Shown here in pieces: positions 1-64,000 of a stretch of 64,000 nt of DNA (the first letter of the stretch is position 1; each line of letters starts with the position of its first letter). Below the pieces are notes generated by a model. The model did not search any database. It saw only the letters and a list, made by a program, of their open reading frames with translations, and was not told where the DNA came from. The position numbers were made by a program, and so were the translations under genes. Where the stretch lies: positions 124,001 to 188,000 of IMG/VR virus record IMGVR_UViG_3300048924_000191; one strand, 5' to 3'.

Positions 1-1317
1 CGCAATCTGTCCTGGACATTCGAACGTATTGCAGCAACGTAGAGTCGGTCCTCGGCTGCTGTCGTAAAGAAGGAAGCTATTGCATGCCGGACAGTGTTCA
101 GGAATCTCTACCGGACTAGCGTCCACGGCGCGGGGTTCATCTACACGTTTGCTGAACACGAAGTCGACACTACCGTGATGACGACGAACCAAGATCTTGT
201 CGCCAATCCAGATCTTGGTTGCCTGTAGAAGACCCACACCACCCAACACCAGATCGTCTCTCTCCTTACCCATTACGGTAATCGGTTCGACCTCGACCCG
301 TGTATTGATAGCTCCATCGATGGCAACTTCGAACTTGATGTCGGTGACTGTCGTGCAGTTCCTGTTCCCGTATCTCCAGACAACACCCCATCCTGCACCG
401 AACCGAAAGTTTCTGCCGATCGGTCCCGGCTGATGAGATTGTCGATCCAACATGTCGTCGAGTTTAAGAAGAACGCCATCAACGGTGTACGGCTCCGTAT
501 CGATAACCTTCTCAAACTTTTCGATCTTCGCTGCGACCTCGACGTAGTCAACGGAAGGTGTGGGTTTGTTTACGCCGATGTGGAGGTAGTGGGCTCGACG
601 CAAGCGGTCAGTTGCCGTGAGATCGTTGGCAAACAGATTGGACTGTGGGCGATCGATCATCGGGACATCTTCAAGAATGAAGTCCAGCCGGTCTTCGCAA
701 CCCTCTAACGTCCGATCGAAGATCGCTGACGACATGGAGAACGGGTTCTTAAATACCCGGACCATGGTACCGTTAGTTAACTGCTCGTTGACTGCACGGA
801 ACTCCGAGATCGGCATGGTCACCGTGCCGTGGAACGTCCTGATGGCATCAAAGACCGGAATCTTCAACGGCACACCACGCACCTGACTGACGATATCGTA
901 AACATCGCTACCGGTCATGCCGTTACCACGAGCACCCACCCAAACCAGATTGCCGTGGGCGTAGACCAGCTCTACTTCATGACCTACGTAACGAGGTTCA
1001 ACCCGGTACGTACTTCGACCCGTATGCGTCAGGTAACGGTCCAACTCCTCCACTTCGTCTGCTTGCCGGAAATCCCAGATGCGCGCGACGTGAGGTAGAG
1101 TTGGTTGATTGGTGTAAAGATTGGTGAGTGGTCGATCCTCACCCATCGCATCGGCTATAGTCCACTCAGGATGGCGGTTCTCGAGCGCTTGGAGACAGTT
1201 CAGTAACTGTTCGTAAACACCCTCGGAGATTGTATTCAATCCGACCTCTCGCAACTTACGGTGGTCGATCACCGTGCTAGCAAGTAGGTTGTAGGTTTTC
1301 AGCAATGAGTTTTCCAT
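1..1317 (-). CDS. NAD+-dependent DNA ligase (LigA) homolog with degenerate catalytic motifs; 3' end runs off the window
   Basis: Absent from the ORF track (no stop in window). Manual translation from ATG 1317 found no stop: MENSLLKTYN..ISEGVYEQLL..ENRHPE..VEPRYVG..VYAHGNL..ARGNGMTGSDV..GVPLKI..FKNP..PYTVDGVLLKLDD..IGDKILVRR..PEHCPAC..RCCNTFEC. This is collinear with LigA domain Ia, adenylation domain, OB fold and Zn finger. Confidence 0.88.
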   Translation of the reverse strand, partial: MENSLLKTYNLLASTVIDHRKLREVGLNTISEGVYEQLLNCLQALENRHPEWTIADAMGEDRPLTNLYTNQPTLPHVARIWDFRQADEVEELDRYLTHTGRSTYRVEPRYVGHEVELVYAHGNLVWVGARGNGMTGSDVYDIVSQVRGVPLKIPVFDAIRTFHGTVTMPISEFRAVNEQLTNGTMVRVFKNPFSMSSAIFDRTLEGCEDRLDFILEDVPMIDRPQSNLFANDLTATDRLRRAHYLHIGVNKPTPSVDYVEVAAKIEKFEKVIDTEPYTVDGVLLKLDDMLDRQSHQPGPIGRNFRFGAGWGVVWRYGNRNCTTVTDIKFEVAIDGAINTRVEVEPITVMGKERDDLVLGGVGLLQATKIWIGDKILVRRHHGSVDFVFSKRVDEPRAVDASPVEIPEHCPACNSFLLYDSSRGPTLRCCNTFECPGQIA

Positions 1318-1912
1318 CACGAAGGCACTTCTCTCGGTGTTGTGCGTGGACGACGTTGCAGAAGAACTCCAGTCGCGCTTCCAGATCAGGTTCAATTAGG
1401 TTGAATACCGGGATATCCCTTTCGAGGGCTATCTTGACAGCCGTAGCTGTTCCACCAGTCACCTGCGGGCCGTTGCTTTTATACGGAGCCCAAGTCAGAA
1501 CGAAATCAACGGGGGAGTTCAGATCATCGCCAAGCACCTGATACGGGTTTCTGGAGTGGTGTGCGACACTACCACGTCCAGCGTTATGCCATCCACCTCT
1601 GGCTTTCTCACCGAGGGCGGCAGCTTCTTTGTAATTCTCAAAATGGTCCTGAGGGCAGTAGAAGCCATTCTCAGGATCGTGACGCAGTCCAGACATTCCT
1701 TCCCAGGAAATGTAGATACGGTTCTTGGACTTGTCGGAGTTCTTGTGAGAGTACGCTCCACGCAGCCCTGCGTAGTCCATTCCTTTCGGACAGCCGCCAC
1801 TGTACATCGAGTAGCCGAGCTCTGCCAGAATGTTCGTGAACCTGAACGTGAGTTTGAGGATATGTTGCGGAGTCTCTCTCGATCCAATGCAAGCGTATCG
1901 TTTGGTGATCAT
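1277..1912 (-). CDS. SLOG-superfamily (DprA/Smf-like) nucleotide-binding protein
   Basis: Motifs YACIGSRETP, YSGGCPKGMD, GGTATAVKIA..IPVFNL; GGAGG-type SD before ATG 1912. Confidence 0.75.
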   Translation of the reverse strand: MITKRYACIGSRETPQHILKLTFRFTNILAELGYSMYSGGCPKGMDYAGLRGAYSHKNSDKSKNRIYISWEGMSGLRHDPENGFYCPQDHFENYKEAAALGEKARGGWHNAGRGSVAHHSRNPYQVLGDDLNSPVDFVLTWAPYKSNGPQVTGGTATAVKIALERDIPVFNLIEPDLEARLEFFCNVVHAQHREKCLRDGKLIAENLQPTC

Positions 1913-2026
1913 CCCTTCCTCCAACGTGATTCTATGTGACCTAAATGCGGTGGTCAGACGCTATATGACTAATACATTAGGTAAAGATTCACCGCGAACT
2001 TTCCCATTCTCCAAGGACGTGTGTTC

Positions 2027-3286
2027 ATGAGCATCACGGGCGATCTGTCTCGGCGTTCCATCCAGCAATCTCAACAACTGTACCGCGACAATGCTGTCGC
2101 ACTAGGCAATGATGCTCTTACCGCCGAGATGGCGTCTTTCGAACACCTCCTTGATCGTCACCGCCGTGTGACTGAAGCGATGCGTTCGGTCGAAGACCTG
2201 ACTCGGATGTTCTTCAGTCAGCACCGTCTCGGTGTACCGATCGAACAAGCCAAGATGTACGAGTTCTCGGTCGAGTCGATTATCCGCGCCACTGGCGAGG
2301 AATTCCCACACGACATGCACGAACTCTCTTTCGAGTCGTCTTACGACTACTCGACTGAAGCTGAGTCGAAGGTCGGCAGTTCCCTGAAGAAGGTCGGCGC
2401 TTGGTTGATGGAAATCCTCACCAAGATCGCAGAAGGTCTCAAGGGTATCCTCACCAAGTTCACCACTTCCGTTCAAGGCAACAAACGCAAGCTGGAAGAA
2501 CGTCTTGCTCAGATGCGTGCCAAGGGCAGTAAGAAAGAAGGTGGCGAGAAGGACGACAAGGAACCCAAGCCAAGTACCGAGGCTAAGGGCCGTGCAATCG
2601 AAGTGCCAGACATCAAGATCCTAGGCGGCACTGGCGTACGTGTCGAAAACACCATCGACAAAGCCAACGCCAACACTCGTAAGGGTGGTCAGGATCTGCT
2701 GGGTATTGTGCGGGCATGTGGTGAAGCAGCCAAACGCTTCAATCCTTCGCAACACACCAGCAAGGACGGCCTGGATGACTTCATGAAAGACATCATGTTG
2801 TCGGTAGGGATGAAGACCGATGGCGGTAATGGTCATCGTGAGTTCCTCATCGTAAACGGTACTGGCGTCGAGATCACCTTCAACCGTAAGTCTGACGCAA
2901 CAGTCTCTGCCAAAGCTGGCAAGATCGCTTACGAGAAGAAGTCTGGTGAGATGCCTGGTCTGGATGAGGGCGAAGCCATGAAGTTGCTCGAGCACCTGAT
3001 TGAGTCGTACAACCAGATCGATAGTCTGCGTAAACCGCTCGACACCGTCTCCACCGTCTTTGGTCAATTGGCCAAGTCGATGAACGACGCGTACCGAGCT
3101 ACGCTGAACTCTCTGGCAGGCGCCGATAAGGACGCTGCCGATAAAGCTACTCAATCGAGCCGCGTGTACTCCACTCTGGGCCACGTCATGGCGACTCTGG
3201 GTCAGCTGCCGTCTAACCTGCTGAGTGGCTACCTCCAGGTTCACTACGCCGCCGACAACTACGCCGACAAAGCGTCTCGCGGTTAA
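2027..3286 (+). CDS. Internal head (inner body/ejection) protein, phiKZ internal-protein paralog family
   Basis: LSFESSYDYSTEAE prohead-protease motif followed by amphipathic helix (LKKVGAWLMEILTKI); similar layout to 3311, 4730 and 15974. Confidence 0.7.
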   Translation: MSITGDLSRRSIQQSQQLYRDNAVALGNDALTAEMASFEHLLDRHRRVTEAMRSVEDLTRMFFSQHRLGVPIEQAKMYEFSVESIIRATGEEFPHDMHELSFESSYDYSTEAESKVGSSLKKVGAWLMEILTKIAEGLKGILTKFTTSVQGNKRKLEERLAQMRAKGSKKEGGEKDDKEPKPSTEAKGRAIEVPDIKILGGTGVRVENTIDKANANTRKGGQDLLGIVRACGEAAKRFNPSQHTSKDGLDDFMKDIMLSVGMKTDGGNGHREFLIVNGTGVEITFNRKSDATVSAKAGKIAYEKKSGEMPGLDEGEAMKLLEHLIESYNQIDSLRKPLDTVSTVFGQLAKSMNDAYRATLNSLAGADKDAADKATQSSRVYSTLGHVMATLGQLPSNLLSGYLQVHYAADNYADKASRG

Positions 3287-3310
3287 TCACTCCTCATCAA
3301 GGAACAACAC

Positions 3311-4714
3311 ATGAGCACCATTTCTGAAGCACTGGCCAAACGCAACATGGCTGGCGGTACTGGTATCCGCGATACCCTCAGTCTGGAATCGGCCGCAGTG
3401 GACGCACGCGACGAAGTCGTAGGTCACATCGAAGGCCTGCATGAAATCGCCGCACAGATCGCCAAAGAAGGCGAGGATATCACCACCGGCACGTTGCTGG
3501 CGGACAACATCGACACGCTGGTCGATAACACCATCCAGGCTTACAAAGAAGGCGGTGTGGACGAGCGTGGTGCTGACCTGCTGGAAGTATCGATCGAATG
3601 TCTGATCCGTGCAACCAACCTGCCTCTGCATTATCGCGCCGTTGTACCTTCGTTCGAATCTGTTGCGCGACGTGAAGACTACTCGACCGAAGCCGAGAAG
3701 AAGAAAGACGGTTTCCTCTCCCGTCTGTTCACCATGCTGCGTGAAGCGCTGGCACGTCTCGGTTCTATTGTTCGTAGCTTCGTCGCTCGCATGCGCAAAA
3801 CCAGCGGTTCGCTGGAAAGCTACATCAAGTCGGTGAAGGCGCGTGCTGATCGTCTGCAAGGTGCCAGCAAAGGCGGTAAGGTCAAGATCGCCCAACAGGT
3901 GGCGTGGAACATGATCGACTTCGGTGGACATCTGCTGAAACCTGCCGACGCTATCGATCGCAACACCACTGCCTACGCTCGCTTCGTTGCCCAAGTGCAG
4001 AACGATCTCGGCAAGGTGACTCAGGTCGGTAAGCTGTCCACCACTCCTACCGACGCTGATGTCGATAAGTGGGTTAAGGAGCAGGCCGAAGGTCTGGGCG
4101 GTCACTACACCACCGGCCTGCCGCATTTGGTAAACGTGGCCTTCCTGCCGACCTGGAAGTTCAACATCAAGCACACTGCTGGTGTCGGTCGCGAGCACGG
4201 TGCCAACATCAAGAACAACCCGCTGATCGGCGCCAAGGCCGAAGTGTTCATGGAACACCAGGGCACTACCCCTACCGAGGCCGATGCACTGTCGGTGGCG
4301 GAAATCCATGCAACTGTCGACAAGGCTCTGCATGCGCTGTCGAACATCCAGCAAGTCGAGAAGAAAATAGACGCCTGGGTCACCAACAGCGATACCGCTG
4401 TACGCATCCTGACCAACATCTCCAAGTTCTTGGAGAGCAAAGAAATCAAGATGCCTGGCCACGACGATACCGTCCGCGCCATCAAGTCGCTCATGGCGGC
4501 GAACAACCTCTACTCCCAGGCATACACCCTGACGCTGCCGCACGCGATCACCATGATCCGTACCAACGTCTCGTTCGCCGACCGCTGCATCAGTCTGATC
4601 TCTCACGGCGAGCTCAAAGAAGTGAATGCCAACCAACACAAACTCCTGGGTCACTCCCCAGCGGCCAAGGCCGAGCCTGAGCACGAGTACGCCCACTTCG
4701 AGCCGGTTCACTGA
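3311..4714 (+). CDS. Internal head protein paralog
   Basis: PSFESVARREDYSTEAE then GFLSRLFTMLREAL; SD AAGGAA; strong codon bias. Confidence 0.75.
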   Translation: MSTISEALAKRNMAGGTGIRDTLSLESAAVDARDEVVGHIEGLHEIAAQIAKEGEDITTGTLLADNIDTLVDNTIQAYKEGGVDERGADLLEVSIECLIRATNLPLHYRAVVPSFESVARREDYSTEAEKKKDGFLSRLFTMLREALARLGSIVRSFVARMRKTSGSLESYIKSVKARADRLQGASKGGKVKIAQQVAWNMIDFGGHLLKPADAIDRNTTAYARFVAQVQNDLGKVTQVGKLSTTPTDADVDKWVKEQAEGLGGHYTTGLPHLVNVAFLPTWKFNIKHTAGVGREHGANIKNNPLIGAKAEVFMEHQGTTPTEADALSVAEIHATVDKALHALSNIQQVEKKIDAWVTNSDTAVRILTNISKFLESKEIKMPGHDDTVRAIKSLMAANNLYSQAYTLTLPHAITMIRTNVSFADRCISLISHGELKEVNANQHKLLGHSPAAKAEPEHEYAHFEPVH

Positions 4715-4729
4715 TAGGAAGGTTCTCCA

Positions 4730-6004
4730 ATGAACGTACATGAAGATGCATTGCAAGAAGCCATCGCCGCTGCTGCGCTGGCCGACACTCCCACCGAAGC
4801 GGTGGATGCCGAGCTGACCGCCAGTACCGATGACCTCAACGCAGCGTCCGAAGAATTGGGCGCCATGTCCCGTCAGGTGGAAAACGTTGGTGGTCTGCAC
4901 GAATCGATGGAGTCGTTTGTATTCGGCTTCATGGACCGTGTACCTGAAGGTGAGTGGGACGGTCGTGTCTCTCGTCAGTACCGCGTCGGTATCAACGCCC
5001 TGATGAATGCACATGGCTACACGACCAAACCCGACGCCATCTCCGCGTCGTTCGAATCGGCTGGCGTCAGTCAGACCAACGATGAGAACCGCAAAGAGAA
5101 CAAGGACAAAGCCACCGGTCTGCTGGGTCGTCTCTGGGACGCTTTGAAAGCTGCGCTGGCTTCGCTGGGCAAGATCATCGTTAGCTTCGGGTCGAAGATC
5201 ATCAATAACGGGTTCGTGGTGAGTAAGGCGGCTAAAAGCCTGCGTAACTCCCTCACCGTTCTGAAGGACGAAGTTCCTTCTGGTGACTTCGAAGGTAAAC
5301 CGGCCTGGGGTGTCTACTACCAGACCAAAGACGGTGCCGCTTCCAGTGCCTCCAGCATCGTTCACGAAACGCCGCTGGAAGTCAATACCCTGCTGGGTGG
5401 TTGGGACGCTTCGTTCAAGTCGCAGATCCGTCTGCTGGCTTTCCCTGGTCACACCGACGCTTCGGCTACTGTGGGTGGGGTGAAGAAGTTCAAGATCTCC
5501 GGCGGTATTGCGCTCGAGGTCGAATACGTCGACGAGCACCTGAAGGGCACTGGTAACAAACTGGCCGAAGCAACCATCAAGGTCAGCAAGGCTGAGTTCC
5601 CAACCGGCAAGATCCCTTACCTGAGTAAGGCCGAGATGCACAAGGTCGCGGATGCAATGGACAGCGCTGCGACCAGCATGAAGAACATGGCCGAACAAGG
5701 TAAGCCGATCGAACAGGAAATCGAGAAGCTGCTAGGCGAACTGAAGAAGCGTACCGGCGACTTCAAGGTCACTGCCAAGGCTGGTGTCGAGAAAGGTTCC
5801 GACGTCCCTGCTCTGGCGAAGAGCGGTAAAGACCAGGTGGCGATCGTGCGCAAGATGATCAGCCGCTACCCAATGGCCATGCAGGTGCTGGCACCTCAAG
5901 TGGCTCTGGTGGCAATGAATGCATGGCGTCACTGCCAAGCGTCCATCGGTAAGGCTCGCAAAGGTAAGAGCGACGACAAGGAAGGAATGCCTGTCGGCGC
6001 GTAA
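4730..6004 (+). CDS. Internal head protein paralog
   Basis: Acidic propeptide, ASFES site, GLLGRLWDALKAAL helix. Confidence 0.72.
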   Translation: MNVHEDALQEAIAAAALADTPTEAVDAELTASTDDLNAASEELGAMSRQVENVGGLHESMESFVFGFMDRVPEGEWDGRVSRQYRVGINALMNAHGYTTKPDAISASFESAGVSQTNDENRKENKDKATGLLGRLWDALKAALASLGKIIVSFGSKIINNGFVVSKAAKSLRNSLTVLKDEVPSGDFEGKPAWGVYYQTKDGAASSASSIVHETPLEVNTLLGGWDASFKSQIRLLAFPGHTDASATVGGVKKFKISGGIALEVEYVDEHLKGTGNKLAEATIKVSKAEFPTGKIPYLSKAEMHKVADAMDSAATSMKNMAEQGKPIEQEIEKLLGELKKRTGDFKVTAKAGVEKGSDVPALAKSGKDQVAIVRKMISRYPMAMQVLAPQVALVAMNAWRHCQASIGKARKGKSDDKEGMPVGA

Positions 6005-6009
6005 GCAGC

Positions 6010-6060
6010 AAAAAAAAAGAAGTGTACAGCAGGAGGCTCACGCCTCCTGCTGTATGCCGT
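6010..6060. terminator. Bidirectional hairpin: U-tract on minus side, TATGCCGT on plus side
   Basis: A-run + TACAGCAGGAGGC-tcac-GCCTCCTGCTGTA + TGCCGT between convergent genes. Confidence 0.85.
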
Positions 6061-6529
6061 CGTAGTTCTGAACTGAATACTTGGCGTGGTCTGGTAGTAG
6101 TACGCTATCGGCCCTCATCCCCCGATACACAGGATCGATGATCGATACGTACACGCGACCATCGCACAGACCTCGCTGAATCAGAATGTCTGCAACAGCG
6201 CCGATCACTTCACCCACCGTGAAATCCAACGTGTGTCGCCAGTTGGCTACGATGTCGTAGGTAGTGCCGTCATGCTCAGCAGAACCGATGATCAGATCCT
6301 GGGTCGGAAAGGTTGCAGACTCCAGAAGGATCTCTCTGGCGTATCGACTTTCCGAAAGCGGTAGGAGTGTCTTCTTGCGAAGAGACCCCGGCGCTCGTTT
6401 GGCAAGGTTGGCGGCTACTTGCTGGATCGTGTGGTTATCGTCATGCAGAAGCGTGGCGATTGCGAGGGTGGTGAAGATGTCTTCTCGTATTGCCCGGGCT
6501 TGGGTTCCTGGTGTATTGTCATTGGTCAC
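6038..6529 (-). CDS. Hypothetical protein
   Basis: ORF with AAGGAG SD before GTG; last gene of a 3-gene cassette. Confidence 0.6.
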   Translation of the reverse strand: MTNDNTPGTQARAIREDIFTTLAIATLLHDDNHTIQQVAANLAKRAPGSLRKKTLLPLSESRYAREILLESATFPTQDLIIGSAEHDGTTYDIVANWRHTLDFTVGEVIGAVADILIQRGLCDGRVYVSIIDPVYRGMRADSVLLPDHAKYSVQNYDGIQQEA

Positions 6530-6538
6530 GGACTCTCC

Positions 6539-6775
6539 TTAGATACGTTCTGTTGGTACGCGCAAACGCACATCCCCTATCTGAAGTGTGAGGATAGGCG
6601 CTGCGTGGTGGTGTTGGATATTGCGGGCCTTCAAGGCCTCCATGAGTAAAGACAGCGGATTGCCATTCGCTAGCCAACATTGGATCGACAGCGAGATGAG
6701 CATGGGTGCATCAGGATCGTTAGTGCTTAGAATCGCGTCGATATCGTCCAACAGTTTTCTTGCGCAAGGGTGCAT
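6539..6775 (-). CDS. Hypothetical protein (78 aa)
   Basis: TAAGGAGG SD before ATG 6775 (MHPCARK). Confidence 0.6.
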   Translation of the reverse strand: MHPCARKLLDDIDAILSTNDPDAPMLISLSIQCWLANGNPLSLLMEALKARNIQHHHAAPILTLQIGDVRLRVPTERI

Positions 6776-7415
6776 AGATCGCCTCCTTAGCCAGAACCAG
6801 ATCGGATTTCTTCGCGCGGACAGTGATTCCGATATCAAGCTTCGGATACTGACCTTTGAGGTATTGCGTTATTGCTTGAGTAAGGATGTCGTCAAGGTCA
6901 TCCGGAATGGGGTAATCCGGTGGGCCGATCAGATCCAGCACTATTTGCTCGGATAATGCTTCATCGTCGAGGAAGATTCTGACTTGCGCCAGCGTGTCGC
7001 CTTGATCGATCTTCAGCAGGTGGAGATCCCCAGCTCGACATTCGATGCTGAGATAAAGGTCATTCACTTCCCGTGCCAACGCCCGGAGCATTTCATGTCT
7101 GGAGTTGTACGTGTAGCGCCCAGCCTCCTGTAACGCTCTGGAAGCCCTTCCTCGCTCTCCTACGTCCAAGATGCATGCATCTGCTTTCCAGACGTAACCT
7201 CGCTCTAAAACGAGCTCACAGAAGCGTTTAGAGACATCTTCTGACATGATGATGCCTTCACCCCGCACTTCCTCCATTACAGCGTGGTAATCGAAAGCTT
7301 CCACCGCGATAAACGATTGTGTTTCCAACTTGCCTTCCGGTGACGTAAGCGTCACGTAGAAGATATTACCCACTCCTACCTTTGACAACCCTGGACTCAG
7401 GCTGGTTGTGTTCAT
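6720..7415 (-). CDS. Hypothetical protein
   Basis: GAGGT SD before ATG 7415; downstream of promoter motif at 7513. Confidence 0.65.
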   Translation of the reverse strand: MNTTSLSPGLSKVGVGNIFYVTLTSPEGKLETQSFIAVEAFDYHAVMEEVRGEGIIMSEDVSKRFCELVLERGYVWKADACILDVGERGRASRALQEAGRYTYNSRHEMLRALAREVNDLYLSIECRAGDLHLLKIDQGDTLAQVRIFLDDEALSEQIVLDLIGPPDYPIPDDLDDILTQAITQYLKGQYPKLDIGITVRAKKSDLVLAKEAIYAPLRKKTVGRYRRDSKH

Positions 7416-7512
7416 GTCGTTTGACCTCAATTCGAATAAACATCAAACTGTTCCTTTCACCGAGGTGGAAGTGACGGGTCGAATCCGAAGACTCAACCCA
7501 TTAATCACTTCT

Positions 7513-7522
7513 GTAATGTATC
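7513..7522 (-). promoter_or_regulatory. Putative early promoter core GATACATTAC
   Basis: Copy of the motif also found at 11366, 42766, 47810, 58173 and 58230. Confidence 0.55.
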
Positions 7523-7525
7523 ACT

Positions 7526-8947
7526 TTAATTGACTTGGATCGTGGAGATCTCAGGTAGTGCCGAAACCTCTCCGCCTGCTTGCAGGTACTTCTGGAACTC
7601 AGGGGATGAACGATCTACTGCGATCACCAACGACGACTTGGCGCGTGCACGATCACCCACCATACCCGTACCCTCAACTTCGAGTGAGGAGATCTGGTGA
7701 CGTACCACGCCTGGGAGCGTTTGGATCTCGTTGTTGTACTCGTAGATGATCTCGGTAGGCATCCCCGGGATGATCTTCGATGGATCACTGCGCAACCATG
7801 TCACGATCACTGAAGCACAACCACGCTTAGCCATCTTACTGGCTTCGAGGTAGACGTTGTCGGTCACCTTGGTCTTGGCCACACGCATGAGGTTCGACCC
7901 ATCCCCAACGACAGTCGTTGCAAACTCACTGTTGTTCTTGGAACGGGAAGCGACCATCTTGTTGTTGCCGACCTGGACTGGTGCGTTCAACACCTGAGAC
8001 GCCATCTGGAACCGAACCCCGTTACCTTCGGTGTTCAGCTTATCCAGCGTATCGTCCACTACCTTAGCCATACCGGCGGCATAGATCGTGAGGGTCCGCT
8101 CGGTGTCTCGCCAAGTACGGTCGATCATCTGTGAGTTCTTGTTAGGTGACATGATCACCTGCAAGACCCGCGGAGCTTTATCGAACCGCGTGGTGTCGTA
8201 CACCGGGAAGATGTAGACGATCCGATTCTTGATGAAGAACCCAAGGCCTGTCGAGTAGATCCCACCCTGCTTGTTCTGAATGTGGTCAGGCAAGTCAGGC
8301 AACATCGTGCCGTCAGGCACAATCACAAACGGCCTTGACGTCTTGTTGTTCGGAGTCACCACGTCCACTCGTTGGATGGTTTCGTCCTTACCGAGACGCA
8401 GCGCTTGAGTGGCCCTGTTCATCAAGGTCTCGAGCACCACGTACGGCGGAACGACTTCACCGATCACACCGGTAGATTGCTTGCGCAGTTGGCTGATGGC
8501 AGCCTCCTCCAGATAGAAGGTAACAGCACGCATCGAAGTGCGGTTAGCCGTCTCCTTGTCTTGGAGGGTGATATCGTTACCTACTTCCGCAGGAGACTCG
8601 GTATCGTCGCCCAAATACGCTTTGTAGGTCCTGGTCTCAACAGCAGCATCGGGAATCACATCTCCCATCTCTGTCATTGGAGAACGCAGTACCGTGATCT
8701 TCAGGTCATCCTGAAAAGGCGCCACGTCTTGGAGAAGATCGCCCGCTCCAAGATAGATCACGATCGTTGCGCTCTCGAACCATGCAGACGTGAAGTCCTC
8801 ATCGGAATCCAACCGCATGGTCTTGAGGGGGAGGATGTCCTTACCGCCAGCGTGAATCAACGACTGGAACTTCCAGTAAGGACTACCGGGTGCCGCTGCG
8901 ATCTTGGTCAGCTCCTCCAGGAGTGCGGAGCTTTGAAGATCAGCCAT
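7526..8947 (-). CDS. Virion structural protein, phiKZ gp101-like (tail/baseplate hub candidate)
   Basis: 473-aa ORF; position after gp98-100-like genes; GIYSTGLGFF motif. Confidence 0.55.
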   Translation of the reverse strand: MADLQSSALLEELTKIAAAPGSPYWKFQSLIHAGGKDILPLKTMRLDSDEDFTSAWFESATIVIYLGAGDLLQDVAPFQDDLKITVLRSPMTEMGDVIPDAAVETRTYKAYLGDDTESPAEVGNDITLQDKETANRTSMRAVTFYLEEAAISQLRKQSTGVIGEVVPPYVVLETLMNRATQALRLGKDETIQRVDVVTPNNKTSRPFVIVPDGTMLPDLPDHIQNKQGGIYSTGLGFFIKNRIVYIFPVYDTTRFDKAPRVLQVIMSPNKNSQMIDRTWRDTERTLTIYAAGMAKVVDDTLDKLNTEGNGVRFQMASQVLNAPVQVGNNKMVASRSKNNSEFATTVVGDGSNLMRVAKTKVTDNVYLEASKMAKRGCASVIVTWLRSDPSKIIPGMPTEIIYEYNNEIQTLPGVVRHQISSLEVEGTGMVGDRARAKSSLVIAVDRSSPEFQKYLQAGGEVSALPEISTIQVN

Positions 8948-9599
8948 TGCCGTATTGCTCCAGGTAACGTTCGATAGCGTCCAGCTTTCTGAGAGGCGCT
9001 GCGGTCACTTCTTCCATCTCCACCTCTGGAGCTTGGAAACCTTCCTGACGCAACTTCTCTTCTTCGGCCATACGCAGCGAATCGGAGAAACGTGGGAACA
9101 TACGCATGCCACGCTTGATGGTCTTCTTGGCACCTGGGTTGTCGACGTCGGTATCGTAGATCTTGACGATCGAGCGAATCTTCATCGCGAACTCCGCAGC
9201 GTCCTTGAAGAACTGTGGATCAGGCGCTTCGTACATCTTGTCGGTACGCATCAGACGCGCATGCAGAGACAAGTGATCGAGGATACGTTTGTAGGCGACA
9301 TGCGCTACCTTCGGGTCCGAGAACCCTACGCTGGCACCTTCAGTGAACAACTCGATCATTTCGAGCACAGTACCCGCTGTTGGGATCATCTGCTCGGTGA
9401 TCCGCGCCATGTCCTGATAACTGCCATCGGACACGATACCCGTCTTCATTCGGCCAGCACGGGCTACGAAGTGAGGGTACGACAGATTGAACAACAGCTC
9501 TTCGGATTTATTCGACAGGTAGTACCACGTGGTACGTTCCACCGGTTGGGTGGGTTTTGGATTGCAGACGGCTCGCATGTCAGAGCACTCCAGGGGCAC
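8940..9599 (-). CDS. Conserved hypothetical protein, phiKZ gp100-like (start uncertain)
   Basis: Synteny; overlaps both neighbours. Confidence 0.5.
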   Translation of the reverse strand: MPLECSDMRAVCNPKPTQPVERTTWYYLSNKSEELLFNLSYPHFVARAGRMKTGIVSDGSYQDMARITEQMIPTAGTVLEMIELFTEGASVGFSDPKVAHVAYKRILDHLSLHARLMRTDKMYEAPDPQFFKDAAEFAMKIRSIVKIYDTDVDNPGAKKTIKRGMRMFPRFSDSLRMAEEEKLRQEGFQAPEVEMEEVTAAPLRKLDAIERYLEQYGNG

Positions 9600-10953
9600 G
9601 TTTAATCAGGTTGATGATGATCGGGATGTAGTAGTAGCGCTCGAGGTTGTTGAACTTCTGAGCGTACTCTGCAAGGTCGGCCAAGTCCTTGAGGTTGATC
9701 GAACGATTACGCAGACGATCGAGAACCATGGACTCCAACATACTCATCTCGCCTTCGTCCTCGTAGAACTCTTTGCTGAAGATGTAGTAGTTGTCGACCA
9801 GTACGCGTTTGATGTACCGCGTGTGATCCGGATGCGTCTCTTCCTCATGCAGGCCGAGTGCAGGGAGGATGTAGTCGATGTCCTTGAACAGGACGTTGGC
9901 CTTGGACGTTTCCACACCGATGTACGGCAACATCTGAGACGTCGACACGCGATACTTCGGATCTTGCGGAGACATCACGTAACGAACGCCACTGTAGTAG
10001 ACGCCGTGCATCAATGGGTGAGAGTAGAAGTTGTTGACGTCGACCAGATTCCACTTCTGAGCGCAGCTGTAGAGCAGCGTGTCATCCTTGTTCAGGATCA
10101 CGTCAACCAGCGACGGCGTTGCGGAATACAGGTCATCCCCCACACCCAGCTCAACGACCTTTACGATCGATGGCATGTCGACCACCGAGATCATCCGTTT
10201 CACGAACCGGGTGATGTTCGGGTCGTACGCTGGTGTACCGGCTTCCCTTGTACCAGGCATGATGAAGGTCATGAACTGATCGTCGAAGAAGTCACGGAAG
10301 TACGTGCCCATCAAACGACGGTGGGCGCGCTCGAGGCGCTTCATGACGTCCACGTCTTCGTTGGTCAGCAGACACTTCAAACCGTTCCGGAAGTTCTCCC
10401 GGTCGAAGAACGCGGTTTCCACCACAGAACGCTGGAGAGTAGCAAGACCTTCTTTGTCCAACCACTTCTGTGCTTTAAGCGTTACCCGATAACCAGACTC
10501 CTCAAAAGGACTCAGACGCTCAGGGTTGTTGATCTGGAACAGTACGTTGCGCCACGATCCGAGTTGACCGACGAAGATATCGCCAGATTGTGGTACCAAC
10601 CCAGGGATGCCGTACACGACAGCATCAGCCGTGGTATTGAACCCGTTGGTATCGGAAGTGTTCTGTTTGTGGTTGAGTTGACCGTCAACAATCAACTCGA
10701 ATCCACGAATCACGCGGCGTTGACCGTAGATGACTGGGATGTCGGCTTGATACGACGCAGCAGCGCTATCACGGCGCTGATGCATTTGGTAATAGTCGCC
10801 AGGAAGCTTCGAACCACTGTAGAAAGTGGCGAGGCTGTCGTAGCCTTCTTTGCGAGTATCGACTACGGGGGAGTCGTACTGCTGATCGGCGATCTGGAGC
10901 GTGGGTTCTGGAAGATCTTGTGGTTGATCTTCGTCTTCAATAAACGCAGGCAT
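9580..10953 (-). CDS. Virion structural protein, phiKZ gp99-like
   Basis: 457 aa; LVPQSGDIFV, YDPNIT, LERYYYIPI motifs; synteny. Confidence 0.6.
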   Translation of the reverse strand: MPAFIEDEDQPQDLPEPTLQIADQQYDSPVVDTRKEGYDSLATFYSGSKLPGDYYQMHQRRDSAAASYQADIPVIYGQRRVIRGFELIVDGQLNHKQNTSDTNGFNTTADAVVYGIPGLVPQSGDIFVGQLGSWRNVLFQINNPERLSPFEESGYRVTLKAQKWLDKEGLATLQRSVVETAFFDRENFRNGLKCLLTNEDVDVMKRLERAHRRLMGTYFRDFFDDQFMTFIMPGTREAGTPAYDPNITRFVKRMISVVDMPSIVKVVELGVGDDLYSATPSLVDVILNKDDTLLYSCAQKWNLVDVNNFYSHPLMHGVYYSGVRYVMSPQDPKYRVSTSQMLPYIGVETSKANVLFKDIDYILPALGLHEEETHPDHTRYIKRVLVDNYYIFSKEFYEDEGEMSMLESMVLDRLRNRSINLKDLADLAEYAQKFNNLERYYYIPIIINLIKRAPGVL

Positions 10954-11002
10954 GAAAGTACCCTCGGTTGGAAATGCTCATACCACTCGACCTAAATTGA
11001 AC

Positions 11003-11050
11003 AAAAAAAAAGAAAGGGACTGGATGAGCCGAAGCCCACCCAGTCGTCCG
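11003..11050 (-). terminator. Intrinsic terminator after small membrane gene
   Basis: Imperfect stem with TTCG loop followed by TTTCTTTTTTTTT on minus strand. Confidence 0.75.
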
Positions 11051-11332
11051 TTAACGATGACGGTTTGTTTCAGTGTGGATCATGTCCACTAGCAATACAC
11101 CACAGGCTGTAGGTCCAACCAGCCAGGACGATCCAAGATCAAACAACACTACAAAGCCCGCGTAGACAGCAGCAAAAGCACTGATGCTGGTGGCGTGGAA
11201 GATGTACTGGTGCGATATCTCAGCGGTTCGACCCTTCCTGAATCTACCCAGTCGACGATAGGCTACGAGCAACACCAACAGTGCGCCTAACGTAGCCGAG
11301 AGATCAATGTACCAAAATACATCACGAGTCAT
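11051..11332 (-). CDS. Small membrane protein (about 3 TM segments)
   Basis: Three hydrophobic stretches with a basic loop RRLGRFRKGR; AAGGAC SD; own promoter and terminator. Confidence 0.7.
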   Translation of the reverse strand: MTRDVFWYIDLSATLGALLVLLVAYRRLGRFRKGRTAEISHQYIFHATSISAFAAVYAGFVVLFDLGSSWLVGPTACGVLLVDMIHTETNRHR

Positions 11333-11365
11333 GGCTTAGTCCTTGTCAAGTTTCATGACAAGTGA

Positions 11366-11388
11366 GTAATGTGTCATTATTTTTCTTT
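11366..11388 (-). promoter_or_regulatory. Putative early promoter AAAGA-N8-GACACATTAC
   Basis: Motif copy about 35 nt upstream of 11332. Confidence 0.55.
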
Positions 11389-13026
11389 ATCTTGCATAGC
11401 GACAATGGCCAGCCACTGCACGTAACGACCACCGCTATGCCCACGGCGACCACCGTCGCCTCCGTCGGTCGGATCAGGATACTTGTCCTGTCCTGGCGAC
11501 TCACCCCCACCTCCAGGCTTAATGCCCCCGCCCGGCCCTTCTGGCCAACCAATACCCCGATCAAGCAGATACCGATAGAACCACCGAATGTACGGATACG
11601 GCAACGAGTCGTCATCCAACAGCAACGTCTGAGCGTATTCGACATCCAGTTCAGGGACGATCGATTGGAACACCTGAAGAGTAGCTGCCCAATGTCCGGC
11701 CATCTGGTCAATAGCCTTTGGCGTGAACGCAGCGTACTGCACTGGGAAAGACAACCGAACGTGATACGTGTGTCGCAAGTCCAGAGGTTTTACCGAACGC
11801 ACCTGCAACTGTTCGTTGATCTCAATCGCGTCCTCACCCATGGGGATGTTGTTCTGATAGAGCGTGATGAGACACGACCCACCAGACCGACGATTGAGGG
11901 TCTTGTGAACGGACACGAAGTAGTCGTCCATTTCTTTGGTCAGCGTGATCGCCGGAAGTTCCCGCAACTTGATGATGTCTTGCGGATCTTTCGGATTGAG
12001 CAATACCAACCAACTGACCGCTGGGATGGTTTTCGGTGGTACGTTGCGATACCCGGGAATCCACTCATCCCAATACGGGAACCTCAATCCATCAGTAGGA
12101 GGAGGGAGGGAGTCCACATGTCCATCCAACACATCCAGTGCTCTCACACCGATGGGTCCATTCTTACGGACTTCTTCGACGCTGAAGTTCTGGTGTTTAT
12201 CGTACCACTTCTTCCCGATGTGGGATTGGTGCACAACCAATGGATAGGCGATGTAGAAATGACGCGGGCGTTTGTAGACGGCCTTGTAGCTGAACTCCAC
12301 CGTCCACGAGGTATCGCCTTCTACCTTTTGCTCCTCAGGGATCTCATCGAACTCGAACCATCCTTGAGCCTGCACCTGACCTTCATCGATAGCAAGCGTC
12401 AGCTTGTTCACGTCGTGGTCGACGGCACCCAGCGGTACGAGCTCGCGTAAGGCGATTTCACGCACGTACTCTTCAAAGGTCTGTCCATATCCGGCAATCT
12501 TCTCACGCAGCGTGTAAAGATGCAGGAGGAGCTCCCAGACACCATCTTGGAACGGGATCTGGTAACGGACCTGATGTTGGATCGATTCCCGGTTCTCGCC
12601 ACGGTCGGAAGAGAGTGAGTCTTTCCAATCCACCGCCTGTTGTCGGCTGGAGGCTGTGTACTTGAACTCAAACGTGATTTCCGAGGTGACGTAGTTGGGG
12701 CGCAGACTGAATCCAATCCGACGGTCTTCAAGGAACGGCGGCTCCTCGTTGGTGCGGATGTTTTCATTCAGCGTCTTCTCGTGCTTGATTCGTTCGATAG
12801 CCCTGACACGCAAACGTTGGTCGCTTTCGAACGTAGCCGAGTCTGTACCAGCAGCGTTTACCAGAGGTGAGTCTGGCTGGTTGACCTGATCGAACTCGTT
12901 AGTCACATAGACCGGAACAGTGTCAGGAATACGCATCAACTTCATCACGTCGCGAGCGATAGACAACGCAACGGGACGTGAGATGTTTTCATACGTGACG
13001 GGGAGAGGTACTTTGATTCTTGGCAT
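11377..13026 (-). CDS. Virion structural protein, phiKZ gp98-like
   Basis: MPRIKVPLP start with GAGG SD; YPLVVHQ and PYWDEW motifs; Gly-rich C-terminal segment; synteny. Confidence 0.6.
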   Translation of the reverse strand: MPRIKVPLPVTYENISRPVALSIARDVMKLMRIPDTVPVYVTNEFDQVNQPDSPLVNAAGTDSATFESDQRLRVRAIERIKHEKTLNENIRTNEEPPFLEDRRIGFSLRPNYVTSEITFEFKYTASSRQQAVDWKDSLSSDRGENRESIQHQVRYQIPFQDGVWELLLHLYTLREKIAGYGQTFEEYVREIALRELVPLGAVDHDVNKLTLAIDEGQVQAQGWFEFDEIPEEQKVEGDTSWTVEFSYKAVYKRPRHFYIAYPLVVHQSHIGKKWYDKHQNFSVEEVRKNGPIGVRALDVLDGHVDSLPPPTDGLRFPYWDEWIPGYRNVPPKTIPAVSWLVLLNPKDPQDIIKLRELPAITLTKEMDDYFVSVHKTLNRRSGGSCLITLYQNNIPMGEDAIEINEQLQVRSVKPLDLRHTYHVRLSFPVQYAAFTPKAIDQMAGHWAATLQVFQSIVPELDVEYAQTLLLDDDSLPYPYIRWFYRYLLDRGIGWPEGPGGGIKPGGGGESPGQDKYPDPTDGGDGGRRGHSGGRYVQWLAIVAMQDKEK

Positions 13027-13042
13027 GATGTCCTCACGGATA

Positions 13043-13082
13043 GGGCATACTGCGGAGAGGGACAACGCCCTCTCCGCAGTAC
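13043..13082 (-). terminator. Hairpin followed by TATGCCC
   Basis: TACTGCGGAGAGGG-loop-CCCTCTCCGCAGTA. Confidence 0.7.
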
Positions 13083-13093
13083 CGTAGACAGAC

Positions 13094-14386
13094 TCAGTCC
13101 TGGAAGACGGACTCTTCTACCAGCGTGAGGACGGCGTCCAAACGAGCGAGCAGGTCGGCTTGCAGACGACTCAGACGATCGCAGATGCGACCGATCTCAC
13201 TCACCAGTTGGGACTCCAGACGCAGCAGGTCAGCGGTGTTGATATCGCTGTCCAGTTCGTAGTCGTATTCGACCTCGACGTCGTCAGTCGACATGTTGGT
13301 CAACTTCTTGATGGTCACACCGACGCTGGCGTAAGACACCTTGACGGCGTCCGACACTTTCTCCAGCAAACGGATCTGTTCGCCAATCACCCGATCCAAC
13401 TCCTGACAGTATTGCAGGATGGTTTCGGTAGACAGGGATTTGATCTGATCGGTGTACTTGACCACGTCGGTAGCCAACGTGCCATCTTGTTGCAGGTGGA
13501 ACGCCATCAGGCGACCCATACGCTCTTCGTTGCGGGCGTACTTGACGTTACCCAGCAGCGGGAGTGGTTGGGCCTTGATAGCCGCATCCAGGCGCTGGAA
13601 CAGATCGTCCTGCTGGATACCTGCGAACAGGTCATGCGGAAGATCTTGCGCGCTGATAGCCTGCACCAAATGCGTCTTGACCGTGTGGTCACAACGACGG
13701 TGGTATTCCATCACGATGTCGGTCAGGGTACGACTGGTTGTGGCGAACGCAGTCAGGTCGTGAGTCGGTGCCTGAGAGTAGTTACTCCCATTGACCAGTA
13801 ACTCAAGAACCTTTTGCGGGAGACGGATGTCTACACCACCACTGCCTTTGCGAGACCGCACCTTGTCGCGAACACGACGGGTACGATTCTGAAGACCGAC
13901 GGTGCTTTGGTTCAGACGAACGAACGACAGTGCCAAACGACCACCGGTGCGAGCAGCGGCGGCGGAGAACGCTTTCACAGCAGAACCGAACCAATCGGAC
14001 AGCGACTCCAGCGACACTTCATCAACACCGCCGTCACTCCCCATGGCAAGCTTGGGGATGGTGGTCTCCAAGACTTGTTCTGCGGTGGCGATGTTCATGT
14101 TAGCCGTAGCGACGAAAGCATCAGCAGCAGCGGCTGGCATGTCTTCAGCGGCTTTGGCAGCGGCACCGATAGCGGTAACCACAGCAGCACCGGCTTCCAT
14201 GTCCTTGGCCGAATTGTTCGTCTGGACTTCGTGCAGAGCTTCAGCCATCTCACTGCGTTCTTCGCGCGCTTCTTGCACGTCTTCGACAGTGAGTTCGTGG
14301 GAGGGTGGTGGGATCACCACTTCGGAGGCTTCGAGCGAGAGTTTACCGCGCAACGCCTCTTGCAGAGTAGTTTTGAATACAGACAT
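13094..14386 (-). CDS. Internal head protein (phiKZ gp92-97 cluster-like)
   Basis: LSLEA and VSLES sites; Ala/Glu-rich propeptide. Confidence 0.6.
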   Translation of the reverse strand: MSVFKTTLQEALRGKLSLEASEVVIPPPSHELTVEDVQEAREERSEMAEALHEVQTNNSAKDMEAGAAVVTAIGAAAKAAEDMPAAAADAFVATANMNIATAEQVLETTIPKLAMGSDGGVDEVSLESLSDWFGSAVKAFSAAAARTGGRLALSFVRLNQSTVGLQNRTRRVRDKVRSRKGSGGVDIRLPQKVLELLVNGSNYSQAPTHDLTAFATTSRTLTDIVMEYHRRCDHTVKTHLVQAISAQDLPHDLFAGIQQDDLFQRLDAAIKAQPLPLLGNVKYARNEERMGRLMAFHLQQDGTLATDVVKYTDQIKSLSTETILQYCQELDRVIGEQIRLLEKVSDAVKVSYASVGVTIKKLTNMSTDDVEVEYDYELDSDINTADLLRLESQLVSEIGRICDRLSRLQADLLARLDAVLTLVEESVFQD

Positions 14387-14389
14387 GGA

Positions 14390-15556
14390 TCACCTGTAGG
14401 TTTTAATGGAGGCGTAGCAGTATTGAATCGCAGCGCGGCAGACCGACATCGAGTGGATCAGCAGCGAACGGGTGGGTTGTTGCAACCAGTGCGTGAGGGT
14501 GTTCACCGTCTTGCGCACTGCGTCCATGTCAGACGGAGCGAAGGAGCTCGTCTTCAGGAACGTATCCAACGAGGTACGCGAACGGTTAGCCGCTGCACGT
14601 ACACCGGAGTTACTGGACTTGGAGATGTCGTCCAACAGACTGCGGATCACTTTCGGCAGTTCGCCGATCTGACCAGGCTGAAGAGTAGTCAACGTATATT
14701 CACGTTGAACCTTCAGTTCGTTCCGACCAGTCTTCTCGAAGAGGAATCCGTGGAAGCGGAACGCGTCGATACCACGCTCACGCAGATCACCGCGTAGGTA
14801 GAACAAACTCATCCCACCCAGCAGGGAAGGAGTAGCCTGAACATTGTTGCGCTTGAAGCGATCGTACGGCGCTGCGTGCATACCGCACTGAGATGCCATC
14901 TTGTCGAACGGGATCTTGGTGATCACAGCTACCATGGCATCAGTCAGTACCTTACCGGTCTTACCACGAGCTGCGGCTTGCAGTTCAGCAGACGCGTCGA
15001 TGACTTCCTTACGGTAGTCCATCGCCATGACCTTGACCACATTGTGCAGCTGATGGATTTGAGACTCGAGCTTACCAGCGTCGTCGATCTGGATACCGTG
15101 CACACGCATGTACCGACCGATACGACCCAACTCAACGGTAGGTTCGCTAGGACGCATGCCTTTGGTGGTAGCCACCTGACGTTCCAGGAAACTCAGTTTA
15201 CGCGAGAGCCACGTAGCGGCAAGGTCGATGTTCGAGAAGAAGTCGAGCAATGCCTTGAAGAACTGTTGGAGCGCACTGATGGCAGCACGGACTACCGACG
15301 CCGCTACCGTCTTGACCGACTCCACGCTGATCTCATCCAAGGACCAGCAGTGACCGATCTCACCCGTGACTGCCGTCATCAAAGGACGGGCAGATGCTTC
15401 GAACGAAGCCTTGGGCATTTCACCGGCTTGACTGAGCAAGTCTTCAAACGCGGTGTGGGAATTCATGAATCGAGAGAAAGCTTCGAACGCGATCGTAACT
15501 TCGTGATCCGCTCTTACCAGCTCCTCGAAAGGATCTTCTTCCAGCAGCAAGTCCAT
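14390..15556 (-). CDS. Internal head protein (phiKZ gp92-97 cluster-like)
   Basis: AFE, SFE and SVE sites, then helix ALQQFFKALLDFF; LLGG motif. Confidence 0.65.
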   Translation of the reverse strand: MDLLLEEDPFEELVRADHEVTIAFEAFSRFMNSHTAFEDLLSQAGEMPKASFEASARPLMTAVTGEIGHCWSLDEISVESVKTVAASVVRAAISALQQFFKALLDFFSNIDLAATWLSRKLSFLERQVATTKGMRPSEPTVELGRIGRYMRVHGIQIDDAGKLESQIHQLHNVVKVMAMDYRKEVIDASAELQAAARGKTGKVLTDAMVAVITKIPFDKMASQCGMHAAPYDRFKRNNVQATPSLLGGMSLFYLRGDLRERGIDAFRFHGFLFEKTGRNELKVQREYTLTTLQPGQIGELPKVIRSLLDDISKSSNSGVRAAANRSRTSLDTFLKTSSFAPSDMDAVRKTVNTLTHWLQQPTRSLLIHSMSVCRAAIQYCYASIKTYR

Positions 15557-15598
15557 GAGGGTTACCTTTCACAGTAAGGCTTAGTTATACCATCTGCA

Positions 15599-15631
15599 GC
15601 ATAAAGCGGGAGCCGAAGCCCCCGCTTTATG
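15599..15631. terminator. Hairpin flanked by CATA/TATG
   Basis: GCATAAAGCGGG-AGCCGAAGCC-CCCGCTTTATG. Confidence 0.8.
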
Positions 15632-15644
15632 TTTTACGGCCTGA

Positions 15645-15977
15645 CTATTTCTTCTTCAGATAATCGTGGACCTCAACCAGATGGTTGAACCGTTTCTCCG
15701 AGAAGTTAGTCTTCAGGTAGACTTCCTGAAGGTGGAAGTAGTCCTCATTCCATTTCGACTTATCCGTTTCCAATTCGCGGGCGAAGGATTTCTCTTCGTA
15801 CGGTTGCCACAGGTCTTTGACCTGTTTGGCCGCGGCGCGAGCCGTCGCTTTGATATCGGCACCGGAAAGCTTGGAATTATTGAACTCCAACCGCAAGGCA
15901 GTTCTGACGAGGAGGGCGTCCGACTTCCCCGACTTATATTCACGAATGAATTTGTCGACGTTGTCGGACCCAGTCAG
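15645..15977 (-). CDS. 110-aa C-terminal extension, predicted to be reached by -1 frameshift from the upstream head protein
   Basis: Frame is -1 relative to 15974..17278, open across its stop, has no ATG, and is entered at G_GGA_AAC. Confidence 0.7.
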   Translation of the reverse strand: MTGSDNVDKFIREYKSGKSDALLVRTALRLEFNNSKLSGADIKATARAAAKQVKDLWQPYEEKSFARELETDKSKWNEDYFHLQEVYLKTNFSEKRFNHLVEVHDYLKKK

Positions 15978-17278
15978 TTTCCCGCAGCACCTTTGTCGTC
16001 GGCGGCAGCCGGTTCTTCCTTCGCCTTGGCACCGTGGGCACCCAGGGAGGCTTTACCGAAGTTGTAGGCATCTTTACCCAGCTGCGACAGGTAGTTGACG
16101 TAGGTCGGAACCACGCCTTCGCCGGCCTTGATGATGCGGGCAGCGGTGGTAACGACTTTCGCCACGCCTTGACGCTTGGCTTTGGCATCGTCGCCTTCGG
16201 TCTTGTTGGCGGCCGCTTGGGCAGCTTTCATGACCTTCTCGGCGTCGTCCAGGTACTTCTCGGCTTTCGCCTCGGCCAGCTTCATGCGGCGACCCAGGGT
16301 CACCAGCTTACCGCCCAGAGCGGAAACTTCCGAAGGAGACAGCGGAGCGGTCTTCTCGGCGCCTGGAGAAGGCTTGGTGACGTTGAAGGTGATCTTGTCG
16401 CCGTTCAGCTTCAGCTCGGCCTTCACGCCGCCTGGCAGTTCGATGGAAGTATCGCGCAGACCCATGGAGGCGAACTTGGCTTGCCAGTTGGCATCGGTCA
16501 GGTCGTTGGCACCGACGTCGCCTTTCAGCGCGGCAACAACAGGCTGCAGGACCTTCTTCATCGGCTCGACCACCTTGGAGGTGAACTCGCCGTCGAAGAC
16601 CTGGAGGGCCTTGTCGATCGCTTGGCCAGGATTACCGCCCAGACGACCGTAACCGGTGGTCTTCAGTTCGGTTTTCTTGGCTTCGCCTTTGGTCTTGGAA
16701 GCCAGACGCTGCAGTTGCTGACCGCCGGTCACGATGGCGTCGGCGGAACGACCCATGGTGCCGAAGAACTGCTTGATGCTGGTGCGAGCGGAGTTGAAAG
16801 CCTGGACCAGAACTTTCCACAGACGGGACAGAACGCCCTCGGTCTTCTCTTCAGCTTCGGTGGTGTAGTCTTCCACCTGAGCCGATTCGAAGCTGTGTTG
16901 CATGGCCATGACTTCATCACGGACCAGGGACGACGGCAGCTCGCGAGCTTCTACCGACAGGGCAACGTTCTGGATGTACCAGCGCATACCGCTGTTGTCC
17001 AGAGGTTGACCGCCAGCGGCCATAGCGCGCAGTTGAGCCAGGTTGCTTTCCAGCGAGTCGACGGCTTCGGCGACTTTCTCGGCAGCAACGTCCGAGGCTT
17101 GCATCTTCTCGACCTTCTCGGCGGTGTCGGCGATGGCCTCTTCCAGCTCGGTGGCGGTCTCGTCGGTGACGACGGTGATTTCCTCGGCACCGAGGTAGCT
17201 GTGATCTTCATCGGACTCAGGCGCTACCGCACCCGATTCGACCGACAGCTGGTTCAACATTTTAGCGAGTTCGCTCAT
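15974..17278 (-). CDS. Abundant internal head protein, phiKZ gp93-family
   Basis: HSFESAQVEDYTTEAE, GVLSRLWKVL, LPGG; AGGAG SD; very strong codon bias. Confidence 0.75.
   Translation of the reverse strand: MSELAKMLNQLSVESGAVAPESDEDHSYLGAEEITVVTDETATELEEAIADTAEKVEKMQASDVAAEKVAEAVDSLESNLAQLRAMAAGGQPLDNSGMRWYIQNVALSVEARELPSSLVRDEVMAMQHSFESAQVEDYTTEAEEKTEGVLSRLWKVLVQAFNSARTSIKQFFGTMGRSADAIVTGGQQLQRLASKTKGEAKKTELKTTGYGRLGGNPGQAIDKALQVFDGEFTSKVVEPMKKVLQPVVAALKGDVGANDLTDANWQAKFASMGLRDTSIELPGGVKAELKLNGDKITFNVTKPSPGAEKTAPLSPSEVSALGGKLVTLGRRMKLAEAKAEKYLDDAEKVMKAAQAAANKTEGDDAKAKRQGVAKVVTTAARIIKAGEGVVPTYVNYLSQLGKDAYNFGKASLGAHGAKAKEEPAAADDKGAAGN
15977..15983 (-). other. -1 ribosomal frameshift slippery heptamer G_GGA_AAC
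   Basis: GCG GGA AAC TGA: correctly phased X_XXY_YYZ directly before the stop. Confidence 0.72.
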
Positions 17279-17338
17279 CTTGGTATTGCTCCTAGGCAAA
17301 TTGAACGTCGGTATGCAAGCCGACGGCGTATACGCACA

Positions 17339-17854
17339 TTATTGCAATGGAGGCGCGACTGTACGGTCACCCACATAGAGTTCTAGGGATGCGGACAGGT
17401 CGTCGACACCGGCGACCGTAACCCACAGCTGGATCAAGGCTTCCGGCGTATACTGCGCCAATTCTTCAACCGCTTGCCGTTCGATGTCAGTAAACGAAGG
17501 TAGGCGGGTCTGCACCACACTATCCTGTTTGATCATCAGCGCCCGATCCTGGAAACAGATACGACGACGCGTGATGTTCTTCATCAGGAACATGGCGGTT
17601 TCGGCAATGAACGACTGAACGTTATTGCCAATGCGGCAGGCTGGGTCGAGTGCTGCGCGGAAGAAACCGTTGGTGTACTTCCACTCTTTCGACAGCACCG
17701 CGATCTGAGCGAGTTCTACATCGAAGGTCGGACGGGTCTGCCCCGAACGCTGACGGTAGATGTCACTCACCCTGGGCGATTCATAGACCGACCCCAGGGT
17801 GGGAACAGCAGCGATCAACGTCGGAAACCCACGGTGGGTATAGATGACGTTCAT
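17339..17854 (-). CDS. Virion protein, phiKZ gp91-like
   Basis: Synteny; ATGA overlap with upstream gene. Confidence 0.5.
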   Translation of the reverse strand: MNVIYTHRGFPTLIAAVPTLGSVYESPRVSDIYRQRSGQTRPTFDVELAQIAVLSKEWKYTNGFFRAALDPACRIGNNVQSFIAETAMFLMKNITRRRICFQDRALMIKQDSVVQTRLPSFTDIERQAVEELAQYTPEALIQLWVTVAGVDDLSASLELYVGDRTVAPPLQ

Positions 17855-18765
17855 CGTGCTTTGATCTCCATCTTCCGCTCCATCTCCTTGATACGTTCAC
17901 GAATCAGAACCAGCTCGTTTTCGTAGTTGTTGACGATGGCTTCGGCACCGGCGTCTTGGCGACCGGCCAGGCGTTCACGGCGGGCTTCGAGACGCAGCTC
18001 AATGATGCGCTTCTCTTTGACCGCACGTTCAAAACGATCCAGCTCCCAGTGAGCGTGGCGGATACCTACCCAGCGGAAGATGTTCGAGACCAGCGGGATC
18101 AGGCCGAGGTGCAGCGGGTCAGCCGAAGCACCGGCCAGTGCAGGTACAGCACCGACATCCATATCGCCCAAGACGATCTCAGGGATGTCGTTGACCTGCT
18201 TGAGCATGCCCTTCGGATCATCCTGGAGCATGGCCATCAACTTGATCCAGGTACCTCGATTGGTCTCGAGGAAGCGCAGTTCATCCGGCGTGAAGGCCAG
18301 ACCGTCGGGACGACCGTACTCGTCGATGTTGGTCTCGGAGGCGGTGATGTAGGCCAGGTGACGGATGCTGTAATCCGAGAAGAAGTCCAGCAACTCAATG
18401 AGTCGCAGTACCGTGGCCTTCTGGTAGTTGATGCCTTCGATGTGGATCGAGGCTGCCAGGTTCTTACCCACGTACTGCTCGAGTGAATCCAGCAGTTGTT
18501 GAGCGTGAGTGATCGCCTTCGGTAGGAAGGTGGTGACTGGCCGACGCTCGTTCTTCAGGCGGGTTGGAAGAGCCACGCTGAAGTCTTTGGCAACCGACTT
18601 GGCGAAGGCCGATTTGAACTGACTTTCGTCAAGTGCTTCGACCATCAAGTCGTACGATGGTCGTACGATGGTCAGCAATTTCTTGCTGACGTTCTTGATC
18701 TTCTCCAAGACGTCGTTTCGAGTGAACGTCGGCATGATGTTGCGGAGGAAAGCTGGGATATCCAT
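17851..18765 (-). CDS. Inner-body/head protein, phiKZ gp90-like
   Basis: ADPLHLGLIP and C-terminal coiled coil IELRLE; synteny. Confidence 0.6.
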   Translation of the reverse strand: MDIPAFLRNIMPTFTRNDVLEKIKNVSKKLLTIVRPSYDLMVEALDESQFKSAFAKSVAKDFSVALPTRLKNERRPVTTFLPKAITHAQQLLDSLEQYVGKNLAASIHIEGINYQKATVLRLIELLDFFSDYSIRHLAYITASETNIDEYGRPDGLAFTPDELRFLETNRGTWIKLMAMLQDDPKGMLKQVNDIPEIVLGDMDVGAVPALAGASADPLHLGLIPLVSNIFRWVGIRHAHWELDRFERAVKEKRIIELRLEARRERLAGRQDAGAEAIVNNYENELVLIRERIKEMERKMEIKAR

Positions 18766-18792
18766 AGGGCACTCTCGGCTGGACGTGATGGG

Positions 18793-20043
18793 TTAGATGC
18801 GACCTGGCACGCGGCCTTCCAGGTAGTTCTTCATGATGTCGGCCAGGTCGTTGTTGTTCGAGCTTGCCGAGGACTTCAAGTCGCGCAGGGTGTACTTGGC
18901 GACGTCGTCGATGTCACGGGTGTAGATAGTGACAACTTCGGCATCTTCGTCCAGCACGATCATCATCATCATCATCCCGCGGTCGAACACGTTCTGACGG
19001 ACTTCGAAGTCGCTGATTGGGCCGTCCATCTTCTCTTCAGCTTCGAGCAGAGTCTGACGAGTCACGATGGCGATAGACACAGCGTCGCCGATCGATGGAG
19101 TGCCGGTCATGGCAGTAGCCAACAGCGCCTTGTTGCTGCGAGCCAACGCCTTGCGGAAGTAGCCGGACTTGTCGGCGTACAGCGCTTGACGGTAGCGGCG
19201 TACCTGGTCCTGCTTGGTGACGAGGTCCATGAACGACGGGATGTCGCCCAGACGGAACTTCTGCCAGCGCGGACCGATCTTGTCGCTCTCACCACCCAAG
19301 GCAATGATTTCAGACAAGGCGTGTGGGTCCATGCCCAGAGGACGCATGCGTACCATCACCGGAATGGTACCGGACTGGTTGCCGTCTGTGATGGTCACGT
19401 CGAGCATTTGACCTACAGCGAGGTTCTGCACGTCGGTGATGACGTTGTTGGTCTTGAAGCTCGCACCATCGCCATTCTTGTTACCTTCGGGCTTGGCGCC
19501 TTTGGTTGGGTCGTTGGCTTCGGTGGAGTAATCTGCCCAGCGATTCAGCCCAGCCGCCTCGCCGACGAACGGCAAGCCGAATTGATATGACTCGAGGGAC
19601 AGGTATTCCGGCGCTTTGGCTTCCATACCCAGGAAGTGGGTGGTAGCACTACGCAGGTCGCGATCGGTCGCGAACTTGTCCAGACGTTTGCTGATCTTCG
19701 CACCGGCGATGGTGTTCTCAGCAGCGTTCGCCAGCAGGTAGTAGCTGGAGTAAAGCTTTTGCGCCAACATCATGGCGTCTTTGGTGTACGGTAAGCGCGT
19801 GGCGCGGGCGTCGACCAGGACGTACGGTTCGACACGAACGGAAGCCGAGGCAGAGACCAGACTCTGGCCGTGACCTTGTTTCCATGCAGCGAAGACCGCA
19901 GAAATGGTTTTGTCCAGAGCGTTACCCACCCGCTCGGCAACAACGTTTTCCGCCACTTTGTCGACGATTGCTTCGCCGAGCTTTCTGGCGACAGGTGTGG
20001 CCAACTTCAATCCAGCACCAGCCATGATACCGATGATGCTCAT
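18793..20043 (-). CDS. Inner-body/head protein, phiKZ gp89-like
   Basis: VRVEPYVLVD, NLAVGQMLDV, TIPVMVRM motifs; LSLES and YSTEA sites; GGAG SD at ATG 20043. Confidence 0.65.
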   Translation of the reverse strand: MSIIGIMAGAGLKLATPVARKLGEAIVDKVAENVVAERVGNALDKTISAVFAAWKQGHGQSLVSASASVRVEPYVLVDARATRLPYTKDAMMLAQKLYSSYYLLANAAENTIAGAKISKRLDKFATDRDLRSATTHFLGMEAKAPEYLSLESYQFGLPFVGEAAGLNRWADYSTEANDPTKGAKPEGNKNGDGASFKTNNVITDVQNLAVGQMLDVTITDGNQSGTIPVMVRMRPLGMDPHALSEIIALGGESDKIGPRWQKFRLGDIPSFMDLVTKQDQVRRYRQALYADKSGYFRKALARSNKALLATAMTGTPSIGDAVSIAIVTRQTLLEAEEKMDGPISDFEVRQNVFDRGMMMMMIVLDEDAEVVTIYTRDIDDVAKYTLRDLKSSASSNNNDLADIMKNYLEGRVPGRI

Positions 20044-20103
20044 CTCGTACTCCCGGGTTTCAATTAATTTTCGCAGGCTGATTATTCGATCGAGATCACT
20101 GTA

Positions 20104-21171
20104 ATGTCGGACATTATCTACAAAGAGCTTCTCGAACAGATCCGCACCAGTGGCGGTATGAAAAGCACCGAGGAACTGCTCGATTCCATTTCTCGGTCGA
20201 TGGGCGGTGGTGCCGAATACAGTCGGTACAACGACGTGTTCTACGGCATCAACCGTTTGCCGAACATGGCCCCGATCCCACTGCATAAGGAAACACAGGG
20301 TCTCGTGCTGTTCACGAGGCCAAATCTCAACTTGTCATACGATAATATCGCAACCACCCGTATTCTGACCAACTTCTTGGTTCAGGACCCGTCTTCGTAC
20401 CAGTACGCCGTTCGGATGATGCTCGATCCAACGACCTATCTGGTTCCTGACGCGCGGCTCTCACCGCTGGTTGATCCACATATACCTTACATCACATTAC
20501 TGACGAACAGCATCATGACCATGACTCCGCCACCGGATATTGGTCTGAACATGTACACTTCTCCTGAGGGGCAATTCAAGGAGCAGTGGATGATGAACGA
20601 CAGTATCAGTGAGTACAACGGTAAGTACGACATCACCTGCACCTTCAGCAACTTCAAGGGTAACGCGATCCTTGGGTTGTTCCAGTTGTGGTTGGCGTAC
20701 ATGTCGGCCCTGCGTATCGGTCCCGTCATCCCTCACCCCTACAACCGTAGGGCAGACGAGATGGACTACTGGACTCGTATCGAGCGTTACAAGTTCGATG
20801 AGTCAGGGCGGTATGTCGTGGGGTGGTTCCACACCGGCGGTAGTGTTCCTCAGAACCTGTCGATTGGTGCTTCGTTCGGTTACGACCGGTCGAGTGGGTT
20901 TGACTTCGAGAACAAAGAGATCAGCGTTCAGTTCGCATCGATCGGTGCGGTCTACAACGATCCGATCCAGTTGCTCGAGTTCAACCTGCGTGTGCAGATG
21001 TGGAACAAGGACATGGCTGACGGCAAGCGTGAACGGTATTACACCAAGGTTCCGATGGCCGCAACGAAAGCCTGTAACTTCAACGGGTATCCTCGCATCA
21101 ACCTCGCTACTCAAGAAATGGAGTGGTGGGTGGCGAACGACGAATTCCAATCTCTGATCAAAACGGTTTAA
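20104..21171 (+). CDS. Virion structural (tail/baseplate) protein, phiKZ gp88-like
   Basis: GLVLFTRPNLNLS, MDYWTRIER, GYPRIN..EMEWW motifs; synteny. Confidence 0.65.
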   Translation: MSDIIYKELLEQIRTSGGMKSTEELLDSISRSMGGGAEYSRYNDVFYGINRLPNMAPIPLHKETQGLVLFTRPNLNLSYDNIATTRILTNFLVQDPSSYQYAVRMMLDPTTYLVPDARLSPLVDPHIPYITLLTNSIMTMTPPPDIGLNMYTSPEGQFKEQWMMNDSISEYNGKYDITCTFSNFKGNAILGLFQLWLAYMSALRIGPVIPHPYNRRADEMDYWTRIERYKFDESGRYVVGWFHTGGSVPQNLSIGASFGYDRSSGFDFENKEISVQFASIGAVYNDPIQLLEFNLRVQMWNKDMADGKRERYYTKVPMAATKACNFNGYPRINLATQEMEWWVANDEFQSLIKTV

Positions 21172-21181
21172 GGGGCTCTTG

Positions 21182-24130
21182 ATGACTATCACGGGTGATG
21201 AAATCCTCGCTCAGTTTTCGAGCTTTGGATACGAGCCGACTCGAGTGATGCAGTACATGATCTCGATTCAGGAACGACTGCGTAATGGCGAACAGCTGTA
21301 CGTCGACCCGTCGAGTCCTGCGGTAGAGATCATGGAGATGTACGCTCTGATGACGCATGGTGCGATCCTGCGTAACGAAGCGATCGACTACCACTCCTAC
21401 CCCAACATGTCGCAGACTGTGGGTGACCTGCGGTACCACAAGACAGACCGGGACTACGTGGGCGACTTCACTACACCGGGTGGCGCGTGGTTCGACATCT
21501 ACGTGGCTGAAGATGAGTTGGTCAGCAAAGCGGTGCGAGTGGGTAACTCCAAGACGCGTAAACTGACGTTCCCCAAACATTCGAATATTGTCGTGAACGG
21601 GATGACCTTCACGTTCCAGTATCCGATCAACGTCATCGTCAAGAGCCACAACGGCATCGACATCGTCTACGACATCAGCCGTCCGTCTCCGCTTCAACAG
21701 ATGGGTGGTAACGTCGTAGACTGGGGCGTGGTGACCACTCCGCTTGCGACCGATACCCAAGGTCGTATTCGCATGGTTTGGATGCGGGTCTATCTGCGAC
21801 AGATGGGTCTGTCGACAACCGTGCACAGCGTAAGTGACGCGAAGATCCTGAAGAAGACATTGGCGCTGTCTGATAACTTCTTCTTTGTCCGGGCATTCAA
21901 CCGCAACAACGGGAAGTGGGTGGAGATGAAAACCACCAACTCCCAGCAGGTCTTTGACGCATCCGATCCTACGCTGCTCTACACGCTGGAGAACGATGAA
22001 CTCACGATCGAGTTGCCGTACGTCTACAACAAGTCGACGTTGGTGAACGATAGCATTCGGGTTGACGTCTATACGACGAAAGGTCCGATCAACGAGAACT
22101 TCGAAGGTCTGACGCCGGGTGACTTCACGGCAACGTGGCTTGATCTCGACAAGGACGATAATGGGATCTACTACGCACCGCTGAACACCATGAGCACCAT
22201 CTCGGTCTTCTCGACGGATATCGCTTCGGGTGGTGCGGCTGCGCCTACGTTCGAAGTCATGCGCGATCGTGTGAAGAACAACGCCATTGGTGATCCGGTC
22301 ATTCCAATCAGTAATGCGCAGTTGGGTGTGGAGCTCGCCAACATGGGCTTTGACGTCGACACCAAGATTGACGACATCACCACCCTGACTTACCTTGCGT
22401 CCAAACCAATGCCGACCAACACCGGTGGGCGGGCAAGTACTGGTATCGACTCAGCTGTCATCACGCTCAAGTCGACCCTGACCGATCTGGTTAAGTACAA
22501 GACTGTGGTGGACAACACTGATCGAATCACGCTCACGCCAAAGACGCTGTACCAATACGTCGACGGTGTGCTCAAGATCGTTCCGGATGACCTACGTGAA
22601 GCTATCGATGTACTCGAAGGCGACGCTAAGGTCAACAAACTCAATGGCCAGCACTACATGTGGACACCGTTCCACTACGTGTTTGACTTCGAGGAGGAAA
22701 AGTTCGAGGCACGTCCTTATTACCTGAATGATCCGAAGTTCGGTCTGTCGTCCTACGAGGACAGTAACGACACGTTGGGTCTGACGATTGGCAGCAGCAA
22801 GGTCAAATCGATTGTCAGGGATGAGAACGGCTACCAGATCGATATCATGGCCACGTCCAACGACACCTGGAAGGAGTTGAAGGATGAGCAGGTCCATGTA
22901 CAGTTGGGCTTCGTTCCTATCGGTGAGAGTAAGCTCGCTTTCGTGAGCGGCACTCAGATGGCCGTTGATCCGGGTTCGAAGGAACGCATCTTCCGGTTCC
23001 GTATCAACACTCGTTGGGACATTGACGACGACCATGCGTTGATCACCACCAACTTCTCGATGTTCGAAGCGATCGAGCGTAAATATTCAACACCGTTAAG
23101 CGCACCGTTCACGTTGGTGTGGGCTGTGAGTGATTACGTGGCCGATGGTTCTGAGCCGACCGACATCGATCAGGTCATGGGTACGTGGTTGCTGCCGAAG
23201 GGCTCTGTTGGCGTCTATCAGGAATCGGTGATCGTTAACCTCGGTGCGGAGCTCTCCGGGCTGTGGGCACGGTGCCGGAGCATGATCGGTAACCGTAAGG
23301 TCCTGACGTACGAAGAAGACGTCTACAAGAAGTATTCGAAGAACGAGTACGAGAAGGACCCAGTCACCGGCCAGTACGTCATCATCACCGGCAGTGATGG
23401 CAAGAAGAGCCTCAAACTCCTCCACGCCAAGGGTGACTTGGAACTCGACGAGACCACCGGTGAAGCCATCATCCAACATCCGAAAGGATACGCTGTGTTG
23501 GACGAGAACGGTAACCCGGTGTATGAGTCCGATCGAAACATCTTGCGGTGGGTTGACTTGACGTTGTTTGACGCGGTCTATCGTTACGCTACGTACGCCG
23601 GTGACGTGTCCTACACTGCCAGCGTGCCGAACGTGCTGGTGGAGTGGATCAACGATCAGTTGGGCAGTCTGCGCCCAAACCTGTTGGCAGAAACCATCAT
23701 GCTGTTCCAACCGCTTACGACGTTGCGTTATGTCGACACGCGGGTGGAGGATGGCGAGCTCAAGACACTACACAGTGCTCAACAGCTCACGATCGACCTG
23801 TACGTCACGGACGACGTCTACAAAGATACCGACCTGCGCAAGTCTCTCAAGGCAAGCGCTATCGCACAAACGGTGGCCGGCCTCAACGCCGTCACTGTGG
23901 CAAGGAACGTCATCGAGAAGGCCATTACCGACAACCTCGGTACGGACATCATCGGTGTACACCTGTCGGGTCTGGGTGGTCTCAAGAACGACTACAACGT
24001 CATCGTGCTGCTTGACGAGACGACGCGTCTTGGATTGGCTAAAGCGCTGGAAACTACTGCGGACGGTAAGTACGCTGTGGTCGATGCGATCGAAGTCAAC
24101 TTCAAACGCAACGACGCTTTGGGGACATAA
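21182..24130 (+). CDS. Large baseplate protein, phiKZ gp87-like
   Basis: About 980 aa; DPSSPA, FTFQYPINV, VYTTKGPI, TPFHYV motifs; synteny. Confidence 0.65.
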   Translation: MTITGDEILAQFSSFGYEPTRVMQYMISIQERLRNGEQLYVDPSSPAVEIMEMYALMTHGAILRNEAIDYHSYPNMSQTVGDLRYHKTDRDYVGDFTTPGGAWFDIYVAEDELVSKAVRVGNSKTRKLTFPKHSNIVVNGMTFTFQYPINVIVKSHNGIDIVYDISRPSPLQQMGGNVVDWGVVTTPLATDTQGRIRMVWMRVYLRQMGLSTTVHSVSDAKILKKTLALSDNFFFVRAFNRNNGKWVEMKTTNSQQVFDASDPTLLYTLENDELTIELPYVYNKSTLVNDSIRVDVYTTKGPINENFEGLTPGDFTATWLDLDKDDNGIYYAPLNTMSTISVFSTDIASGGAAAPTFEVMRDRVKNNAIGDPVIPISNAQLGVELANMGFDVDTKIDDITTLTYLASKPMPTNTGGRASTGIDSAVITLKSTLTDLVKYKTVVDNTDRITLTPKTLYQYVDGVLKIVPDDLREAIDVLEGDAKVNKLNGQHYMWTPFHYVFDFEEEKFEARPYYLNDPKFGLSSYEDSNDTLGLTIGSSKVKSIVRDENGYQIDIMATSNDTWKELKDEQVHVQLGFVPIGESKLAFVSGTQMAVDPGSKERIFRFRINTRWDIDDDHALITTNFSMFEAIERKYSTPLSAPFTLVWAVSDYVADGSEPTDIDQVMGTWLLPKGSVGVYQESVIVNLGAELSGLWARCRSMIGNRKVLTYEEDVYKKYSKNEYEKDPVTGQYVIITGSDGKKSLKLLHAKGDLELDETTGEAIIQHPKGYAVLDENGNPVYESDRNILRWVDLTLFDAVYRYATYAGDVSYTASVPNVLVEWINDQLGSLRPNLLAETIMLFQPLTTLRYVDTRVEDGELKTLHSAQQLTIDLYVTDDVYKDTDLRKSLKASAIAQTVAGLNAVTVARNVIEKAITDNLGTDIIGVHLSGLGGLKNDYNVIVLLDETTRLGLAKALETTADGKYAVVDAIEVNFKRNDALGT

Positions 24131-24136
24131 ACCTCA

Positions 24137-24175
24137 CCACACTACAGACCGTAAGGTCTGTAGTGTGGCTTTATG
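24137..24175. terminator. Hairpin between convergent genes
   Basis: CCACACTACAGACC-gtaa-GGTCTGTAGTGTGG-CTTTATG. Confidence 0.8.
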
Positions 24176-26008
24176 TCAGCTCATTTCTTCTTCTTTCATT
24201 TCTGCTTTAGCGGCTTCGAGCCATTCATCCATGGTAGGTGCGTTGCAAACAGTCTGCAGAATCTCAATCGAGTTCACAGGACCTGCGGTGAGGTTGATAG
24301 ACGCCTTACGCTGCGTCTCTGAACCCACCCCATCGATTCGACATGGTTCTGCAACTGTCGTCTCTTTGGAAAGGTTCTGGATGATCTCAGCGGTCGGGTA
24401 AGTCGTTTCAACGTCGGCGTCAGCACAGTACCTGTTGATCATCGACTGGATAGTCGGCATGTCGTAGAACAAGAACACGCCAGAGTCCACAACGTTGTAC
24501 GAAGGGAACGTGACAATCCAACCTTCCTTAGGCAGAACCTTGAAGTCCAGTTCTGTCTTCATCTGGTCAGAGGTCGAACAAATAACCTTACGACGCTTCT
24601 TCAAGACACTGAAGAGCATGTCGTTACTATTGACCTTCGGTTGCGAGTTGAAGTTCGAATAGTCGGTCGGACCTGCCAGCGAGGAGATCTGGGAAGACAA
24701 GTCGTTGTTCTTCTTGTCGAGTACCCACACACCCAAGGAGTCGAAGATGTTGTACACGCCGTACCGTACTTTGTACTTGCGTTGCATCTCCATGTGCCAG
24801 TGGAGCGTTCCGCCAGGGATGCTGGAGTCTTCGGTCGGGTAGGTAATCTTACCCAACTTCAGTTGACGGTCGAGGATCGCGCCTAAGCCGTATCCGCCCG
24901 ATTCCTTACCCTTGGCCTTACGCAACTGCCAATACGTCTGCATCGCGTCCTGGAAGCGCCAGGAGGCCGAGTGCATCGCGACGTTCCAACGTTCCTGTGG
25001 TTCCAGGTCCATTTCACGACCTGACGACATCTTCTTCTTGCGAGGACCTTCCCGAAGATACTGGTACTGGTACTCGAAAGGCACACGGGGGTCGGATGTA
25101 ATCGTGGCCGTATCATGACCAGCATACGTACACGACAGATCTACCACGTTAGCATCGAAGAACACGTTCCATCCGGTCACAATGTCCGGCTGGGTTTTGT
25201 GTAGGTTGTCGATCATCGCTTTGGTGATGTCGAAGTGAGTGTCGAGCACTTCTACGCGCACCGGGATTTTCAGGATGTGGTCAACCCACTCAGGGTACTG
25301 ACCTTTGGTCTTACCCTTCTTCTCCTTCATGGTTTCGCGCAGGTTGGTCACCCACTCTTCACGAACGAGCTTGTACTCGGCAATGACTTCATTGACGTAG
25401 TTCGTCTCGTCGTACATCCACTGCTTGTTGGCGAAGAGGATGATCTCATCGTCATCAACGTGCGACCACAGGATCGGCAATTGCTTACGGTTGTCGATAA
25501 CACCGTTTACGTCAGTCTCGGCGTCGACTACCGCGATGCGGTTAGGCTGGAATGCTTCCGGCCATTTGTTCATGTAGCTGTACTTGAGGAAAACCTCAGG
25601 TCCTTGGTCAAGACCGTAGACGTAAGGACTGCGCGCCAATTGCTTGATAGGGTTGGTTGGGTTACCAGAGCCTAATCGGAAACAGATGTCCCGACGCAAT
25701 TGACATTGTGGAATCTTGAACATGTCCAGTCGATCAACATCTTCGAACTGGATTTTATCCGGGTGGGTTCGGAAGTGCGGCTTGGTGACCCAATACGGCC
25801 GCGGGAAGTTCTCGTACAACTTAAGGGTCGGATAACGACTGCCGTCATCCAGGGTTACCCATTCCTTCACCACGAGCATGTCTTTCAGCTCGTCTCGGTG
25901 AGTCACGTACGTCGCGTGTTTACATTCACGGGAAACGATACGTTCCTTCGGGATCGAACGTAAAAACGCGTCGATATCACGTGGTCCAGCAAAAGTCTGT
26001 ATGGACAT
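24176..26008 (-). CDS. Split family-B DNA polymerase, 3'-5' exonuclease + motif A subunit (phiKZ gp82-like)
   Basis: ExoI DAETD, ExoII GWNVFFD, ExoIII YNIFD, motif A-like DADVETTYP. Confidence 0.85.
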   Translation of the reverse strand: MSIQTFAGPRDIDAFLRSIPKERIVSRECKHATYVTHRDELKDMLVVKEWVTLDDGSRYPTLKLYENFPRPYWVTKPHFRTHPDKIQFEDVDRLDMFKIPQCQLRRDICFRLGSGNPTNPIKQLARSPYVYGLDQGPEVFLKYSYMNKWPEAFQPNRIAVVDAETDVNGVIDNRKQLPILWSHVDDDEIILFANKQWMYDETNYVNEVIAEYKLVREEWVTNLRETMKEKKGKTKGQYPEWVDHILKIPVRVEVLDTHFDITKAMIDNLHKTQPDIVTGWNVFFDANVVDLSCTYAGHDTATITSDPRVPFEYQYQYLREGPRKKKMSSGREMDLEPQERWNVAMHSASWRFQDAMQTYWQLRKAKGKESGGYGLGAILDRQLKLGKITYPTEDSSIPGGTLHWHMEMQRKYKVRYGVYNIFDSLGVWVLDKKNNDLSSQISSLAGPTDYSNFNSQPKVNSNDMLFSVLKKRRKVICSTSDQMKTELDFKVLPKEGWIVTFPSYNVVDSGVFLFYDMPTIQSMINRYCADADVETTYPTAEIIQNLSKETTVAEPCRIDGVGSETQRKASINLTAGPVNSIEILQTVCNAPTMDEWLEAAKAEMKEEEMS

Positions 26009-26105
26009 GAATGCCTCTATAACTCGATCCGTCTAAATCATTCGACAGTCTCTTAGGAAGTTACTGGAGTGCTATGAGTCTGAACTATTCCCCTGGGGAG
26101 TCCGT

Positions 26106-27416
26106 ATGTCTATCCTTTCTGCTTCTTTCGAGGCGGTGGCTTGGCAGCGTAACAGTACGCTGAAGCCTCGAATGACCGAGTTGTTCCAGAAGATCATCAA
26201 CAATCACACCGACGAATCTTTCGTGCGTCGTGTGTTCCTCGAGATCAATGACCTTATCTTCCAGGAGACTGGTCTCAAGTTCGAATCGACGTTGGTCGAT
26301 CGTTCGTGGTTCTTTGGGCCCTACGAGATCAGTGTCGAACTACCGAACCTCAACACCTTCTCACCCGTCAACCCGCAAGCCGTTAAACGGATGCGCAACT
26401 ACGATCTGGATAACCTGTCGATCTACGACACCATCACGGGTCGGGTCGACTATTCGAAAGGTCGGGTGAGTGGGTTCTTCAGCACACTAATTCATCGTAC
26501 GTCGTATTCACGCAAGACGTTCGAGGGCGAGATCCCGGCTAACGAATTGGCAGCTGCTAACCTACATGAAGTCGGGCACGCTTACGTCAACTGCGCCTAC
26601 ATGGGTGAGACGCTGGCTACCAACGTGGTGTTGGCTGAGCTGGTGGGTCAGTACGACATGGAAGCCGATGTCAAGAAGAAGTTCCTCATCGGTAAGGCTG
26701 CAATCCGGATGTCTGGTTCTCCTGCTGATATCCGTGACGATTACACCGCTGCTGACATCACTGCCTTTGTGCTGGAAGGTCAGGTACGCCGGATGCAGAC
26801 CTCGGTAGGCACTCGCTGGTACGACCAGCGCTTGGCTGAGACCATGGCCGATCAGTTTGCCGTACGGTTCGGTGCAGGCGCCGACCTCGTCAAAGCCATG
26901 ACTCGGTTTGAGCGTTCTCGCCACATCTGGGCAGGTACTGGCTACGATCCGAAGTGGTTGGGCGTGCTCTTCAACTTTACCAACATCGTCATGTTGCCGT
27001 TCAGTATCAGCGCTGAGGTAGCGGCACCTGCCGTTATTCAGTTGTTGAAGCAGGCGAGTAAGTCGTTCACCTTCAACTTCTTCCTGACTGGTATCGGTGG
27101 TGAGCTGAAGGGGCGGATGAGCGGCAGTAACCACGCCCCACTGCGTGAGCGGCTGCAAGTCATCCGTCGTGACGTGGTCTCGGAATTGAAGAATCCGAAC
27201 CTCGATGAAGCGACACGGAAACTCATCCTCAATGACCTTGAGGTGATCGACGAAGAGGTTGCAACGGCACATCCTTTCACTGATGTGTACTCGCAGCTCT
27301 CTCGCTGGATCGTCAATGTGGCTACTGGCCGCAAGTCCGAGTTCGGTCACCAACACATGGTGGATGACCTGGCTAACAACAGACTGTATGAATTCTCCGC
27401 GAAATTAAAGGGATGA
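26106..27416 (+). CDS. Virion protein with M48/HtpX-like zinc metallopeptidase motifs (phiKZ gp86-like)
   Basis: ELAAANLHEVGH and ETMADQFAVRFG; N-terminal ASFEA site. Confidence 0.7.
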   Translation: MSILSASFEAVAWQRNSTLKPRMTELFQKIINNHTDESFVRRVFLEINDLIFQETGLKFESTLVDRSWFFGPYEISVELPNLNTFSPVNPQAVKRMRNYDLDNLSIYDTITGRVDYSKGRVSGFFSTLIHRTSYSRKTFEGEIPANELAAANLHEVGHAYVNCAYMGETLATNVVLAELVGQYDMEADVKKKFLIGKAAIRMSGSPADIRDDYTAADITAFVLEGQVRRMQTSVGTRWYDQRLAETMADQFAVRFGAGADLVKAMTRFERSRHIWAGTGYDPKWLGVLFNFTNIVMLPFSISAEVAAPAVIQLLKQASKSFTFNFFLTGIGGELKGRMSGSNHAPLRERLQVIRRDVVSELKNPNLDEATRKLILNDLEVIDEEVATAHPFTDVYSQLSRWIVNVATGRKSEFGHQHMVDDLANNRLYEFSAKLKG

Positions 27417-27420
27417 TCCC

Positions 27421-27849
27421 ATGAATGCACTGAAAATCCACGGCCACTTCAACGCCACCCCGGAAGGCTTCGACATCGGTAAGGTGTCTCAGCGTACCTG
27501 CTGCCAGATCGGCATGGCCATCGGCGCAATCGTACCGCTGCCAGGCGCTGAAGTGTCTCGCACTGACCTGCGCAACTACTACATGGACAACAGCAAGGTC
27601 CTGCGTGAAGTCGCCTTCGACATCAACGAAGTCGTGCCTTTCAACGTTGACCGCGCTGTCGACTACGGCTACCGCGTTTACGCTCGTCGCTACGAGCTCG
27701 CGCACTTCTGCCACCCGCACGATCTGCTGGAGCCGATGAACACCGCTGACCACATCCCGGAGTTCGAAGAATGTGCTCTGGATCGTGAAACGCTGGCCAA
27801 GACCATCACCTGCCTGCGTGAAGGCGTCTCTGAAAAGACTGGCGCCTGA
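27421..27849 (+). CDS. Virion protein, phiKZ gp85-like
   Basis: Synteny; strong codon bias. Confidence 0.5.
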   Translation: MNALKIHGHFNATPEGFDIGKVSQRTCCQIGMAIGAIVPLPGAEVSRTDLRNYYMDNSKVLREVAFDINEVVPFNVDRAVDYGYRVYARRYELAHFCHPHDLLEPMNTADHIPEFEECALDRETLAKTITCLREGVSEKTGA

Positions 27850-27877
27850 TCACCCCACTTAGAAGGACGGAAACACC

Positions 27878-29212
27878 ATGACTGTACACGTAAGCCTGGG
27901 CGACCTGTCGTTCGAATCGAACGAGGTGCTGGCAGTCGATGTTGATCCGAGTGAGTCGTTTGCTGGCGTGCCCTCGGATATTGCCGAGAGTGCTGGTATC
28001 GATCAAGCCGATCGACTGCTCGACGTCTACAGCGCCATCATCAACCGCGGTTGTGTCTGCCGCGCCGACATGGACCAGATCAAAGATCTGACCGAGACGT
28101 TCCCGTCGTTGGCGAAGTTGTTCAAGCGTTACCCGATCAATAGCTTCTCCGTCGAACCCAGTAACATCAACTACGAGGTTTCGACTGAAGGCTTCGCCAG
28201 AACCGCTTACGACGCAGTCGTCAACGCACTGCGCGACGTACTCAGGTTCCTGGTCAACAACCTCTCCCGTCTGTGGAAGTTCCTCACCCAGAACGCTCAA
28301 CGGACTGCTGCCGTGGACGACGTACAAAACAAACTGGCTGACATCCAGCGATTCATCCTGGAAGTCGACAAGATCATGTCCGACACTCCGGTAGCTGCTG
28401 ACTACGCCAAGGCTCGTAAGGCCGTCATGGAAAGCGAGCGCCACAATGTCTCGAAGAGCTGGAACGAGTTCCGTAACTTCGTGGTCACTCGTCCTGCCGA
28501 TTCGTTCGAGCTGATCGACATGTTGTCTGGCGTGTTGAAGGTCAGTGTCCCAGCGTTTGGTGAGGCGGTAGAAACCCTACTGACCGATCTGACCAATTCG
28601 GCTACCGAACAAGACGTCATGGCAGCGGTTGCCAAGATGGAGCTGTTCCAGACTCCCAACGGGAAACTGGCGGCACTGTCGTCGAAGTATGGTTACCGAC
28701 CAGGGCAGATCCGTATCGCAGACAACATGACTCCGTTCCATGCGAATGCGTCGTTCATCAAGTCGATCTTCCGCAGTTGGAGTAACCACCGTATGGACAT
28801 CAGTCCAGAAGCCTTCTCCCAGGCTGTGGTGAGTCAAACAGTCATGAACTGGGGTGAGGTCGTCACAGACGCCGTACGGTCCTCCAGTCAGCGCACAGAG
28901 CGTCTCCTGTCGAAGATCAACAGCTTCAACGAGAACTCGCTCAAGCCTGGCATGGATCAGATCTACTCCACAGTCCTGGTTCCGTTCTTCAAAGCACTGC
29001 TCAGCATCATCCAGGGCTATACGCTCATGGAAGGTTGCTTGGGTGAGTTGGTAGCAAACCGCGACAACGCCGTAATCTCCATTTCCAAAGCGTCGCTCAA
29101 CGTCGCCAAGGATTTGGATAAATTCGTGCGTAAGAATGGTGACCACCTCACCATAGGCGGGAAGACCGTTCTGGCCAGTCGTCGCAGAGCCGTCATCGCA
29201 GCCATGTCGTAA
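27878..29212 (+). CDS. Head protein, phiKZ gp84-like
   Basis: FSVEPSNINYEVSTEG motif followed by amphipathic helix. Confidence 0.6.
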   Translation: MTVHVSLGDLSFESNEVLAVDVDPSESFAGVPSDIAESAGIDQADRLLDVYSAIINRGCVCRADMDQIKDLTETFPSLAKLFKRYPINSFSVEPSNINYEVSTEGFARTAYDAVVNALRDVLRFLVNNLSRLWKFLTQNAQRTAAVDDVQNKLADIQRFILEVDKIMSDTPVAADYAKARKAVMESERHNVSKSWNEFRNFVVTRPADSFELIDMLSGVLKVSVPAFGEAVETLLTDLTNSATEQDVMAAVAKMELFQTPNGKLAALSSKYGYRPGQIRIADNMTPFHANASFIKSIFRSWSNHRMDISPEAFSQAVVSQTVMNWGEVVTDAVRSSSQRTERLLSKINSFNENSLKPGMDQIYSTVLVPFFKALLSIIQGYTLMEGCLGELVANRDNAVISISKASLNVAKDLDKFVRKNGDHLTIGGKTVLASRRRAVIAAMS

Positions 29213-29223
29213 GTGACGAGACA

Positions 29224-29259
29224 GCATAGAGCCGGGGCACTTGCCCCGGCTCTATGCCC
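29224..29259. terminator. Hairpin flanked by CATA/TATG between convergent genes
   Basis: GCATAGAGCCGGGGCA-ct-TGCCCCGGCTCTATGC. Confidence 0.8.
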
Positions 29260-29264
29260 TTACT

Positions 29265-29768
29265 TCACTGTTTACCGTTACGTTGAGCCTCAGCGATCGC
29301 TCGCTTAAGCTCTTCAGCTGTCTGTGCGTCTTTCTGTGCACCCGGCCTGTAGCGTTTGATCATCCGATCCAACACGTACTTAGGCCATTCCAACAGCGTG
29401 TGTACCGATGTGTTTGTCATCTCGGGGATTCGACAGGAGACGAGCTCATCCATGAGCGCATACATCTTCGATTCTCCGTACAACATCTCCGCGTCGTGAG
29501 CGCCCACTACCGACATGATTCCGTCCGGTCCATCCACCTCGCCATGAGGGAACAGGCCGTAGTCGATATCGTACGCCTCCATCAACAACAGTTGAGCCGT
29601 CATCCCGTCTGGAGCCGAATGGTTCATGATCAAATCGAACGACTCGGTACCCTCTTGGAATGGCGAGATGCCATGCCCAAAGAAGGGAGCAGCGACGTGG
29701 TGTATCGTCGTGTTCCCTTCGTCGTCCACTACTTTCCGGAGTTCCGGATTTTGTGGCGGAGTAGGGTA
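29265..29768 (-). CDS. Tail-assembly chaperone-like C-terminal part (GT-type), predicted -1 frameshift partner of the upstream gene; alternative GTG start at 29729
   Basis: -1 frame is open from G_TTT_TTT (29774-29768); SVHTLLEWPKYVLDRMI resembles GT/T4 gp51-type motifs. Confidence 0.55.
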   Translation of the reverse strand, partial: YPTPPQNPELRKVVDDEGNTTIHHVAAPFFGHGISPFQEGTESFDLIMNHSAPDGMTAQLLLMEAYDIDYGLFPHGEVDGPDGIMSVVGAHDAEMLYGESKMYALMDELVSCRIPEMTNTSVHTLLEWPKYVLDRMIKRYRPGAQKDAQTAEELKRAIAEAQRNGKQ

Positions 29769-31465
29769 AAAAACAGCTCGACCGTATTGACTTGTACCAA
29801 CGCAGGATGGTTGGCAATGTCGTCACCGGTGATCGACTTCCCGCACTCAGGGTTCGGGCAGCAGGTCTTCGGAATGGCGAACACGGCCAGGGTCATGTCG
29901 TTGATGAACTTACGGATCTCGGCAACGATACGCTGAGTCTGACCACCGTCGGCAGACAGATCGATCAGTTCCTGGTCCACCGCCTGGTCAGCGGCGTACT
30001 GTTCGTCAGGATCAGTCACGAGACGAGTCACTACGGTCTTCGGCGGAGCGTCGATGGTAGGGACGTGTTCGAAGGCCACGATCCAGTGAGCGTACGCCAT
30101 GATCAGCGCGATGTTGGCCTGACGCTCGATGAAGTCTTCACGTTCCCCGCGGTTGGCGTTGGAAACGATCAGGTCTTTCGCACCGTTGGTCAGGTTGGAC
30201 ATCCAGCTGCCGGCGATACGCTTGTACTGAGCAATGGTCGGCACTTGCAGACGCAGCTTATAACCACCGCCCAGATCCACCAGACGAGAGATGTCTGGAC
30301 GGGTCATGTCCTGGTAGTTGCGGATAGTGGCAACGTCGTGACGACCGCTGCGCTTGGTCATGAAGTTCTTCTGGTGTTCGGACACCCGTTCCCAGCGAAC
30401 GAACAGACCACGGCGCAATTGGATCTTGCGACGTACTACGGTACCGCAACCACCGTTGGACTTCAGGCAAGGACGCTCAAGAACAAAGCCGTCCGGATAC
30501 ATCGAAGCAGCTACACTACCGGCCAGAGGTTCGAGGTCTGTCAGCAGGACGACTTTCTCGAGGTCGGCTCGGTTGGTCGTACCCAGAGTGGACGAGATAA
30601 CACGGTCCAGGCAGAACTCAATCACCGGAATGTTCATGTAGATCTCGCTGGCACTCAGCGAGTACCCGAGCGTATCACGCGCCTGCTCAATCTTCTCGAG
30701 TGCGATCTTGGTCTCAAGACGCAGACCTTCGATAGCGCCTGGAGAAACGGTCTTCAGGTGCATGCCGGTACTCCACAGCGGAGTTGGGAACTCACCGGAC
30801 ATGCCAAGCGCGCCGCGCATCTTCAGACGTTCGTTATTGGAGTTCTCGAACGAGGTCTTGCCTGGAGCCAGGATGTGTTCGCCCACTTGCGGCAGGTTGG
30901 TCCACTGGTCCTGTTCGAAGAGGTCTTTACCAAGACCGTGACGCGCCATCTTCCGGAAATAGGAGATGGCAGCCATCGCAGTGCGTTCTTTCTCAGTTAC
31001 GAACAGAACGGTACCGCGATCGTCGATCGGAGCGCCCAGCAAGTGTCCACCCTGACCGACATCTACCAGTTTCTTACGTTTGGCTTGATGCCGCACGATA
31101 GTCGTGGTGATGTGGGTGTAGATCCGGTCGAGCATCTCGTGATCGTCGTTACCGGCGATGAACGAGCCTTTCTCGAGCAGCTTGTCGAGCTCTTCTTCGG
31201 TCGCTTCTTCGAAGATCTCAACACCGATGTCGATGTTGGGACTGGAGGTCATCTCGCCGCCGAAGACTTCTTCTTGCGGTTGATCTTCCAGCTCTGGATG
31301 GGTCGGCATGTTCTCGAGTTCAGCGAGCTGTTTTGCCAACTTGTCTTCGATCTCAGCTGCCGTCGGCTTGGGTGCTGATACTTGCTCTGCAGCTGGTGTA
31401 GGTGCAGCTTCGGCTGGAGTCACCGGTACTTCAGCGCCAGTATTTTCGTTTTCGTTTTCAGTCAC
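29729..31465 (-). CDS. Conserved protein (phiKZ gp77-like) with T4 gp26/tail-chaperone-like Cys motifs
   Basis: Acidic N-terminus; YPDGF..RPC..GCG, LQVPTI, CPNPECG and terminal ELFFTL. Confidence 0.55.
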   Translation of the reverse strand: MTENENENTGAEVPVTPAEAAPTPAAEQVSAPKPTAAEIEDKLAKQLAELENMPTHPELEDQPQEEVFGGEMTSSPNIDIGVEIFEEATEEELDKLLEKGSFIAGNDDHEMLDRIYTHITTTIVRHQAKRKKLVDVGQGGHLLGAPIDDRGTVLFVTEKERTAMAAISYFRKMARHGLGKDLFEQDQWTNLPQVGEHILAPGKTSFENSNNERLKMRGALGMSGEFPTPLWSTGMHLKTVSPGAIEGLRLETKIALEKIEQARDTLGYSLSASEIYMNIPVIEFCLDRVISSTLGTTNRADLEKVVLLTDLEPLAGSVAASMYPDGFVLERPCLKSNGGCGTVVRRKIQLRRGLFVRWERVSEHQKNFMTKRSGRHDVATIRNYQDMTRPDISRLVDLGGGYKLRLQVPTIAQYKRIAGSWMSNLTNGAKDLIVSNANRGEREDFIERQANIALIMAYAHWIVAFEHVPTIDAPPKTVVTRLVTDPDEQYAADQAVDQELIDLSADGGQTQRIVAEIRKFINDMTLAVFAIPKTCCPNPECGKSITGDDIANHPALVQVNTVELFFTLLRHKIRNSGK

Positions 31466-31911
31466 GACGATGCCTCTTCAGTCGAAGATGGTTGCAGGAG
31501 TTCAGCGATCTGTTCGACCAGACCACCAGACACGTTCATCACCCGCTGGTTCAGCTCGATCGCCTCACCACCTACAGCAAAGCAACGAGTGTAGTGGTCG
31601 GCGTAATGGCGTGGGCGTGAGGGTCTGGATTGCAGAACCCGGTCTTGTTTTTCTTCCAGGCCTTTGAGTTCTTTCTTGAAACGTTCAGCGTCATCGTTGG
31701 CGGTGCCGGTAAGAACGAGGAGTTTCTTAATCCCATCCCGATCGCCGCGTGATGCCAGCACTTCGATACTGTCCGGCAACGTGCGGATGGACTCATCGAT
31801 CACGTCGATGGTTTCGCGCACAGCGTTTACCGAATTCTTGGTGTCTTCTTCAACTTGCGCAACATTGACCTTCTCGGTCGTATTGCGGCTGGTATAACGA
31901 CCGTCGGTCAT
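31462..31911 (-). CDS. Hypothetical helical/coiled-coil protein
   Basis: GAGG SD; GTGA overlap with next gene. Confidence 0.6.
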   Translation of the reverse strand: MTDGRYTSRNTTEKVNVAQVEEDTKNSVNAVRETIDVIDESIRTLPDSIEVLASRGDRDGIKKLLVLTGTANDDAERFKKELKGLEEKQDRVLQSRPSRPRHYADHYTRCFAVGGEAIELNQRVMNVSGGLVEQIAELLQPSSTEEASS

Positions 31912-31998
31912 GATTGGCCTCTACTATGAAGCGATTTGATTACCCATATATAGGGGCATAATTGTTCAATTTTTACGCACATCGATGGGAGCCGTCCG

Positions 31999-32910
31999 AT
32001 GGAAGAATCTGAGATCGTAGCAGCTGAAGGGCAGGACCTGCGTGGGGCGTATGCCAACGCTGCTACCGACATGATCGAAGAGCTGTGCTTCGGCCGTTGT
32101 GCCGAGGAATTGACGCGTTGTTACGTCCAGCTGAGTAACACCCTGTTAGGTTGCAACATGCCAGTCCACATGGACGAACTGGACATGCTGCGCAGCAAGA
32201 TGAACAGTCAGACCATCGACATCCTGGGCATTGTACCGGCGGTTGATGAGATCCTGCGGGTCGGTATTGCTCGCTCTCTGCTCAACCTGGGTATTGAGTT
32301 CGCTGACACCATCCGTATCGAAATGCTGGCTGAAGCCGCTGAACAGTTGTTGCTGTTCGATCCAACCGACAACCCAACGCTTATCAGCGAAACCATGGCT
32401 GATACCGAAGATGATGCAGACGCTCTCTGCCGTCTTCTGGAACTGATTGGTACGTACACCTACGACGATTGGTTTGAAGTCGTGGTTGACGTGGTGGATA
32501 CGTTCACCAAGAACCTGGTCAAGGTCTGCAATAAGGCTGAAGCATTCAACGAGTCGCCTGCTGGTGATCCTGAGTACCAGACCAAGTTGCTCCAGCGTAT
32601 CGGTCGGATGATGAAGGCCGCGGGCGATTCCTTCGCTGCTGACTTGGTTTCGAATCAGGTGGGTGTGGGTACTTCGCTCGAATCTCTGTATCAGGTGCAC
32701 GTTGGTCGTTATATCGACATGCAACCAGAGCAGGCGGTGGGTGAACTCTACGCATTGGCTGCCATGAGTTCTGAATCGTTCGAATCAGCTCAAGTCAGTA
32801 TCGGCAATTGCCTTGATGACCTCTACACTGACGGCATGGAGCGCGCTGCAGCCGAACGCGCCCGTGCTCGCATCCACGAGAGCTACAAGCCTGTCTTCGG
32901 GGATAACTGA
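31999..32910 (+). CDS. Virion-associated protein, phiKZ gp79-like
   Basis: Acidic 303-aa ORF coupled (TGATG) to the vRNAP gene. Confidence 0.5.
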   Translation: MEESEIVAAEGQDLRGAYANAATDMIEELCFGRCAEELTRCYVQLSNTLLGCNMPVHMDELDMLRSKMNSQTIDILGIVPAVDEILRVGIARSLLNLGIEFADTIRIEMLAEAAEQLLLFDPTDNPTLISETMADTEDDADALCRLLELIGTYTYDDWFEVVVDVVDTFTKNLVKVCNKAEAFNESPAGDPEYQTKLLQRIGRMMKAAGDSFAADLVSNQVGVGTSLESLYQVHVGRYIDMQPEQAVGELYALAAMSSESFESAQVSIGNCLDDLYTDGMERAAAERARARIHESYKPVFGDN

Positions 32911-34211
32911 TGGATAAGTACAACTTCTTCATCGGATCGATGAAGGCCAAGGCGCACTATCAGCGCCGTTGGATGCTCCGTGCGTTTACCGTGGTGTTGA
33001 CTCCTACTCGCAATGGTGGAGTCACACCGGAAGACCACTGGATGCTCCGCCACACTACACAGCACGTTGAAGTCTGTGTGCCGAACAATGGTCAGTTCGC
33101 CTGGGAAGTGCTGGAGGGCGCTAAGCCCTACGACATCCCGTTCGTCTACCACGATCCTGTTCCTCGGGTCATGGCAGGCGATGTAGAGAACCTCAAGCAG
33201 GACATCACTGACGCTACTTGGGGTGACCTGCTCTTCAACAGCCGTGTGCTCGTGTACGCAGCTGGCGAGAAGATCCCATACCGGATTGGTCCTATCGATC
33301 TCGGTAAGCTCGAGGAAGACATCATCTCGATCATGGTCTCCAACGTCCCTGAAGATCAGGAAGACGACAAGACCATCTACGTGCGCAACTACCAGCGCTT
33401 CGGGAAAGCGATCTCTGACCTTGCCGGTTATGAGATCTTCATCCCGTCCGTGACCGAGGCTGTTCTCCAAGCGCCCGCCGACAACGTCGAGCTGCGTGAT
33501 AAGTTGTTCGAGGAGAACAAGGACACGCTGGACGATCCGGTGACGCACGTCAAGATCCAAGATGCGCTGGTCAAGAACTACATCGACAAGTGCATCAAGG
33601 GAACTCCTGCCGAAGGCTTCCTCTACAAGACGAAGTCGCTCAACACGGCATTGAAGCGGATGTTCCTGATCCACGGTCCTGAGGCTGGGTTCAATGAGGG
33701 CGGTCGTGCCGTATTGGTACCGACCAGTCTTCAAGAACAGACCGACCTCAAGTACTACCCGGAGATGGTGAACTCGCTGCGTGCGGGTTCCTACTTCCGT
33801 GGTGCATTGACCGCAATGGCGGGTGAGGACGTTGACCTCTTCGGCCGTATCTTCCAGAACGCCAAGATCGTTCCTGGCTATTGCGGTACTCAGGATACGT
33901 GGTCGTTCCCGATCATTACGCGTAACCTGGGTCGTAACCTCCTCATCGATGGTGAGGTGGTGAAGATCACCCCAGAGAACATCGAAGGGTATCTGGGTAC
34001 CGTCCAACCATTGTTGTCTCCGATGTACTGTCTGACCGAGCACGGTGATATGTGTGAGGTGTGTGCGGGCAAGAAACTGACAGCATACAGGGATGGTGTG
34101 GGGTCCATGATGCAAGACATGCCGTCTACCATGATGGCCCGAATGATGGCTTCCGCTCACGCCAAGGCGCTCAAAACCGTGCGCCTGGACATCAAGAATT
34201 TCCTGAGGTAA
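32910..34211 (+). CDS. Virion RNA polymerase beta' middle subunit (phiKZ gp80-like)
   Basis: NSLRAGSYFRGALTAMAGE bridge-helix-like segment; YCGT..SPMYC..CEVCAG Zn site; MMASAH trigger-loop-like end. Confidence 0.85.
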   Translation: MDKYNFFIGSMKAKAHYQRRWMLRAFTVVLTPTRNGGVTPEDHWMLRHTTQHVEVCVPNNGQFAWEVLEGAKPYDIPFVYHDPVPRVMAGDVENLKQDITDATWGDLLFNSRVLVYAAGEKIPYRIGPIDLGKLEEDIISIMVSNVPEDQEDDKTIYVRNYQRFGKAISDLAGYEIFIPSVTEAVLQAPADNVELRDKLFEENKDTLDDPVTHVKIQDALVKNYIDKCIKGTPAEGFLYKTKSLNTALKRMFLIHGPEAGFNEGGRAVLVPTSLQEQTDLKYYPEMVNSLRAGSYFRGALTAMAGEDVDLFGRIFQNAKIVPGYCGTQDTWSFPIITRNLGRNLLIDGEVVKITPENIEGYLGTVQPLLSPMYCLTEHGDMCEVCAGKKLTAYRDGVGSMMQDMPSTMMARMMASAHAKALKTVRLDIKNFLR

Positions 34212-35786
34212 ATGACCATGGGCAGAAAGAACAGGAACCGGAACAACGATGAAAACCTTAAGGACGATCAGTCTCTGGACGGCACTGGAATTGAGTCTGG
34301 CGCTGAAAATGCAACAGGCGAGCTGGTGGAAGGAGTTTCGGAGCAGCCACTGGATGAAACACTCGATCCGGTAGAGGATGAGGTCATTGACTTCTCCGAA
34401 CTGCCTGAGACTCCAGTTCTGCTGGAACCGGGTAGTCATTCCGCCGACCACGTCGCTCTGCAACCGACCGATGACGAACTGATCGTACTCGACGGTGACG
34501 ACGTCGTAGCCGAGACGCCGGTTGTCGAGCAAGAGGGCGGGCGTTATAAAGACATCCTCCTACACCCGGAACTGGCAGCAAATCGGCCGGTGCCTGAAAT
34601 CGATCTGGAATACGCCGGTATGCCCGGACTACCTCCTCAGGAAGCCGAAGTAGTTCAACCAACACCTGAGGTCGACGCTCCGGTGGCTGAGTTGACTGAA
34701 CCGGAGCCAGAAACTCCGGAGCCTGAGTCGACTGCACCAGCAGTGGTCGAGACGCCAGAGCCTGAACCTGAAGCTCCTCTGGAAGAAGCAGTTGAAGACG
34801 CTGCGCCGGAACGTAACCTGCGTCTGGAGCTCGCTCATGTCCTCCCTGCTCAAGCCCTCAAGGCCTGGCCTGAGAAACACCTGGTCCTCTTCGAGAAGAC
34901 CGGTGCGTGGCCTGAGAAGACCCGTCGGGGCAACTGGTTGGAAGACATTCGTCGTCAGGCCAACTTGAAAGACTGGCAGACCAGCGAACTCGAAGACTGG
35001 CTCGATGGCAAGATCGCTACGCCTCGTGGTGTGGACTCCGATCTGATCGTCGACGAGATCTTCCGCCGGTGGCGTCTGCCTGGCAACTGGACGCTGGATG
35101 CGGTACGTGCCTTCATCGCTACCGGTGAGAAACCAGGGTACACCAAAGACGGTGTACTGATCGAAGACCGTACCCGCGACACCGCGCCGATCTCCCACTG
35201 GACCTATCTGGAACTGCGCGCTGCGCTGCTGGGTCAGATCGAAGTCCGTCACGAACGTAAAGATGTGGTCGCCCAGTTCCGTACCCGCCTGGGTCTGCGG
35301 GATAGCTACTCCGAAGAGAAGCTGCTGGCCGACCTCGACAAGTCTCAGACCGAGGTCAATATGGACATGGTTGTACTGAAACACAAGCTGGAAGAATACA
35401 AGACTGCGATGACGCAGCACGGCCCTCACCTGACCGAGGCTACCGCGGCCAAGGCTCAGCTGATGCTTTACAAGGTCATTCGTGACGTGATGAAGCAAGA
35501 CCCAGCAACCTTCGCTGAAGGCTGGCTGATCATCCTCAACTGGATCAACGTCGAGTACAACACCCTGTTCAACATGGGTCGTGCGTACTACGGCTGGAGT
35601 AAGATCAGTCTCTCCAAGCCTGCGCTGACCAGCTTCGAAGAACTGCTGGGTCTGATGATCGACACCCGCACCCCTGCTGCTCGCATGGCCGGTACTGGGT
35701 TCCGCAACGTCGAAACCATCCTGCGCCACATCCCGAGCGAGGAAGAGCGTCAGAATATCATTCAGTTCTACGCCAAGCCTTTCTAA
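34212..35786 (+). CDS. Hypothetical protein: acidic Pro-rich N-terminus, two Trp-rich repeats, helical C-terminal domain
   Basis: 524-aa ORF with strong codon bias. Confidence 0.65.
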   Translation: MTMGRKNRNRNNDENLKDDQSLDGTGIESGAENATGELVEGVSEQPLDETLDPVEDEVIDFSELPETPVLLEPGSHSADHVALQPTDDELIVLDGDDVVAETPVVEQEGGRYKDILLHPELAANRPVPEIDLEYAGMPGLPPQEAEVVQPTPEVDAPVAELTEPEPETPEPESTAPAVVETPEPEPEAPLEEAVEDAAPERNLRLELAHVLPAQALKAWPEKHLVLFEKTGAWPEKTRRGNWLEDIRRQANLKDWQTSELEDWLDGKIATPRGVDSDLIVDEIFRRWRLPGNWTLDAVRAFIATGEKPGYTKDGVLIEDRTRDTAPISHWTYLELRAALLGQIEVRHERKDVVAQFRTRLGLRDSYSEEKLLADLDKSQTEVNMDMVVLKHKLEEYKTAMTQHGPHLTEATAAKAQLMLYKVIRDVMKQDPATFAEGWLIILNWINVEYNTLFNMGRAYYGWSKISLSKPALTSFEELLGLMIDTRTPAARMAGTGFRNVETILRHIPSEEERQNIIQFYAKPF

Positions 35787-35788
35787 GC

Positions 35789-35838
35789 AAAAAAAAGAAA
35801 GCTACAGCCCGGGCGTAATGCCCGGGCTGTATGCCGTC
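35789..35838. terminator. Bidirectional hairpin (A-run / TATGCCGT)
   Basis: TACAGCCCGGGC-gtaat-GCCCGGGCTGTA-TGCCGTC. Confidence 0.85.
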
Positions 35839-36838
35839 AAAGCATGTACTGACGAGGGTCAGTCTTACCAGCACAGAACATCTCGAGGAAATGAACCGTG
35901 TGTTCAGGCGTATCCATGTCGTCAATTGGGAACGGCTTAGGGGCAAGACGTCGCGATGTAATACCTTCACGGATCTCGGCTTCTGGTTTATCTTCGCATT
36001 GTTTACAGGCGATGTAGCCGGTACCAATCCACCAGCCGTTCTTCATACTGCGCTTTTTCGTGAAGAGCGCTTTAGTGCAGCATTTGGGAAACCCGTAGTA
36101 GACGCCATGACAATACGCTTTATAGTCGGACTTCCTGACGTATACGGCGTAGAGCGTGCCCGTCGTCTCGTTGTATAGGACTATCTCCGAGCTCTCAAGA
36201 TCCTCTTCAACACCGTTACGTAACATCGAGTAGTGCTGTCGATGTAAATCGAGATACGTACCTTCTTCAAACGGTAGGTTGGTAAGTACTGCCAATCTTT
36301 CGATTTGTTCTGGCGTCACCTTACTCCCTTTCGGTTTACGGCCGTTGCTGGACAACTTACCTTTATGCGAAACTAACCGGTATATGTGCACATCACCCAC
36401 AGCGGTGGTATCAGGCGATTCAAAGACGGTACGTTCGAAGATCTTACCTCGAGTTTCCCGTTCCTGAGGTTCTTTGCCAAATAATAGCCATTCAATCAGA
36501 TCTCTCGCAACGTCATCGACCTGATGTTCGCTGTATTCGATGCGAGTTACTCGACCTACCGCCTGGTTCGAAGTACGGTCGTATTCACTGCTGGGACCGT
36601 AGTTGATTGCGATCCCGTCACACACTCGTTCTTCGGTCAGGTTTGCTGATCGTTTACTGCGGGTGGTGGCGAAATGCAGTCCGGTTACCGCAAGGGTGTT
36701 GAATCCCGTAACTTCAATAGCGTCATTCGACCCATCTTCATCTTCTGCATACTGTCCCCAAATGCTCAACATGCGTTCGTGAACACGTAGTGCTGTCTTC
36801 AATCCTGGACTCATGAAAATATACGGTCTATCCGACAT
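35837..36838 (-). CDS. Hypothetical protein with C-terminal Cys cluster
   Basis: YYGFPKCC..GTGYIACKQC; flanked by hairpins. Confidence 0.6.
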   Translation of the reverse strand: MSDRPYIFMSPGLKTALRVHERMLSIWGQYAEDEDGSNDAIEVTGFNTLAVTGLHFATTRSKRSANLTEERVCDGIAINYGPSSEYDRTSNQAVGRVTRIEYSEHQVDDVARDLIEWLLFGKEPQERETRGKIFERTVFESPDTTAVGDVHIYRLVSHKGKLSSNGRKPKGSKVTPEQIERLAVLTNLPFEEGTYLDLHRQHYSMLRNGVEEDLESSEIVLYNETTGTLYAVYVRKSDYKAYCHGVYYGFPKCCTKALFTKKRSMKNGWWIGTGYIACKQCEDKPEAEIREGITSRRLAPKPFPIDDMDTPEHTVHFLEMFCAGKTDPRQYML

Positions 36839-36853
36839 TTCTGCCCCCTGCAA

Positions 36854-36883
36854 CATAAAGCCAGGGCAGTAGACCTGCCCTGG
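36854..36883 (-). terminator. Hairpin followed by CTTTATG after helicase
   Basis: CCAGGGCAG-loop-CTGCCCTGG. Confidence 0.7.
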
Positions 36884-36886
36884 AAA

Positions 36887-38428
36887 TCAAATGGAAAATG
36901 GTGCCATGTCAGTGCATTGAGCCTTGACTTTATTCTTGAAGTAGTCCCTCTTGGCTTCGTGATACGTGACGTGCTTATCGATCGTCTGACATACGAAGTA
37001 ACAGAACTCCGCATCGACGTCCGGCCAGTCACGCAACGGTCGTGTGCGCAACATCGCCTGTTCGTTGGACTCCCACGAGTTCAGTGCGATCGTCATGAGA
37101 CTTACGCGCAGGTTCGGGATGTCTACCGCTGTACCGCAAGACAGCACGGTACTGACGATAATGTCAGCGTTCTTCAGGACCTCATCTTTGACCTTCTGCT
37201 TCTCGGTACTGACGTAGATACCGATCTTCAGGTGAGGCCAGAGTTTCTGTAGCTGCTTGACCACGACTTGGCAGAATTTGATCGTCGAACAGAACACGAG
37301 CATCTTCTGTCCAGGTGAGCGCACCGAGACGTACTTGATGTTCACGTAGTACGCAATCATATCCACGTACATCTTGAGACGATCGCGGTTCTTAGCCAGC
37401 TGCAGAGTTTCTTCGAACTTGGCGTGGTTATACGCCCCACCGTAGCCCGTGCACTTGATGGAGTTCATCTGCTTCAGCTGATACATGCAGGCGGTCACAA
37501 CGATGTACTTGTTGTAGTAGTCTGCCGTAAAGCGCTGAGACGTCGGGAACATCAGGTCGCGCATCCGAGTCTTGAATGGGTCCTGAGTTTCCAGGGTACC
37601 GGACAAGTTGACGAACTTGTGGATGTGCAGATACGAGAAGAACTTCATGATCGCATGCGTGAACTGGTGAGCCTCGTCCAGTACCCCAAGACCAATCCCC
37701 AACTTGTGGAAGAAGTCAATGGGGGCGATCGGATACATGTCCGTGGTGCCGTATTGCTCAAACGACTCCAGGTACAGCGATAGCGTCTTGGTCGAGAAGA
37801 ACAACGTCTTGGCAGCCAAACTACCTTCGAGCGCGTCCTCCATGATGGAGTTCATTGCCGAACCGCCGGAAATCTCCAGCAACTCTCCTTTCTTATAAAC
37901 GAAGGAGTCTTCCATGTCCGGAATCCATCGGTCGATGTAACTCGACTTCATGATACAACCGGTCCGCAGTTGAGTGCGGTACATGGCGTGTTTGGAAATC
38001 TCGGTCTTACCACCACCTGCTTGCAGGTTGATGATTTTGTTGTGCGGGTTATTGACATCGTCCAGGATGTGGTCGATGCATTTGATCTGGTGTTCTTTTG
38101 GGTCCCAGAGGTGCGTCTTCTCCAACTGGATGATTGAGCGCTCATCAACGACCGGCTTCCAACGAAACACTTTGATGTTCGTCTTAGGGACGCCGTAGAA
38201 CATGATGGTGCGCAGGAAGTCGTTTGCCAGATTGATGTGGAACCGTGCGTAGGTCCCATGCTCATCTCTGGAGTAGAATTCCTTGTCGGGTATCCAGTGT
38301 TTGCGTCCCCCTTCGTAGGACATCTTTTTGGACACGAGATTGCGCGAAACGTATTGTTCGATTGCGATACGCTCGTCTCGCGACATCTCGGTCACACAGA
38401 AGTTGTGACTGTATACGTCGATCCTCAA
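36887..38428 (-). CDS. SF2 DExH helicase (phiKZ gp75-like, UvsW/Rad25-like)
   Basis: LQAGGGKT, LDEAH, LSGT, GTAVDIPNL. Confidence 0.9.
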   Translation of the reverse strand: MRIDVYSHNFCVTEMSRDERIAIEQYVSRNLVSKKMSYEGGRKHWIPDKEFYSRDEHGTYARFHINLANDFLRTIMFYGVPKTNIKVFRWKPVVDERSIIQLEKTHLWDPKEHQIKCIDHILDDVNNPHNKIINLQAGGGKTEISKHAMYRTQLRTGCIMKSSYIDRWIPDMEDSFVYKKGELLEISGGSAMNSIMEDALEGSLAAKTLFFSTKTLSLYLESFEQYGTTDMYPIAPIDFFHKLGIGLGVLDEAHQFTHAIMKFFSYLHIHKFVNLSGTLETQDPFKTRMRDLMFPTSQRFTADYYNKYIVVTACMYQLKQMNSIKCTGYGGAYNHAKFEETLQLAKNRDRLKMYVDMIAYYVNIKYVSVRSPGQKMLVFCSTIKFCQVVVKQLQKLWPHLKIGIYVSTEKQKVKDEVLKNADIIVSTVLSCGTAVDIPNLRVSLMTIALNSWESNEQAMLRTRPLRDWPDVDAEFCYFVCQTIDKHVTYHEAKRDYFKNKVKAQCTDMAPFSI

Positions 38429-38518
38429 AGCCCATCTCCCGTAGTCTACAACGACCCAGCAGAGAAGCAGGGCCTATCATTCCATTAGTATCTCCCGTAG
38501 CTCCTTACTGTATTGGGC

Positions 38519-38560
38519 AAAAGAAGAAACACTAGGGGAGGGTTGCCCCTCCCCTAGTGG
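38519..38560 (-). terminator. Terminator after nvRNAP beta' C-terminal gene
   Basis: CACTAGGGGAGGG-loop-CCCTCCCCTAGTG plus T-rich tail. Confidence 0.8.
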
Positions 38561-38561
38561 A

Positions 38562-40547
38562 TCAGATCTGCGACAGGCAGTCCATCAAGTGCTGATCGCG
38601 GTCCGTGTTCAGGTATTGCTCCATGTCGTTCAGTGCGGCTGCACCGCCTTGATACGCCAGGAGTGGTCCCATGGAACGGTACTGCATGATCTGGTCGTAC
38701 TTACCGAAACGTGCAGGCTCACCCAGAGGAGGAATCCGCATGTCAGTGGTTGCGTAACGACCAACCAGCATCGACGTCATTACGACGGCGCAGTGAGTGA
38801 ATGCCACAGGAACCTTGGCGGTCTCTGCAATCAGCTCGTGCATGTCCAACAAAGCTTCTGTTGGATCGTCGTAGTGCCGCAGTTGTTTCAAACCACCCAG
38901 ATGCCGCATGGAGGAATCGCGGGTGGAACGGATGAACACCTCGATTTCAGCAGCCAGGTCTTTCATGGAGGTCTGGCGGTTCGGCAATGCGAACGCTGAC
39001 TTCTTGAAATCCCATTCGTCCAGTTCGATGTGATAGTAACCATCGTCACGGATCTTGAACTTCTGATCGAGGAAGAAGCGCAGGAACTCGCTGGTGAGGT
39101 AGGACAGACGACCACCACGGGATACGGCTACGTGATAGCGCTGTGGGTTCTTCCCTTCCTCAGCCGCTGCGATTTCGAACGTCACATCCTTGAACTGACT
39201 GAGGCGGGCTGCCGCAGCCGGCTCGGTGATGTGGGACGCTTTCATCGTCGGCAGGCGCGATGCGTTCAGCAGACCCTGGTGGGCGTTTGCCTTCAGCAAC
39301 AACTTCACGCCTTTCCCTTTCATCTCCGGGTTAAGCCGGATTTCGTTGGGACTTGGTGCGTGGATGATGTACGCCCGTTCTTCCTGGCTGATGTTGATGC
39401 GTTCGATCGAACCCGATGCTTCGGAGTGCTTAACCTTCAGTACCCGCTGCGAGATCACGGACTGAGTCATGGTGGAAGCCAAGTGACCCAGGTTGAACCC
39501 GTACGGGATGTTGAACGCCAGCAGACCGTAACACTTCTCGCAAATACAGTTGTGATGACGGTAGTTGCAGAAGAACGGCAGGCGGAACTGACGAGTTTCC
39601 CCGATCAGGTGCTTGTCGGTCTGGCGGATCGGTTTCAGGCGCTGGGTGTCCGGGTCCAGGTAATAGAGGCCATCCATGTCCTTGAAGCGACTTGGGGTGA
39701 TCTCGATTGTCCCGTACGTCGTTGACCCACAGTCGTTCATAACCAGCAAATCCACCTGGTGGGAACTGAACTGCATTTTCCGGTTAGCGTACTCGGTTTG
39801 CTCAAGCGGCTGACCGGTAAAGATGATCGCCTTCGCAGCCAGCGTCGATTCCATGGCAGCTTCTGCAGCATCGATGATGCCAGAGTGGTAGTTGCCGAGG
39901 ATCGGTTTGCTGTAGCGGTACGAGTCGATGTCGGTGTTGAACCCACGGACCAGCAGGATTTGCAGCAGCTGTTCCATCTTCACCAACTTCGCCCGCAGTT
40001 GCGACACCACGGTATTGCGTTGCAGGAGCGGATCTTTCATCAATACTTCAACGGCTTTGGCATAACCATCGTCGATATTGATGTCCGTCGGATCTGCCAA
40101 GATCTCGTTACGGATCGCAGCGATCGGTGGATAGAAGTACAGCTCGTCGTAAGTGAACGAGTTAGCCCCGCGCACGTATTCCGAATACTCCGTACTCCAC
40201 TCGTTGTACAGTTTCTGCATCGTCTCGTAGACGGTTCGCCAGACTTCCTCGCGGTTGTAGTCCGGATCTCCGTAGTAGAGGATGTGGATGTCCTCCACGA
40301 TTGCAGACATGATGTCCTGGAGACGATCGTTCGACAGCGATCCTGTCCCGACGTGATGTCGTTTCAGAACGTCCAGCTTTGGGTACCTGGCATGGATAGA
40401 CCAGATTCGGAATGAGTCCTCCGTTCGATACGTGTTGGTAACGATCTCGTCACCATCATCGAAGATGAGCTTGAACTTCTCCAGATTCCCGCACGGCCAA
40501 CGATGGCGTGGGGTATCCAGCAATGTTCTGGCTTGAAATGAGCGCAT
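38562..40547 (-). CDS. Non-virion RNA polymerase beta' C-terminal subunit (phiKZ gp74-like)
   Basis: TEYANRKMQ, NDCGS, CNY..CICEKCYG, ISQRVLKVKH. Confidence 0.88.
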   Translation of the reverse strand: MRSFQARTLLDTPRHRWPCGNLEKFKLIFDDGDEIVTNTYRTEDSFRIWSIHARYPKLDVLKRHHVGTGSLSNDRLQDIMSAIVEDIHILYYGDPDYNREEVWRTVYETMQKLYNEWSTEYSEYVRGANSFTYDELYFYPPIAAIRNEILADPTDINIDDGYAKAVEVLMKDPLLQRNTVVSQLRAKLVKMEQLLQILLVRGFNTDIDSYRYSKPILGNYHSGIIDAAEAAMESTLAAKAIIFTGQPLEQTEYANRKMQFSSHQVDLLVMNDCGSTTYGTIEITPSRFKDMDGLYYLDPDTQRLKPIRQTDKHLIGETRQFRLPFFCNYRHHNCICEKCYGLLAFNIPYGFNLGHLASTMTQSVISQRVLKVKHSEASGSIERINISQEERAYIIHAPSPNEIRLNPEMKGKGVKLLLKANAHQGLLNASRLPTMKASHITEPAAAARLSQFKDVTFEIAAAEEGKNPQRYHVAVSRGGRLSYLTSEFLRFFLDQKFKIRDDGYYHIELDEWDFKKSAFALPNRQTSMKDLAAEIEVFIRSTRDSSMRHLGGLKQLRHYDDPTEALLDMHELIAETAKVPVAFTHCAVVMTSMLVGRYATTDMRIPPLGEPARFGKYDQIMQYRSMGPLLAYQGGAAALNDMEQYLNTDRDQHLMDCLSQI

Positions 40548-40577
40548 ACATCAGGTCTCCTTTTGTTACAGCTCTCC

Positions 40578-42731
40578 CTAGTCCCGGGAGAGCTGCTTGC
40601 CAGAACAGTAGAAGTGGTGGGCAATGAAGTTGGCTGGGCGGTGTCCCACAGGCCGGAACTTGCGACGATCGATCAACCGTGGAATGTTGGTCGGCGTGCG
40701 AGTGTCCAGGATTGTGTTTACTGCTTCTTTGTGGACCACCGGGTTGTTGTTCATTTCCATGACGTCAGCTACTACGCCCGGCCCTACCGACTTGGCTTCG
40801 CCACGAGCCTCAGCTTCACCGGTAGACCGAGTACCGGTCTCACGCGCTGGGGTCGAGTGCTTGTCCGCATTGGTCAGCTTCGAGGTTACGCCGAAGTGGT
40901 TGGTCTTCGCCGAGGAAACACCAGAACCGTCCGCAGCAGTCTTCTCCAGTACCATGTACGGGTTAGGGCCGATGAGGAACGAGTCTTTGGTACGAGTGCG
41001 CTTCCCAGCGTGGTCGACGTACCAGACAGGCGACATTTTCGGGCAGTAATCGGAATGACGGATCGTGTGGATCACCTCAGCCATATCCAGGCCTTGGTCA
41101 GACCGCATCCGAAGGAACAGGCCATAAGGCTCGTTACCATCGAGAATGACTTCCACCAGATGACGCAGGTGACGACCACTCGGAATGACGGACGGCTTGG
41201 CCAGATACTTGCCTTCACCAGTCGGTGCTACCAGCTTGTAGAAACCCATCAGCCATTCAAACTGTTTAAGGCCGTTTTCCGCGTTCTTCTTGGCGTGGAC
41301 CACCTTCTCTACTTCGTCACGTTCCAGAACCGCATGGGTATCCAGACCGTAGCTGTGACGAATAGTGCGGATGATATCACGACCAGCTGCACCGATACAC
41401 GCCGAATGGTCACGGGCATTATTCTGCCGGTTCACAGTGGAGCCGTCGAACGTTACCACGTCTGCACGGTTGCCGAAGTCATCGATGGGCATGTCTTCGT
41501 CTTCAGTTACCTGAGAGACTACGCCTTTACCACCGTTTTCGTCGGAGAGTTTCGGACCGTCACCAATAGACGTCATGTACCGGTAGGTGATGTCCACCCG
41601 ATACTCGTCCATGGTGCTACCACGGTAGTTGGTCTTCGCTCGCAGGATATCCACGTACTCTTTGTCGCAGATACCTTCTTCAACCAGGTAGTCGCCTGCA
41701 AAGACAATGGCTTCATCCAGCAGCACGCGCAGCTGGTCAGTCATGTCGATGTCATCGCTTTCCCGTATAACGCCACCACGGCGCGCTAGACACGCTTTAA
41801 CGATCGCCATGTAGAACCGGCGGTCTGCTTCGTAATACTTACGCAGCTGGCGTGTCATGGCCTCTGGGAGGCGCTTGTTCGGTGCATGTGGGTTGTGATA
41901 CACCTTGATGTCCACAACTTCCGCATCTACCTTCCCGTACGTCAGGATGTCCAGGTTGTACACCGGCTTGAACAGACGCTTCTCGGTCATGTAGACCGCG
42001 TCAAGCTTCGCATCGAACGGGCGGAGCGCACAGATCAAACCGTTGCTCTGGATTCGCTCACCGATATCAGGGATCGGTCGATACGCCTGACTGTTCCCGT
42101 AACTGTTGATCGGATAATGCGAACGACCGAACTCAAACGTCCTGGTCTCGAATGCCGTACTGCGCATCCGGTTGGCAAACGATCGGGAGATCTTGATGGC
42201 GTCTTCAGTCACTGCCGGATCAGACATCCGGATGACGTTGACTTCCATACAGCTCATGTAATCGCCATCGTCGGTAATGGCCGGCGATGTTGCGATCACC
42301 GTACCGGCTTTGAACTTCGGCCGGTGCTCGGTCTTCAGACGTTCGTACAACTCTTCACGAAACTTGAACTCGAATCCATAATGCTGGTGCATTACGTGAA
42401 ACTTAGTCAGCTCAACAAACCCCAGTTGTTCGGTGCGGTAGTCCTCGTAGATGACGATGTCCTTCGGGTTCAGCGCGAAATCTTCGCCGAACTTCTCCCC
42501 CTGAAAGCGAGGGATAACTGCCAGAACGACACAGTCGGTTGGAAACGTATGACTGAAGGTACCTTTTGCGAATTCACGGTCAAGGCCAGAACGTTGACGC
42601 TTCCTGGTCAGACCGGCGGTAACCAGACGCTGATCCTGGTTACCTGTAAACATGGCTTGGCGGGCACCAGCCACGCAGTGAAACAGAGCGTTCATCCCGC
42701 TGATCGGGACCATCTCCGGTGGAATGAGCAT
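40578..42731 (-). CDS. Non-virion RNA polymerase beta C-terminal subunit (phiKZ gp71-73-like), uninterrupted
   Basis: ARQAMF, TEDAIKISRSFA, GPKLSDENGGKGVVS, GNRADVV, YMVLEK, TGEAEAR; AAGGGAG SD at ATG 42731. Confidence 0.9.
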   Translation of the reverse strand: MLIPPEMVPISGMNALFHCVAGARQAMFTGNQDQRLVTAGLTRKRQRSGLDREFAKGTFSHTFPTDCVVLAVIPRFQGEKFGEDFALNPKDIVIYEDYRTEQLGFVELTKFHVMHQHYGFEFKFREELYERLKTEHRPKFKAGTVIATSPAITDDGDYMSCMEVNVIRMSDPAVTEDAIKISRSFANRMRSTAFETRTFEFGRSHYPINSYGNSQAYRPIPDIGERIQSNGLICALRPFDAKLDAVYMTEKRLFKPVYNLDILTYGKVDAEVVDIKVYHNPHAPNKRLPEAMTRQLRKYYEADRRFYMAIVKACLARRGGVIRESDDIDMTDQLRVLLDEAIVFAGDYLVEEGICDKEYVDILRAKTNYRGSTMDEYRVDITYRYMTSIGDGPKLSDENGGKGVVSQVTEDEDMPIDDFGNRADVVTFDGSTVNRQNNARDHSACIGAAGRDIIRTIRHSYGLDTHAVLERDEVEKVVHAKKNAENGLKQFEWLMGFYKLVAPTGEGKYLAKPSVIPSGRHLRHLVEVILDGNEPYGLFLRMRSDQGLDMAEVIHTIRHSDYCPKMSPVWYVDHAGKRTRTKDSFLIGPNPYMVLEKTAADGSGVSSAKTNHFGVTSKLTNADKHSTPARETGTRSTGEAEARGEAKSVGPGVVADVMEMNNNPVVHKEAVNTILDTRTPTNIPRLIDRRKFRPVGHRPANFIAHHFYCSGKQLSRD

Positions 42732-42765
42732 TTGACTCTCCCTTGCGGCCTTATACTTCAATTAG

Positions 42766-42788
42766 GTAATGTATTACCCAAACTCTTT
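42766..42788 (-). promoter_or_regulatory. Putative early promoter AAAGA-N8-AATACATTAC
   Basis: Motif copy 35 nt upstream of nvRNAP beta gene. Confidence 0.65.
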
Positions 42789-42801
42789 AGGGAATATTGC
42801 G

Positions 42802-43146
42802 ATGTCTCTTCTCGACAGCATGGCGGTAGCATCTCCAGACGCGTACACCCTGACCGAGGATTACCGCATTTTCGTGGAATCCATGACTGGTTGGTTACGC
42901 ACTCAATCACAAGACCGGGTGGTTTCCATCATTCCAGAGACCGGTTATCTCTACCGGTTTGATCTAACGTCGTTCCTGCTCGACAATAAAGTGCCTTTGG
43001 AGGACCATTGGCTCGTTATGCGGGTCAATGGAATGACCACGCCCCAAGAGTTCGATGAAACAGTAACGGCGCTGATCGTCCCTGCTCAAGAGTTGATCAC
43101 GCGTTTGAAGCAGGCCTACCGTACAAAGCTCACGGCAAGCGGGTAA
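42802..43146 (+). CDS. Small protein on the opposite strand, LysM/T4 gp53-like wedge candidate
   Basis: YRFDL..HWLVMRVNGMTTP..LIVP pattern. Confidence 0.5.
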   Translation: MSLLDSMAVASPDAYTLTEDYRIFVESMTGWLRTQSQDRVVSIIPETGYLYRFDLTSFLLDNKVPLEDHWLVMRVNGMTTPQEFDETVTALIVPAQELITRLKQAYRTKLTASG

Positions 43147-43194
43147 AAGAAAGAAAGAAGAGCGGGGAGGTCACCCTCCCCGCTTTATGCCGTC
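43145..43194. terminator. Bidirectional hairpin (A-rich / TATGCCGT)
   Basis: AGCGGGGAGG-tcac-CCTCCCCGCT-TTATGCCGTC. Confidence 0.85.
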
Positions 43195-43202
43195 AGCAAC
43201 CG

Positions 43203-44462
43203 TTACCAGTCGCGGCGGCTGCTGCTACCGCGACGGTCATCACGGCTGTCACGGCTGTCACGACGGAACGGATTGCCCGAACGGCGGTCGTCACGACGAT
43301 CATCCCGACGGTCGTCGCGGTCACGATCCCGATCACGGTCGCGGCGGTCATCGCTACGGGAGCTCTTGCCTTTCAGCAGGTCTCCCATGGACTTACCGCT
43401 GGAACGACGCGATTCACGGCGATCGCTGTCATCGTCATCCCACGGCAGGTCGACGTCTTTCTTCTCGCTTCTTTCACGACGCTCACCAGCACCGACGTCG
43501 TCAGCGTCCGATTCGTAAACCGAGGAAGCGTTACTGCTTTCTTCTTCGATCTCGTCATCGTCCACACCAACGTTGCCAGGCAGCGCAGGTACAGAGACGC
43601 CGTAGGTACGGACGAACTCATCGAACTTCGGCAGGTGGTGCGCCCATTCCAGACCGTACTTCAGGGGGGTCAGGGTTTGGCAGGCCTTGCCGTGGATTTC
43701 GATCAGCTTGTTCTGCCGCTCGGCCAGTGCGTCGAAGGACTTCAGCAGGGAGTTCAGGTACGGTGCATCACCATCCTTGACGCTCTGCGTGTACAGGGTG
43801 TTGCGTTCTTCTTCATTGCCCAGGACGTACTCGAGCAGAGCGATGATCAGCGCCTTGTCCTTGGTCTTGCGCGGCATCTTCACGCCGAAGAAGGTGGTTG
43901 GGTCGGATGCGTCGTCGTTCTCCATGAATGGGAACGATACCTGGCAGGTACGCAAGGCTCCGTCTTTACCGCCGTTCTGGAGGAACAGGTTGATGAACCG
44001 TTTCTCCGGAACATTGCTGGTGGCCTTGAGCACAGCGCGCAGGGTCTTCAGCGTGGTGGCATCGAACTCCTGACCGTTGAACAACGACAGGTATTGTGCG
44101 GCCTTGGCCGACAGCGGCTTCTGACGCTTGGTGTCGGATGCCAGTTCGCCCAGTGCGTCGATGATCGACTTGAAGGTTTCTTTGGTGCGCTCGACGATGT
44201 AGTTCTTCAGCGCGTTGAGGATTGGGGATGGACCCTGGGTGATCTGTTCGCATTCTGGGTGGAACGCAATGCGCTCTTCCCAGTCGCCTTCGCGCAGCAG
44301 GTTCTTCAGAGTCAGGACCAGGCGCTTACCGCCGATGGTTACCGGAGTAGGGGAACCGGCCAGATCGACCAGCATGAAACCGTTATCGTCCTTGTCGTAA
44401 ATGCCGACATCGAGCAACAGACTGCGGTCAAACTCCAGTTTGGTATCCAGTTTGGAGGACAT
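43203..44462 (-). CDS. Conserved core protein (phiKZ gp70-like) with long RD-rich tail
   Basis: GKRLVL, IAFHPECE, GPSPILN, VSFP; synteny after PicA. Confidence 0.7.
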   Translation of the reverse strand: MSSKLDTKLEFDRSLLLDVGIYDKDDNGFMLVDLAGSPTPVTIGGKRLVLTLKNLLREGDWEERIAFHPECEQITQGPSPILNALKNYIVERTKETFKSIIDALGELASDTKRQKPLSAKAAQYLSLFNGQEFDATTLKTLRAVLKATSNVPEKRFINLFLQNGGKDGALRTCQVSFPFMENDDASDPTTFFGVKMPRKTKDKALIIALLEYVLGNEEERNTLYTQSVKDGDAPYLNSLLKSFDALAERQNKLIEIHGKACQTLTPLKYGLEWAHHLPKFDEFVRTYGVSVPALPGNVGVDDDEIEEESSNASSVYESDADDVGAGERRERSEKKDVDLPWDDDDSDRRESRRSSGKSMGDLLKGKSSRSDDRRDRDRDRDRDDRRDDRRDDRRSGNPFRRDSRDSRDDRRGSSSRRDW

Positions 44463-44500
44463 GTGTTACCTCGTGATTTTCCTAATGGGTGTAGCGTGAC

Positions 44501-46081
44501 TTACCAGTCACGCTGCGAACGGGTGCGGCGATCACTGCGACGGTCGTCGCTGCGGTCGTCTCGATCTCGGGTCCGATCATCGCGTGCGCTGCGCATGTCG
44601 GAGGACAAGCTGATCTTCGGCGAGTCCGTGTGGGTAGGCATTGCATCCAGACGACGGGCGGACAGTTCTGCTGCCAGGCCGACGATACCTTTGGCCAAGG
44701 AGTCGAATGCCTTGTTGTCGGTTTCCAGCGTAGGCGCAACTGCGCCGGACATGCATGCCGGGAACTCGAAGTAGGCTTCTTCGCCATGGTCGATACGAAT
44801 CCAGATCTTGATCAACCGGTCCAGGTTCGCATCGATACGGGCAGTCACTTGGAATCGACCACCGCAGGTCGCTTCGCGCAACAGGATGTTGCTGCAAGCG
44901 CTCTCGAAATAAGGCCAGCTGCCTTGAGTCGAGATACCGTCTACGAATGGCCAGACCTTGGAGATCTCGACTTCGTTCTGACCGCTACGGACAGTACTGT
45001 CGAGAACCAAGTGCTCTACCTCGTTGTACATCGACTGAATCATCAGGTTCGGCAACGACTGAGCGATGATGCGAGCCGCTACAGTTTCGTTGTCGGTACC
45101 GTTCCAGCCCGCCTGGTTTGCCAGACTGATACCGCGACCACCACGCCCAGTGCGGCCAAAGATGATCTTGTCCCAGTCGTAGTCTGGGTTCATCCGCTGA
45201 AGCTGACCGAAGGTGATGTAGCCGTCATCCAGGATGCGGTACTGTTCCTTCATCTGTTCGATCCACGGATCGAGTTCCAGATCGTTCTCCTCGACACGAT
45301 CATGGGCATGGTTCAGCGTATCGTGCTGACCCTCGTCGTAGTGGTGTGCTTGCTCAGGATCGGCTGCAGAAGCCATGTACGCCGACAGAGTCCGCGACAG
45401 ATACATCGAGGTGCTGTTGTTATCCAGCGTCGATGCTTTCAGCTGACTGGTAAACGCACCACACATGTTGGTAACGTTCTCATCACCGCTGAAGTGCTTG
45501 GCAAACTGCGTAGCGCCAGTACGACGACGGAAGATATCCGTCGGACGCAGACTGACTGGCCGATCCCGCAGACCGATGTTGTCGCGATCGTAACCGGTCA
45601 ACGAAGCACGGTTGAGGATCTGGTCATGCGCCTGGATCTTCGGTACCCACACGTTACGGTCGCGGTGACGCGACTCGTTCATGTGAACGCGAGTCACCTT
45701 GTCGAAGTACAGCTTCATCTTCTTGTCGAAGACGATCTTCGAATCGGTACCGGCATGCATGTCCTCGTCAGTGGTGCCGACGATGTAGTGGTACGTCTTG
45801 CTGTGGTTACGGTTGTTGACCGCAATCACCATGGCGAAAGCCAAGCGGTCGGCATCCCAACCGTTCGCAACGTGAGATTTGATCCGCCGCTCACGGGCGG
45901 TGTTCGGTACGAACAGACCGGCTGCGGTTTTGGCCAGACGGAACGGTGACACGTTGGTGCCTTCGTTGGTCGCTTTGGCGAACTCGTCGACCATGTGCTT
46001 ACGCAGGTCCAACGCATGCGGGGTGATCGGAATATCCAACTGTGGGGCCAGTTGGGTAAAGACCAGTTTAATAAGTTCCAC
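44501..46081 (-). CDS. picA: Phage-nucleus protein importer PicA/Imp1 (phiKZ gp69-like)
   Basis: Position between gp68-like and gp70-like genes; ANGW...RLAF, YIVGTTD, LRPTDIF motifs. Confidence 0.75.
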   Translation of the reverse strand: MELIKLVFTQLAPQLDIPITPHALDLRKHMVDEFAKATNEGTNVSPFRLAKTAAGLFVPNTARERRIKSHVANGWDADRLAFAMVIAVNNRNHSKTYHYIVGTTDEDMHAGTDSKIVFDKKMKLYFDKVTRVHMNESRHRDRNVWVPKIQAHDQILNRASLTGYDRDNIGLRDRPVSLRPTDIFRRRTGATQFAKHFSGDENVTNMCGAFTSQLKASTLDNNSTSMYLSRTLSAYMASAADPEQAHHYDEGQHDTLNHAHDRVEENDLELDPWIEQMKEQYRILDDGYITFGQLQRMNPDYDWDKIIFGRTGRGGRGISLANQAGWNGTDNETVAARIIAQSLPNLMIQSMYNEVEHLVLDSTVRSGQNEVEISKVWPFVDGISTQGSWPYFESACSNILLREATCGGRFQVTARIDANLDRLIKIWIRIDHGEEAYFEFPACMSGAVAPTLETDNKAFDSLAKGIVGLAAELSARRLDAMPTHTDSPKISLSSDMRSARDDRTRDRDDRSDDRRSDRRTRSQRDW

Positions 46082-46111
46082 GTTGACTCTCCCTTGGGTC
46101 GATGTATCGAA

Positions 46112-47776
46112 TTAGCGGCTGAAATCGTTGAGCTTGATCAGCAACTGCGCGCACTGGTCGCGGAAGTCGGGCGAGACTTCAATTCGTTTGGTCTTGTCGC
46201 TGCGATAGTAGCTCGCAGCCAGTTCTTTGCAGCACCGTGGTTCCCACTCGTTCTTGATGAACTCGTTGGCCACCATGTCGATGCCGCGGACGGCCGTGTT
46301 GACAGCCAGGGTTACGTCAGAGCCTTTGCTATCGGTGTAGTCGTACGGACTGATGGCTTGAAGCGTTTGGATGTTGGCGTTACTGACGGGCAATCGAGTA
46401 ACTCCCATCAACATCTCGCCATCGGCCAATTCGATCTTCTTGGCAGTCAGCAGAATCGCCAACTGCGGAAGACCCCACTCCCACAGTACCGCCTGAGCGA
46501 TACCCATGGAAACCAGAAGCGGTTCTTTACGGTCGTAGACTTCAACGATACAACCAGCAATAACGGTTGACATGATCCAGATGCAAAGGGTCGTCTGGGC
46601 TTCTGTCGGGATGAATCGGTCGATAGCCATGGTGCTACTGACGCACATCTCGATCCGTTCTTTGCTGAGGTTCGGTTCGATCGTCTGCGCGGCATTGATG
46701 TACCGCATGACGTACTTCTGACTGATCATGAGATCGCCAGCCGAAACCTGCTCTTTCATTTTGTACACGCAGAGCACCGAGCTGTTATCATCCAGCGCAG
46801 TTTCTGCGTCCACCTTCGGTTTGATGTTGCTGCCGAAGACGGAAGGTTTACGGTTGTTGTTGGAGCAGCAGTAGTTGAAGATAATCTTCATCATGTGCTG
46901 TTTGTCATGCTCCGGCGACAGTGGGGCTACTGCCGCTTTCCGGATCAGGCCTTGCGCCATCAGGTATTCAGGCACTTCATCGCTGGACAGGTGTTTGAAC
47001 GACACCGCGAGTTCGTACTCTTCTTCCTTCAGGTTTGCCGCAAGATACGTCTCCAACCGTGCGAAGACCGAGAGGTTCGGTTCTTCATCATCCAACACAT
47101 CGCCAAACCAACGAGAGTCTGGGGAGATTATCCCTTGTGCTCGATAGATAGACGACTTGGCCAGGAGCTTATAAGCATTGAGCTCCTTCATGGAGATCCG
47201 ATCTTCCTTACCAGAGATTGGCAGGTATCGGCCCCAGACCGGGATCATCAGACGCAGGCCGAGTGCAACGGCCACGAGATCGATGTACTCGTTACGCAGA
47301 TAGGTCCGCTGCATGTAGCGCGGCGTAACCTTGTCGGCTGTGGCGTAACTGTCCATTAAGTCAGCTGGAATCTTGAACTTGCGGCTGAACACCACAAACT
47401 CTCGCAGATCCTCGAACTTGACAATCTCGTAAATCCTGGCGACTTGCTCAGACAGCAACTCCGCCAGAAGTTTCGAACTGCTGACGCCTTCAGCTGACAT
47501 TTCGGTTGTCCCGAACTGGCTGAAGATTTCATCGATTCGATAATAAATTTCGTACATCGTGTCCTGCTGATCTTTAGTCAACTTCTGCAGGAACTCGTTG
47601 ATCTCCTCGAACAGTTCTACGCGGACACCGGTTTCAGAAGTATCGTCTTCCTTCATTGCACCGGGTTTTGCGGTAGAATAACCTTTGGCTGAGAATGTCA
47701 GCTCTTCTTCTGTCCCATGTCGAATCGACACGAGAGAAAAACTGCTCTTCGTAAAACCCGTGATGACAAGTTCCAT
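46112..47776 (-). CDS. nvRNAP promoter-specificity (sigma-like) subunit, phiKZ gp68-like
   Basis: LFEEINEFL, RTYLRNEYIDL, MIPVWGRY; GGAG SD at ATG 47776; synteny. Confidence 0.78.
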   Translation of the reverse strand: MELVITGFTKSSFSLVSIRHGTEEELTFSAKGYSTAKPGAMKEDDTSETGVRVELFEEINEFLQKLTKDQQDTMYEIYYRIDEIFSQFGTTEMSAEGVSSSKLLAELLSEQVARIYEIVKFEDLREFVVFSRKFKIPADLMDSYATADKVTPRYMQRTYLRNEYIDLVAVALGLRLMIPVWGRYLPISGKEDRISMKELNAYKLLAKSSIYRAQGIISPDSRWFGDVLDDEEPNLSVFARLETYLAANLKEEEYELAVSFKHLSSDEVPEYLMAQGLIRKAAVAPLSPEHDKQHMMKIIFNYCCSNNNRKPSVFGSNIKPKVDAETALDDNSSVLCVYKMKEQVSAGDLMISQKYVMRYINAAQTIEPNLSKERIEMCVSSTMAIDRFIPTEAQTTLCIWIMSTVIAGCIVEVYDRKEPLLVSMGIAQAVLWEWGLPQLAILLTAKKIELADGEMLMGVTRLPVSNANIQTLQAISPYDYTDSKGSDVTLAVNTAVRGIDMVANEFIKNEWEPRCCKELAASYYRSDKTKRIEVSPDFRDQCAQLLIKLNDFSR

Positions 47777-47809
47777 CAAGTACTCCGATGTATGGGTTCG
47801 TTCGAGTTG

Positions 47810-47832
47810 ATAATGTATCGTTGTAAATCTTT
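47810..47832 (-). promoter_or_regulatory. Putative early promoter AAAGA-N8-GATACATTAT
   Basis: Motif copy 34 nt upstream of gp68-like gene. Confidence 0.65.
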
Positions 47833-47930
47833 GGACATTATATATGGCGGCACAGTAAGTTTTAACCGTGAGCGGCATACAGGACTGTCCTCTACATGCC
47901 CATGGACATGTAGAGGATCGAGGTAACCTA

Positions 47931-48746
47931 TCAGTAAGGCAGGTCTTCGTCGAACGAATCGAAGCTATCGTGACCAGGTGCCGCTGGAGCTTGAGCTTGA
48001 GATTGTCCTTGCCCTTGCTGCTGGTATTGCTGTTGACCGCCTCCACCACCTCCGCCACCATTGTTGCGGTTCTGGTACTGGCCGCCACCACCGCCACCAC
48101 CGCCGTTATTGCGCTGAGCGCGTTCGGCTTGTTGCTTGAGGCGCCATTCCTTCTTGTATTCCGGTTCTTTCCAGTCGCGCTCGACTTTATTGACCAGAAT
48201 GGTTTTCCACATCTCGGCCCAGGCCAGTGCCGCTTCGGACGAACTGATGTCGACAGACACCGGCTGGCCGTTTTGGGTAATAGCCATGTAGTCGTTCTGC
48301 TTGAAGTCGAAGCGCATTTCTGGCTTGTTGCGAGCAGTCACCGACAGGGAAACCTGACCATCTGCACGCTTCTCGATGAGCATGCGGCCGACGTGCAGCT
48401 TTTCCTTGGACTTGACGTTCTTGCCCTGACCGCGATCGTAGACCCACGGGTGACCGTAGATATCGGTTTCAAACGCCAGACCACCGCCTTGATGGCTGGC
48501 TACCCGACGGATCAAGTTCAGAACGGTGAGCATGTTGGCGAGCATGATCGGCATCTCGACATCGACTTTGTAGCCTTTGTCGGTCTTGGTGCCGGAGTCG
48601 ACGGTCAGGATCGGGCCGTTTTCGTCGAAGGAGAACTTGCCGCGAATTGGGAAACCGTCGGGCCGGATAGGCGGACCCCAAAGCATCAAAGCCTTGTCGT
48701 CGGTTACGTCATAGTCGCGGGGCGGTTTGCGTGGAGCTTGGCTCAT
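47931..48746 (-). CDS. chmC: Nucleus-associated nucleic-acid-binding protein ChmC (phiKZ gp67-like)
   Basis: Immediately upstream of gp68-like and picA; G/Q/N-rich disordered tail ending FDEDLPY. Confidence 0.68.
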   Translation of the reverse strand: MSQAPRKPPRDYDVTDDKALMLWGPPIRPDGFPIRGKFSFDENGPILTVDSGTKTDKGYKVDVEMPIMLANMLTVLNLIRRVASHQGGGLAFETDIYGHPWVYDRGQGKNVKSKEKLHVGRMLIEKRADGQVSLSVTARNKPEMRFDFKQNDYMAITQNGQPVSVDISSSEAALAWAEMWKTILVNKVERDWKEPEYKKEWRLKQQAERAQRNNGGGGGGGGQYQNRNNGGGGGGGGQQQYQQQGQGQSQAQAPAAPGHDSFDSFDEDLPY

Positions 48747-48803
48747 GGTGCCTACCTCTGGGGGTTAATCGGTGAACATCTTATCTAAGAGTTGTGTAAC
48801 GAC

Positions 48804-49661
48804 TTACTTGCGGTACAAGTCTTTGACCAACACTTCCAACGCAGGGTCGCGGTTCTGCTCGATCGAGTAGATCACAAAGTCCTTCGTGGTTGCTGGAGTC
48901 CAGGCGTTCTTCGTAGCCACCTTGTACACTCGCTGACGGATCTTTACCGCCATCGGAACAAAGAGCACGTTATCGCCAAAGATCTGCAACGACATTCTGT
49001 CAAACGGGATGATTTCCAAATCCCGTCCTTCATGCAGCTTGGTGTTCCACATCATAGGCGGCTTTATAGCGCCTGTGTGGGACTCTAGGAGCACGAGCGA
49101 CTTGAACTTATACCGTTGCAGCAGGTCGATCGGATAATGCGTCAGAATCGCTGTATCGGCGTCTATGTTAGGGAAGTCCGTGGTGTACTTCTCAACAGGC
49201 GCCTGATCCTTCATCTCACCCAAGATGTATTTGATCACCGACATCTCCGAAGCGGCGTTCTGCTTCTGGAGGATGGTGTTCGCCGTCTTGGGGATCGACT
49301 TGGTGAACTTACGCAGGAAGTCGTCGTACGAGCAGTAGTAGAACATCGTTTGGCACACACCGTCTGACTCTTCGGTGATGATACCTTCGATAGTCCGCAT
49401 CTCTGCAATCAACGATTCCGCTACGTTGTACTCGTCGACCTTCGCTCGCTGGTCTTTATCCATCGACCCGAAGATGTTTCGGATCAGAGTGCGGATATTG
49501 ACCATCAGCAAATCCCGGCGACGAATCTCCGGGTCAGCAGTAGGAGCTTCTGGGAGCTTACCGATGAAAGACTCGATGGCCTGACTTGTAGCGATGGAGA
49601 TGGGAAAGTTCCCCATCGTCCGTTGCGACAGTGCGTCTCTGGATATAGAGTCGACTGACAT
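48804..49661 (-). CDS. Conserved core protein (phiKZ gp66-like)
   Basis: FPISIATSQA, NIRTLIRN, LLESHTG, QIFGD; synteny. Confidence 0.6.
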   Translation of the reverse strand: MSVDSISRDALSQRTMGNFPISIATSQAIESFIGKLPEAPTADPEIRRRDLLMVNIRTLIRNIFGSMDKDQRAKVDEYNVAESLIAEMRTIEGIITEESDGVCQTMFYYCSYDDFLRKFTKSIPKTANTILQKQNAASEMSVIKYILGEMKDQAPVEKYTTDFPNIDADTAILTHYPIDLLQRYKFKSLVLLESHTGAIKPPMMWNTKLHEGRDLEIIPFDRMSLQIFGDNVLFVPMAVKIRQRVYKVATKNAWTPATTKDFVIYSIEQNRDPALEVLVKDLYRK

Positions 49662-49670
49662 GGTAGCTCC

Positions 49671-50849
49671 TTAACTGTTTAGCTCTTGCTCAGCGAACTT
49701 CAGCGCCTCAGGGCTCAGATTACTCAACCTTGGTACCACCAGCCCCGACAACGTGTCAGAACGGATGGAGGTCAGGATAGGACGTTCTACGGGAGACTCG
49801 TAGGCGCCGGTAATCTTCTTAGCCTCAACGGTGTCGTGGGTGAGTTTGAAATGAGGGAAGCGGGTCTTCAAGCGGGAGAAGTTGGAATAGGTCTCATCCG
49901 AACGACTAAGCCGTAGACGATAGTTACTGCCGTCAGGACTGTCCTCCAGAGAAGACAACAGCTTCTCAACCTCAGGATACGACTTCCCGACTACGTCTAA
50001 CGTCGTGAAGATGACCGCGCGGTGGTTAACAATGAACTGCTCGTCGTGAACGCCTTTCTCTGGCGAGAAGGAGAACTGGAGGTGACCTTTGGCTTCCTCC
50101 TGCCGGTGTTTATGCCGGTCTGGCGATCCTGGGATACGAATGATCCCTAAGACCTTGTGCGTATGGTCGTGGCCGTTAACGATCAGGTGGCGGACAATGC
50201 CTTGATACCTGTCCTCATCATGACTCGAAACTGTCTCTACCGGCGCTTGGAACCGGAAGAAACCGTGCATGAATCCGAAGTCAACCTTATCCAGCGCTCT
50301 GTCTCGCATCAGGGCTTGGACTTCAAGCCAAGTACGGTTCGCGTCGTGGTTGACCTCATCCGGCACCCAAAGGACCATCGGCCCGCCGGGAAACAGTTCG
50401 TCAATCGAAAGTTCCGGGTAGTACCGCAGATCCACACCAAGGCAAGTCATCTCGTTGTACGTGACCATCCACTGCGATTGCCGCTGGTCATGACTCGGAG
50501 TGCCTTCCAGGATACGGATAGCGACGTTGTACTGTTTACAAGCTCGCAGGAGACGTTCCATCCACCGACTGATCAGATACGCTTCGGTACTGTCGTGCGG
50601 CAGACGTTGGTCAAACAGATCCCCTGTGATGATGATGAAGTCGATGAGTTTCAGACGGTCAGGGTTGAGAAACAACTCCAGGTCTTCAATCATCTTGCGG
50701 GTCGGAACCCGACCGTGTCCTAAATGGACGTCACTCAGGATAACAACGTGAAACGTGCCGGGGGCAGGAGTAGGATTGATGTAATCTACCCACTCCACCT
50801 GCCGGACTGGATTAGTATTCGAAAGCGCCTGGTTCATCGTCATCGTCAT
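49671..50849 (-). CDS. SbcD/Mre11-like metallophosphoesterase nuclease (start uncertain)
   Basis: SDVHLGH, GDLFD, GTPSHD, MHG, NGHDH, PGS. Confidence 0.88.
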   Translation of the reverse strand: MTMTMNQALSNTNPVRQVEWVDYINPTPAPGTFHVVILSDVHLGHGRVPTRKMIEDLELFLNPDRLKLIDFIIITGDLFDQRLPHDSTEAYLISRWMERLLRACKQYNVAIRILEGTPSHDQRQSQWMVTYNEMTCLGVDLRYYPELSIDELFPGGPMVLWVPDEVNHDANRTWLEVQALMRDRALDKVDFGFMHGFFRFQAPVETVSSHDEDRYQGIVRHLIVNGHDHTHKVLGIIRIPGSPDRHKHRQEEAKGHLQFSFSPEKGVHDEQFIVNHRAVIFTTLDVVGKSYPEVEKLLSSLEDSPDGSNYRLRLSRSDETYSNFSRLKTRFPHFKLTHDTVEAKKITGAYESPVERPILTSIRSDTLSGLVVPRLSNLSPEALKFAEQELNS

Positions 50850-51507
50850 TGCCGTTATCGGTAGTGGACTGTTTTACCACCCCCGATTCTGCTTCGAGCA
50901 ACGGGGCCAGCTGGGCAGCGCCTTCTTCCCCGAGGATTTCTACCAAGGGGAGTTTGTAGTAGTGGTACATCCTGACCAATTGGGTCAGGGCATGGGCCAT
51001 GCTGTGTTCAGCTGGTTTTGCCATGTTGTCCTGGACGAGGCTTTCCTCGATACCCCAGAATTCCCGTAGGTTGGTGTTGTCCGCATACACGCCTTGCAGG
51101 TTGATGGCGTGAAGCATCGACTTCTTACGGGCGGCCTTGTGGTCGGTGGTGTTCAACTGGATATCGACGAACGCTGGAGGTACGACGAACAGGATGTTGT
51201 CGTTAGCATCCACAACGTTGATCGGGTTGTGCAGGCCGTCGGCTACGTTGAGCCAATGACCAATTTCTGGAGCAGGATCGGCTTTAGTGACCCATGCTCG
51301 CACAACATGTAGCAAATGTTTAGCAAAGTACGGTTCAGGTACACGGCGGATACGCGCTGCCGTCATGCGGTTGATTTCGTCCGCAGCGCTGTCAAGGGAA
51401 GACAGGCTTTCCTGAAGATACCGCTGGTAGGCGGTAGGAGCCATCGGCTTTACGTTCTTTGGCGGAACGAAAGGGTTCTCGCCCATTGCCACATCTTTGC
51501 GAATCAT
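50812..51507 (-). CDS. Conserved hypothetical protein
   Basis: VPEPYF..WLNVA..LFVVPP. Confidence 0.6.
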   Translation of the reverse strand: MIRKDVAMGENPFVPPKNVKPMAPTAYQRYLQESLSSLDSAADEINRMTAARIRRVPEPYFAKHLLHVVRAWVTKADPAPEIGHWLNVADGLHNPINVVDANDNILFVVPPAFVDIQLNTTDHKAARKKSMLHAINLQGVYADNTNLREFWGIEESLVQDNMAKPAEHSMAHALTQLVRMYHYYKLPLVEILGEEGAAQLAPLLEAESGVVKQSTTDNGNDDDDEPGAFEY

Positions 51508-51553
51508 AAAAGAAAACCTCCAGTATACGACGGCCTTGCGGCCGTCGTATACG
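51508..51553 (-). terminator. Hairpin terminator
   Basis: GTATACGACGGCC-ttgc-GGCCGTCGTATAC then T-rich ..TTTTATG on minus strand. Confidence 0.7.
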
Positions 51554-51559
51554 CAGCAC

Positions 51560-52042
51560 TTAGCCTTGGGTGACGTTCTGCCCGATCATCGAGTCCTGGA
51601 ACTTGTGGACTTCGGCGGTGGTGGTGATGAACCACACGTCGCCATCGTGGGTGACCTGAGACAGAACCAGTTTCTTGGCGCCGGCGATCACGTAGTCCGG
51701 ACGCTCCAGCGGTTTCCAGCCGTCGGTGCCGTCACGCTCTTCCAGGACCACGTCGAAGCCTTCAGCGGCGGCCACGACGGTCGCACGGGCAGCGCCCGGG
51801 TATTCGACGCGAACCAGTTGTGGGTGAGCTTCCATACGCTGGTTGATGATGTTGACTTGTTGCAGGGCGCCGGCCTGAGCGCTGGCAACCGACATGGCCA
51901 GCTGCTGGATGTTTTCCGGGAACGACAGGATGCGGCCGACGGCTTCAGCCACGATCAAGTGCAGTTCCTCGTGGGTAGTCGGGAACGGACGCTCGATTTG
52001 AGCTTGGGCTTGTTCGGCTTGTTGCGGAGCTGCTGCGGACAT
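51560..52042 (-). CDS. Hypothetical protein
   Basis: AAGGT SD; strong codon bias. Confidence 0.65.
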   Translation of the reverse strand: MSAAAPQQAEQAQAQIERPFPTTHEELHLIVAEAVGRILSFPENIQQLAMSVASAQAGALQQVNIINQRMEAHPQLVRVEYPGAARATVVAAAEGFDVVLEERDGTDGWKPLERPDYVIAGAKKLVLSQVTHDGDVWFITTTAEVHKFQDSMIGQNVTQG

Positions 52043-52056
52043 GATGTCTACCTTGC

Positions 52057-52482
52057 TTAGTTGCTAATAAGGGTGGTGCCGTTGGAGAGATTGATCAGAC
52101 GCTTGAGTTTCGAGTCCTTCGTGAGGAGTGAATAACCCACGCTGGTGGACGAAGCGTTAATGTCGTCTCCTGTGCTTACCATTGCATTGATCTGTAACTT
52201 AATACCAGGATCGGCACTGTCGCTTTCTTCACGAACGACAACAGTTGCACTGGCGAATGTGCGCCGCAAGAATGTACCGAGTTGGTTTTCGATCTCTACA
52301 CGCAAACCAGTAGCATCCGTGGCGTTCATCTGGATGATCTTGGTGAGTGAAGTAACCCGTCCACGGTAGAGTGTGGATTGACTGTACTTCGAATAAAAGA
52401 AACAGCACATCAAATAGTCGATGGCCTTATCGACATCCCGGGTGACGCCTTGGATGCCCAATGTGACGACACTGACGCCCAT
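52057..52482 (-). CDS. Conserved core protein (phiKZ gp62-like)
   Basis: VVTLG..KAIDYLM..FFYSKYSQS; GGAG SD at ATG 52482. Confidence 0.55.
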   Translation of the reverse strand: MGVSVVTLGIQGVTRDVDKAIDYLMCCFFYSKYSQSTLYRGRVTSLTKIIQMNATDATGLRVEIENQLGTFLRRTFASATVVVREESDSADPGIKLQINAMVSTGDDINASSTSVGYSLLTKDSKLKRLINLSNGTTLISN

Positions 52483-52518
52483 GTGAATTCTCCAGATAGC
52501 TAACATCCTATTGGAAAC

Positions 52519-52569
52519 AAAAAAAAGAAAGTCGTGTAGCGACCCCGTAGGGTCGCACACTATGCCGTC
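52519..52569. terminator. Hairpin with A-run and TATGCCGT flanks
   Basis: GTGT(A)GCGACCC-cgta-GGGTCGCACAC-TATGCCGTC. Confidence 0.8.
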
Positions 52570-53134
52570 AGGCAGGGGTCTTTGGAAACGTGAAGCTGAT
52601 CTGGTTGCGACCGGTCCAGAGCACCATGGTTTCTTCCTTGGTGAGTGGGTCGATCATCTTGGTCAGGTCCGAGTCGTGTTCGTTCATGTTTTCAAGAACG
52701 GCTTTAACGACTGGATCGCTGTTGAGTTGTGGGCCGGCGTAGGTATCGAAATACTCGCCGATCATGGTCTTGCCTTCACCGACCTTTCTCGAGAAGTCTT
52801 CGCTCCAGGGTAGGCGACCCCAATTGATCAGGTAGTTCACCAGATCGCCGTCGGTCCAGGCGTGAACCATGGTATTCGACTTGGTCACGTCGCTGTCGGT
52901 CAGCTCGCCGCGTTTACAGGTTAGGCTGTAATCGAGTTCGACAACGCGACTACGAAGCCCAATCTTCAAGATCCCGTCCTTGGTCAAAACATAGAACCAA
53001 GGATTAGAAGACTCGCGATGGTATTCGTTGGGGATTTCGTGAATGCTGATCGGTTCGATGCGGGCCAGTAGCAATACAGCTTCCAGTTGTTTGCGATTCA
53101 ATGTCATTCTCCTAACGTCTATGCCACAGGTCAA
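52568..53134 (-). CDS. Hypothetical accessory protein (start uncertain)
   Basis: ORF in a 2-gene cassette between hairpins. Confidence 0.55.
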   Translation of the reverse strand: MTCGIDVRRMTLNRKQLEAVLLLARIEPISIHEIPNEYHRESSNPWFYVLTKDGILKIGLRSRVVELDYSLTCKRGELTDSDVTKSNTMVHAWTDGDLVNYLINWGRLPWSEDFSRKVGEGKTMIGEYFDTYAGPQLNSDPVVKAVLENMNEHDSDLTKMIDPLTKEETMVLWTGRNQISFTFPKTPA

Positions 53135-53630
53135 GGGCCAAACTGTGTTCGACTCGATTGACGCGGTTACCGTCCTTGTCCAGAATCACGTAGCCGTGAT
53201 TGTGGATGGTATCGAAGATGGTTTCGGCCGCCGTACCGTACCCTTCAGTCCAGGCGCGATCTTCCGTCGTATGCTTACGCTCCGTATCGCGCTCTCGAGC
53301 ACTTTGGAGAAGCTTGACGAATTCGGTTTGCGGGTTTTCAGGTTGGTGTGCGCTCACTATTCCATCGGACGGACTGTTAACGGCAGCTTCTGGAAAGAAC
53401 AATTTCCAGCAATCGGTGTCGATATCTGCGCCTTCCCCGACCAGATTCAACCGCACTGCGTCGCAGGAGGTCTCTTCCCACTCAGGTTCGCTGAGCATTC
53501 CTTTCTGCCGACAGTGCTCGAGAGCATTCTCCACGACAGCGGCGACGCGTTTACCATCAACGGGATCGCCAGAGTAACTGACTGTAACGGCCAGATGAAT
53601 CTGTTGTTGTTTGCTCATTCTTACCTCCAA
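53112..53630 (-). CDS. Hypothetical accessory protein (start uncertain)
   Basis: GGAGG SD before MSKQ. Confidence 0.55.
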   Translation of the reverse strand: MEVRMSKQQQIHLAVTVSYSGDPVDGKRVAAVVENALEHCRQKGMLSEPEWEETSCDAVRLNLVGEGADIDTDCWKLFFPEAAVNSPSDGIVSAHQPENPQTEFVKLLQSARERDTERKHTTEDRAWTEGYGTAAETIFDTIHNHGYVILDKDGNRVNRVEHSLALDLWHRR

Positions 53631-53644
53631 TGGATTGTTAACGA

Positions 53645-53680
53645 CATAAAGCCCGGCGCGAGGCCGGGCCCTATGCTGTC
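53645..53680. terminator. Hairpin flanked by CATA/TATG
   Basis: CATAAAGCCCGGC-gcgag-GCCGGGC-CCTATGC. Confidence 0.7.
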
Positions 53681-53683
53681 GGT

Positions 53684-54310
53684 TTACAGGGTCTTGCGTT
53701 TCACGCTGGTCGGGTCTTGCGTACCGCGGTTGAGGATCTCTTCCATGGTGCGCATGTTTACCCGCAGATCCTGACGTCGCGCGCCAGTCAGCGGTTGTTC
53801 ACCCTCGTCGTCTTCCACGCCGAGATAAGTAACGAAGGTATCCTCGTCCTCATTCTCCTCGACGTAGGAACCGTTCATCATTTCCCGGTACGGCGTGTGG
53901 TTCCGGCCAATGGCGCCTGGTTCCTCGTCGTGGTACAGATCGCCATAGCCATCACTGCGACCAGCCTGCCAGAGCGCCCGCAGTCGCGGAATTGCCATGA
54001 TGTACCGGCGATTCGACGGCTTGGCGTTCTGGAAGTCCGAGATTGACGGAAGACGGCAAACCCGGTCTTCGTCCCAACGTTTGGTGAAACGGTCGCGCAT
54101 CGCCTCCACGCGATCCCGCAGCCTGTCCAGGTTGAAGCTCGCCAGATTGTCGTAGGCCGAACGCAGATATTCGCTAGCGCCCGCACCTGCGGAGCGTATC
54201 GCTGTATCCATCCGGTCTCGAAAGAATCGCAGATCCTCCCGTGACATCATCCCATGGGAGCTCGTCCGGATCAGATCTGCGTCATCATCCAAACAAAACA
54301 CAATTGCCAT
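53684..54310 (-). CDS. Conserved core protein (phiKZ gp59-like)
   Basis: TGATG-coupled to nvRNAP gene; RYIMAIP..DGY..YREMMNG..DPTS. Confidence 0.6.
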   Translation of the reverse strand: MAIVFCLDDDADLIRTSSHGMMSREDLRFFRDRMDTAIRSAGAGASEYLRSAYDNLASFNLDRLRDRVEAMRDRFTKRWDEDRVCRLPSISDFQNAKPSNRRYIMAIPRLRALWQAGRSDGYGDLYHDEEPGAIGRNHTPYREMMNGSYVEENEDEDTFVTYLGVEDDEGEQPLTGARRQDLRVNMRTMEEILNRGTQDPTSVKRKTL

Positions 54311-55833
54311 CAGTCCTCCATAGCTACTGAAAGGGCGTCCCCTTCCTCATAGCGTGCGTTCACGGTTGACAGTACCGTTGCTGGGATTGCCGCGTGATTG
54401 CTTACACGGAACGGGTGCTTCAGGTCCATCAGACCGGTGTGGGATTCCATGCGCAGGTACTTCTGGGTTGTCCAGTTGTCCAACGTCAGTTGTCCAGTCA
54501 TGTAGTCGCCGTCGAAGTCGGCGTTGAATGCCACGGTGGTCAGCAGCGGCAGCGAGGTGCTGAGCTGCGTTGGGTCGCGCTTGATCTCATCGATCCAGTA
54601 CAACTGCGTCGAGCCGTGCATGAGCGATGGGAACCGAGTAAACTTCGTCGGTATCCCACGGCCGCCAGGGCTTTCAGCGATCATCCGGTCGAACAGCTCT
54701 TCGAGCTTGTAGTGCGTTCGCAGGACGTTGTCGTAGATCAGGGACGCGATTTCGTTCGGCGTGTAATCCTCAGCCAACAAGTAGGACGACAAATGCGTCT
54801 TCATCGTCAGCACAGCCGTTCCCCACGGCCACGACAGAGAGTTGTACTTGTGCGGCTTGAACTGCGGGGTGATCACAGTCCGCCATACCCAGTGAGGGCT
54901 CGTACCGAATACCAGCTTCCGGTAGACACCTTTCTTGTCGAAGATCTTCGACCCTTCGTACCCTGAGTAGTACTCGATCAACTTCATCATCGATCGGGCA
55001 ATACGACTTTCCACCACTTTCGCGCCGCTGGTGGTGTTACCGGCGTTGGCGATGGAAATAAGGGCACTAAGTGCTGGGGCCATCTTTGGATCGACGAAGG
55101 TCTGCTCGTTCACGTTCTCGACGATGAAGCCGATCTTGGACGGGAACGGGAGATGCTTACACCACACGATATCCCGGTGGATCTTGAGGAATCGCTGCGT
55201 GGTGGTCGCTTTAGCGGCCTTCAGGAAATGCCTGCTTTTACACAGACCTTCCATGATGTCGTCGAAGTTGTCGTGGAAGTACGTCAGACCTCGACGTTCG
55301 ATCAGTCTGTTGACGATCAGTTCTTCCTGACTATCCGACTTGGGCGGCGTGTACTTCGGATCAAGCAGGTAATCGATCACGCTGAACCCGCTTTTGGTAA
55401 AGCGAGCTTTGAGCAGCCGATAGATCTGCAAGTTCATGAAGCCCGGAATCTGCTCAGGCGCGGATACCCAGATGATGGGCTCGATTGTCTGCTCAGTCAG
55501 CGGCACCACTGGGTAGCCACATTCCTCACAGTTCTCTCCGATGAACGGAGTTCCTTTGGTGTGTCGACAAGGACACGCCGGGATATTCGAGAACACATCT
55601 CCATCGTACCGGCTATACACCAACCGGTTGAACTTCTCCCGTCCAGGCTCAGTGCTCAAATCGAGCTCGTTTGCCAGAATGGGCCGAATCTCCAGCCGGC
55701 GGAAGACGTCATCAAAGTCAACCACCGTCGGGTAGATCCCCTTACGACCCGGATACCGCTGTCTGGGTGCGTGTATATCTTCGAGGATCTGGTCCGTGAA
55801 GTCTTCGTAAACCGCGGTAGAGAGTTGCGCCAT
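54310..55833 (-). CDS. Non-virion RNA polymerase beta' N-terminal catalytic subunit (phiKZ gp55/56.1-like), uninterrupted
   Basis: AFNADFDGD active-site motif; N-terminal CPC..CEEC Zn ribbon; KKGVYRKLVFG, RTVITP, RFPSL. Confidence 0.93.
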   Translation of the reverse strand: MAQLSTAVYEDFTDQILEDIHAPRQRYPGRKGIYPTVVDFDDVFRRLEIRPILANELDLSTEPGREKFNRLVYSRYDGDVFSNIPACPCRHTKGTPFIGENCEECGYPVVPLTEQTIEPIIWVSAPEQIPGFMNLQIYRLLKARFTKSGFSVIDYLLDPKYTPPKSDSQEELIVNRLIERRGLTYFHDNFDDIMEGLCKSRHFLKAAKATTTQRFLKIHRDIVWCKHLPFPSKIGFIVENVNEQTFVDPKMAPALSALISIANAGNTTSGAKVVESRIARSMMKLIEYYSGYEGSKIFDKKGVYRKLVFGTSPHWVWRTVITPQFKPHKYNSLSWPWGTAVLTMKTHLSSYLLAEDYTPNEIASLIYDNVLRTHYKLEELFDRMIAESPGGRGIPTKFTRFPSLMHGSTQLYWIDEIKRDPTQLSTSLPLLTTVAFNADFDGDYMTGQLTLDNWTTQKYLRMESHTGLMDLKHPFRVSNHAAIPATVLSTVNARYEEGDALSVAMED

Positions 55834-55850
55834 AATACCTCCGCAAAGAC

Positions 55851-55891
55851 AATAAAGAAAAAATCAAGAGGGGTGGAAACCCACCCCTCGA
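55851..55891 (-). terminator. Terminator after chimallin
   Basis: GAGGGGTGG-aaac-CCACCCCTC with TTTTTCTTT tail on minus strand. Confidence 0.8.
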
Positions 55892-55914
55892 GATCTCACT
55901 TGCCTGCGAAGCGA

Positions 55915-57966
55915 TTAACGACGATCCCAGTCATCGCTGAAGAAGCGACCACCACGACCTTCGCGATCACGATCGCGGTCACGACCACGACGACGGCTCA
56001 CGCCGCCTTCGGAGATTGCCTGCGACGAGAACAGACGGTTACCCACCGAACGACGACCCGACAGGGTGTCGCCACCGGCGATGTACGGGCTCATGCGGGA
56101 CTTGTCCAGGGCGGACGCGAGAGCCGGCAGCAGGTTCTTCTGGAAGACCAGCTGTTCGGCAGTCTGTACGACATGGATGTCCGGCACGAACTTGCGCAGG
56201 ATGTGGTAACGCTCGGACAGGTTGTAGTCGACGGTGTGGCGGCTGTCTTCGAAGGTGAACTGGTAGTCGCGAACGAGCTCCAGATCTTTCGAACCAGCAC
56301 GGGTCAGCACAGCCGGTACGTTCCACTCGCTCAGCGGACGCAGAGTCGAGGTGTCCGGGTCGGTCCAGGTACCGATCAGAACGCGAGTACCCGCGGATTC
56401 AACAGGCAGAGGCATGCTGCCGCCGTTCATTTCGCGGTATTCTTCGCGGAAGCGGTCGTCGGTCAAAACGTCCCAGGCATCGTACAGCTTGGTGCACAGG
56501 GCGTCGACTTTCGACTTGCTTTCCTCGGTGGCGATCTTCTCGAAGATCGACAGGATTGCGGCGTTCTGGCCGGAACTGGCGGTGACCATACCGAACGACA
56601 CGTCGCGCTTGAAGAACGCGTCGATGAAGTCGGCGAAGTCGTCGTCGTTCATGTTGCTGGTGACCAGGTCCATTGCGTCGCGACGCTGATCATCTTCCAG
56701 ATCCGCCAGCAGGGCGATATCCTTCAGATCGAACACCGGCTTGACTTTGCCACCGACGGTCTTGCGAGGACGCGCCATGTTGGTCCAGCGGTAGTCGTTC
56801 GACAGCAGAGCCACGGAGCCCAGCGCCAGACCTACCAGACCCAGGCTGTTCGGGTAACCGTCGACCGGGGCGATGGAGTTGATGTTGATAACGCCCTGCA
56901 TGAAGGCGGTTTCGTCATCTTCGTCGCGGCGGCGGGTACGCTTACGGCTCAGGCGGTTGCGGTCACGATCGTTGTCGTCGTCCTGGATGAACATATCCAG
57001 AGAGCAACGGGCTTCGACCATCGGAGTACGCTCGTACAGATCGTCCTCGTCATCGTCGGTCCGTTCCGAGTAGTGCGAAGTTACCAACGCATCGGTACGG
57101 ATCGGCAGGCCGGAGGTGTCGTGGCCGAACGGCTGGTTGTAATCGATGGTGGCTTCCAGACGGTCGCCGCTGTCGATCAGTTCCGGACGCAGAGCGAACT
57201 CGCTGATTGCGTCTGGATTGCTGGCGTCCAGGATTTCCTGACGGTAACCGCACAGGGCATCGATGGCATTGTCGAAGATCTGAGCAACCACGCGGTTGTT
57301 TTCTTTCTCGGAGACTTCCGAGATCAGATCCGCCAGGATCACCTGCGAGTTGACCAGCACGACACGTTTGCAACCCAGGCCGGCCGCTTCTTCACGAATG
57401 CCTTTGGTGTAGGCGTCGTTCATGCGGTCTTCCGGCAGCACCAGCGCCTCGTAGTTGTCGCCACGAGATACCGCGTTGCGGGTGGTCTGGGAACCCGGCT
57501 GCTCGATGCAGAGGGTGTAGACCAGAGTTACGCCGCCCGGGATCAGTTTCGGCAGAGGCAGGCAGACCAGCAGGGACGGCAGAGCACGCGAGCCTTTACG
57601 GCCGGTATACGGCAGAACCTGGAAGCGCGACTGCTGGATGTCCGGGTGGATGTTTGGATTGTCGAAGGTCTTGGCAGCCTTGAAGGTATCCATCAGGATA
57701 GCCAGGGCAGCGTCAGAAACACCCGACATTTGCGGGCGGTTCATGGCACGACCGAGGGACGCCATGTTGAAGCCACGGCCTTCGTCTTCTTCTTCACCAC
57801 GACGCCCGCGCTTACCGCCACGGTCGCTGCGGTCACGGTCGCGGCCACCACGATCTTCATCACGGTCGCGGTCACGGTTTTCGGTGCGGTTCTCGCGGCC
57901 TTGATCGCCGGTCGACTTGTCGCCGCCGGTTGGTTCGTCGTCGAGTACCAGATCGTCATTGCTCAT
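55915..57966 (-). CDS. chmA: Chimallin (ChmA/PhuN), phage nuclear shell protein (phiKZ gp54-like)
   Basis: 683 aa, directly upstream of nvRNAP beta' N; strongly biased codons; AGGAG SD; SGLPIRTD, LKDIALL, LIGTWTD..LRPL motifs. Confidence 0.85.
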   Translation of the reverse strand: MSNDDLVLDDEPTGGDKSTGDQGRENRTENRDRDRDEDRGGRDRDRSDRGGKRGRRGEEEDEGRGFNMASLGRAMNRPQMSGVSDAALAILMDTFKAAKTFDNPNIHPDIQQSRFQVLPYTGRKGSRALPSLLVCLPLPKLIPGGVTLVYTLCIEQPGSQTTRNAVSRGDNYEALVLPEDRMNDAYTKGIREEAAGLGCKRVVLVNSQVILADLISEVSEKENNRVVAQIFDNAIDALCGYRQEILDASNPDAISEFALRPELIDSGDRLEATIDYNQPFGHDTSGLPIRTDALVTSHYSERTDDDEDDLYERTPMVEARCSLDMFIQDDDNDRDRNRLSRKRTRRRDEDDETAFMQGVININSIAPVDGYPNSLGLVGLALGSVALLSNDYRWTNMARPRKTVGGKVKPVFDLKDIALLADLEDDQRRDAMDLVTSNMNDDDFADFIDAFFKRDVSFGMVTASSGQNAAILSIFEKIATEESKSKVDALCTKLYDAWDVLTDDRFREEYREMNGGSMPLPVESAGTRVLIGTWTDPDTSTLRPLSEWNVPAVLTRAGSKDLELVRDYQFTFEDSRHTVDYNLSERYHILRKFVPDIHVVQTAEQLVFQKNLLPALASALDKSRMSPYIAGGDTLSGRRSVGNRLFSSQAISEGGVSRRRGRDRDRDREGRGGRFFSDDWDRR

Positions 57967-58172
57967 GTGTTGCTCCTAAAGGACAATTGTCTTGCGATAA
58001 TGGATTGCACAACTTCTCCTAATCGCGTCAGAGATTCCCGATCACGACTCACCGTCGTGAGCCCATCGGGCCTAGATTTCCCGGTGTGCAGCCGGGTATA
58101 ATGCGATTCGGTTCAAACCTTATATTGCCAAAGTAAAGTCTTACATCGAATCTCCCCTTCTGAATCAGTACA

Positions 58173-58253
58173 GTAATGTACTAACGTGATATTTTTAATC
58201 ACAATCATCGTCACGTTTGTATCACGATGATAATGTATCACCCACGAATCTTT
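58173..58253 (-). promoter_or_regulatory. Tandem putative early promoters for chmA
   Basis: AAAGA-N9-GATACATTAT (58230-58253) and AAAAA-N9-AGTACATTAC (from 58173) in an AT-rich intergenic region. Confidence 0.65.
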
Positions 58254-58389
58254 AAACGTGGTGGTAATACAATGAAGGCGGAGTTGCGTAATTCTCCCCG
58301 GTCCAGGGACCTGCGGCAGACAGGTCATGTGAGTTCTTCACATATAATGGATATTGTCCGTAACTTTTTACATAGCGAGGGTAGAGTGG

Positions 58390-59502
58390 ATGTTCCAGCT
58401 ATTTGATTCGAGGAATATCTTTGATCGCTCGCCGTTCCAGTACGCCAGGATGGACTACCTGCGAGAGCGGGTTGGTGAGAACTACAAGAAACTGGTGGAC
58501 CAGCGGCGCTGGACTACGGGGCGGTTGGACAGCTCGCATTTACTGCGGTCTATCCTGCTCGGCCTCGCTGTTGAATTCAAGGGAGATCTACAGCAATACA
58601 TTCAGGCAGTGGGGGCAGCTGAGCGAAGAGTCGTACCTACGCTGAACCTGACATCTTCCTACAGCCGTGGGCGGTTGTTCACCGAAGGCGTCTTCTACAA
58701 CGACTGTCCTGAAATCATCATCGCCGCTCCAAGCTTTGATTGGACGGTCATGGATCTGTGGAAGGACTACCGGAAACTCAGTGCAGTAACGGTACTGTCT
58801 CACCCCATCACAGACATCGATGTAGTCGAGTTGGGGGTGATGAACAACTTCACCGTCAACAAACGGTTGGACTTGGCAATCATCGCTATCGACATTCCGC
58901 TCCTGGCGGCGCAATGGCAGCTGTGGAGAGCCGGTAACCCAGACGGTACACCAGAACACTTCCTGACGGAGGTTCCTCTGGTAGGGGCGGTGAAGAGCCA
59001 CCTCAACATCGCTTTCTTCAACAAGGTACGTGCGGCCATGGGGATCATCCCCTACATCAAGGCACGCACCAACCTGACGTTCCAGCAGTTCCCGGCAGAT
59101 GGCCCAGCCAACGACTTGGCAGCAACTGTAGTCAAGAACATCACGTCCAAGGCTATGCATGAGAACCAGATCCTCTCCAGCATCCCTGTGATCTTTGGCG
59201 ACAACTATCTGGACAGCGTCAGGTTCCCTGATGTGATGACGAGTTTCCAGATTGCCTGGGCGGATCAGGCTTTCAAGATGGACCCGGCTTCTGTAGTGCT
59301 TGAATGCATGAAGTACGTCGGAGACTCTCGTCTTCTGGATGTTCTCAAAATCATCCGCAGGACTTTGATTCAGAACGAAGAAGCCAAGACGCTGACGACA
59401 GGTTTGACCACCGCCGCTAGCGCCCTTCTCATGGATCGATTGACGGGGCTGGTAGTATCGCGTTTACCTAATCCGTTGGGTGTTGAAGAACCAACAGCAT
59501 AA
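58390..59502 (+). CDS. Conserved protein divergent from chmA (phiKZ gp52-like, virion-associated)
   Basis: SHLL..IL, GVFY..PEIII, LSHP, IDIPLLAAQW; synteny. Confidence 0.6.
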   Translation: MFQLFDSRNIFDRSPFQYARMDYLRERVGENYKKLVDQRRWTTGRLDSSHLLRSILLGLAVEFKGDLQQYIQAVGAAERRVVPTLNLTSSYSRGRLFTEGVFYNDCPEIIIAAPSFDWTVMDLWKDYRKLSAVTVLSHPITDIDVVELGVMNNFTVNKRLDLAIIAIDIPLLAAQWQLWRAGNPDGTPEHFLTEVPLVGAVKSHLNIAFFNKVRAAMGIIPYIKARTNLTFQQFPADGPANDLAATVVKNITSKAMHENQILSSIPVIFGDNYLDSVRFPDVMTSFQIAWADQAFKMDPASVVLECMKYVGDSRLLDVLKIIRRTLIQNEEAKTLTTGLTTAASALLMDRLTGLVVSRLPNPLGVEEPTA

Positions 59503-59543
59503 GACTACAGGGAGTGGGGAATCCCCACTCCCTGTATGCCGTC
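59497..59543. terminator. Hairpin flanked by CATA and TATGCCGT
   Basis: TACAGGGAGTGGGGA-a-TCCCCACTCCCTGTA-TGCCGTC. Confidence 0.85.
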
Positions 59544-59958
59544 AAAGGACGGAGACGGCTTGTTGGGCCAGGTCTTCTTGTTCTTCGGTGTTGACGATAC
59601 GCTGTTGGCTGAAGTGCAGGTGCAGGATCTCGCCATCGGTGACGTCGTTTGCTGCACGGATCATCAGCTCTTGCACCGATTCGCCTTCTTTACCTTCGTA
59701 CACGGCCGACAAGATCTCACCGCCGTTGGCAGGTCGGATTGCCAGATAGATAGTCGGCGGACCTAACGTTACCGACGCTACGTTTTGAATCACTTCGTTG
59801 ACTATTGCTTGTGCCATCACAAAACCCTTCATGGTCGGCAAACGTTTAGCGACATCCCGCATGACTTCTTCCGAAGACTGTTGGGCGGCTTGAGGGACCC
59901 TGATCGACGTACGGCAACTCTGGGCCCGCTGACTCAGTTCGAACACATCGATATTCAT
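59542..59958 (-). CDS. Hypothetical protein
   Basis: TAAGGAG SD. Confidence 0.65.
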   Translation of the reverse strand: MNIDVFELSQRAQSCRTSIRVPQAAQQSSEEVMRDVAKRLPTMKGFVMAQAIVNEVIQNVASVTLGPPTIYLAIRPANGGEILSAVYEGKEGESVQELMIRAANDVTDGEILHLHFSQQRIVNTEEQEDLAQQAVSVL

Positions 59959-60113
59959 TGTCGATTCTCCTTATTCTGACAATGGGCGCAGAAGCCGCAA
60001 TACTCACACCAAGGCACAGGTGGTGGCGCTGTCGGAACCGTTGTCGGCAGTGGTTTGCGGACTATCTCTGGACCAGCCGTGATGCGGTAGAGCAGATACA
60101 TTAACCATTTCAT
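59955..60113 (-). CDS. 52-aa Cys-rich microprotein (CxxCxxCxxC)
   Basis: MKWLMYLLYRITAGPEIVRKPLPTTVPTAPPPVPWCEYCGFCAHCQNKENRQ; ATGA overlaps at both ends; below ORF-track cutoff. Confidence 0.65.
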   Translation of the reverse strand: MKWLMYLLYRITAGPEIVRKPLPTTVPTAPPPVPWCEYCGFCAHCQNKENRQ

Positions 60114-62236
60114 ATTTTCATCCCAAGGAAGTCGAACACCAAACGGTAGTTGTTTCGGTCAACAATGTGCAGACCGGTGGATTCCAGCGTGCGGTAGAAA
60201 CCTTCGTTGATCTGGTAGGTCAGCTTACGCACGTTGGCCGCAGACTGGATCTCTACAGGCAACCCACACTGCTTGATCGACATGGTCGGCAGATACACTG
60301 TCGGCAGTTCTGTACGGCCGTGCTTCGCCATCCACGCAATCATACGTTCAGCCAACGCTCGGTCTTCGATCTCAGCCAGCCATTCCTGCGTTTTGGTTTT
60401 GTTCACCAACTCGGTAGTGACTTTAACCACAGGGATAGGCGGTTGAATCGATTCACCGTACTTTGGACCAAACACTTCTTGCCACATCTCGAAGTAAGGG
60501 ACCTTGTTGGTCTCAGGTTTGATCGACGCAGACTTCAGGTAGGTGTACTCACCGCGCATGATCGAACGGATAGTGTCCAGTTCGAACTTAGCCACTTCTT
60601 CCAGCAGCTCTTTGGCCGAGATCTGTTCACTGTTGTTGGCAGCGTCCAGGATCTTACGGCGCATGCGGTCACCGCCTTGCAGCGTTTGTTTCTGGGTGGA
60701 CGAACCACGCAGCCCCACGCCTTTGGTTTCAGTCTCGTCTTCTTCGTAGATGTTACCTTCCCGCATCGACATCAAGGCGTAATAGTGCTTCGCCAAGTTA
60801 GTCCGAGCAAAGACTGGGAAGCCGTACTCGTTCTTCATCGCCAGACGGAAGGTGTTGGCAACTTCCACACCAACGTTGGCAGACAACATAGCCAGCGAGT
60901 GCGCAATGCACTGACACGCCATGTACGTCGCCAGATACCAGATCCGGTCGTTAACCTCACCACGAATCATGTTACCCGAGTACCACTGCACCCAGTATTC
61001 GGTAGTGAAGATCGAGGAGTCAGTATCCGCTGCCAGACAGGCACGACGCTGGATAGACTTCAGACTCGCCACAGTGGGAGGCAGGTGATCAGGTACGAAC
61101 AGACCAGAGATAAAGTCGGACCACTTCGCAGAGGACTGCATGAACTTCTGAGCAGTCTTACCGATGGTCTTCCAACCTTCCGGATTGTTCTCTTTCACCA
61201 GCTCGTGAGTTGTACCCTTGAGCACAGAGGCACACAAGGCGTTCACGTAAGCGATGTCAGTAGCATCCAGAGACTTCAGTGCTACGTCGGTATCGATATC
61301 GTCGGGAATGTCCGAAAGATCCAACGCGATCAGCTCGGACATCATTTGTCGAATGATGTCCGGGTTGTGCTTGGCTACGTGGAACATGTCGCCAGAATAC
61401 ACGACAGCTGCGCGCTCCAGCGGAGTCATGCCCTCAGCCAGCTGCAAGAACTTCTCCAGCTCGTGCGGGATACGCCAGTACAGTCTACCAGAGTACTCGA
61501 CCATGTCGACCACATCTTGAGCGGTCGGATAAACCAGATCGTACTTGGTGATGGTCTCCTGCATCCGATCGAGGTTTTCGATCGTTAAGATAGCCATTAA
61601 GTTTGCCCTGGCTATCTCTGGCGTATGGTAGTGCTTCGATCCCATGAGGAACCGTTCTACCGTGGCGTTACCGTAACCTGCGGCAGCACGGCAAAGCGAA
61701 GTCAGACTGGAGTGACCTGTCGCCAGATACAGCGCGTTACCTTCAAAGCCCCGCTGTCCAGATACCGAGTTGATTCGGATCTTACGGGCATTCTGGTCGT
61801 AGTCCGCCAATGCAGACTTGAGCATCTCGCCCAACTGCTTGAACTGGAACATCGCCTTCTTGGACGTCTTACGGGCTTTGATGTTGTCGTCCTGCCATTC
61901 CGCAGTAACTGACTTCTCAACTTCCGGACGTTCATACACCACCATCGACGGCGAAACAATACGACCGCTGTCAGTGATCTCCTGCACGTAGTTCAGGAAA
62001 CTGGTGGTATCTTCTACCCGATGTCCTTTGGCTTTGCTGATCAGCTGGGTCATGGCCGGATCTTTGATCGCGAGCTCTTTCCCTTCCTTGATCTTTTCTT
62101 GAACGAACTTCAGACTCCCCGTGTAACCACGACGGAGCATCAGCGAAATGTACTTGGCGTTCTGCCTGACGTAACCACGGCGAATGTCCAGGTTACGACG
62201 GTACTGCTCTACTGGGCGAACAAACGGGTTAGCCAT
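60110..62236 (-). CDS. Split family-B DNA polymerase, catalytic subunit (phiKZ gp50-like)
   Basis: Motif B QNARKIRINSVSG, SSLTSLCR, motif C ADTDS, KNEY, AKHY, TKGV. Confidence 0.9.
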   Translation of the reverse strand: MANPFVRPVEQYRRNLDIRRGYVRQNAKYISLMLRRGYTGSLKFVQEKIKEGKELAIKDPAMTQLISKAKGHRVEDTTSFLNYVQEITDSGRIVSPSMVVYERPEVEKSVTAEWQDDNIKARKTSKKAMFQFKQLGEMLKSALADYDQNARKIRINSVSGQRGFEGNALYLATGHSSLTSLCRAAAGYGNATVERFLMGSKHYHTPEIARANLMAILTIENLDRMQETITKYDLVYPTAQDVVDMVEYSGRLYWRIPHELEKFLQLAEGMTPLERAAVVYSGDMFHVAKHNPDIIRQMMSELIALDLSDIPDDIDTDVALKSLDATDIAYVNALCASVLKGTTHELVKENNPEGWKTIGKTAQKFMQSSAKWSDFISGLFVPDHLPPTVASLKSIQRRACLAADTDSSIFTTEYWVQWYSGNMIRGEVNDRIWYLATYMACQCIAHSLAMLSANVGVEVANTFRLAMKNEYGFPVFARTNLAKHYYALMSMREGNIYEEDETETKGVGLRGSSTQKQTLQGGDRMRRKILDAANNSEQISAKELLEEVAKFELDTIRSIMRGEYTYLKSASIKPETNKVPYFEMWQEVFGPKYGESIQPPIPVVKVTTELVNKTKTQEWLAEIEDRALAERMIAWMAKHGRTELPTVYLPTMSIKQCGLPVEIQSAANVRKLTYQINEGFYRTLESTGLHIVDRNNYRLVFDFLGMKI

Positions 62237-62238
62237 CG

Positions 62239-62505
62239 TTACAGAATCTCTCGTTGTTGACACACTGGGGGTTGGTCTGGCGTATCGCCGAAGTGGCCGG
62301 CAGCGCCTTGGGACGACTCAAACCTCGACCCGCAGTGGAAACATACCCACGCCTTATCGTGCATGGTGTACGACACGGAATCATCTTCCGTACCACGGAC
62401 CAGATCGACTCGCATGCCGAATTTGGTCCTGAACTCCGTCATTGCTTTGTAGAGTTCTTCTTCGTCGACAATGGGATCGACGACGGTGAGTGTGAGTCGG
62501 CTCAT
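62239..62505 (-). CDS. Small protein with Zn-finger-like motif
   Basis: WVCFHCGSRF..AAGHFG..PVC; GGAGG SD. Confidence 0.65.
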   Translation of the reverse strand: MSRLTLTVVDPIVDEEELYKAMTEFRTKFGMRVDLVRGTEDDSVSYTMHDKAWVCFHCGSRFESSQGAAGHFGDTPDQPPVCQQREIL

Positions 62506-62548
62506 GACCTTCCCTCCTGTTAACTACATCAGTTGGACGTTCGTTAAC

Positions 62549-62593
62549 AAAAAAAAAGACCACCCTACCCGCCCCTTTCGGAGCGGGTAGGTG
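62549..62593 (-). terminator. Intrinsic terminator
   Basis: CCTACCCGC..tttc..GCGGGTAGG with T9 tail on minus strand. Confidence 0.8.
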
Positions 62594-62597
62594 TGCG

Positions 62598-63002
62598 TCA
62601 CGGGTTGACGTACTCGAACGAGAAGTTCTCGATACCAGACTTGAGCGCCATGGTCTTGAGCGATTCGATCTGCTCGTCGGTGGCGTCAGGTAGACGCATG
62701 ATCCGAGGGACGTTACCGCCACTCTCGATCGAGGTCTCGATGATCCACGGAATGCCGTAGTAACTCGGCACGCTGTTCGCGTCAATGAATTTGGCATAGA
62801 GGTAATCGGTATATCTCACCGGCTTTGGGTCGGGGATGAACGGCAGGTACTGGCGGTGATCTGCCACCGGGTCCTCACCGATCGCCAGGAGAGTCTGTGC
62901 ATCCAAGAAGCTAATCAACTTCAAGTTACGCAGTTTCTCCCCGGCAACAGTGGTGAAGGTCAGCGTTTGGCCGACCGCATTGTTGTCCAACTTCATCGTC
63001 AC
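62598..63002 (-). CDS. Conserved small protein (phiKZ gp49-like)
   Basis: H..YLP..YLY..YGIPWI; GGAGGA SD. Confidence 0.5.
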   Translation of the reverse strand: MTMKLDNNAVGQTLTFTTVAGEKLRNLKLISFLDAQTLLAIGEDPVADHRQYLPFIPDPKPVRYTDYLYAKFIDANSVPSYYGIPWIIETSIESGGNVPRIMRLPDATDEQIESLKTMALKSGIENFSFEYVNP

Positions 63003-63337
63003 TCCTCCAAGACAGCCAGGTAATAGCCGTCCTTATCAAACTCCAGGGACTTCACTTGACCCGTACGCATCAGGTCGAAGAGATTCACATCATCCACTTG
63101 AAGGAAGAGTTGTTCCAGATAGAAGCACCCGTAGCCCAGCTCTATTTCTTCGAAAGCCTTATCGTTGCCAGACATGGCATTGAGGCACAACTGGACATGC
63201 TCCTCATAATCCATGGGGTGGCAACTGTGTTGCGGCGGGTAAGTGTCACAGGGCTCGTACTGGAACTCTTGATAGGCTAATGCCTGCAGAGCTAAGTAGA
63301 ACTTAGGACTATACCCAATGAAGGAATGTTCTCCCAC
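62999..63337 (-). CDS. Hypothetical protein
   Basis: GGAG SD; GTGA overlap with next gene. Confidence 0.55.
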   Translation of the reverse strand: MGEHSFIGYSPKFYLALQALAYQEFQYEPCDTYPPQHSCHPMDYEEHVQLCLNAMSGNDKAFEEIELGYGCFYLEQLFLQVDDVNLFDLMRTGQVKSLEFDKDGYYLAVLEE

Positions 63338-63355
63338 TCGGGTTCTCCAGTCAGT

Positions 63356-63814
63356 TTAAACGACCATCATTATCACGTTACAGTATATCTTCCGGTTAGC
63401 GCCGGTGAGACTGACTGTACCTTCGACTACCTTTGCTCCAACATACCCTAAGTGCTTTGTGTAACGAGCTATTGCTGGGTAGAAGGAGTTGACTACGTAA
63501 TCGGCAACGATCAGCGCGTCTTCGAAATCTTTGACTCGGCCTTTGTCACACAACTCCATGGCTTTCTTCGCGAGTAGCCCTGGATCGGTAGTCGGTGGAG
63601 ACTTAATCGAATCGTAATCCGTGAGAATGCCGGCAAGGTCATACCCCAAATCACATACTTCGTAATCCACCTGGTTAATGAACTTGCGGGTCAGGTCAGT
63701 CACATCAACTACGACGTAGGACTTATCGCCGCGGTTATTGGACGCTGATGACCTGTCGTCGCTTGTTGAGTTCGATGACCGTAAGTGATTTCGGATCATG
63801 GGAGATGACCTCAA
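63356..63814 (-). CDS. Hypothetical protein (start uncertain)
   Basis: ORF in minus-strand operon. Confidence 0.5.
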   Translation of the reverse strand: MRSSPMIRNHLRSSNSTSDDRSSASNNRGDKSYVVVDVTDLTRKFINQVDYEVCDLGYDLAGILTDYDSIKSPPTTDPGLLAKKAMELCDKGRVKDFEDALIVADYVVNSFYPAIARYTKHLGYVGAKVVEGTVSLTGANRKIYCNVIMMVV

Positions 63815-63998
63815 TGTCTTCCAGGGCCGTTACGGGAAACCCGCACTGACCCACTGTGTTGTACAGCAAGTCGTACAGCCTGAGTGCTGGGTGACCCCGC
63901 GGTAAGTCCGGAAACATCCCAAACGGTGGTGGCCACGACAGCTGATGATTGGCAAACGGCATTTGCTCTGCAAACTGCCCAGCTCGGATACGCAGGAT
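63735..63998 (-). CDS. 3' part of a hypothetical gene entering from beyond the window
   Basis: Frame open to window edge (ILRIRAGQFAEQMPF...). Confidence 0.45.
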   Translation of the reverse strand: MLRIRAGQFAEQMPFANHQLSWPPPFGMFPDLPRGHPALRLYDLLYNTVGQCGFPVTALEDIEVISHDPKSLTVIELNKRRQVISVQ

Positions 63999-64000
63999 TG

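What the first reader, a model, noticed from the sequence alone, without database searches (positions are those of the whole stretch)
43203..57966. Shared Arg/Asp mixed-charge tails ending near Trp on three phage-nucleus-block proteins
Seen: the gp70-like protein ends ..SRSDDRRDRDRDRDRDDRRDDRRDDRRSG..RRGSSSRRDW. PicA ends ..RDDRTRDRDDRSDDRRSDRRTRSQRDW. Chimallin has RD tracts at its N-terminus (NRDRDRDEDRGGRDRDRSDRGG), in an internal loop (DDDNDRDRNRLSRKRTRRRDED) and at its C-terminus (RRRGRDRDRDREGRGGRFFSDDWDRR). I saw no such tracts in other proteins of the window, and the codons vary, so this is not a simple DNA microsatellite. Established: Arg-rich mixed-charge (RD/RE/RS) domains drive condensation and nuclear-speckle targeting in eukaryotes, chimallin termini mediate lattice assembly, and PicA sits at the shell. 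Inference: this lineage evolved a common RD-zipper/RDW tag linking shell, importer and gp70, perhaps forming a condensate-like import gate or RNA-handling layer. That would implicate gp70 as a shell/import component.
Basis: partly seen in the sequence, partly recalled or inferred. Interest (0 to 1): 0.85.

Follow-up and report, generated by a model that had tools for sequence, protein, structure and literature searches.

The report
Matched disordered tails on phage-nucleus proteins
Three proteins of a jumbo phage's nucleus-like shell (shell protein ChmA, protein importer PicA, and the uncharacterised gp70) carry floppy Arg/Asp-rich extensions whose chemistry, and for PicA and gp70 the last amino acid, change together across related phages, which suggests a shared docking system that can be tested.

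Summary
On the minus strand, gp70-like (43203-44462), PicA/Imp1 (44501-46081) and chimallin ChmA (55915-57966) are the only ORFs in the window with Arg/Asp tracts. PicA and gp70 both end in RDW. The tracts are not DNA repeats, and the gp70 and ChmA tracts lie in segments AlphaFold2 predicts as disordered.

The "lineage-specific RD zipper" reading is only partly right. Across 50 non-redundant chimalliviruses, gp70 tails come in two flavours: charged R/D/E (26 lineages) or polar Q/M/P/G/N (24). The ChmA N-tail, loop and C-terminal linker match the gp70 flavour in 20 of 20 lineages. PicA tails correlate too (rho 0.77). The ChmC tail in the same genomes does not (rho -0.07).

The last residues of PicA and gp70 co-vary (W|W, F|F, LGLL|LGLL, Y|Y, I|I). 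They are identical in 25 of 50 lineages against 6.7 expected, and in 9.4 of 27 deep clusters against 2.1 (p about 0.002). They use different codons, so gene conversion is unlikely.

Best reading: flavour-matched disordered linkers carry short docking motifs, and the PicA and gp70 tips fit one unidentified receptor pocket at the shell. A condensate or gate role is untested. The gp70 homolog PhiPA3 gp64 was already known to sit at the shell. I found no published description of the tail and tip co-variation.

The parts
43203..44462 (-). gp70-family gene (phiKZ gp70 / PhiPA3 gp64 ortholog), 419 aa: folded N-terminal domain (about aa 1-310) plus a disordered tail (aa 311-419).
   Evidence: phrog_3520, E 6e-55. 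tblastn to PHIKZ070, 28% identity, E 6e-19. Lies between PicA and nvRNAP beta, as in PhiPA3. AF2 pLDDT is above 90 for aa 1-300 and below 50 for aa 311-419. The fold has no PDB match and matches only jumbo-phage homologs in BFVD.
43206..43361 (-). gp70 RD tract plus tip (aa 368-419): 21 Arg, 17 Asp, no Lys or Glu, net charge per residue +0.08, kappa 0.025. Ends RRDW, with RDW at 43206-43214.
   Evidence: The closest relative L116 keeps the composition and ends RRGDW.
43437..43448 (-). LPWD short motif in the gp70 tail (aa 339-342).
   Evidence: [LVPAI]PW[DNEQ] is present in 15 of 50 gp70 tails against 0.4 in shuffled tails. Conserved as DVPWDDDD in L116.
43374..43391 (-). SMGDLL short motif in the gp70 tail (aa 358-363).
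   Evidence: [ST][LMIFV].[DES][LFIVAM][LMI] is present in 21 of 50 gp70 tails against 0.6 in shuffled tails. Seen as SLKDLL, SLSDIL, SIQDLL (phiKZ) and SMSDFM (PhiPA3).
44501..46081 (-). PicA / Imp1 (phiKZ gp69, PhiPA3 gp63 ortholog), 526 aa.
   Evidence: phrog_3141, E 2e-47. 662 homologs in the 1.84-billion-protein library. blastp to PhiPA3 gp63, E 2e-16. Synteny.
44504..44593 (-). PicA RD tract plus tip (aa 497-526): 12 Arg, 9 Asp, kappa 0.055. Ends QRDW, with RDW at 44504-44512. It is preceded by the clade-conserved PTHTDSPKISLSSD segment at 44594-44647.
   Evidence: PicA homologs end in a hydrophobic or aromatic residue in 126 of 146 representatives.
55915..57966 (-). Chimallin ChmA, 683 aa.
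   Evidence: phrog_4795 'nuclear shell protein', E 9e-25. PDB chimallin 7sqq/8igg, E 0.005 by sequence. AF2 model against Goslar, 201phi2-1 and PhiPA3 chimallin: Foldseek E 8e-28 to 4e-22, TM by target 0.75-0.82.
57772..57966 (-). ChmA N-tail (aa 1-65) with an RD/RE tract. It precedes the NTS-like FNMASLGR segment.
   Evidence: pLDDT below 50 for aa 1-66. Corresponds to the 201phi2-1 N-tail aa 1-47, which is disordered and dispensable for assembly. Fraction of charged residues 0.59.
56911..56982 (-). ChmA internal loop (aa 329-352): a blocky acidic-basic-acidic tract, kappa 0.34.
   Evidence: pLDDT below 50 for aa 332-351. Aligns to a Gln-rich loop of 201phi2-1 chimallin. Its charge content tracks the gp70 tail across lineages, rho 0.85.
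55918..56019 (-). ChmA C-terminal RD linker plus the CTS2-like end RFFSDDWDRR (aa 674-683, 55918-55947).
   Evidence: pLDDT below 50 for aa 632-683. By position it corresponds to the 201phi2-1 CTS1-CTS2 linker (612-621) and CTS2 (622-631). L116 keeps SFFNDTWSR.
47931..48746 (-). ChmC / Imp6 (phiKZ gp67 ortholog). Used as an internal negative control: its Gly/Gln-rich tail does not follow the RD flavour.
   Evidence: phrog_3284, synteny. Tail charge content is 0.12 in the window and uncorrelated with gp70, ChmA or PicA across lineages (rho -0.07 to -0.08).

Best explanation
The RD tracts are this phage's version of intrinsically disordered linkers. They join the folded cores of three shell-associated proteins to short docking motifs.

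In ChmA the tracts occupy the dispensable N-tail before the NTS, a surface loop of the C-terminal domain, and the linker before the CTS2-like aromatic end. In PicA a roughly 30-aa RD linker ends in a C-terminal Trp. In gp70 a roughly 110-aa tail strings together conserved short motifs (LPW[D], S-L-x-D-L-L, tip) separated by RD spacers.

Shown:
- The tracts are specific to these proteins.
- In gp70 and ChmA they lie in segments AF2 predicts as disordered.
- They keep their composition while their sequence diverges faster than the folded domains.
- The chemical flavour (charged versus polar) is matched between ChmA, gp70 and PicA across the family.
- The C-terminal residue of PicA matches that of gp70 far more often than chance, through different codons.

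Inferred:
- The PicA and gp70 tips are ligands of one receptor pocket at the shell. This could be on ChmA, for example a CTS2- or NTS-type groove left vacant where the lattice is interrupted, or on a ChmA-bound factor such as ChmB.
- The linkers act as flexible, soluble tethers whose flavour must be compatible with the ChmA extensions they lie among.
For: Specificity:
- Tracts occur only in these three ORFs of the window.
- In 39 loci of charged-flavour relatives, tracts occur in gp70 27/35, PicA 10/38 and ChmA 5/9. Among 2051 other six-frame ORFs, 18 have tracts, all of minimal length and several antisense.

Disorder: pLDDT is below 50 for gp70 aa 311-419 and for ChmA aa 1-66, 332-351 and 632-683.

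Composition kept while sequence drifts: the closest relative L116 has folded domains 72-82% identical and tails 48-53% identical, yet keeps the RD/RE content and the motifs. Relatives at 23-45% identity still have R/D/E/G tails.

Flavour matching:
- gp70 tail charge content is bimodal, 24 lineages at 0.25 or below and 26 at 0.39 or above.
- It correlates with the ChmA N-tail (rho 0.78), loop (0.85), last 30 aa (0.81) and the PicA tail (0.77), but not the ChmC tail (-0.07).
- The binary state agrees for ChmA and gp70 in 20 of 20 lineages, with 4 parsimony changes each.
- A prediction made from gp70 tails was then checked on newly fetched ChmA sequences of vB_Ea277G, pVp-JHP1101, PCH45, KpLz-2_45 (charged) and RAY (polar), and held.

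Tips:
- Identical last residue in 25 of 50 lineages against 6.7 when shuffled.
- 9.4 against 2.1 with one representative per 45%-identity cluster, p about 0.002.
- Several different states are involved: W, F, Y, I, LGLL.
- In PhiPA3, LGLL is encoded by different codons at all four positions, and no shared DNA exceeds the codon-shuffled expectation except marginally in one lineage, ERZ1463036.
- PicA ends in a hydrophobic or aromatic residue in 126 of 146 representatives, against a 32% background.

Shell context: PhiPA3 gp63 (PicA) and gp64 (gp70) both localise to the shell and both co-purify with ChmB. ChmA itself assembles by docking terminal peptides on flexible linkers.
Against:
- Tips differ in about half of the lineages. 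Several PicAs (RAY, PCH45, PS1, D3, Kc263) have essentially no tail, so the anchor cannot be universal.
- Independent evolutionary switches are few. The phylogenetically independent pair tests had 2-8 pairs and cannot reach significance.
- The tree backbone is poorly resolved, with 14 of 47 forks open.
- GC content explains a little of the flavour (rho 0.42).
- Deleting the ChmA N-tail did not affect assembly or incorporation in 201phi2-1, so that tract may have no strong role.
- phiKZ gp70 is described as nuclear rather than shell-bound in one study.
Confidence: 0.5

Rival explanations
1. Condensate or selective-phase model. The Arg-rich mixed-charge tails of ChmA, PicA and gp70 cohere with each other, possibly with RNA, and form an FG-nucleoporin-like layer or gate at import and export sites.
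For: - Flavour matching between the three proteins is what like-with-like cohesive interactions would select for.
- The neighbouring shell protein ChmC forms RNA condensates through its own disordered tail.
- PicA forms discrete puncta at the shell.
- The tracts use Arg only, with no Lys. From my own knowledge, not checked in a paper here, that is the feature reported to make eukaryotic mixed-charge domains cohesive.
Against: - The gp70 tract is one of the best-mixed arrangements possible (kappa 0.025, lower than 98% of shuffles) and nearly neutral (+0.08). By polyampholyte theory (my knowledge) this favours expanded, soluble chains.
- The ChmC tail, the one with shown condensate behaviour, does not share the flavour.
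- Half of the family uses Q/M/P/G tails instead.
- No experiment or simulation was available.
Confidence: 0.25
2. Neutral low-complexity drift. The tracts are tolerated slippage or compositional products in unconstrained disordered regions. The apparent coupling reflects shared mutational bias and shared ancestry.
For: - Tails evolve faster than the folded domains.
- Flavour correlates weakly with GC (rho 0.42).
- There are few independent state changes: 4-6 on the tree.
- Short 2-3-copy DNA repeats lie inside the tracts.
Against: - Other disordered tails in the same genomes (ChmC, the gp64-like protein) do not adopt the flavour.
- Charged tails occur from GC 0.39 to 0.61 and polar tails from 0.40 to 0.59.
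- The distribution is sharply bimodal rather than graded.
- Embedded motifs and tips are conserved and enriched 35-fold or more over shuffled tails.
- Tip identity is reached through different codons.
Confidence: 0.1
3. Nucleic-acid handling. The Arg-rich tails bind mRNA or DNA, like RS or RG domains, to help transcript export or genome organisation next to the nvRNAP genes.
For: - The genes sit among nvRNAP subunit genes and next to the RNA-binding ChmC.
- gp70 tails in relatives contain RGG-like ends (GRGGRGG...).
- phiKZ gp70 is reported as nuclear.
Against: - Net charge is nearly zero, with an Asp beside almost every Arg, which is unfavourable for polyanion binding.
- Polar-flavour lineages have almost no charge in the same positions (charge content 0.00-0.12), yet keep the motifs and tips. 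The conserved function is therefore unlikely to be electrostatic RNA binding.
Confidence: 0.1

Closest known systems
Chimallin (ChmA) self-assembly by flexible terminal segments (NTS, CTS1, CTS2) docking into neighbouring protomers (201phi2-1 gp105, Goslar; PDB 7sqq-7sqv).
   Same: - The architecture is the same: folded core, disordered linker, short docking peptide.
- The window's ChmA has this layout, and its RD tracts occupy the N-tail and the linker before the CTS2-like end.
- PicA and gp70 tails repeat the design: linker plus a terminal hydrophobic or aromatic residue.
   Different: - It is not shown that PicA or gp70 tips use ChmA pockets.
- ChmA's own C-terminal residues usually differ from the PicA/gp70 tip in the same genome. 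Examples: PhiPA3 GFY against LGLL, and relatives with NYY or IDY against W.
Bacterial SSB C-terminal tail (folded OB domain, disordered linker, conserved acidic-hydrophobic tip DDDIPF that recruits partner proteins). This comparison rests on my own knowledge.
   Same: - A folded domain, a variable low-complexity linker and a conserved extreme C-terminal tip whose last residue is hydrophobic or aromatic.
- Linker sequence is free to drift while the tip is kept.
- ChmC in this block even ends in an SSB-like tip.
   Different: - PicA and gp70 tips are basic or neutral plus aromatic (RDW, GRW, KF, LGLL), not acidic.
- The partner is unknown.
- The tip identity changes between lineages in step between two proteins.
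Arginine-enriched mixed-charge domains and RS/RD domains of eukaryotic nuclear-speckle proteins.
   Same: Long runs of alternating Arg and acidic residues, Arg and not Lys, in disordered regions of proteins that act at a nucleus-like compartment.
   Different: - The host is prokaryotic and there are no speckles.
- Net charge is about zero rather than positive.
- No evidence of condensation.
- The same positions are filled by uncharged Q/M/P/G sequence in half of the family.
ChmC / Imp6 disordered tail (N/G-rich plus acidic end) that drives RNA condensates (PhiPA3 gp61).
   Same: A shell-associated chimallivirus protein encoded in the same block, with a functional disordered C-terminal tail.
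   Different: Different composition. Its flavour is constant across lineages and uncorrelated with the ChmA, gp70 and PicA tails.

Membership tests
Chimallin (ChmA) family | Sequence match to family models | tested here: met
   phrog_4795 'nuclear shell protein', E 9e-25. PDB chimallins 7sqq and 8igg, E 0.005. Pfam PF25677 scores 25.9 bits, just under its 27-bit cutoff.
Chimallin (ChmA) family | Two-domain chimallin fold | tested here: met
   AF2 model (pTM 0.73) matches Goslar, 201phi2-1 and PhiPA3 chimallin with Foldseek E 8e-28 to 4e-22 and TM by target 0.75-0.82. The next hit has E 0.34.
Chimallin (ChmA) family | Conserved gene neighbourhood (directly upstream of the nvRNAP beta' gene in the core block) | tested here: met
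   ChmA at 55915-57966 is followed by the RNAP subunit gene at 54310-55833 (phrog_2987), as for PhiPA3 gp53/gp54.
Chimallin (ChmA) family | Self-assembly into a square lattice through NTS/CTS docking | not testable with these tools
   Only the presence of disordered termini and a CTS2-like aromatic end is shown.
PicA / Imp1 family | Sequence homology and position between the gp68-like and gp70-like genes | tested here: met
   phrog_3141, E 2e-47. blastp to PhiPA3 gp63, E 2e-16. Exact synteny with PhiPA3 gp59-gp65.
PicA / Imp1 family | Shell localisation and a role in selective protein import | not testable with these tools
   Known only for phiKZ, PhiPA3 and Goslar.
phiKZ gp70 / PhiPA3 gp64 family | Sequence and fold homology | tested here: met
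   phrog_3520, E 6e-55. tblastn to PHIKZ070, E 6e-19. Foldseek BFVD hits only to jumbo-phage homologs (PhiEaH1, RSF1, RP12, Miami), E 8e-24 to 1e-6.
Arginine-enriched mixed-charge domain (eukaryotic type) | Long disordered run of alternating Arg and acidic residues, Arg not Lys | tested here: met
   gp70 aa 368-419: 21 R, 17 D, 0 K, 0 E, 20 RD/DR dipeptides, pLDDT below 50.
Arginine-enriched mixed-charge domain (eukaryotic type) | Net positive charge and demonstrated condensate or speckle cohesion | tested here: inconclusive
   Net charge per residue is only +0.08 to +0.10. Condensation was not testable here.
DNA microsatellite or tandem repeat | Head-to-tail repetition of one DNA unit | tested here: not met
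   Only 2-4-copy arrays with scores of 46 or less. Mixed synonymous codons.
Gene conversion between the adjacent 3' ends of PicA and gp70 | Shared DNA stretch longer than chance | tested here: not met
   The longest common substring in the last 120 nt is 6-14 nt, against codon-shuffled means of 6-12 and a maximum of 18. One lineage, ERZ1463036, slightly exceeds its own shuffles. PhiPA3 LGLL uses different codons at all four positions.

The most novel reading that the evidence does not exclude
PicA and gp70 are plugged into the chimallin lattice by tail mimicry. Their S-L-x-D-L-type motif and their terminal aromatic or hydrophobic residue would occupy the NTS-type and CTS2-type grooves of ChmA protomers around a gap in the lattice. 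The flavour-matched disordered linkers of all three proteins would form a brush around that gap that contributes to selective passage. This would give the phage nucleus a tail-anchored, disorder-lined portal that is conceptually parallel to a nuclear pore.
Probability: 0.2. Interest if true: 0.85.

Novelty: new variant of a known kind. Interest (0 to 1): 0.6.

Why it matters
How PicA/Imp1 is held at the chimallin shell, what gp70 does, and how proteins cross a closed protein lattice are open questions in phage-nucleus biology. The 2025 and 2026 reviews I read describe none of this.

The co-varying C-terminal tips and flavour-matched linkers give concrete, inexpensive experiments in tractable phages such as phiKZ, PhiPA3 and Goslar: tip deletion, tip swaps and linker swaps. 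They also caution that C-terminal tags on PicA or gp70 may mask a functional free C-terminus.

The pattern also gives a simple sequence rule for annotating these proteins in metagenomic jumbo phages. It is also a bacterial-virus example of composition, not sequence, being conserved in coupled disordered regions.

Tried and rejected
- Microsatellite origin: rejected.
- Gene conversion as the cause of shared tips: rejected.
- A three-way RDW tag that includes ChmA: rejected. ChmA C-ends are aromatic but mostly do not track the PicA/gp70 tip. Partial three-way agreement occurs in the F clade, in 31134_1, and in the window plus L116.
- NPF as a gp70 tail motif: not enriched, 5 of 50 against 2.0 when shuffled.
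- Resemblance of the gp70 S-L-x-D-L-L motif and the PicA I-S-L-S-S-D motif to the ChmA NTS (FNMASLGR, TLADLGR): seen by eye but not tested statistically. The NTS region aligns poorly outside the window's clade. Kept only as a lead.
- Function of gp70 from its fold: no PDB match (best E 0.4, TM 0.14 or less). ESM Atlas gave only sub-threshold look-alikes.
- PicA profile against PDB sequences: no hit.
- Phylogenetically independent pair tests: too few pairs (2-8) to be informative.
- The search for related loci with a 30-sequence PicA alignment failed for lack of conserved stretches. It was replaced by a closer alignment and by RNAP anchors.
- Megablast of the region and tblastn of ChmA against GenBank phages found nothing, so this lineage has no close cultured relative.
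- The rest of the 243-kb source contig could not be scanned for RD tracts. Only the window and relatives' 20-kb loci were covered.

Full report
**What is in the window.**
The window comes from a chimallivirus (nucleus-forming jumbo phage). It is 100% identical to the IMG/VR contig IMGVR_UViG_3300048924_000191, which is 243 kb long. The phage is far from any cultured phage. Megablast of the region against GenBank phages finds nothing. Its nvRNAP beta subunit is at most 36.7% identical to any GenBank phage protein.

On the minus strand the gene order is:
- ChmA (55915-57966)
- an nvRNAP subunit (54310-55833)
- a gp59/Imp3-like gene (53684-54310)
- SbcD-like (49671-50849)
- gp66-like (48804-49661)
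- ChmC/Imp6 (47931-48746)
- gp68-like (46112-about 47800)
- PicA/Imp1 (44501-46081)
- gp70-like (43203-44462)
- nvRNAP beta (40578-42761)

This is the same order as PhiPA3 gp53-gp65 and phiKZ gp54-gp71.

Identities are supported as follows:
- PHROG matches for all three proteins.
- tblastn of the gp70-like protein to PHIKZ070, E 6e-19.
- 662 PicA homologs in a 1.84-billion-protein library.
- For ChmA, an AlphaFold2 model matches solved chimallin structures with Foldseek E down to 8e-28 and TM by target 0.75-0.82.

**Check of the observation.**
Every quoted tract is present. Among 560 six-frame ORFs of at least 50 aa, only these three contain Arg/Asp tracts. A relaxed mixed-charge scan gives 16, 33 and 37 positive windows for the three, against 1-7 for ten other ORFs.

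| Tract | Arg | Asp | Lys/Glu | Net charge per residue | kappa |
|---|---|---|---|---|---|
| gp70 aa 368-419 | 21 | 17 | 0 | +0.08 | 0.025 (below 98% of shuffles) |
| PicA aa 497-526 | 12 | 9 | 0 | +0.10 | 0.055 |
| ChmA loop aa 329-352 | 8 (aa 334-362) | 4 (aa 334-362) | 1 K, 2 E (aa 334-362) | +0.10 (aa 334-362) | 0.34 (blocky) |

(Values.)

Codons are mixed and Tandem Repeats Finder sees only weak 2-4-copy arrays, so the tracts are not DNA repeats. PicA and gp70 are the only real ORFs in the window ending in DW.

AlphaFold2 puts the gp70 and ChmA tracts in low-confidence, presumably disordered, segments:
- gp70 aa 311-419
- ChmA aa 1-66, 332-351 and 632-683

By position, and using the published map of 201phi2-1 chimallin, the ChmA tracts correspond to:
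- the N-tail (disordered, dispensable for assembly);
- a loop of the C-terminal domain;
- the linker before CTS2, with RFFSDDWDRR as the CTS2-like docking end.

**Relatives.**
I collected loci from metagenomes and IMG/VR using PicA, RNAP beta' and RNAP beta anchors. I added one closer ENA contig and 16 GenBank chimalliviruses. ChmA was fetched separately for five of the GenBank phages. This gave 50 lineages below 90% identity that have both PicA and gp70.

In the closest relative (L116), the folded domains are 72-82% identical but the tails only 48-53%. The tails nevertheless keep their R/D/E content and their motifs:

| Feature | Closest relative L116 | Window |
|---|---|---|
| ChmA end | SFFNDTWSR | RFFSDDWDRR |
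| PicA end | SERDW | SQRDW |
| gp70 motif 1 | DVPWDDDD | DLPWDDDD |
| gp70 motif 2 | GKSMGDLL | GKSMGDLL |
| gp70 end | RRGDW | SRRDW |

Relatives at 23-45% identity still carry R/D/E/G-rich gp70 tails. In 39 loci of charged-flavour relatives, tracts occur in gp70 27/35, PicA 10/38 and ChmA 5/9. Among 2051 other six-frame ORFs, 18 carry tracts. These are of minimal length and several are antisense.

**Flavour matching.**
The charged fraction of the last 80 residues of gp70 is sharply bimodal: 24 lineages at 0.25 or below and 26 at 0.39 or above.

Charged tails are not special to this lineage. They also occur in Erwinia vB_Ea277G, Vibrio pVp-JHP1101, Serratia PCH45, Burkholderia FLC6 (with the RSL2 group) and Klebsiella KpLz-2_45. 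In contrast, phiKZ, PhiPA3, 201phi2-1, RAY and RP12 have Q/M/P/G/N-rich tails.

Across the 20 lineages with a full ChmA, the gp70 tail charge correlates as follows:

| Compared region | Spearman rho |
|---|---|
| ChmA N-tail | 0.78 |
| ChmA loop | 0.85 |
| ChmA last 30 residues | 0.81 |
| PicA tail (n = 15) | 0.77 |
| ChmC tail, same genomes | -0.07 |

As a binary trait, ChmA and gp70 agree in 20 of 20 lineages, with four parsimony changes each.

The five GenBank ChmA sequences were fetched after the prediction had been made from the gp70 tails, and they fitted it. GC content is only weakly related (rho 0.42), and both flavours span about 0.40-0.60 GC.

Caveat: independent switches are few. 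The independent-pair tests had only 2-4 pairs. All went the same way for ChmA, but this is too few for significance.

**Tip co-variation.**
PicA homologs nearly always end in a hydrophobic or aromatic residue: 126 of 146 representatives, against a 32% background. The last residue of PicA equals that of gp70 in 25 of 50 lineages, against 6.7 expected when shuffled.

With one representative per 45%-identity cluster (27 clusters), the match is 9.4 against 2.1. A BLOSUM score over the last four residues is +9 against -94. Both give p about 0.002.

Several different states are involved:

| Lineage or clade | PicA end | gp70 end |
|---|---|---|
| Window's clade | W | W |
| Sister clade | F | F |
| ERZ1463036 (nested in the W clade) | F | F |
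| PhiPA3 | LGLL | LGLL |
| 201phi2-1 | LGLL | MGLI |
| phiKZ | VL | LL |
| 6040_1 | SRFLI | SRFGI |
| 6805_48 | VGI | NGI |
| 31134_1 | ARY | RRY |
| 10224_1 | TSY | RPY |

The DNA of the two 3' ends shares nothing beyond the codon-shuffled expectation, apart from a marginal excess in ERZ1463036. In PhiPA3, LGLL is written with different codons at all four positions. The agreement is therefore at the protein level.

In the remaining lineages gp70 ends in an aromatic residue followed by basic residues (GGWRR, RDWLR, RYYRR, GFFRR, RFHR). There, PicA has a different tip or no tail.

**The gp70 tail and fold.**
The gp70 tail contains conserved short motifs embedded in the variable linker:
- [LVPAI]PW[DNEQ] in 15 of 50 tails, against 0.4 in shuffled tails.
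- [ST][LMIFV].[DES][LFIVAM][LMI] in 21 of 50 tails, against 0.6 in shuffled tails.

The folded domain is confidently modelled (pLDDT above 90). It has no counterpart in the PDB (best E 0.4). In BFVD it matches only jumbo-phage homologs.

**What is already known.**
- PhiPA3 gp61 (ChmC), gp63 (PicA) and gp64 (gp70) localise to the nuclear shell. gp63 and gp64 co-purify with ChmB.
- phiKZ gp70 did not pull down with Imp1 in E. coli, whereas gp67/Imp6 did.
- ChmC's own disordered tail drives RNA condensates.

The papers I read did not mention PicA or gp70 tails, their composition or their tips. These were the PicA paper, the Imp1 preprint, two reviews (2025 and 2026) and a full-text search for 'chimallin' with 'intrinsically disordered'. 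The published version of the Imp1 study was not in the library, so absence there is unverified.

**Interpretation.**
The best-supported reading is that the RD tracts are flavour-matched disordered linkers carrying docking motifs. The PicA and gp70 tips would then be alternative ligands of one receptor pocket at the shell. This fits the lack of direct PicA-gp70 binding and their common association with ChmA and ChmB.

The receptor is unknown. ChmA grooves of the CTS2 or NTS type are the obvious candidates, because the lattice is itself built from peptide-in-groove contacts on flexible linkers.

It is not favoured by the near-neutral, maximally mixed charge pattern, nor by the fact that half of the family uses uncharged tails. 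Neutral drift is unlikely, given the ChmC control, the bimodality, the conserved motifs and the codon-independent tips.

**Limits.**
- Only the window and 20-kb loci of relatives were scanned, not whole genomes.
- ORFs in the metagenomic loci were called by a simple longest-ORF rule.
- Tail boundaries come from one alignment column per family.
- FLC6 gp70 was paired with the ChmA of the near-identical RSL2-type contig.
- The tree was a quick search with an unresolved backbone.
- All functional statements about receptors are inference.

Noticed in passing
window 47931-48746 (-), last 12 codons; also ChmC orthologs in L005-L092 and GenBank loci: ChmC/Imp6 ends in an SSB-like C-terminal tip: the window has DSFDSFDEDLPY and many relatives have GFDDDIPF, which from my own knowledge is the same as the E. 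coli SSB tip DDDIPF. 40 of 58 distinct ChmC tails fit D/E-D/E-(D/E/G)-[IVLM]-[PDEA]-[FYWL] at the end. The ChmC preprint I read does not mention SSB. ChmC might recruit host or phage SSB-interacting proteins.
   Followed up: partly
window 50812-51507 (-): The gp64-like protein (231 aa) also has a disordered acidic tail ending in a hydrophobic or aromatic residue (DDDDEPGAFEY). Relatives end DDDLIY, EDEEYEL, DDDFEPL. This is a third kind of tail-plus-tip in the same gene block.
   Followed up: partly
window 43203-44462 (-), aa 1-310: The folded domain of gp70 is modelled with pLDDT above 90 but has no structural neighbour in the PDB (best Foldseek E 0.4). It appears to be a fold confined to chimalliviruses.
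   Followed up: yes
window 42769-43146 (+): A small gene (125 aa) lies on the opposite strand between gp70 and nvRNAP beta. A gene of about 105-120 aa in the same place and orientation is annotated in 201phi2-1 (gp127), SPN3US, RAY, RP12, PS1, FLC6, D3, Kc263 and others. This is a conserved antisense-oriented gene of unknown function.
   Followed up: no
window 46112-48100 (-): The longest ORF for the gp68-like nvRNAP subunit (662 aa, GTG start) overlaps the end of ChmC. The PHROG match starts at residue 109, and relatives are 525-554 aa. The real start is therefore probably about 110 codons downstream.
   Followed up: partly
window 55153-58101 (+) and 43273-43518 (+): Long or Ser/Arg-rich ORFs on the plus strand opposite ChmA, the RNAP subunit gene and the gp70 tail are mirror images of the real genes in GC-rich DNA. 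They are not genes. The 982-aa one would mislead a longest-ORF gene caller.
   Followed up: partly
window 53684-54310 (-): A homolog of phiKZ gp59 / PhiPA3 gp55 (Imp3) is present (blastp to PhiPA3 gp55, E 3e-17). It carries a short conserved charged helix-like motif, RDRFTKRWDEDR, that also appears in relatives. This is the only real non-tail gene with a borderline mixed-charge window.
   Followed up: no
L095, L099 (Erwinia pEa_SNUABM_9, Salmonella SPN3US): In this clade PicA and gp70 share a repeated S-L-L-D / L-L-G-G type motif and a Gly/Leu/Ser-rich flavour inside the tails rather than a shared last residue. This is a third tail flavour with internal shared motifs.
   Followed up: no

What the first reader, a model, noticed from the sequence alone, without database searches (positions are those of the whole stretch)
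47931..48150. ChmC ends in a bacterial SSB-like linker and acidic tip (..DSFDEDLPY)
Seen: a G/Q/N-rich linker followed by APAAPGHDSFDSFDEDLPY. Established: bacterial SSBs end in a G/Q/P linker plus (D/S)FDDDIPF, which docks RecQ, PriA, ExoI, Ung, TopB and Pol III chi. Inference: ChmC may mimic the SSB tip to recruit or sequester host genome-maintenance enzymes, or act as a cargo adaptor for nuclear import alongside PicA.
Basis: partly seen in the sequence, partly recalled or inferred. Interest (0 to 1): 0.6.

Follow-up and report, generated by a model that had tools for sequence, protein, structure and literature searches.

The report
SSB-like tail on phage ChmC
A jumbo-phage RNA-binding protein (ChmC) ends in a flexible linker and an acidic, aromatic-ended tip that closely copies the partner-docking tail of bacterial SSB; the tip is kept across the whole ChmC family, which points to an untested docking function.

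Summary
Window 47931-48746 (-) encodes a 271-aa ChmC/Imp6 ortholog of a divergent nucleus-forming phage. It matches PHROG 3284, has a Whirly fold and keeps the gp65-gp66-ChmC-gp68-PicA gene order. Residues 215-271 are predicted disordered: a G/Q/N linker followed by HDSFDSFDEDLPY.

The last 27 residues align end-to-end with the last 27 of E. coli SSB (41% identity, E 3e-6).

The tip is conserved in the family. In 67 distinct ChmCs the last residue is F, W or Y in 58, and the consensus of 14 diverse members ends FDDDIPF. Proteus phage 10 ChmC ends DFDDDIPF, exactly like SSB. The linker between core and tip is conserved only in composition.

The published ChmC paper describes the tail as N/G-rich plus S/D/E-rich and needed for condensates. 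Neither it nor any other paper I found links the tail to SSB.

No canonical SSB family was detected in six chimallivirus genomes.

The tip register drifts between lineages (IPF, PxF, VMAF), whereas SSB tips are invariant (74 of 80 species). I therefore favour a docking and autoregulatory tail aimed mainly at phage partners, with host mimicry as a secondary possibility. No binding partner was shown; the one complex prediction gave no answer.

The parts
47931..48746 (-). chmC (Imp6) ortholog, 271 aa, stop TGA at 47931-47933
   Evidence: ORF and translation. PHROG 3284 at E 7e-29, the same PHROG that PhiKZ gp67, PhiPA3 gp61 and SA002 ChmC hit. Eight close relatives at 36-63% identity.
48105..48746 (-). 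Folded part, residues 1-214: Whirly/PUR-type core (about residues 10-193) plus a C-terminal helix (196-213)
   Evidence: AF2 model, pLDDT mostly 73-92. The VIA-align top 12 chains are all Whirly/PUR/MRP proteins (WHY2 Z 9.1, StWhy2 8.4, MRP1/2 7.8, PURA 7.0); the next unrelated rows are at Z 4.5 or less. Net charge +5.
47973..48104 (-). Disordered G/Q/N-rich linker, residues 215-258, ending in QAQAPAAPG
   Evidence: pLDDT below 50. Composition G19 Q12 A4 N3 of 44, against E. coli SSB linker G17 Q11 P8 A6 of 56. Across the family the sequence is not conserved (0.3-0.7 bits per position) and tail length ranges 21-63 residues.
47934..47972 (-). Acidic, aromatic-ended tip HDSFDSFDEDLPY, residues 259-271, net charge -5
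   Evidence: Aligns with E. coli SSB ...NEPPMDFDDDIPF. Family conservation is 3.2 bits at the last residue and 1.7-2.4 bits at positions -3 to -7. D266 is one of only 6 invariant columns in the 14-sequence alignment, whose consensus ends FDDDIPF.
44501..46081 (-). PicA/Imp1 (PhiKZ gp69) ortholog, 526 aa, two genes downstream of chmC
   Evidence: PHROG 3141 at E 2e-47, the same PHROG as Eowyn 'ORF069'. Syntenic in 7 metagenome loci and 4 phage records. PhiKZ gp69 binds gp67 directly (bioRxiv 10.1101/2024.03.27.586873).
46112..47773 (-). PhiKZ gp68-like protein, 553 aa, between chmC and picA; gp68 is published as a non-virion RNA polymerase component
   Evidence: PHROG 3209 at E 8e-85, the same as Eowyn 'ORF068'. 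gp68 is stated to be part of the nvRNAP complex in bioRxiv 10.1101/2024.03.27.586873.
48804..49661 (-). PhiKZ gp66-like protein, 285 aa, directly upstream of chmC
   Evidence: PHROG 3229 at E 2e-76.
49671..50849 (-). SbcD-like nuclease subunit (PhiKZ gp65 position), 392 aa
   Evidence: PHROG 100 at E 1e-40. Annotated as SbcCD subunit D in PhiPA3, DT01 and RP12.
47888..47917 (-). 15+15 nt hairpin, 14 nt downstream of the chmC stop
   Evidence: Inverted repeat, 93% complementary. A hairpin of different sequence lies at the same position in L015, L016 and L017.

Best explanation
The protein is a ChmC/Imp6 ortholog: a Whirly-fold binder of single-stranded nucleic acid from a nucleus-forming jumbo phage. 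Its last 57 residues form an SSB-type tail, a flexible G/Q/N linker ending in an acidic tip with a terminal aromatic residue and a free carboxylate.

Proposed mechanism:
- The tetramer, shown experimentally for PhiPA3 ChmC, presents four tails.
- Without nucleic acid, the -5 tip folds back on the basic nucleic-acid-binding face of the core, as the tails of E. coli SSB and T7 gp2.5 do. Together with the linker this sets condensate formation.
- When RNA or ssDNA occupies that face, the tips are released. They dock into basic-rimmed hydrophobic pockets on partner proteins and tether those partners to ChmC-coated nucleic acid.
- The partners are most likely phage proteins of the nucleus or its shell. 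[quoted passage not shown] In lineages whose tip reads IPF or LPY, cross-binding of host SSB partners is possible.

Shown here: ChmC identity, the fold, the disordered tail, the similarity to SSB, and family-wide conservation of the tip. Taken from the literature: the tetramer, RNA and ssDNA binding, tail-dependent condensates, PicA binding and Rhc co-purification. Inferred: fold-back, docking and the identity of the partners.
For: Identity as ChmC:
- PHROG 3284 match.
- Whirly fold at Z 9.1.
- Conserved gene order in 11 loci.

Tail and its likeness to SSB:
- Residues 215-271 have pLDDT below 50.
- Linker composition matches the E. coli SSB linker.
- The 27-residue end-to-end alignment with E. 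coli SSB has E 3e-6.

Conservation of the tip:
- 58 of 67 ChmCs end in F, W or Y.
- 59 of 67 have an acidic, aromatic tip without K or R, against 15 of 725 ORFs of 100 aa or more in this genome.
- Information content jumps from 0.3-0.7 bits in the linker to 1.7-3.2 bits in the last 8 residues.
- The 14-sequence consensus ends FDDDIPF and D266 is invariant.
- Proteus phage 10 ChmC ends DFDDDIPF, the ending of 74 of 80 gammaproteobacterial SSBs.
- A conserved Pro and aliphatic residue and a terminal aromatic go beyond a simple need for negative charge.

Why a phage partner is favoured:
- The register differs between lineages (15 aliphatic-P-aromatic, 18 PxF, 9 PxFx(x), 18 without Pro), while the host motif is invariant.

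Literature:
- The PhiPA3 tail deletion abolishes condensates but keeps the tetramer and RNA binding; ChmC binds ssRNA at 58 nM and ssDNA at 184 nM; the in vivo constructs described are GFP-ChmC, a name that suggests an N-terminal tag and a free tip (PMC11077065).
- PhiKZ gp67 binds Imp1/PicA (bioRxiv 10.1101/2024.03.27.586873).
- Goslar ChmC co-purifies with Rhc, whose N-terminal domain is RNase HI-like (PMC13648698).
- E. coli RNase HI is listed among SSB-Ct partners, and SSB-Ct pockets combine basic residues with a hydrophobic pocket for the terminal Phe and its carboxylate (PMC5872125).
- E. coli SSB forms condensates that depend on its linker and tip (PMC7584906).

Other:
- An Rhc ortholog (491 aa, PF00075) is present in this genome.
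- No PF00436, PF08804 or PF10991 SSB was found in this genome or in five reference chimalliviruses.
Against: - There are no binding data for any tip. The one complex prediction (PicA + Rhc RNase HI domain + tail) gave no answer and counts neither way.
- The authors of the ChmC paper read the S/D/E segment as a generic 'electronegative cluster', and a purely intramolecular role would fit their data.
- About a quarter of ChmCs lack the Pro, and some end in L, A, G or E, so any pocket must tolerate variation or co-evolve.
- The published Imp1-gp67 complex survives size exclusion at 2:1 stoichiometry. It was made with 'gp67-FLAG', possibly tagged at the C-terminus. That would mean PicA binding does not need a free tip.
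- Similarity before the tip (APAAP) could reflect composition, although self-shuffles give p 3e-4.
Confidence: 0.5

Rival explanations
1. Host mimicry. The tip imitates the host SSB C-terminus to recruit host SSB-interacting enzymes (ExoI, RecQ, PriA, RNase HI, Topo III, Pol III chi and others) to phage nucleic acid or the nucleus, or to sequester them away from host SSB.
For: - The window tip DEDLPY keeps every chemical feature of DDDIPF, and 27 residues align with E. coli SSB.
- Proteus phage 10 ChmC ends in the exact 8-mer DFDDDIPF, shared by 74 of 80 SSBs.
- SA002, pEa54, P0007, P0008, P0057 and P0058 end in IPF or LPF.
- SSB-Ct pockets read mainly the terminal aromatic, its carboxylate and the acidic residues (PMC5872125).
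- PhiKZ imports at least one host enzyme, TopA (bioRxiv 10.1101/2024.03.27.586873).
Against: - Only 15 of 67 ChmCs keep the SSB register.
- Pseudomonas phages alone show MPSF, IPNF, VMAF, VPL and SFDW, whereas SSB tips hardly vary.
- ChmC acts inside and on the phage nucleus (PMC11077065), and the nucleus excludes host nucleases (PMC11077065 abstract).
- The host of this phage is unknown, so no match to its SSB could be tested.
Confidence: 0.15
2. Intramolecular role only. The acidic tip is an electronegative cluster that shields the basic RNA-binding surface, keeps ChmC soluble, sharpens RNA specificity and tunes condensates. It has no partner protein, and the resemblance to SSB is convergence on the same autoinhibitory chemistry.
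For: - Core net charge +5, tip -5.
- The ChmC paper proposes this reading, and its tail deletion abolishes condensates (PMC11077065).
- In T7 gp2.5 the acidic tail and ssDNA compete for one surface, and Enc34 ORF6 loses ssDNA selectivity without its tail (PMC5686142 and its reference 14).
- SSB condensation depends on interactions between its globular and disordered regions (PMC11947617 abstract).
Against: - A charge-only role does not explain conservation of the aliphatic-Pro-aromatic end and the near-invariant terminal F/W/Y.
- In every well-studied SSB-type tail the autoinhibitory peptide is also the partner-docking peptide.
- ChmC has known protein contacts: PicA directly, and Rhc by co-purification.
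Confidence: 0.25
3. No function. The tip is a chance or neutral ending of a low-complexity tail.
For: Low-complexity tails evolve fast and can produce short motifs by chance. Linker length and sequence are highly variable.
Against: - The tip is retained in 59 of 67 orthologs whose cores share about 20% identity.
- D266 is invariant, like only five other columns.
- This is the only ORF of 1651 in the genome with the strict motif.
Confidence: 0.03

Closest known systems
ChmC / Imp6 of PhiPA3 (gp61), PhiKZ (gp67) and Goslar (gp176)
   Same: Same PHROG (3284), same Whirly-type fold and same gene neighbourhood (SbcD-like, gp66, ChmC, gp68, PicA). Same tail plan: a G/N-rich disordered region followed by an S/D/E-rich end. 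The tips are related: PhiKZ FDEDMPSF, PhiPA3 FDDEIPNF, the Goslar-like SA002 FDESIPF.
   Different: Only about 20-23% identity to these in the core. The linker is richer in Q and poorer in N. The tip has the exact SSB register (aliphatic-Pro-aromatic at the very end) and a terminal Tyr. The pre-tip segment QAPAAP matches E. coli SSB better than that of any other ChmC sampled.
Bacterial SSB C-terminal tail (disordered linker plus SSB-Ct tip DFDDDIPF)
   Same: Both are tetrameric single-strand binders with a G/Q-rich disordered linker of about 45-55 residues, then an A/P-rich spacer, then an acidic tip ending aliphatic-Pro-aromatic-COOH. There is a 27-residue end-to-end alignment with E. coli SSB. 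Both proteins form tail-dependent condensates (PMC11077065, PMC7584906).
   Different: The core is a Whirly fold, not an OB fold: no PF00436 match and a structural match to Whirly proteins. The PhiPA3 ortholog prefers RNA over ssDNA (PMC11077065). The tip varies between ChmC lineages but is nearly invariant in SSB. No partner of the tip is known.
Acidic C-terminal tails of phage SSBs (T7 gp2.5, T4 gp32, Enc34 ORF6)
   Same: A phage-encoded single-strand binder with a disordered acidic tail. In T7 gp2.5 the tail both competes with ssDNA for the binding cleft and contacts the phage polymerase and helicase (PMC5686142).
   Different: Those proteins have OB folds. Their families (PF08804, PF10991) are absent from this genome. 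Their tails lack the long G/Q/N linker.
Whirly / PUR / MRP single-strand binders (plant WHY1/2, T. brucei MRP1/2, PUR-alpha)
   Same: The fold of residues 10-193 (Z 6-9.1).
   Different: There is no detectable sequence similarity. I know of no member of those families with an SSB-Ct-like tip; this comes from memory and was not tested.

Membership tests
ChmC / Imp6 (PHROG 3284) | Sequence-profile match shared with the characterised members | tested here: met
   P0001 matches phrog_3284 at E 7e-29 over residues 1-254. PhiKZ gp67, PhiPA3 gp61 and SA002 ChmC hit the same profile at E 1e-63 to 6e-81.
ChmC / Imp6 (PHROG 3284) | N-terminal Whirly/PUR-type fold | tested here: met
   AF2 model. The top 12 structural matches are all Whirly/PUR/MRP proteins at Z 6.0-9.1, well above unrelated rows at Z 4.5 or less. 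Foldseek alone was weak (best E 0.026).
ChmC / Imp6 (PHROG 3284) | Disordered C-terminal N/G-rich region followed by an S/D/E-rich segment (PMC11077065) | tested here: met
   Residues 215-271 have pLDDT below 50. The linker is G/Q/N-rich and the tip is HDSFDSFDEDLPY.
ChmC / Imp6 (PHROG 3284) | Conserved position next to gp66, gp68 and PicA in a chimallin-encoding genome | tested here: met
   The neighbours hit PHROGs 100, 3229, 3209 and 3141, as in Eowyn. The order is the same in 7 metagenome loci. Chimallin (PF25677) is recorded upstream in L016-L019. In the window's own genome the chimallin match is weak (E 3.4e-5, 18.6 bits, below the 27-bit cut-off) but lies in a 686-aa frame.
ChmC / Imp6 (PHROG 3284) | Homotetramer; binds ssRNA more tightly than ssDNA; binds phage mRNAs; binds PicA | not testable with these tools
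   Known only for PhiPA3, Goslar and PhiKZ proteins (PMC11077065; bioRxiv 10.1101/2024.03.27.586873).
Bacterial SSB (PF00436) | OB-fold ssDNA-binding domain | tested here: not met
   No Pfam SSB match in the protein or anywhere in the genome. The fold is Whirly. The protein is therefore not a member of the SSB family; only the tail resembles it.
Bacterial SSB (PF00436) | Gly/Gln/Pro-rich intrinsically disordered linker | tested here: met
   The composition is close to the E. coli SSB linker and the region is predicted disordered.
Bacterial SSB (PF00436) | C-terminal tip D-F-D-D-D-I-P-F with a free terminal aromatic residue | tested here: met
   The tip is S-F-D-E-D-L-P-Y. All changes are conservative and the alignment ends at the C-terminus of both proteins. 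The reference set of 80 SSBs ends DFDDDIPF in 74 cases.
Bacterial SSB (PF00436) | Tip docks SSB-interacting proteins | not testable with these tools
   The single complex prediction gave no answer. Peptide binding assays are needed.
Phage SSBs of T4 gp32 and T7 gp2.5/Enc34 type | Family profile match (PF08804, PF10991) | tested here: not met
   No match in the genome at E up to 1. For these phage-specific families the control genomes gave no match above the cut-off either, so this negative is weak.

The most novel reading that the evidence does not exclude
ChmC is the missing SSB of nucleus-forming phages. On this reading it is a Whirly-fold tetramer that carries a genuine SSB-type linker and tip, possibly captured from a proteobacterial ssb gene given the 27-residue match that includes the non-functional APAAP spacer. 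It would coat not only mRNA but also ssDNA at forks and R-loops inside the phage nucleus. Through its tip it would recruit the Rhc RNase HI/DNA polymerase complex, or imported host SSB partners.
Probability: 0.2. Interest if true: 0.8.

Novelty: new variant of a known kind. Interest (0 to 1): 0.6.

Why it matters
ChmC is essential for nucleus-forming phages. It sits at the junction of transcription, mRNA export, protein import (PicA) and replication (Rhc), but how it contacts these machines is unknown.

A conserved 8-10 residue docking motif gives a precise handle. Tip peptides, tip deletions and tip swaps can be tested in the existing Goslar and PhiKZ knockdown-complementation systems.

The finding also raises two testable questions:
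- What serves as the SSB in the chimallivirus replisome? No canonical SSB family was found in six genomes.
- Is the SSB-style design (oligomeric single-strand binder, disordered linker, acidic aromatic tip, condensates) a general solution that has arisen on a non-OB fold, or a tail captured from a host gene?

Tried and rejected
- **Megablast and full-length tblastn against phage records:** no match. Only the N-terminal domain at a relaxed E-value found weak chimallivirus hits.
- **IMG/VR scan with the family alignment:** returned a single, near-identical contig.
- **Tail against PDB sequences:** only low-complexity hits such as RAD51 linkers and MHC fusions; no SSB chain.
- **Foldseek against PDB:** weak on its own (E 0.026). 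The re-alignment was needed to show the Whirly fold.
- **A recollection of mine was wrong.** I remembered phage Enc34 ORF6 as a Whirly-fold SSB. It is an OB-fold, T7 gp2.5-like protein (PMC5686142), so I dropped the idea of a known class of Whirly-type phage SSBs.
- **Complex prediction:** PicA ortholog + Rhc RNase HI domain + ChmC tail 232-271 gave 'no answer' (ipSAE 0.00 in both runs; controls not run). This is not evidence for or against binding.
- **The genome search centred on an E. coli locus:** I used the search for related loci instead to collect SSB tails.
- **Not used:** the large representative-protein search, since the word search and family scans settled the family. No alternative genetic code was used.
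- **Co-variation between the ChmC ending and the ending of the protein at the PhiKZ gp64 position:** both end in Y in the window and both end in PL in DT01. Eleven loci are too few to draw a conclusion.

Full report
**1. What is in the sequence**

The minus-strand ORF at window 47931-48746 encodes 271 residues. It ends ...QRNNGGGGGGGGQYQNRNNGGGGGGGGQQQYQQQGQGQSQAQAPAAPGHDSFDSFDEDLPY, followed by TGA.

The window is bases 124001-188000 of a 243,378-bp IMG/VR virus record with direct terminal repeats and 54% G+C.

**2. Identity of the protein**

- Pfam gives nothing except a weak glycine-rich hit.
- PHROGs places the protein in phrog_3284 at E 7e-29. PhiKZ gp67, PhiPA3 gp61 and the Goslar-like SA002 protein hit the same profile. 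These are the published ChmC (PMC11077065), also named Imp6 (bioRxiv 10.1101/2024.03.27.586873).
- The neighbours match the PhiKZ gp65-gp69 block. In order they are an SbcD-like nuclease (49671-50849), a gp66-like protein (48804-49661), ChmC, a gp68-like protein (46112-47773) and the PicA/Imp1 ortholog (44501-46081).
- The same order holds in four phage records and seven metagenome loci.
- Chimallin (PF25677) lies upstream in the relatives. In the window's own genome it gives a weak hit in a 686-aa frame.
- An AlphaFold2 model built on eight relatives is confident for residues about 10-214 and has pLDDT below 50 for 215-271.
- The twelve best structural matches are all Whirly/PUR/MRP proteins: WHY2 at Z 9.1 with rmsd 3.0 Å over 115 residues, StWhy2 at 8.4, MRP1/2 at 7.8 and PURA at 7.0. 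The next, unrelated chains are at Z 4.5 or below.
- BFVD matches are chimallivirus proteins, including one from phage EL.

The protein is therefore a divergent ChmC ortholog, about 20-23% identical to the characterised ones.

**3. Is the tail SSB-like?**

I read E. coli SSB from NC_000913.3. Its tail is a G/Q/P-rich linker ending ...QSAPAAPSNEPPMDFDDDIPF.

- BLASTP of ChmC residues 200-271 against the whole of SSB returns one ungapped 27-residue alignment that ends on the last residue of both proteins. It has 41% identity, 63% positives and E 3e-6 for that single comparison.
- Shuffling the 8-residue tip gives p about 1e-3. Shuffling the 19 residues before it, which carry the shared APAAP, gives p about 3e-4.
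- Linker composition is alike: G19 Q12 of 44 residues in ChmC, against G17 Q11 P8 of 56 in SSB.
- In the whole phage genome this is the only one of 1651 ORFs ending [DE]3-[ILVM]-P-[FYW].
- As a reference set, 74 of 80 gammaproteobacterial SSB genes (Enterobacterales, Vibrio, Aeromonas) end in exactly DFDDDIPF. [quoted passage not shown]

**4. Is the tip conserved in ChmC?**

Eight close relatives (36-63% identity) end FDEDVLF, FDEELAF, FDEDVMF, FDDDVFF, FDEDIPF, FDEEIPF and FDGDIPF.

ChmCs read from phage records:

| Phage | C-terminal ending |
|---|---|
| PhiKZ | FDEDMPSF |
| PhiPA3 | FDDEIPNF |
| SA002 | FDESIPF |
| Proteus phage 10 | DFDDDIPF (the exact SSB 8-mer) |
| DT01 | FDDDVPL |
| RP12 | SDDIPW |
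| RSL2 | FDDISF |
| pEa_SNUABM_54 | FDTDIPF |
| Eowyn | YDDDVWG |
| 201phi2-1 | ELASFDW |

- An alignment of 14 diverse members has the consensus ending FDDDIPF. D266 is one of only six invariant columns.
- A profile word search added 51 more proteins.
- Over 67 distinct full-length sequences the last residue is F in 53, W in 4, Y in 1 and L in 4.
- Information relative to tail composition is 3.2 bits at the last position and 1.7-2.4 bits at positions -3 to -7. It is only 0.3-0.7 bits at positions -13 to -30.
- 59 of 67 have an acidic, aromatic tip free of K and R, against 15 of 725 ORFs of 100 aa or more in the genome.

The tip is thus a conserved short linear motif at the end of a linker that is conserved only in composition and varies in length from 21 to 63 residues.

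The register is not uniform. Fifteen sequences end aliphatic-Pro-aromatic as SSB does. Eighteen end Pro-x-Phe, nine end Pro-x-Phe-x(x), eighteen lack the Pro (VMAF, AMEAF, LAF) and seven are other acidic, W- or F-containing endings. The window protein has the highest 27-residue score to E. coli SSB of all sampled ChmCs.

**5. What is already published**

The ChmC paper states four things (PMC11077065):
- The C-terminal 50-70 residues are disordered.
- A subregion of about 40 residues is N/G-rich and is followed by about 15 residues that are S/D/E-rich.
- The authors liken the S/D/E segment to 'electronegative clusters'.
- Deleting residues 204-251 of PhiPA3 ChmC abolishes condensates while keeping the tetramer and RNA binding.

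The words 'SSB' and 'acidic' do not occur in that paper. No paper in the library holds both 'Chimalliviridae' and 'SSB'. The 2025 and 2026 reviews and the Rhc preprint do not mention SSB either.

The tail is therefore known. Its reading as an SSB-type tip appears to be new, as do the family-wide conservation of the terminal aromatic and Pro and the exact SSB 8-mer in some phages.

**6. Mechanism**

I favour a tethered docking and autoregulatory tail. The core has net charge +5 and the tip -5. In SSB, T7 gp2.5 and related proteins the same acidic, aromatic-ended peptide does two jobs: it occupies the nucleic-acid site and it docks partner proteins (PMC5686142, PMC5872125). E. coli SSB also forms condensates that depend on its linker and tip (PMC7584906).

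ChmC shares each architectural element, and its tail deletion has the matching phenotype.

Candidate partners:
- **PicA/Imp1.** It binds PhiKZ ChmC directly at 1:2 stoichiometry (bioRxiv 10.1101/2024.03.27.586873).
[quoted passage not shown] E. coli RNase HI is a listed SSB-Ct partner (PMC5872125). An Rhc ortholog is present in this genome.

I favour phage partners for two reasons. The tip register drifts between phage lineages, even within Pseudomonas phages, while bacterial SSB tips do not vary. ChmC also works inside and on the phage nucleus.

Host mimicry remains possible where the tip reads IPF or LPY, as it does in this window.

A further observation is that no PF00436, gp32 or gp2.5/Enc34-type SSB was detected in this genome or in PhiKZ, PhiPA3, 201phi2-1, SA002 and Eowyn. 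The last two families also gave no match above the cut-off in the control genomes, so those negatives are weak. PhiPA3 ChmC binds ssDNA at 184 nM (PMC11077065). This leaves open the possibility that ChmC also serves as the SSB of the phage nucleus.

**7. Limits**

- No interaction was demonstrated.
- The one complex prediction gave no answer and is not used as evidence.
- Whether the tail was captured from an ssb gene or arose by convergence cannot be decided from low-complexity sequence. The APAAP match is suggestive only.

**8. Verdict**

- The ChmC naming is confirmed.
- The tip is conserved.
- This is a new functional reading of a known tail on a known, essential phage protein, and it is directly testable with peptides and tip mutants.

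Noticed in passing
window 50812-51507 (-); also L015:4305-4937, L016:4033-4710, L017:4250-4936, L019:4317-4964, L020:4186-4968, L003:1420-2040, L004:1220-1819, L005:1372-2031, L006:1336-1929: The gene just upstream of the SbcD-like gene (231 aa here, no PHROG or Pfam hit) also ends in an acidic tail with an aromatic or hydrophobic last residue. Here it reads ..NDDDDEPGAFEY. Elsewhere it reads ..SDEPDAYEF, ..SDDDLIY, ..DDDADAFEY, ..VDDDPLLF, ..FDDNGSFMY, ..ADDDIEPL, ..NGDIEEY and ..DEYDEL. This is a second protein of the same gene block with a similar ending, so it might share a docking site with ChmC.
   Followed up: partly
window 44501-46081 (-); L015:9639-11219 and 11262-12524; L016:9533-11092 and 11108-12376; L017:9642-11234 and 11270-12511: In the window's clade the PicA ortholog has an Arg/Asp/Ser-rich mixed-charge tail ending in W (here ..RDRDDRSDDRRSDRRTRSQRDW). 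In relatives L015-L017 the next protein (gp70 position) has one too; the window's own gp70-position gene was not examined. The tail is absent from PicA of L019-L021, SA002, DT01, Proteus phage 10 and Eowyn. It resembles RS/RD-type low-complexity tails.
   Followed up: partly
window 47888-47917; L015:7793-7822; L016:7837-7862; L017:7807-7836: A 15+15 nt hairpin lies just after the chmC stop, in the longest intergenic gap of the block. A hairpin occurs at the same place in relatives but with a different sequence. This suggests a terminator or an RNA-stability element. I saw no clear U-run.
   Followed up: partly
L012:1201-2613 (Erwinia phage pEa_SNUABM_54): This phage's ChmC is 470 aa, apparently two Whirly modules in tandem. 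It is followed by the same G/N/Q linker and a tip ending FDTDIPF.
   Followed up: no
L020 (NCBI GCA_044983125.1, contig of 241,126 bp): A ChmC homolog (P0060, a cluster of 145 member sequences) with the full gp65-gp70 block sits on a 241-kb contig of an assembly labelled Salmonella enterica. This looks like a chimallivirus genome co-assembled with isolates. Its tip is atypical (..DDDDPSIAFDGLAF).
   Followed up: no
L056, L078, L095 and three other SSB loci: Six of 80 SSB genes carry the DFDDDIPF (or DFEDDIPF) motif internally, followed by about 15 extra residues (for example ..DFDDDIPFIGFGYDCSRVAIHAL). In these the motif is not at the C-terminus. They may be mobile-element paralogues.
   Followed up: no
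window about 56512-57162 (-), inside a 686-aa open frame: This is the likely chimallin (ChmA) gene. The Pfam PF25677 match is only E 3.4e-5 and 18.6 bits, below the cut-off, although the syntenic proteins of relatives carry the family. The shell protein appears to be very divergent.
   Followed up: partly
P0002 (191 aa, from a 14-kb contig) and L002 (IMGVR_UViG_3300009092_000025): A near-identical phage from other samples yields a ChmC that is identical for about 178 residues and then runs into an unrelated 13-residue ending. This is probably a frameshift or an assembly error in the repetitive GGN-rich tail-coding DNA.
   Followed up: no
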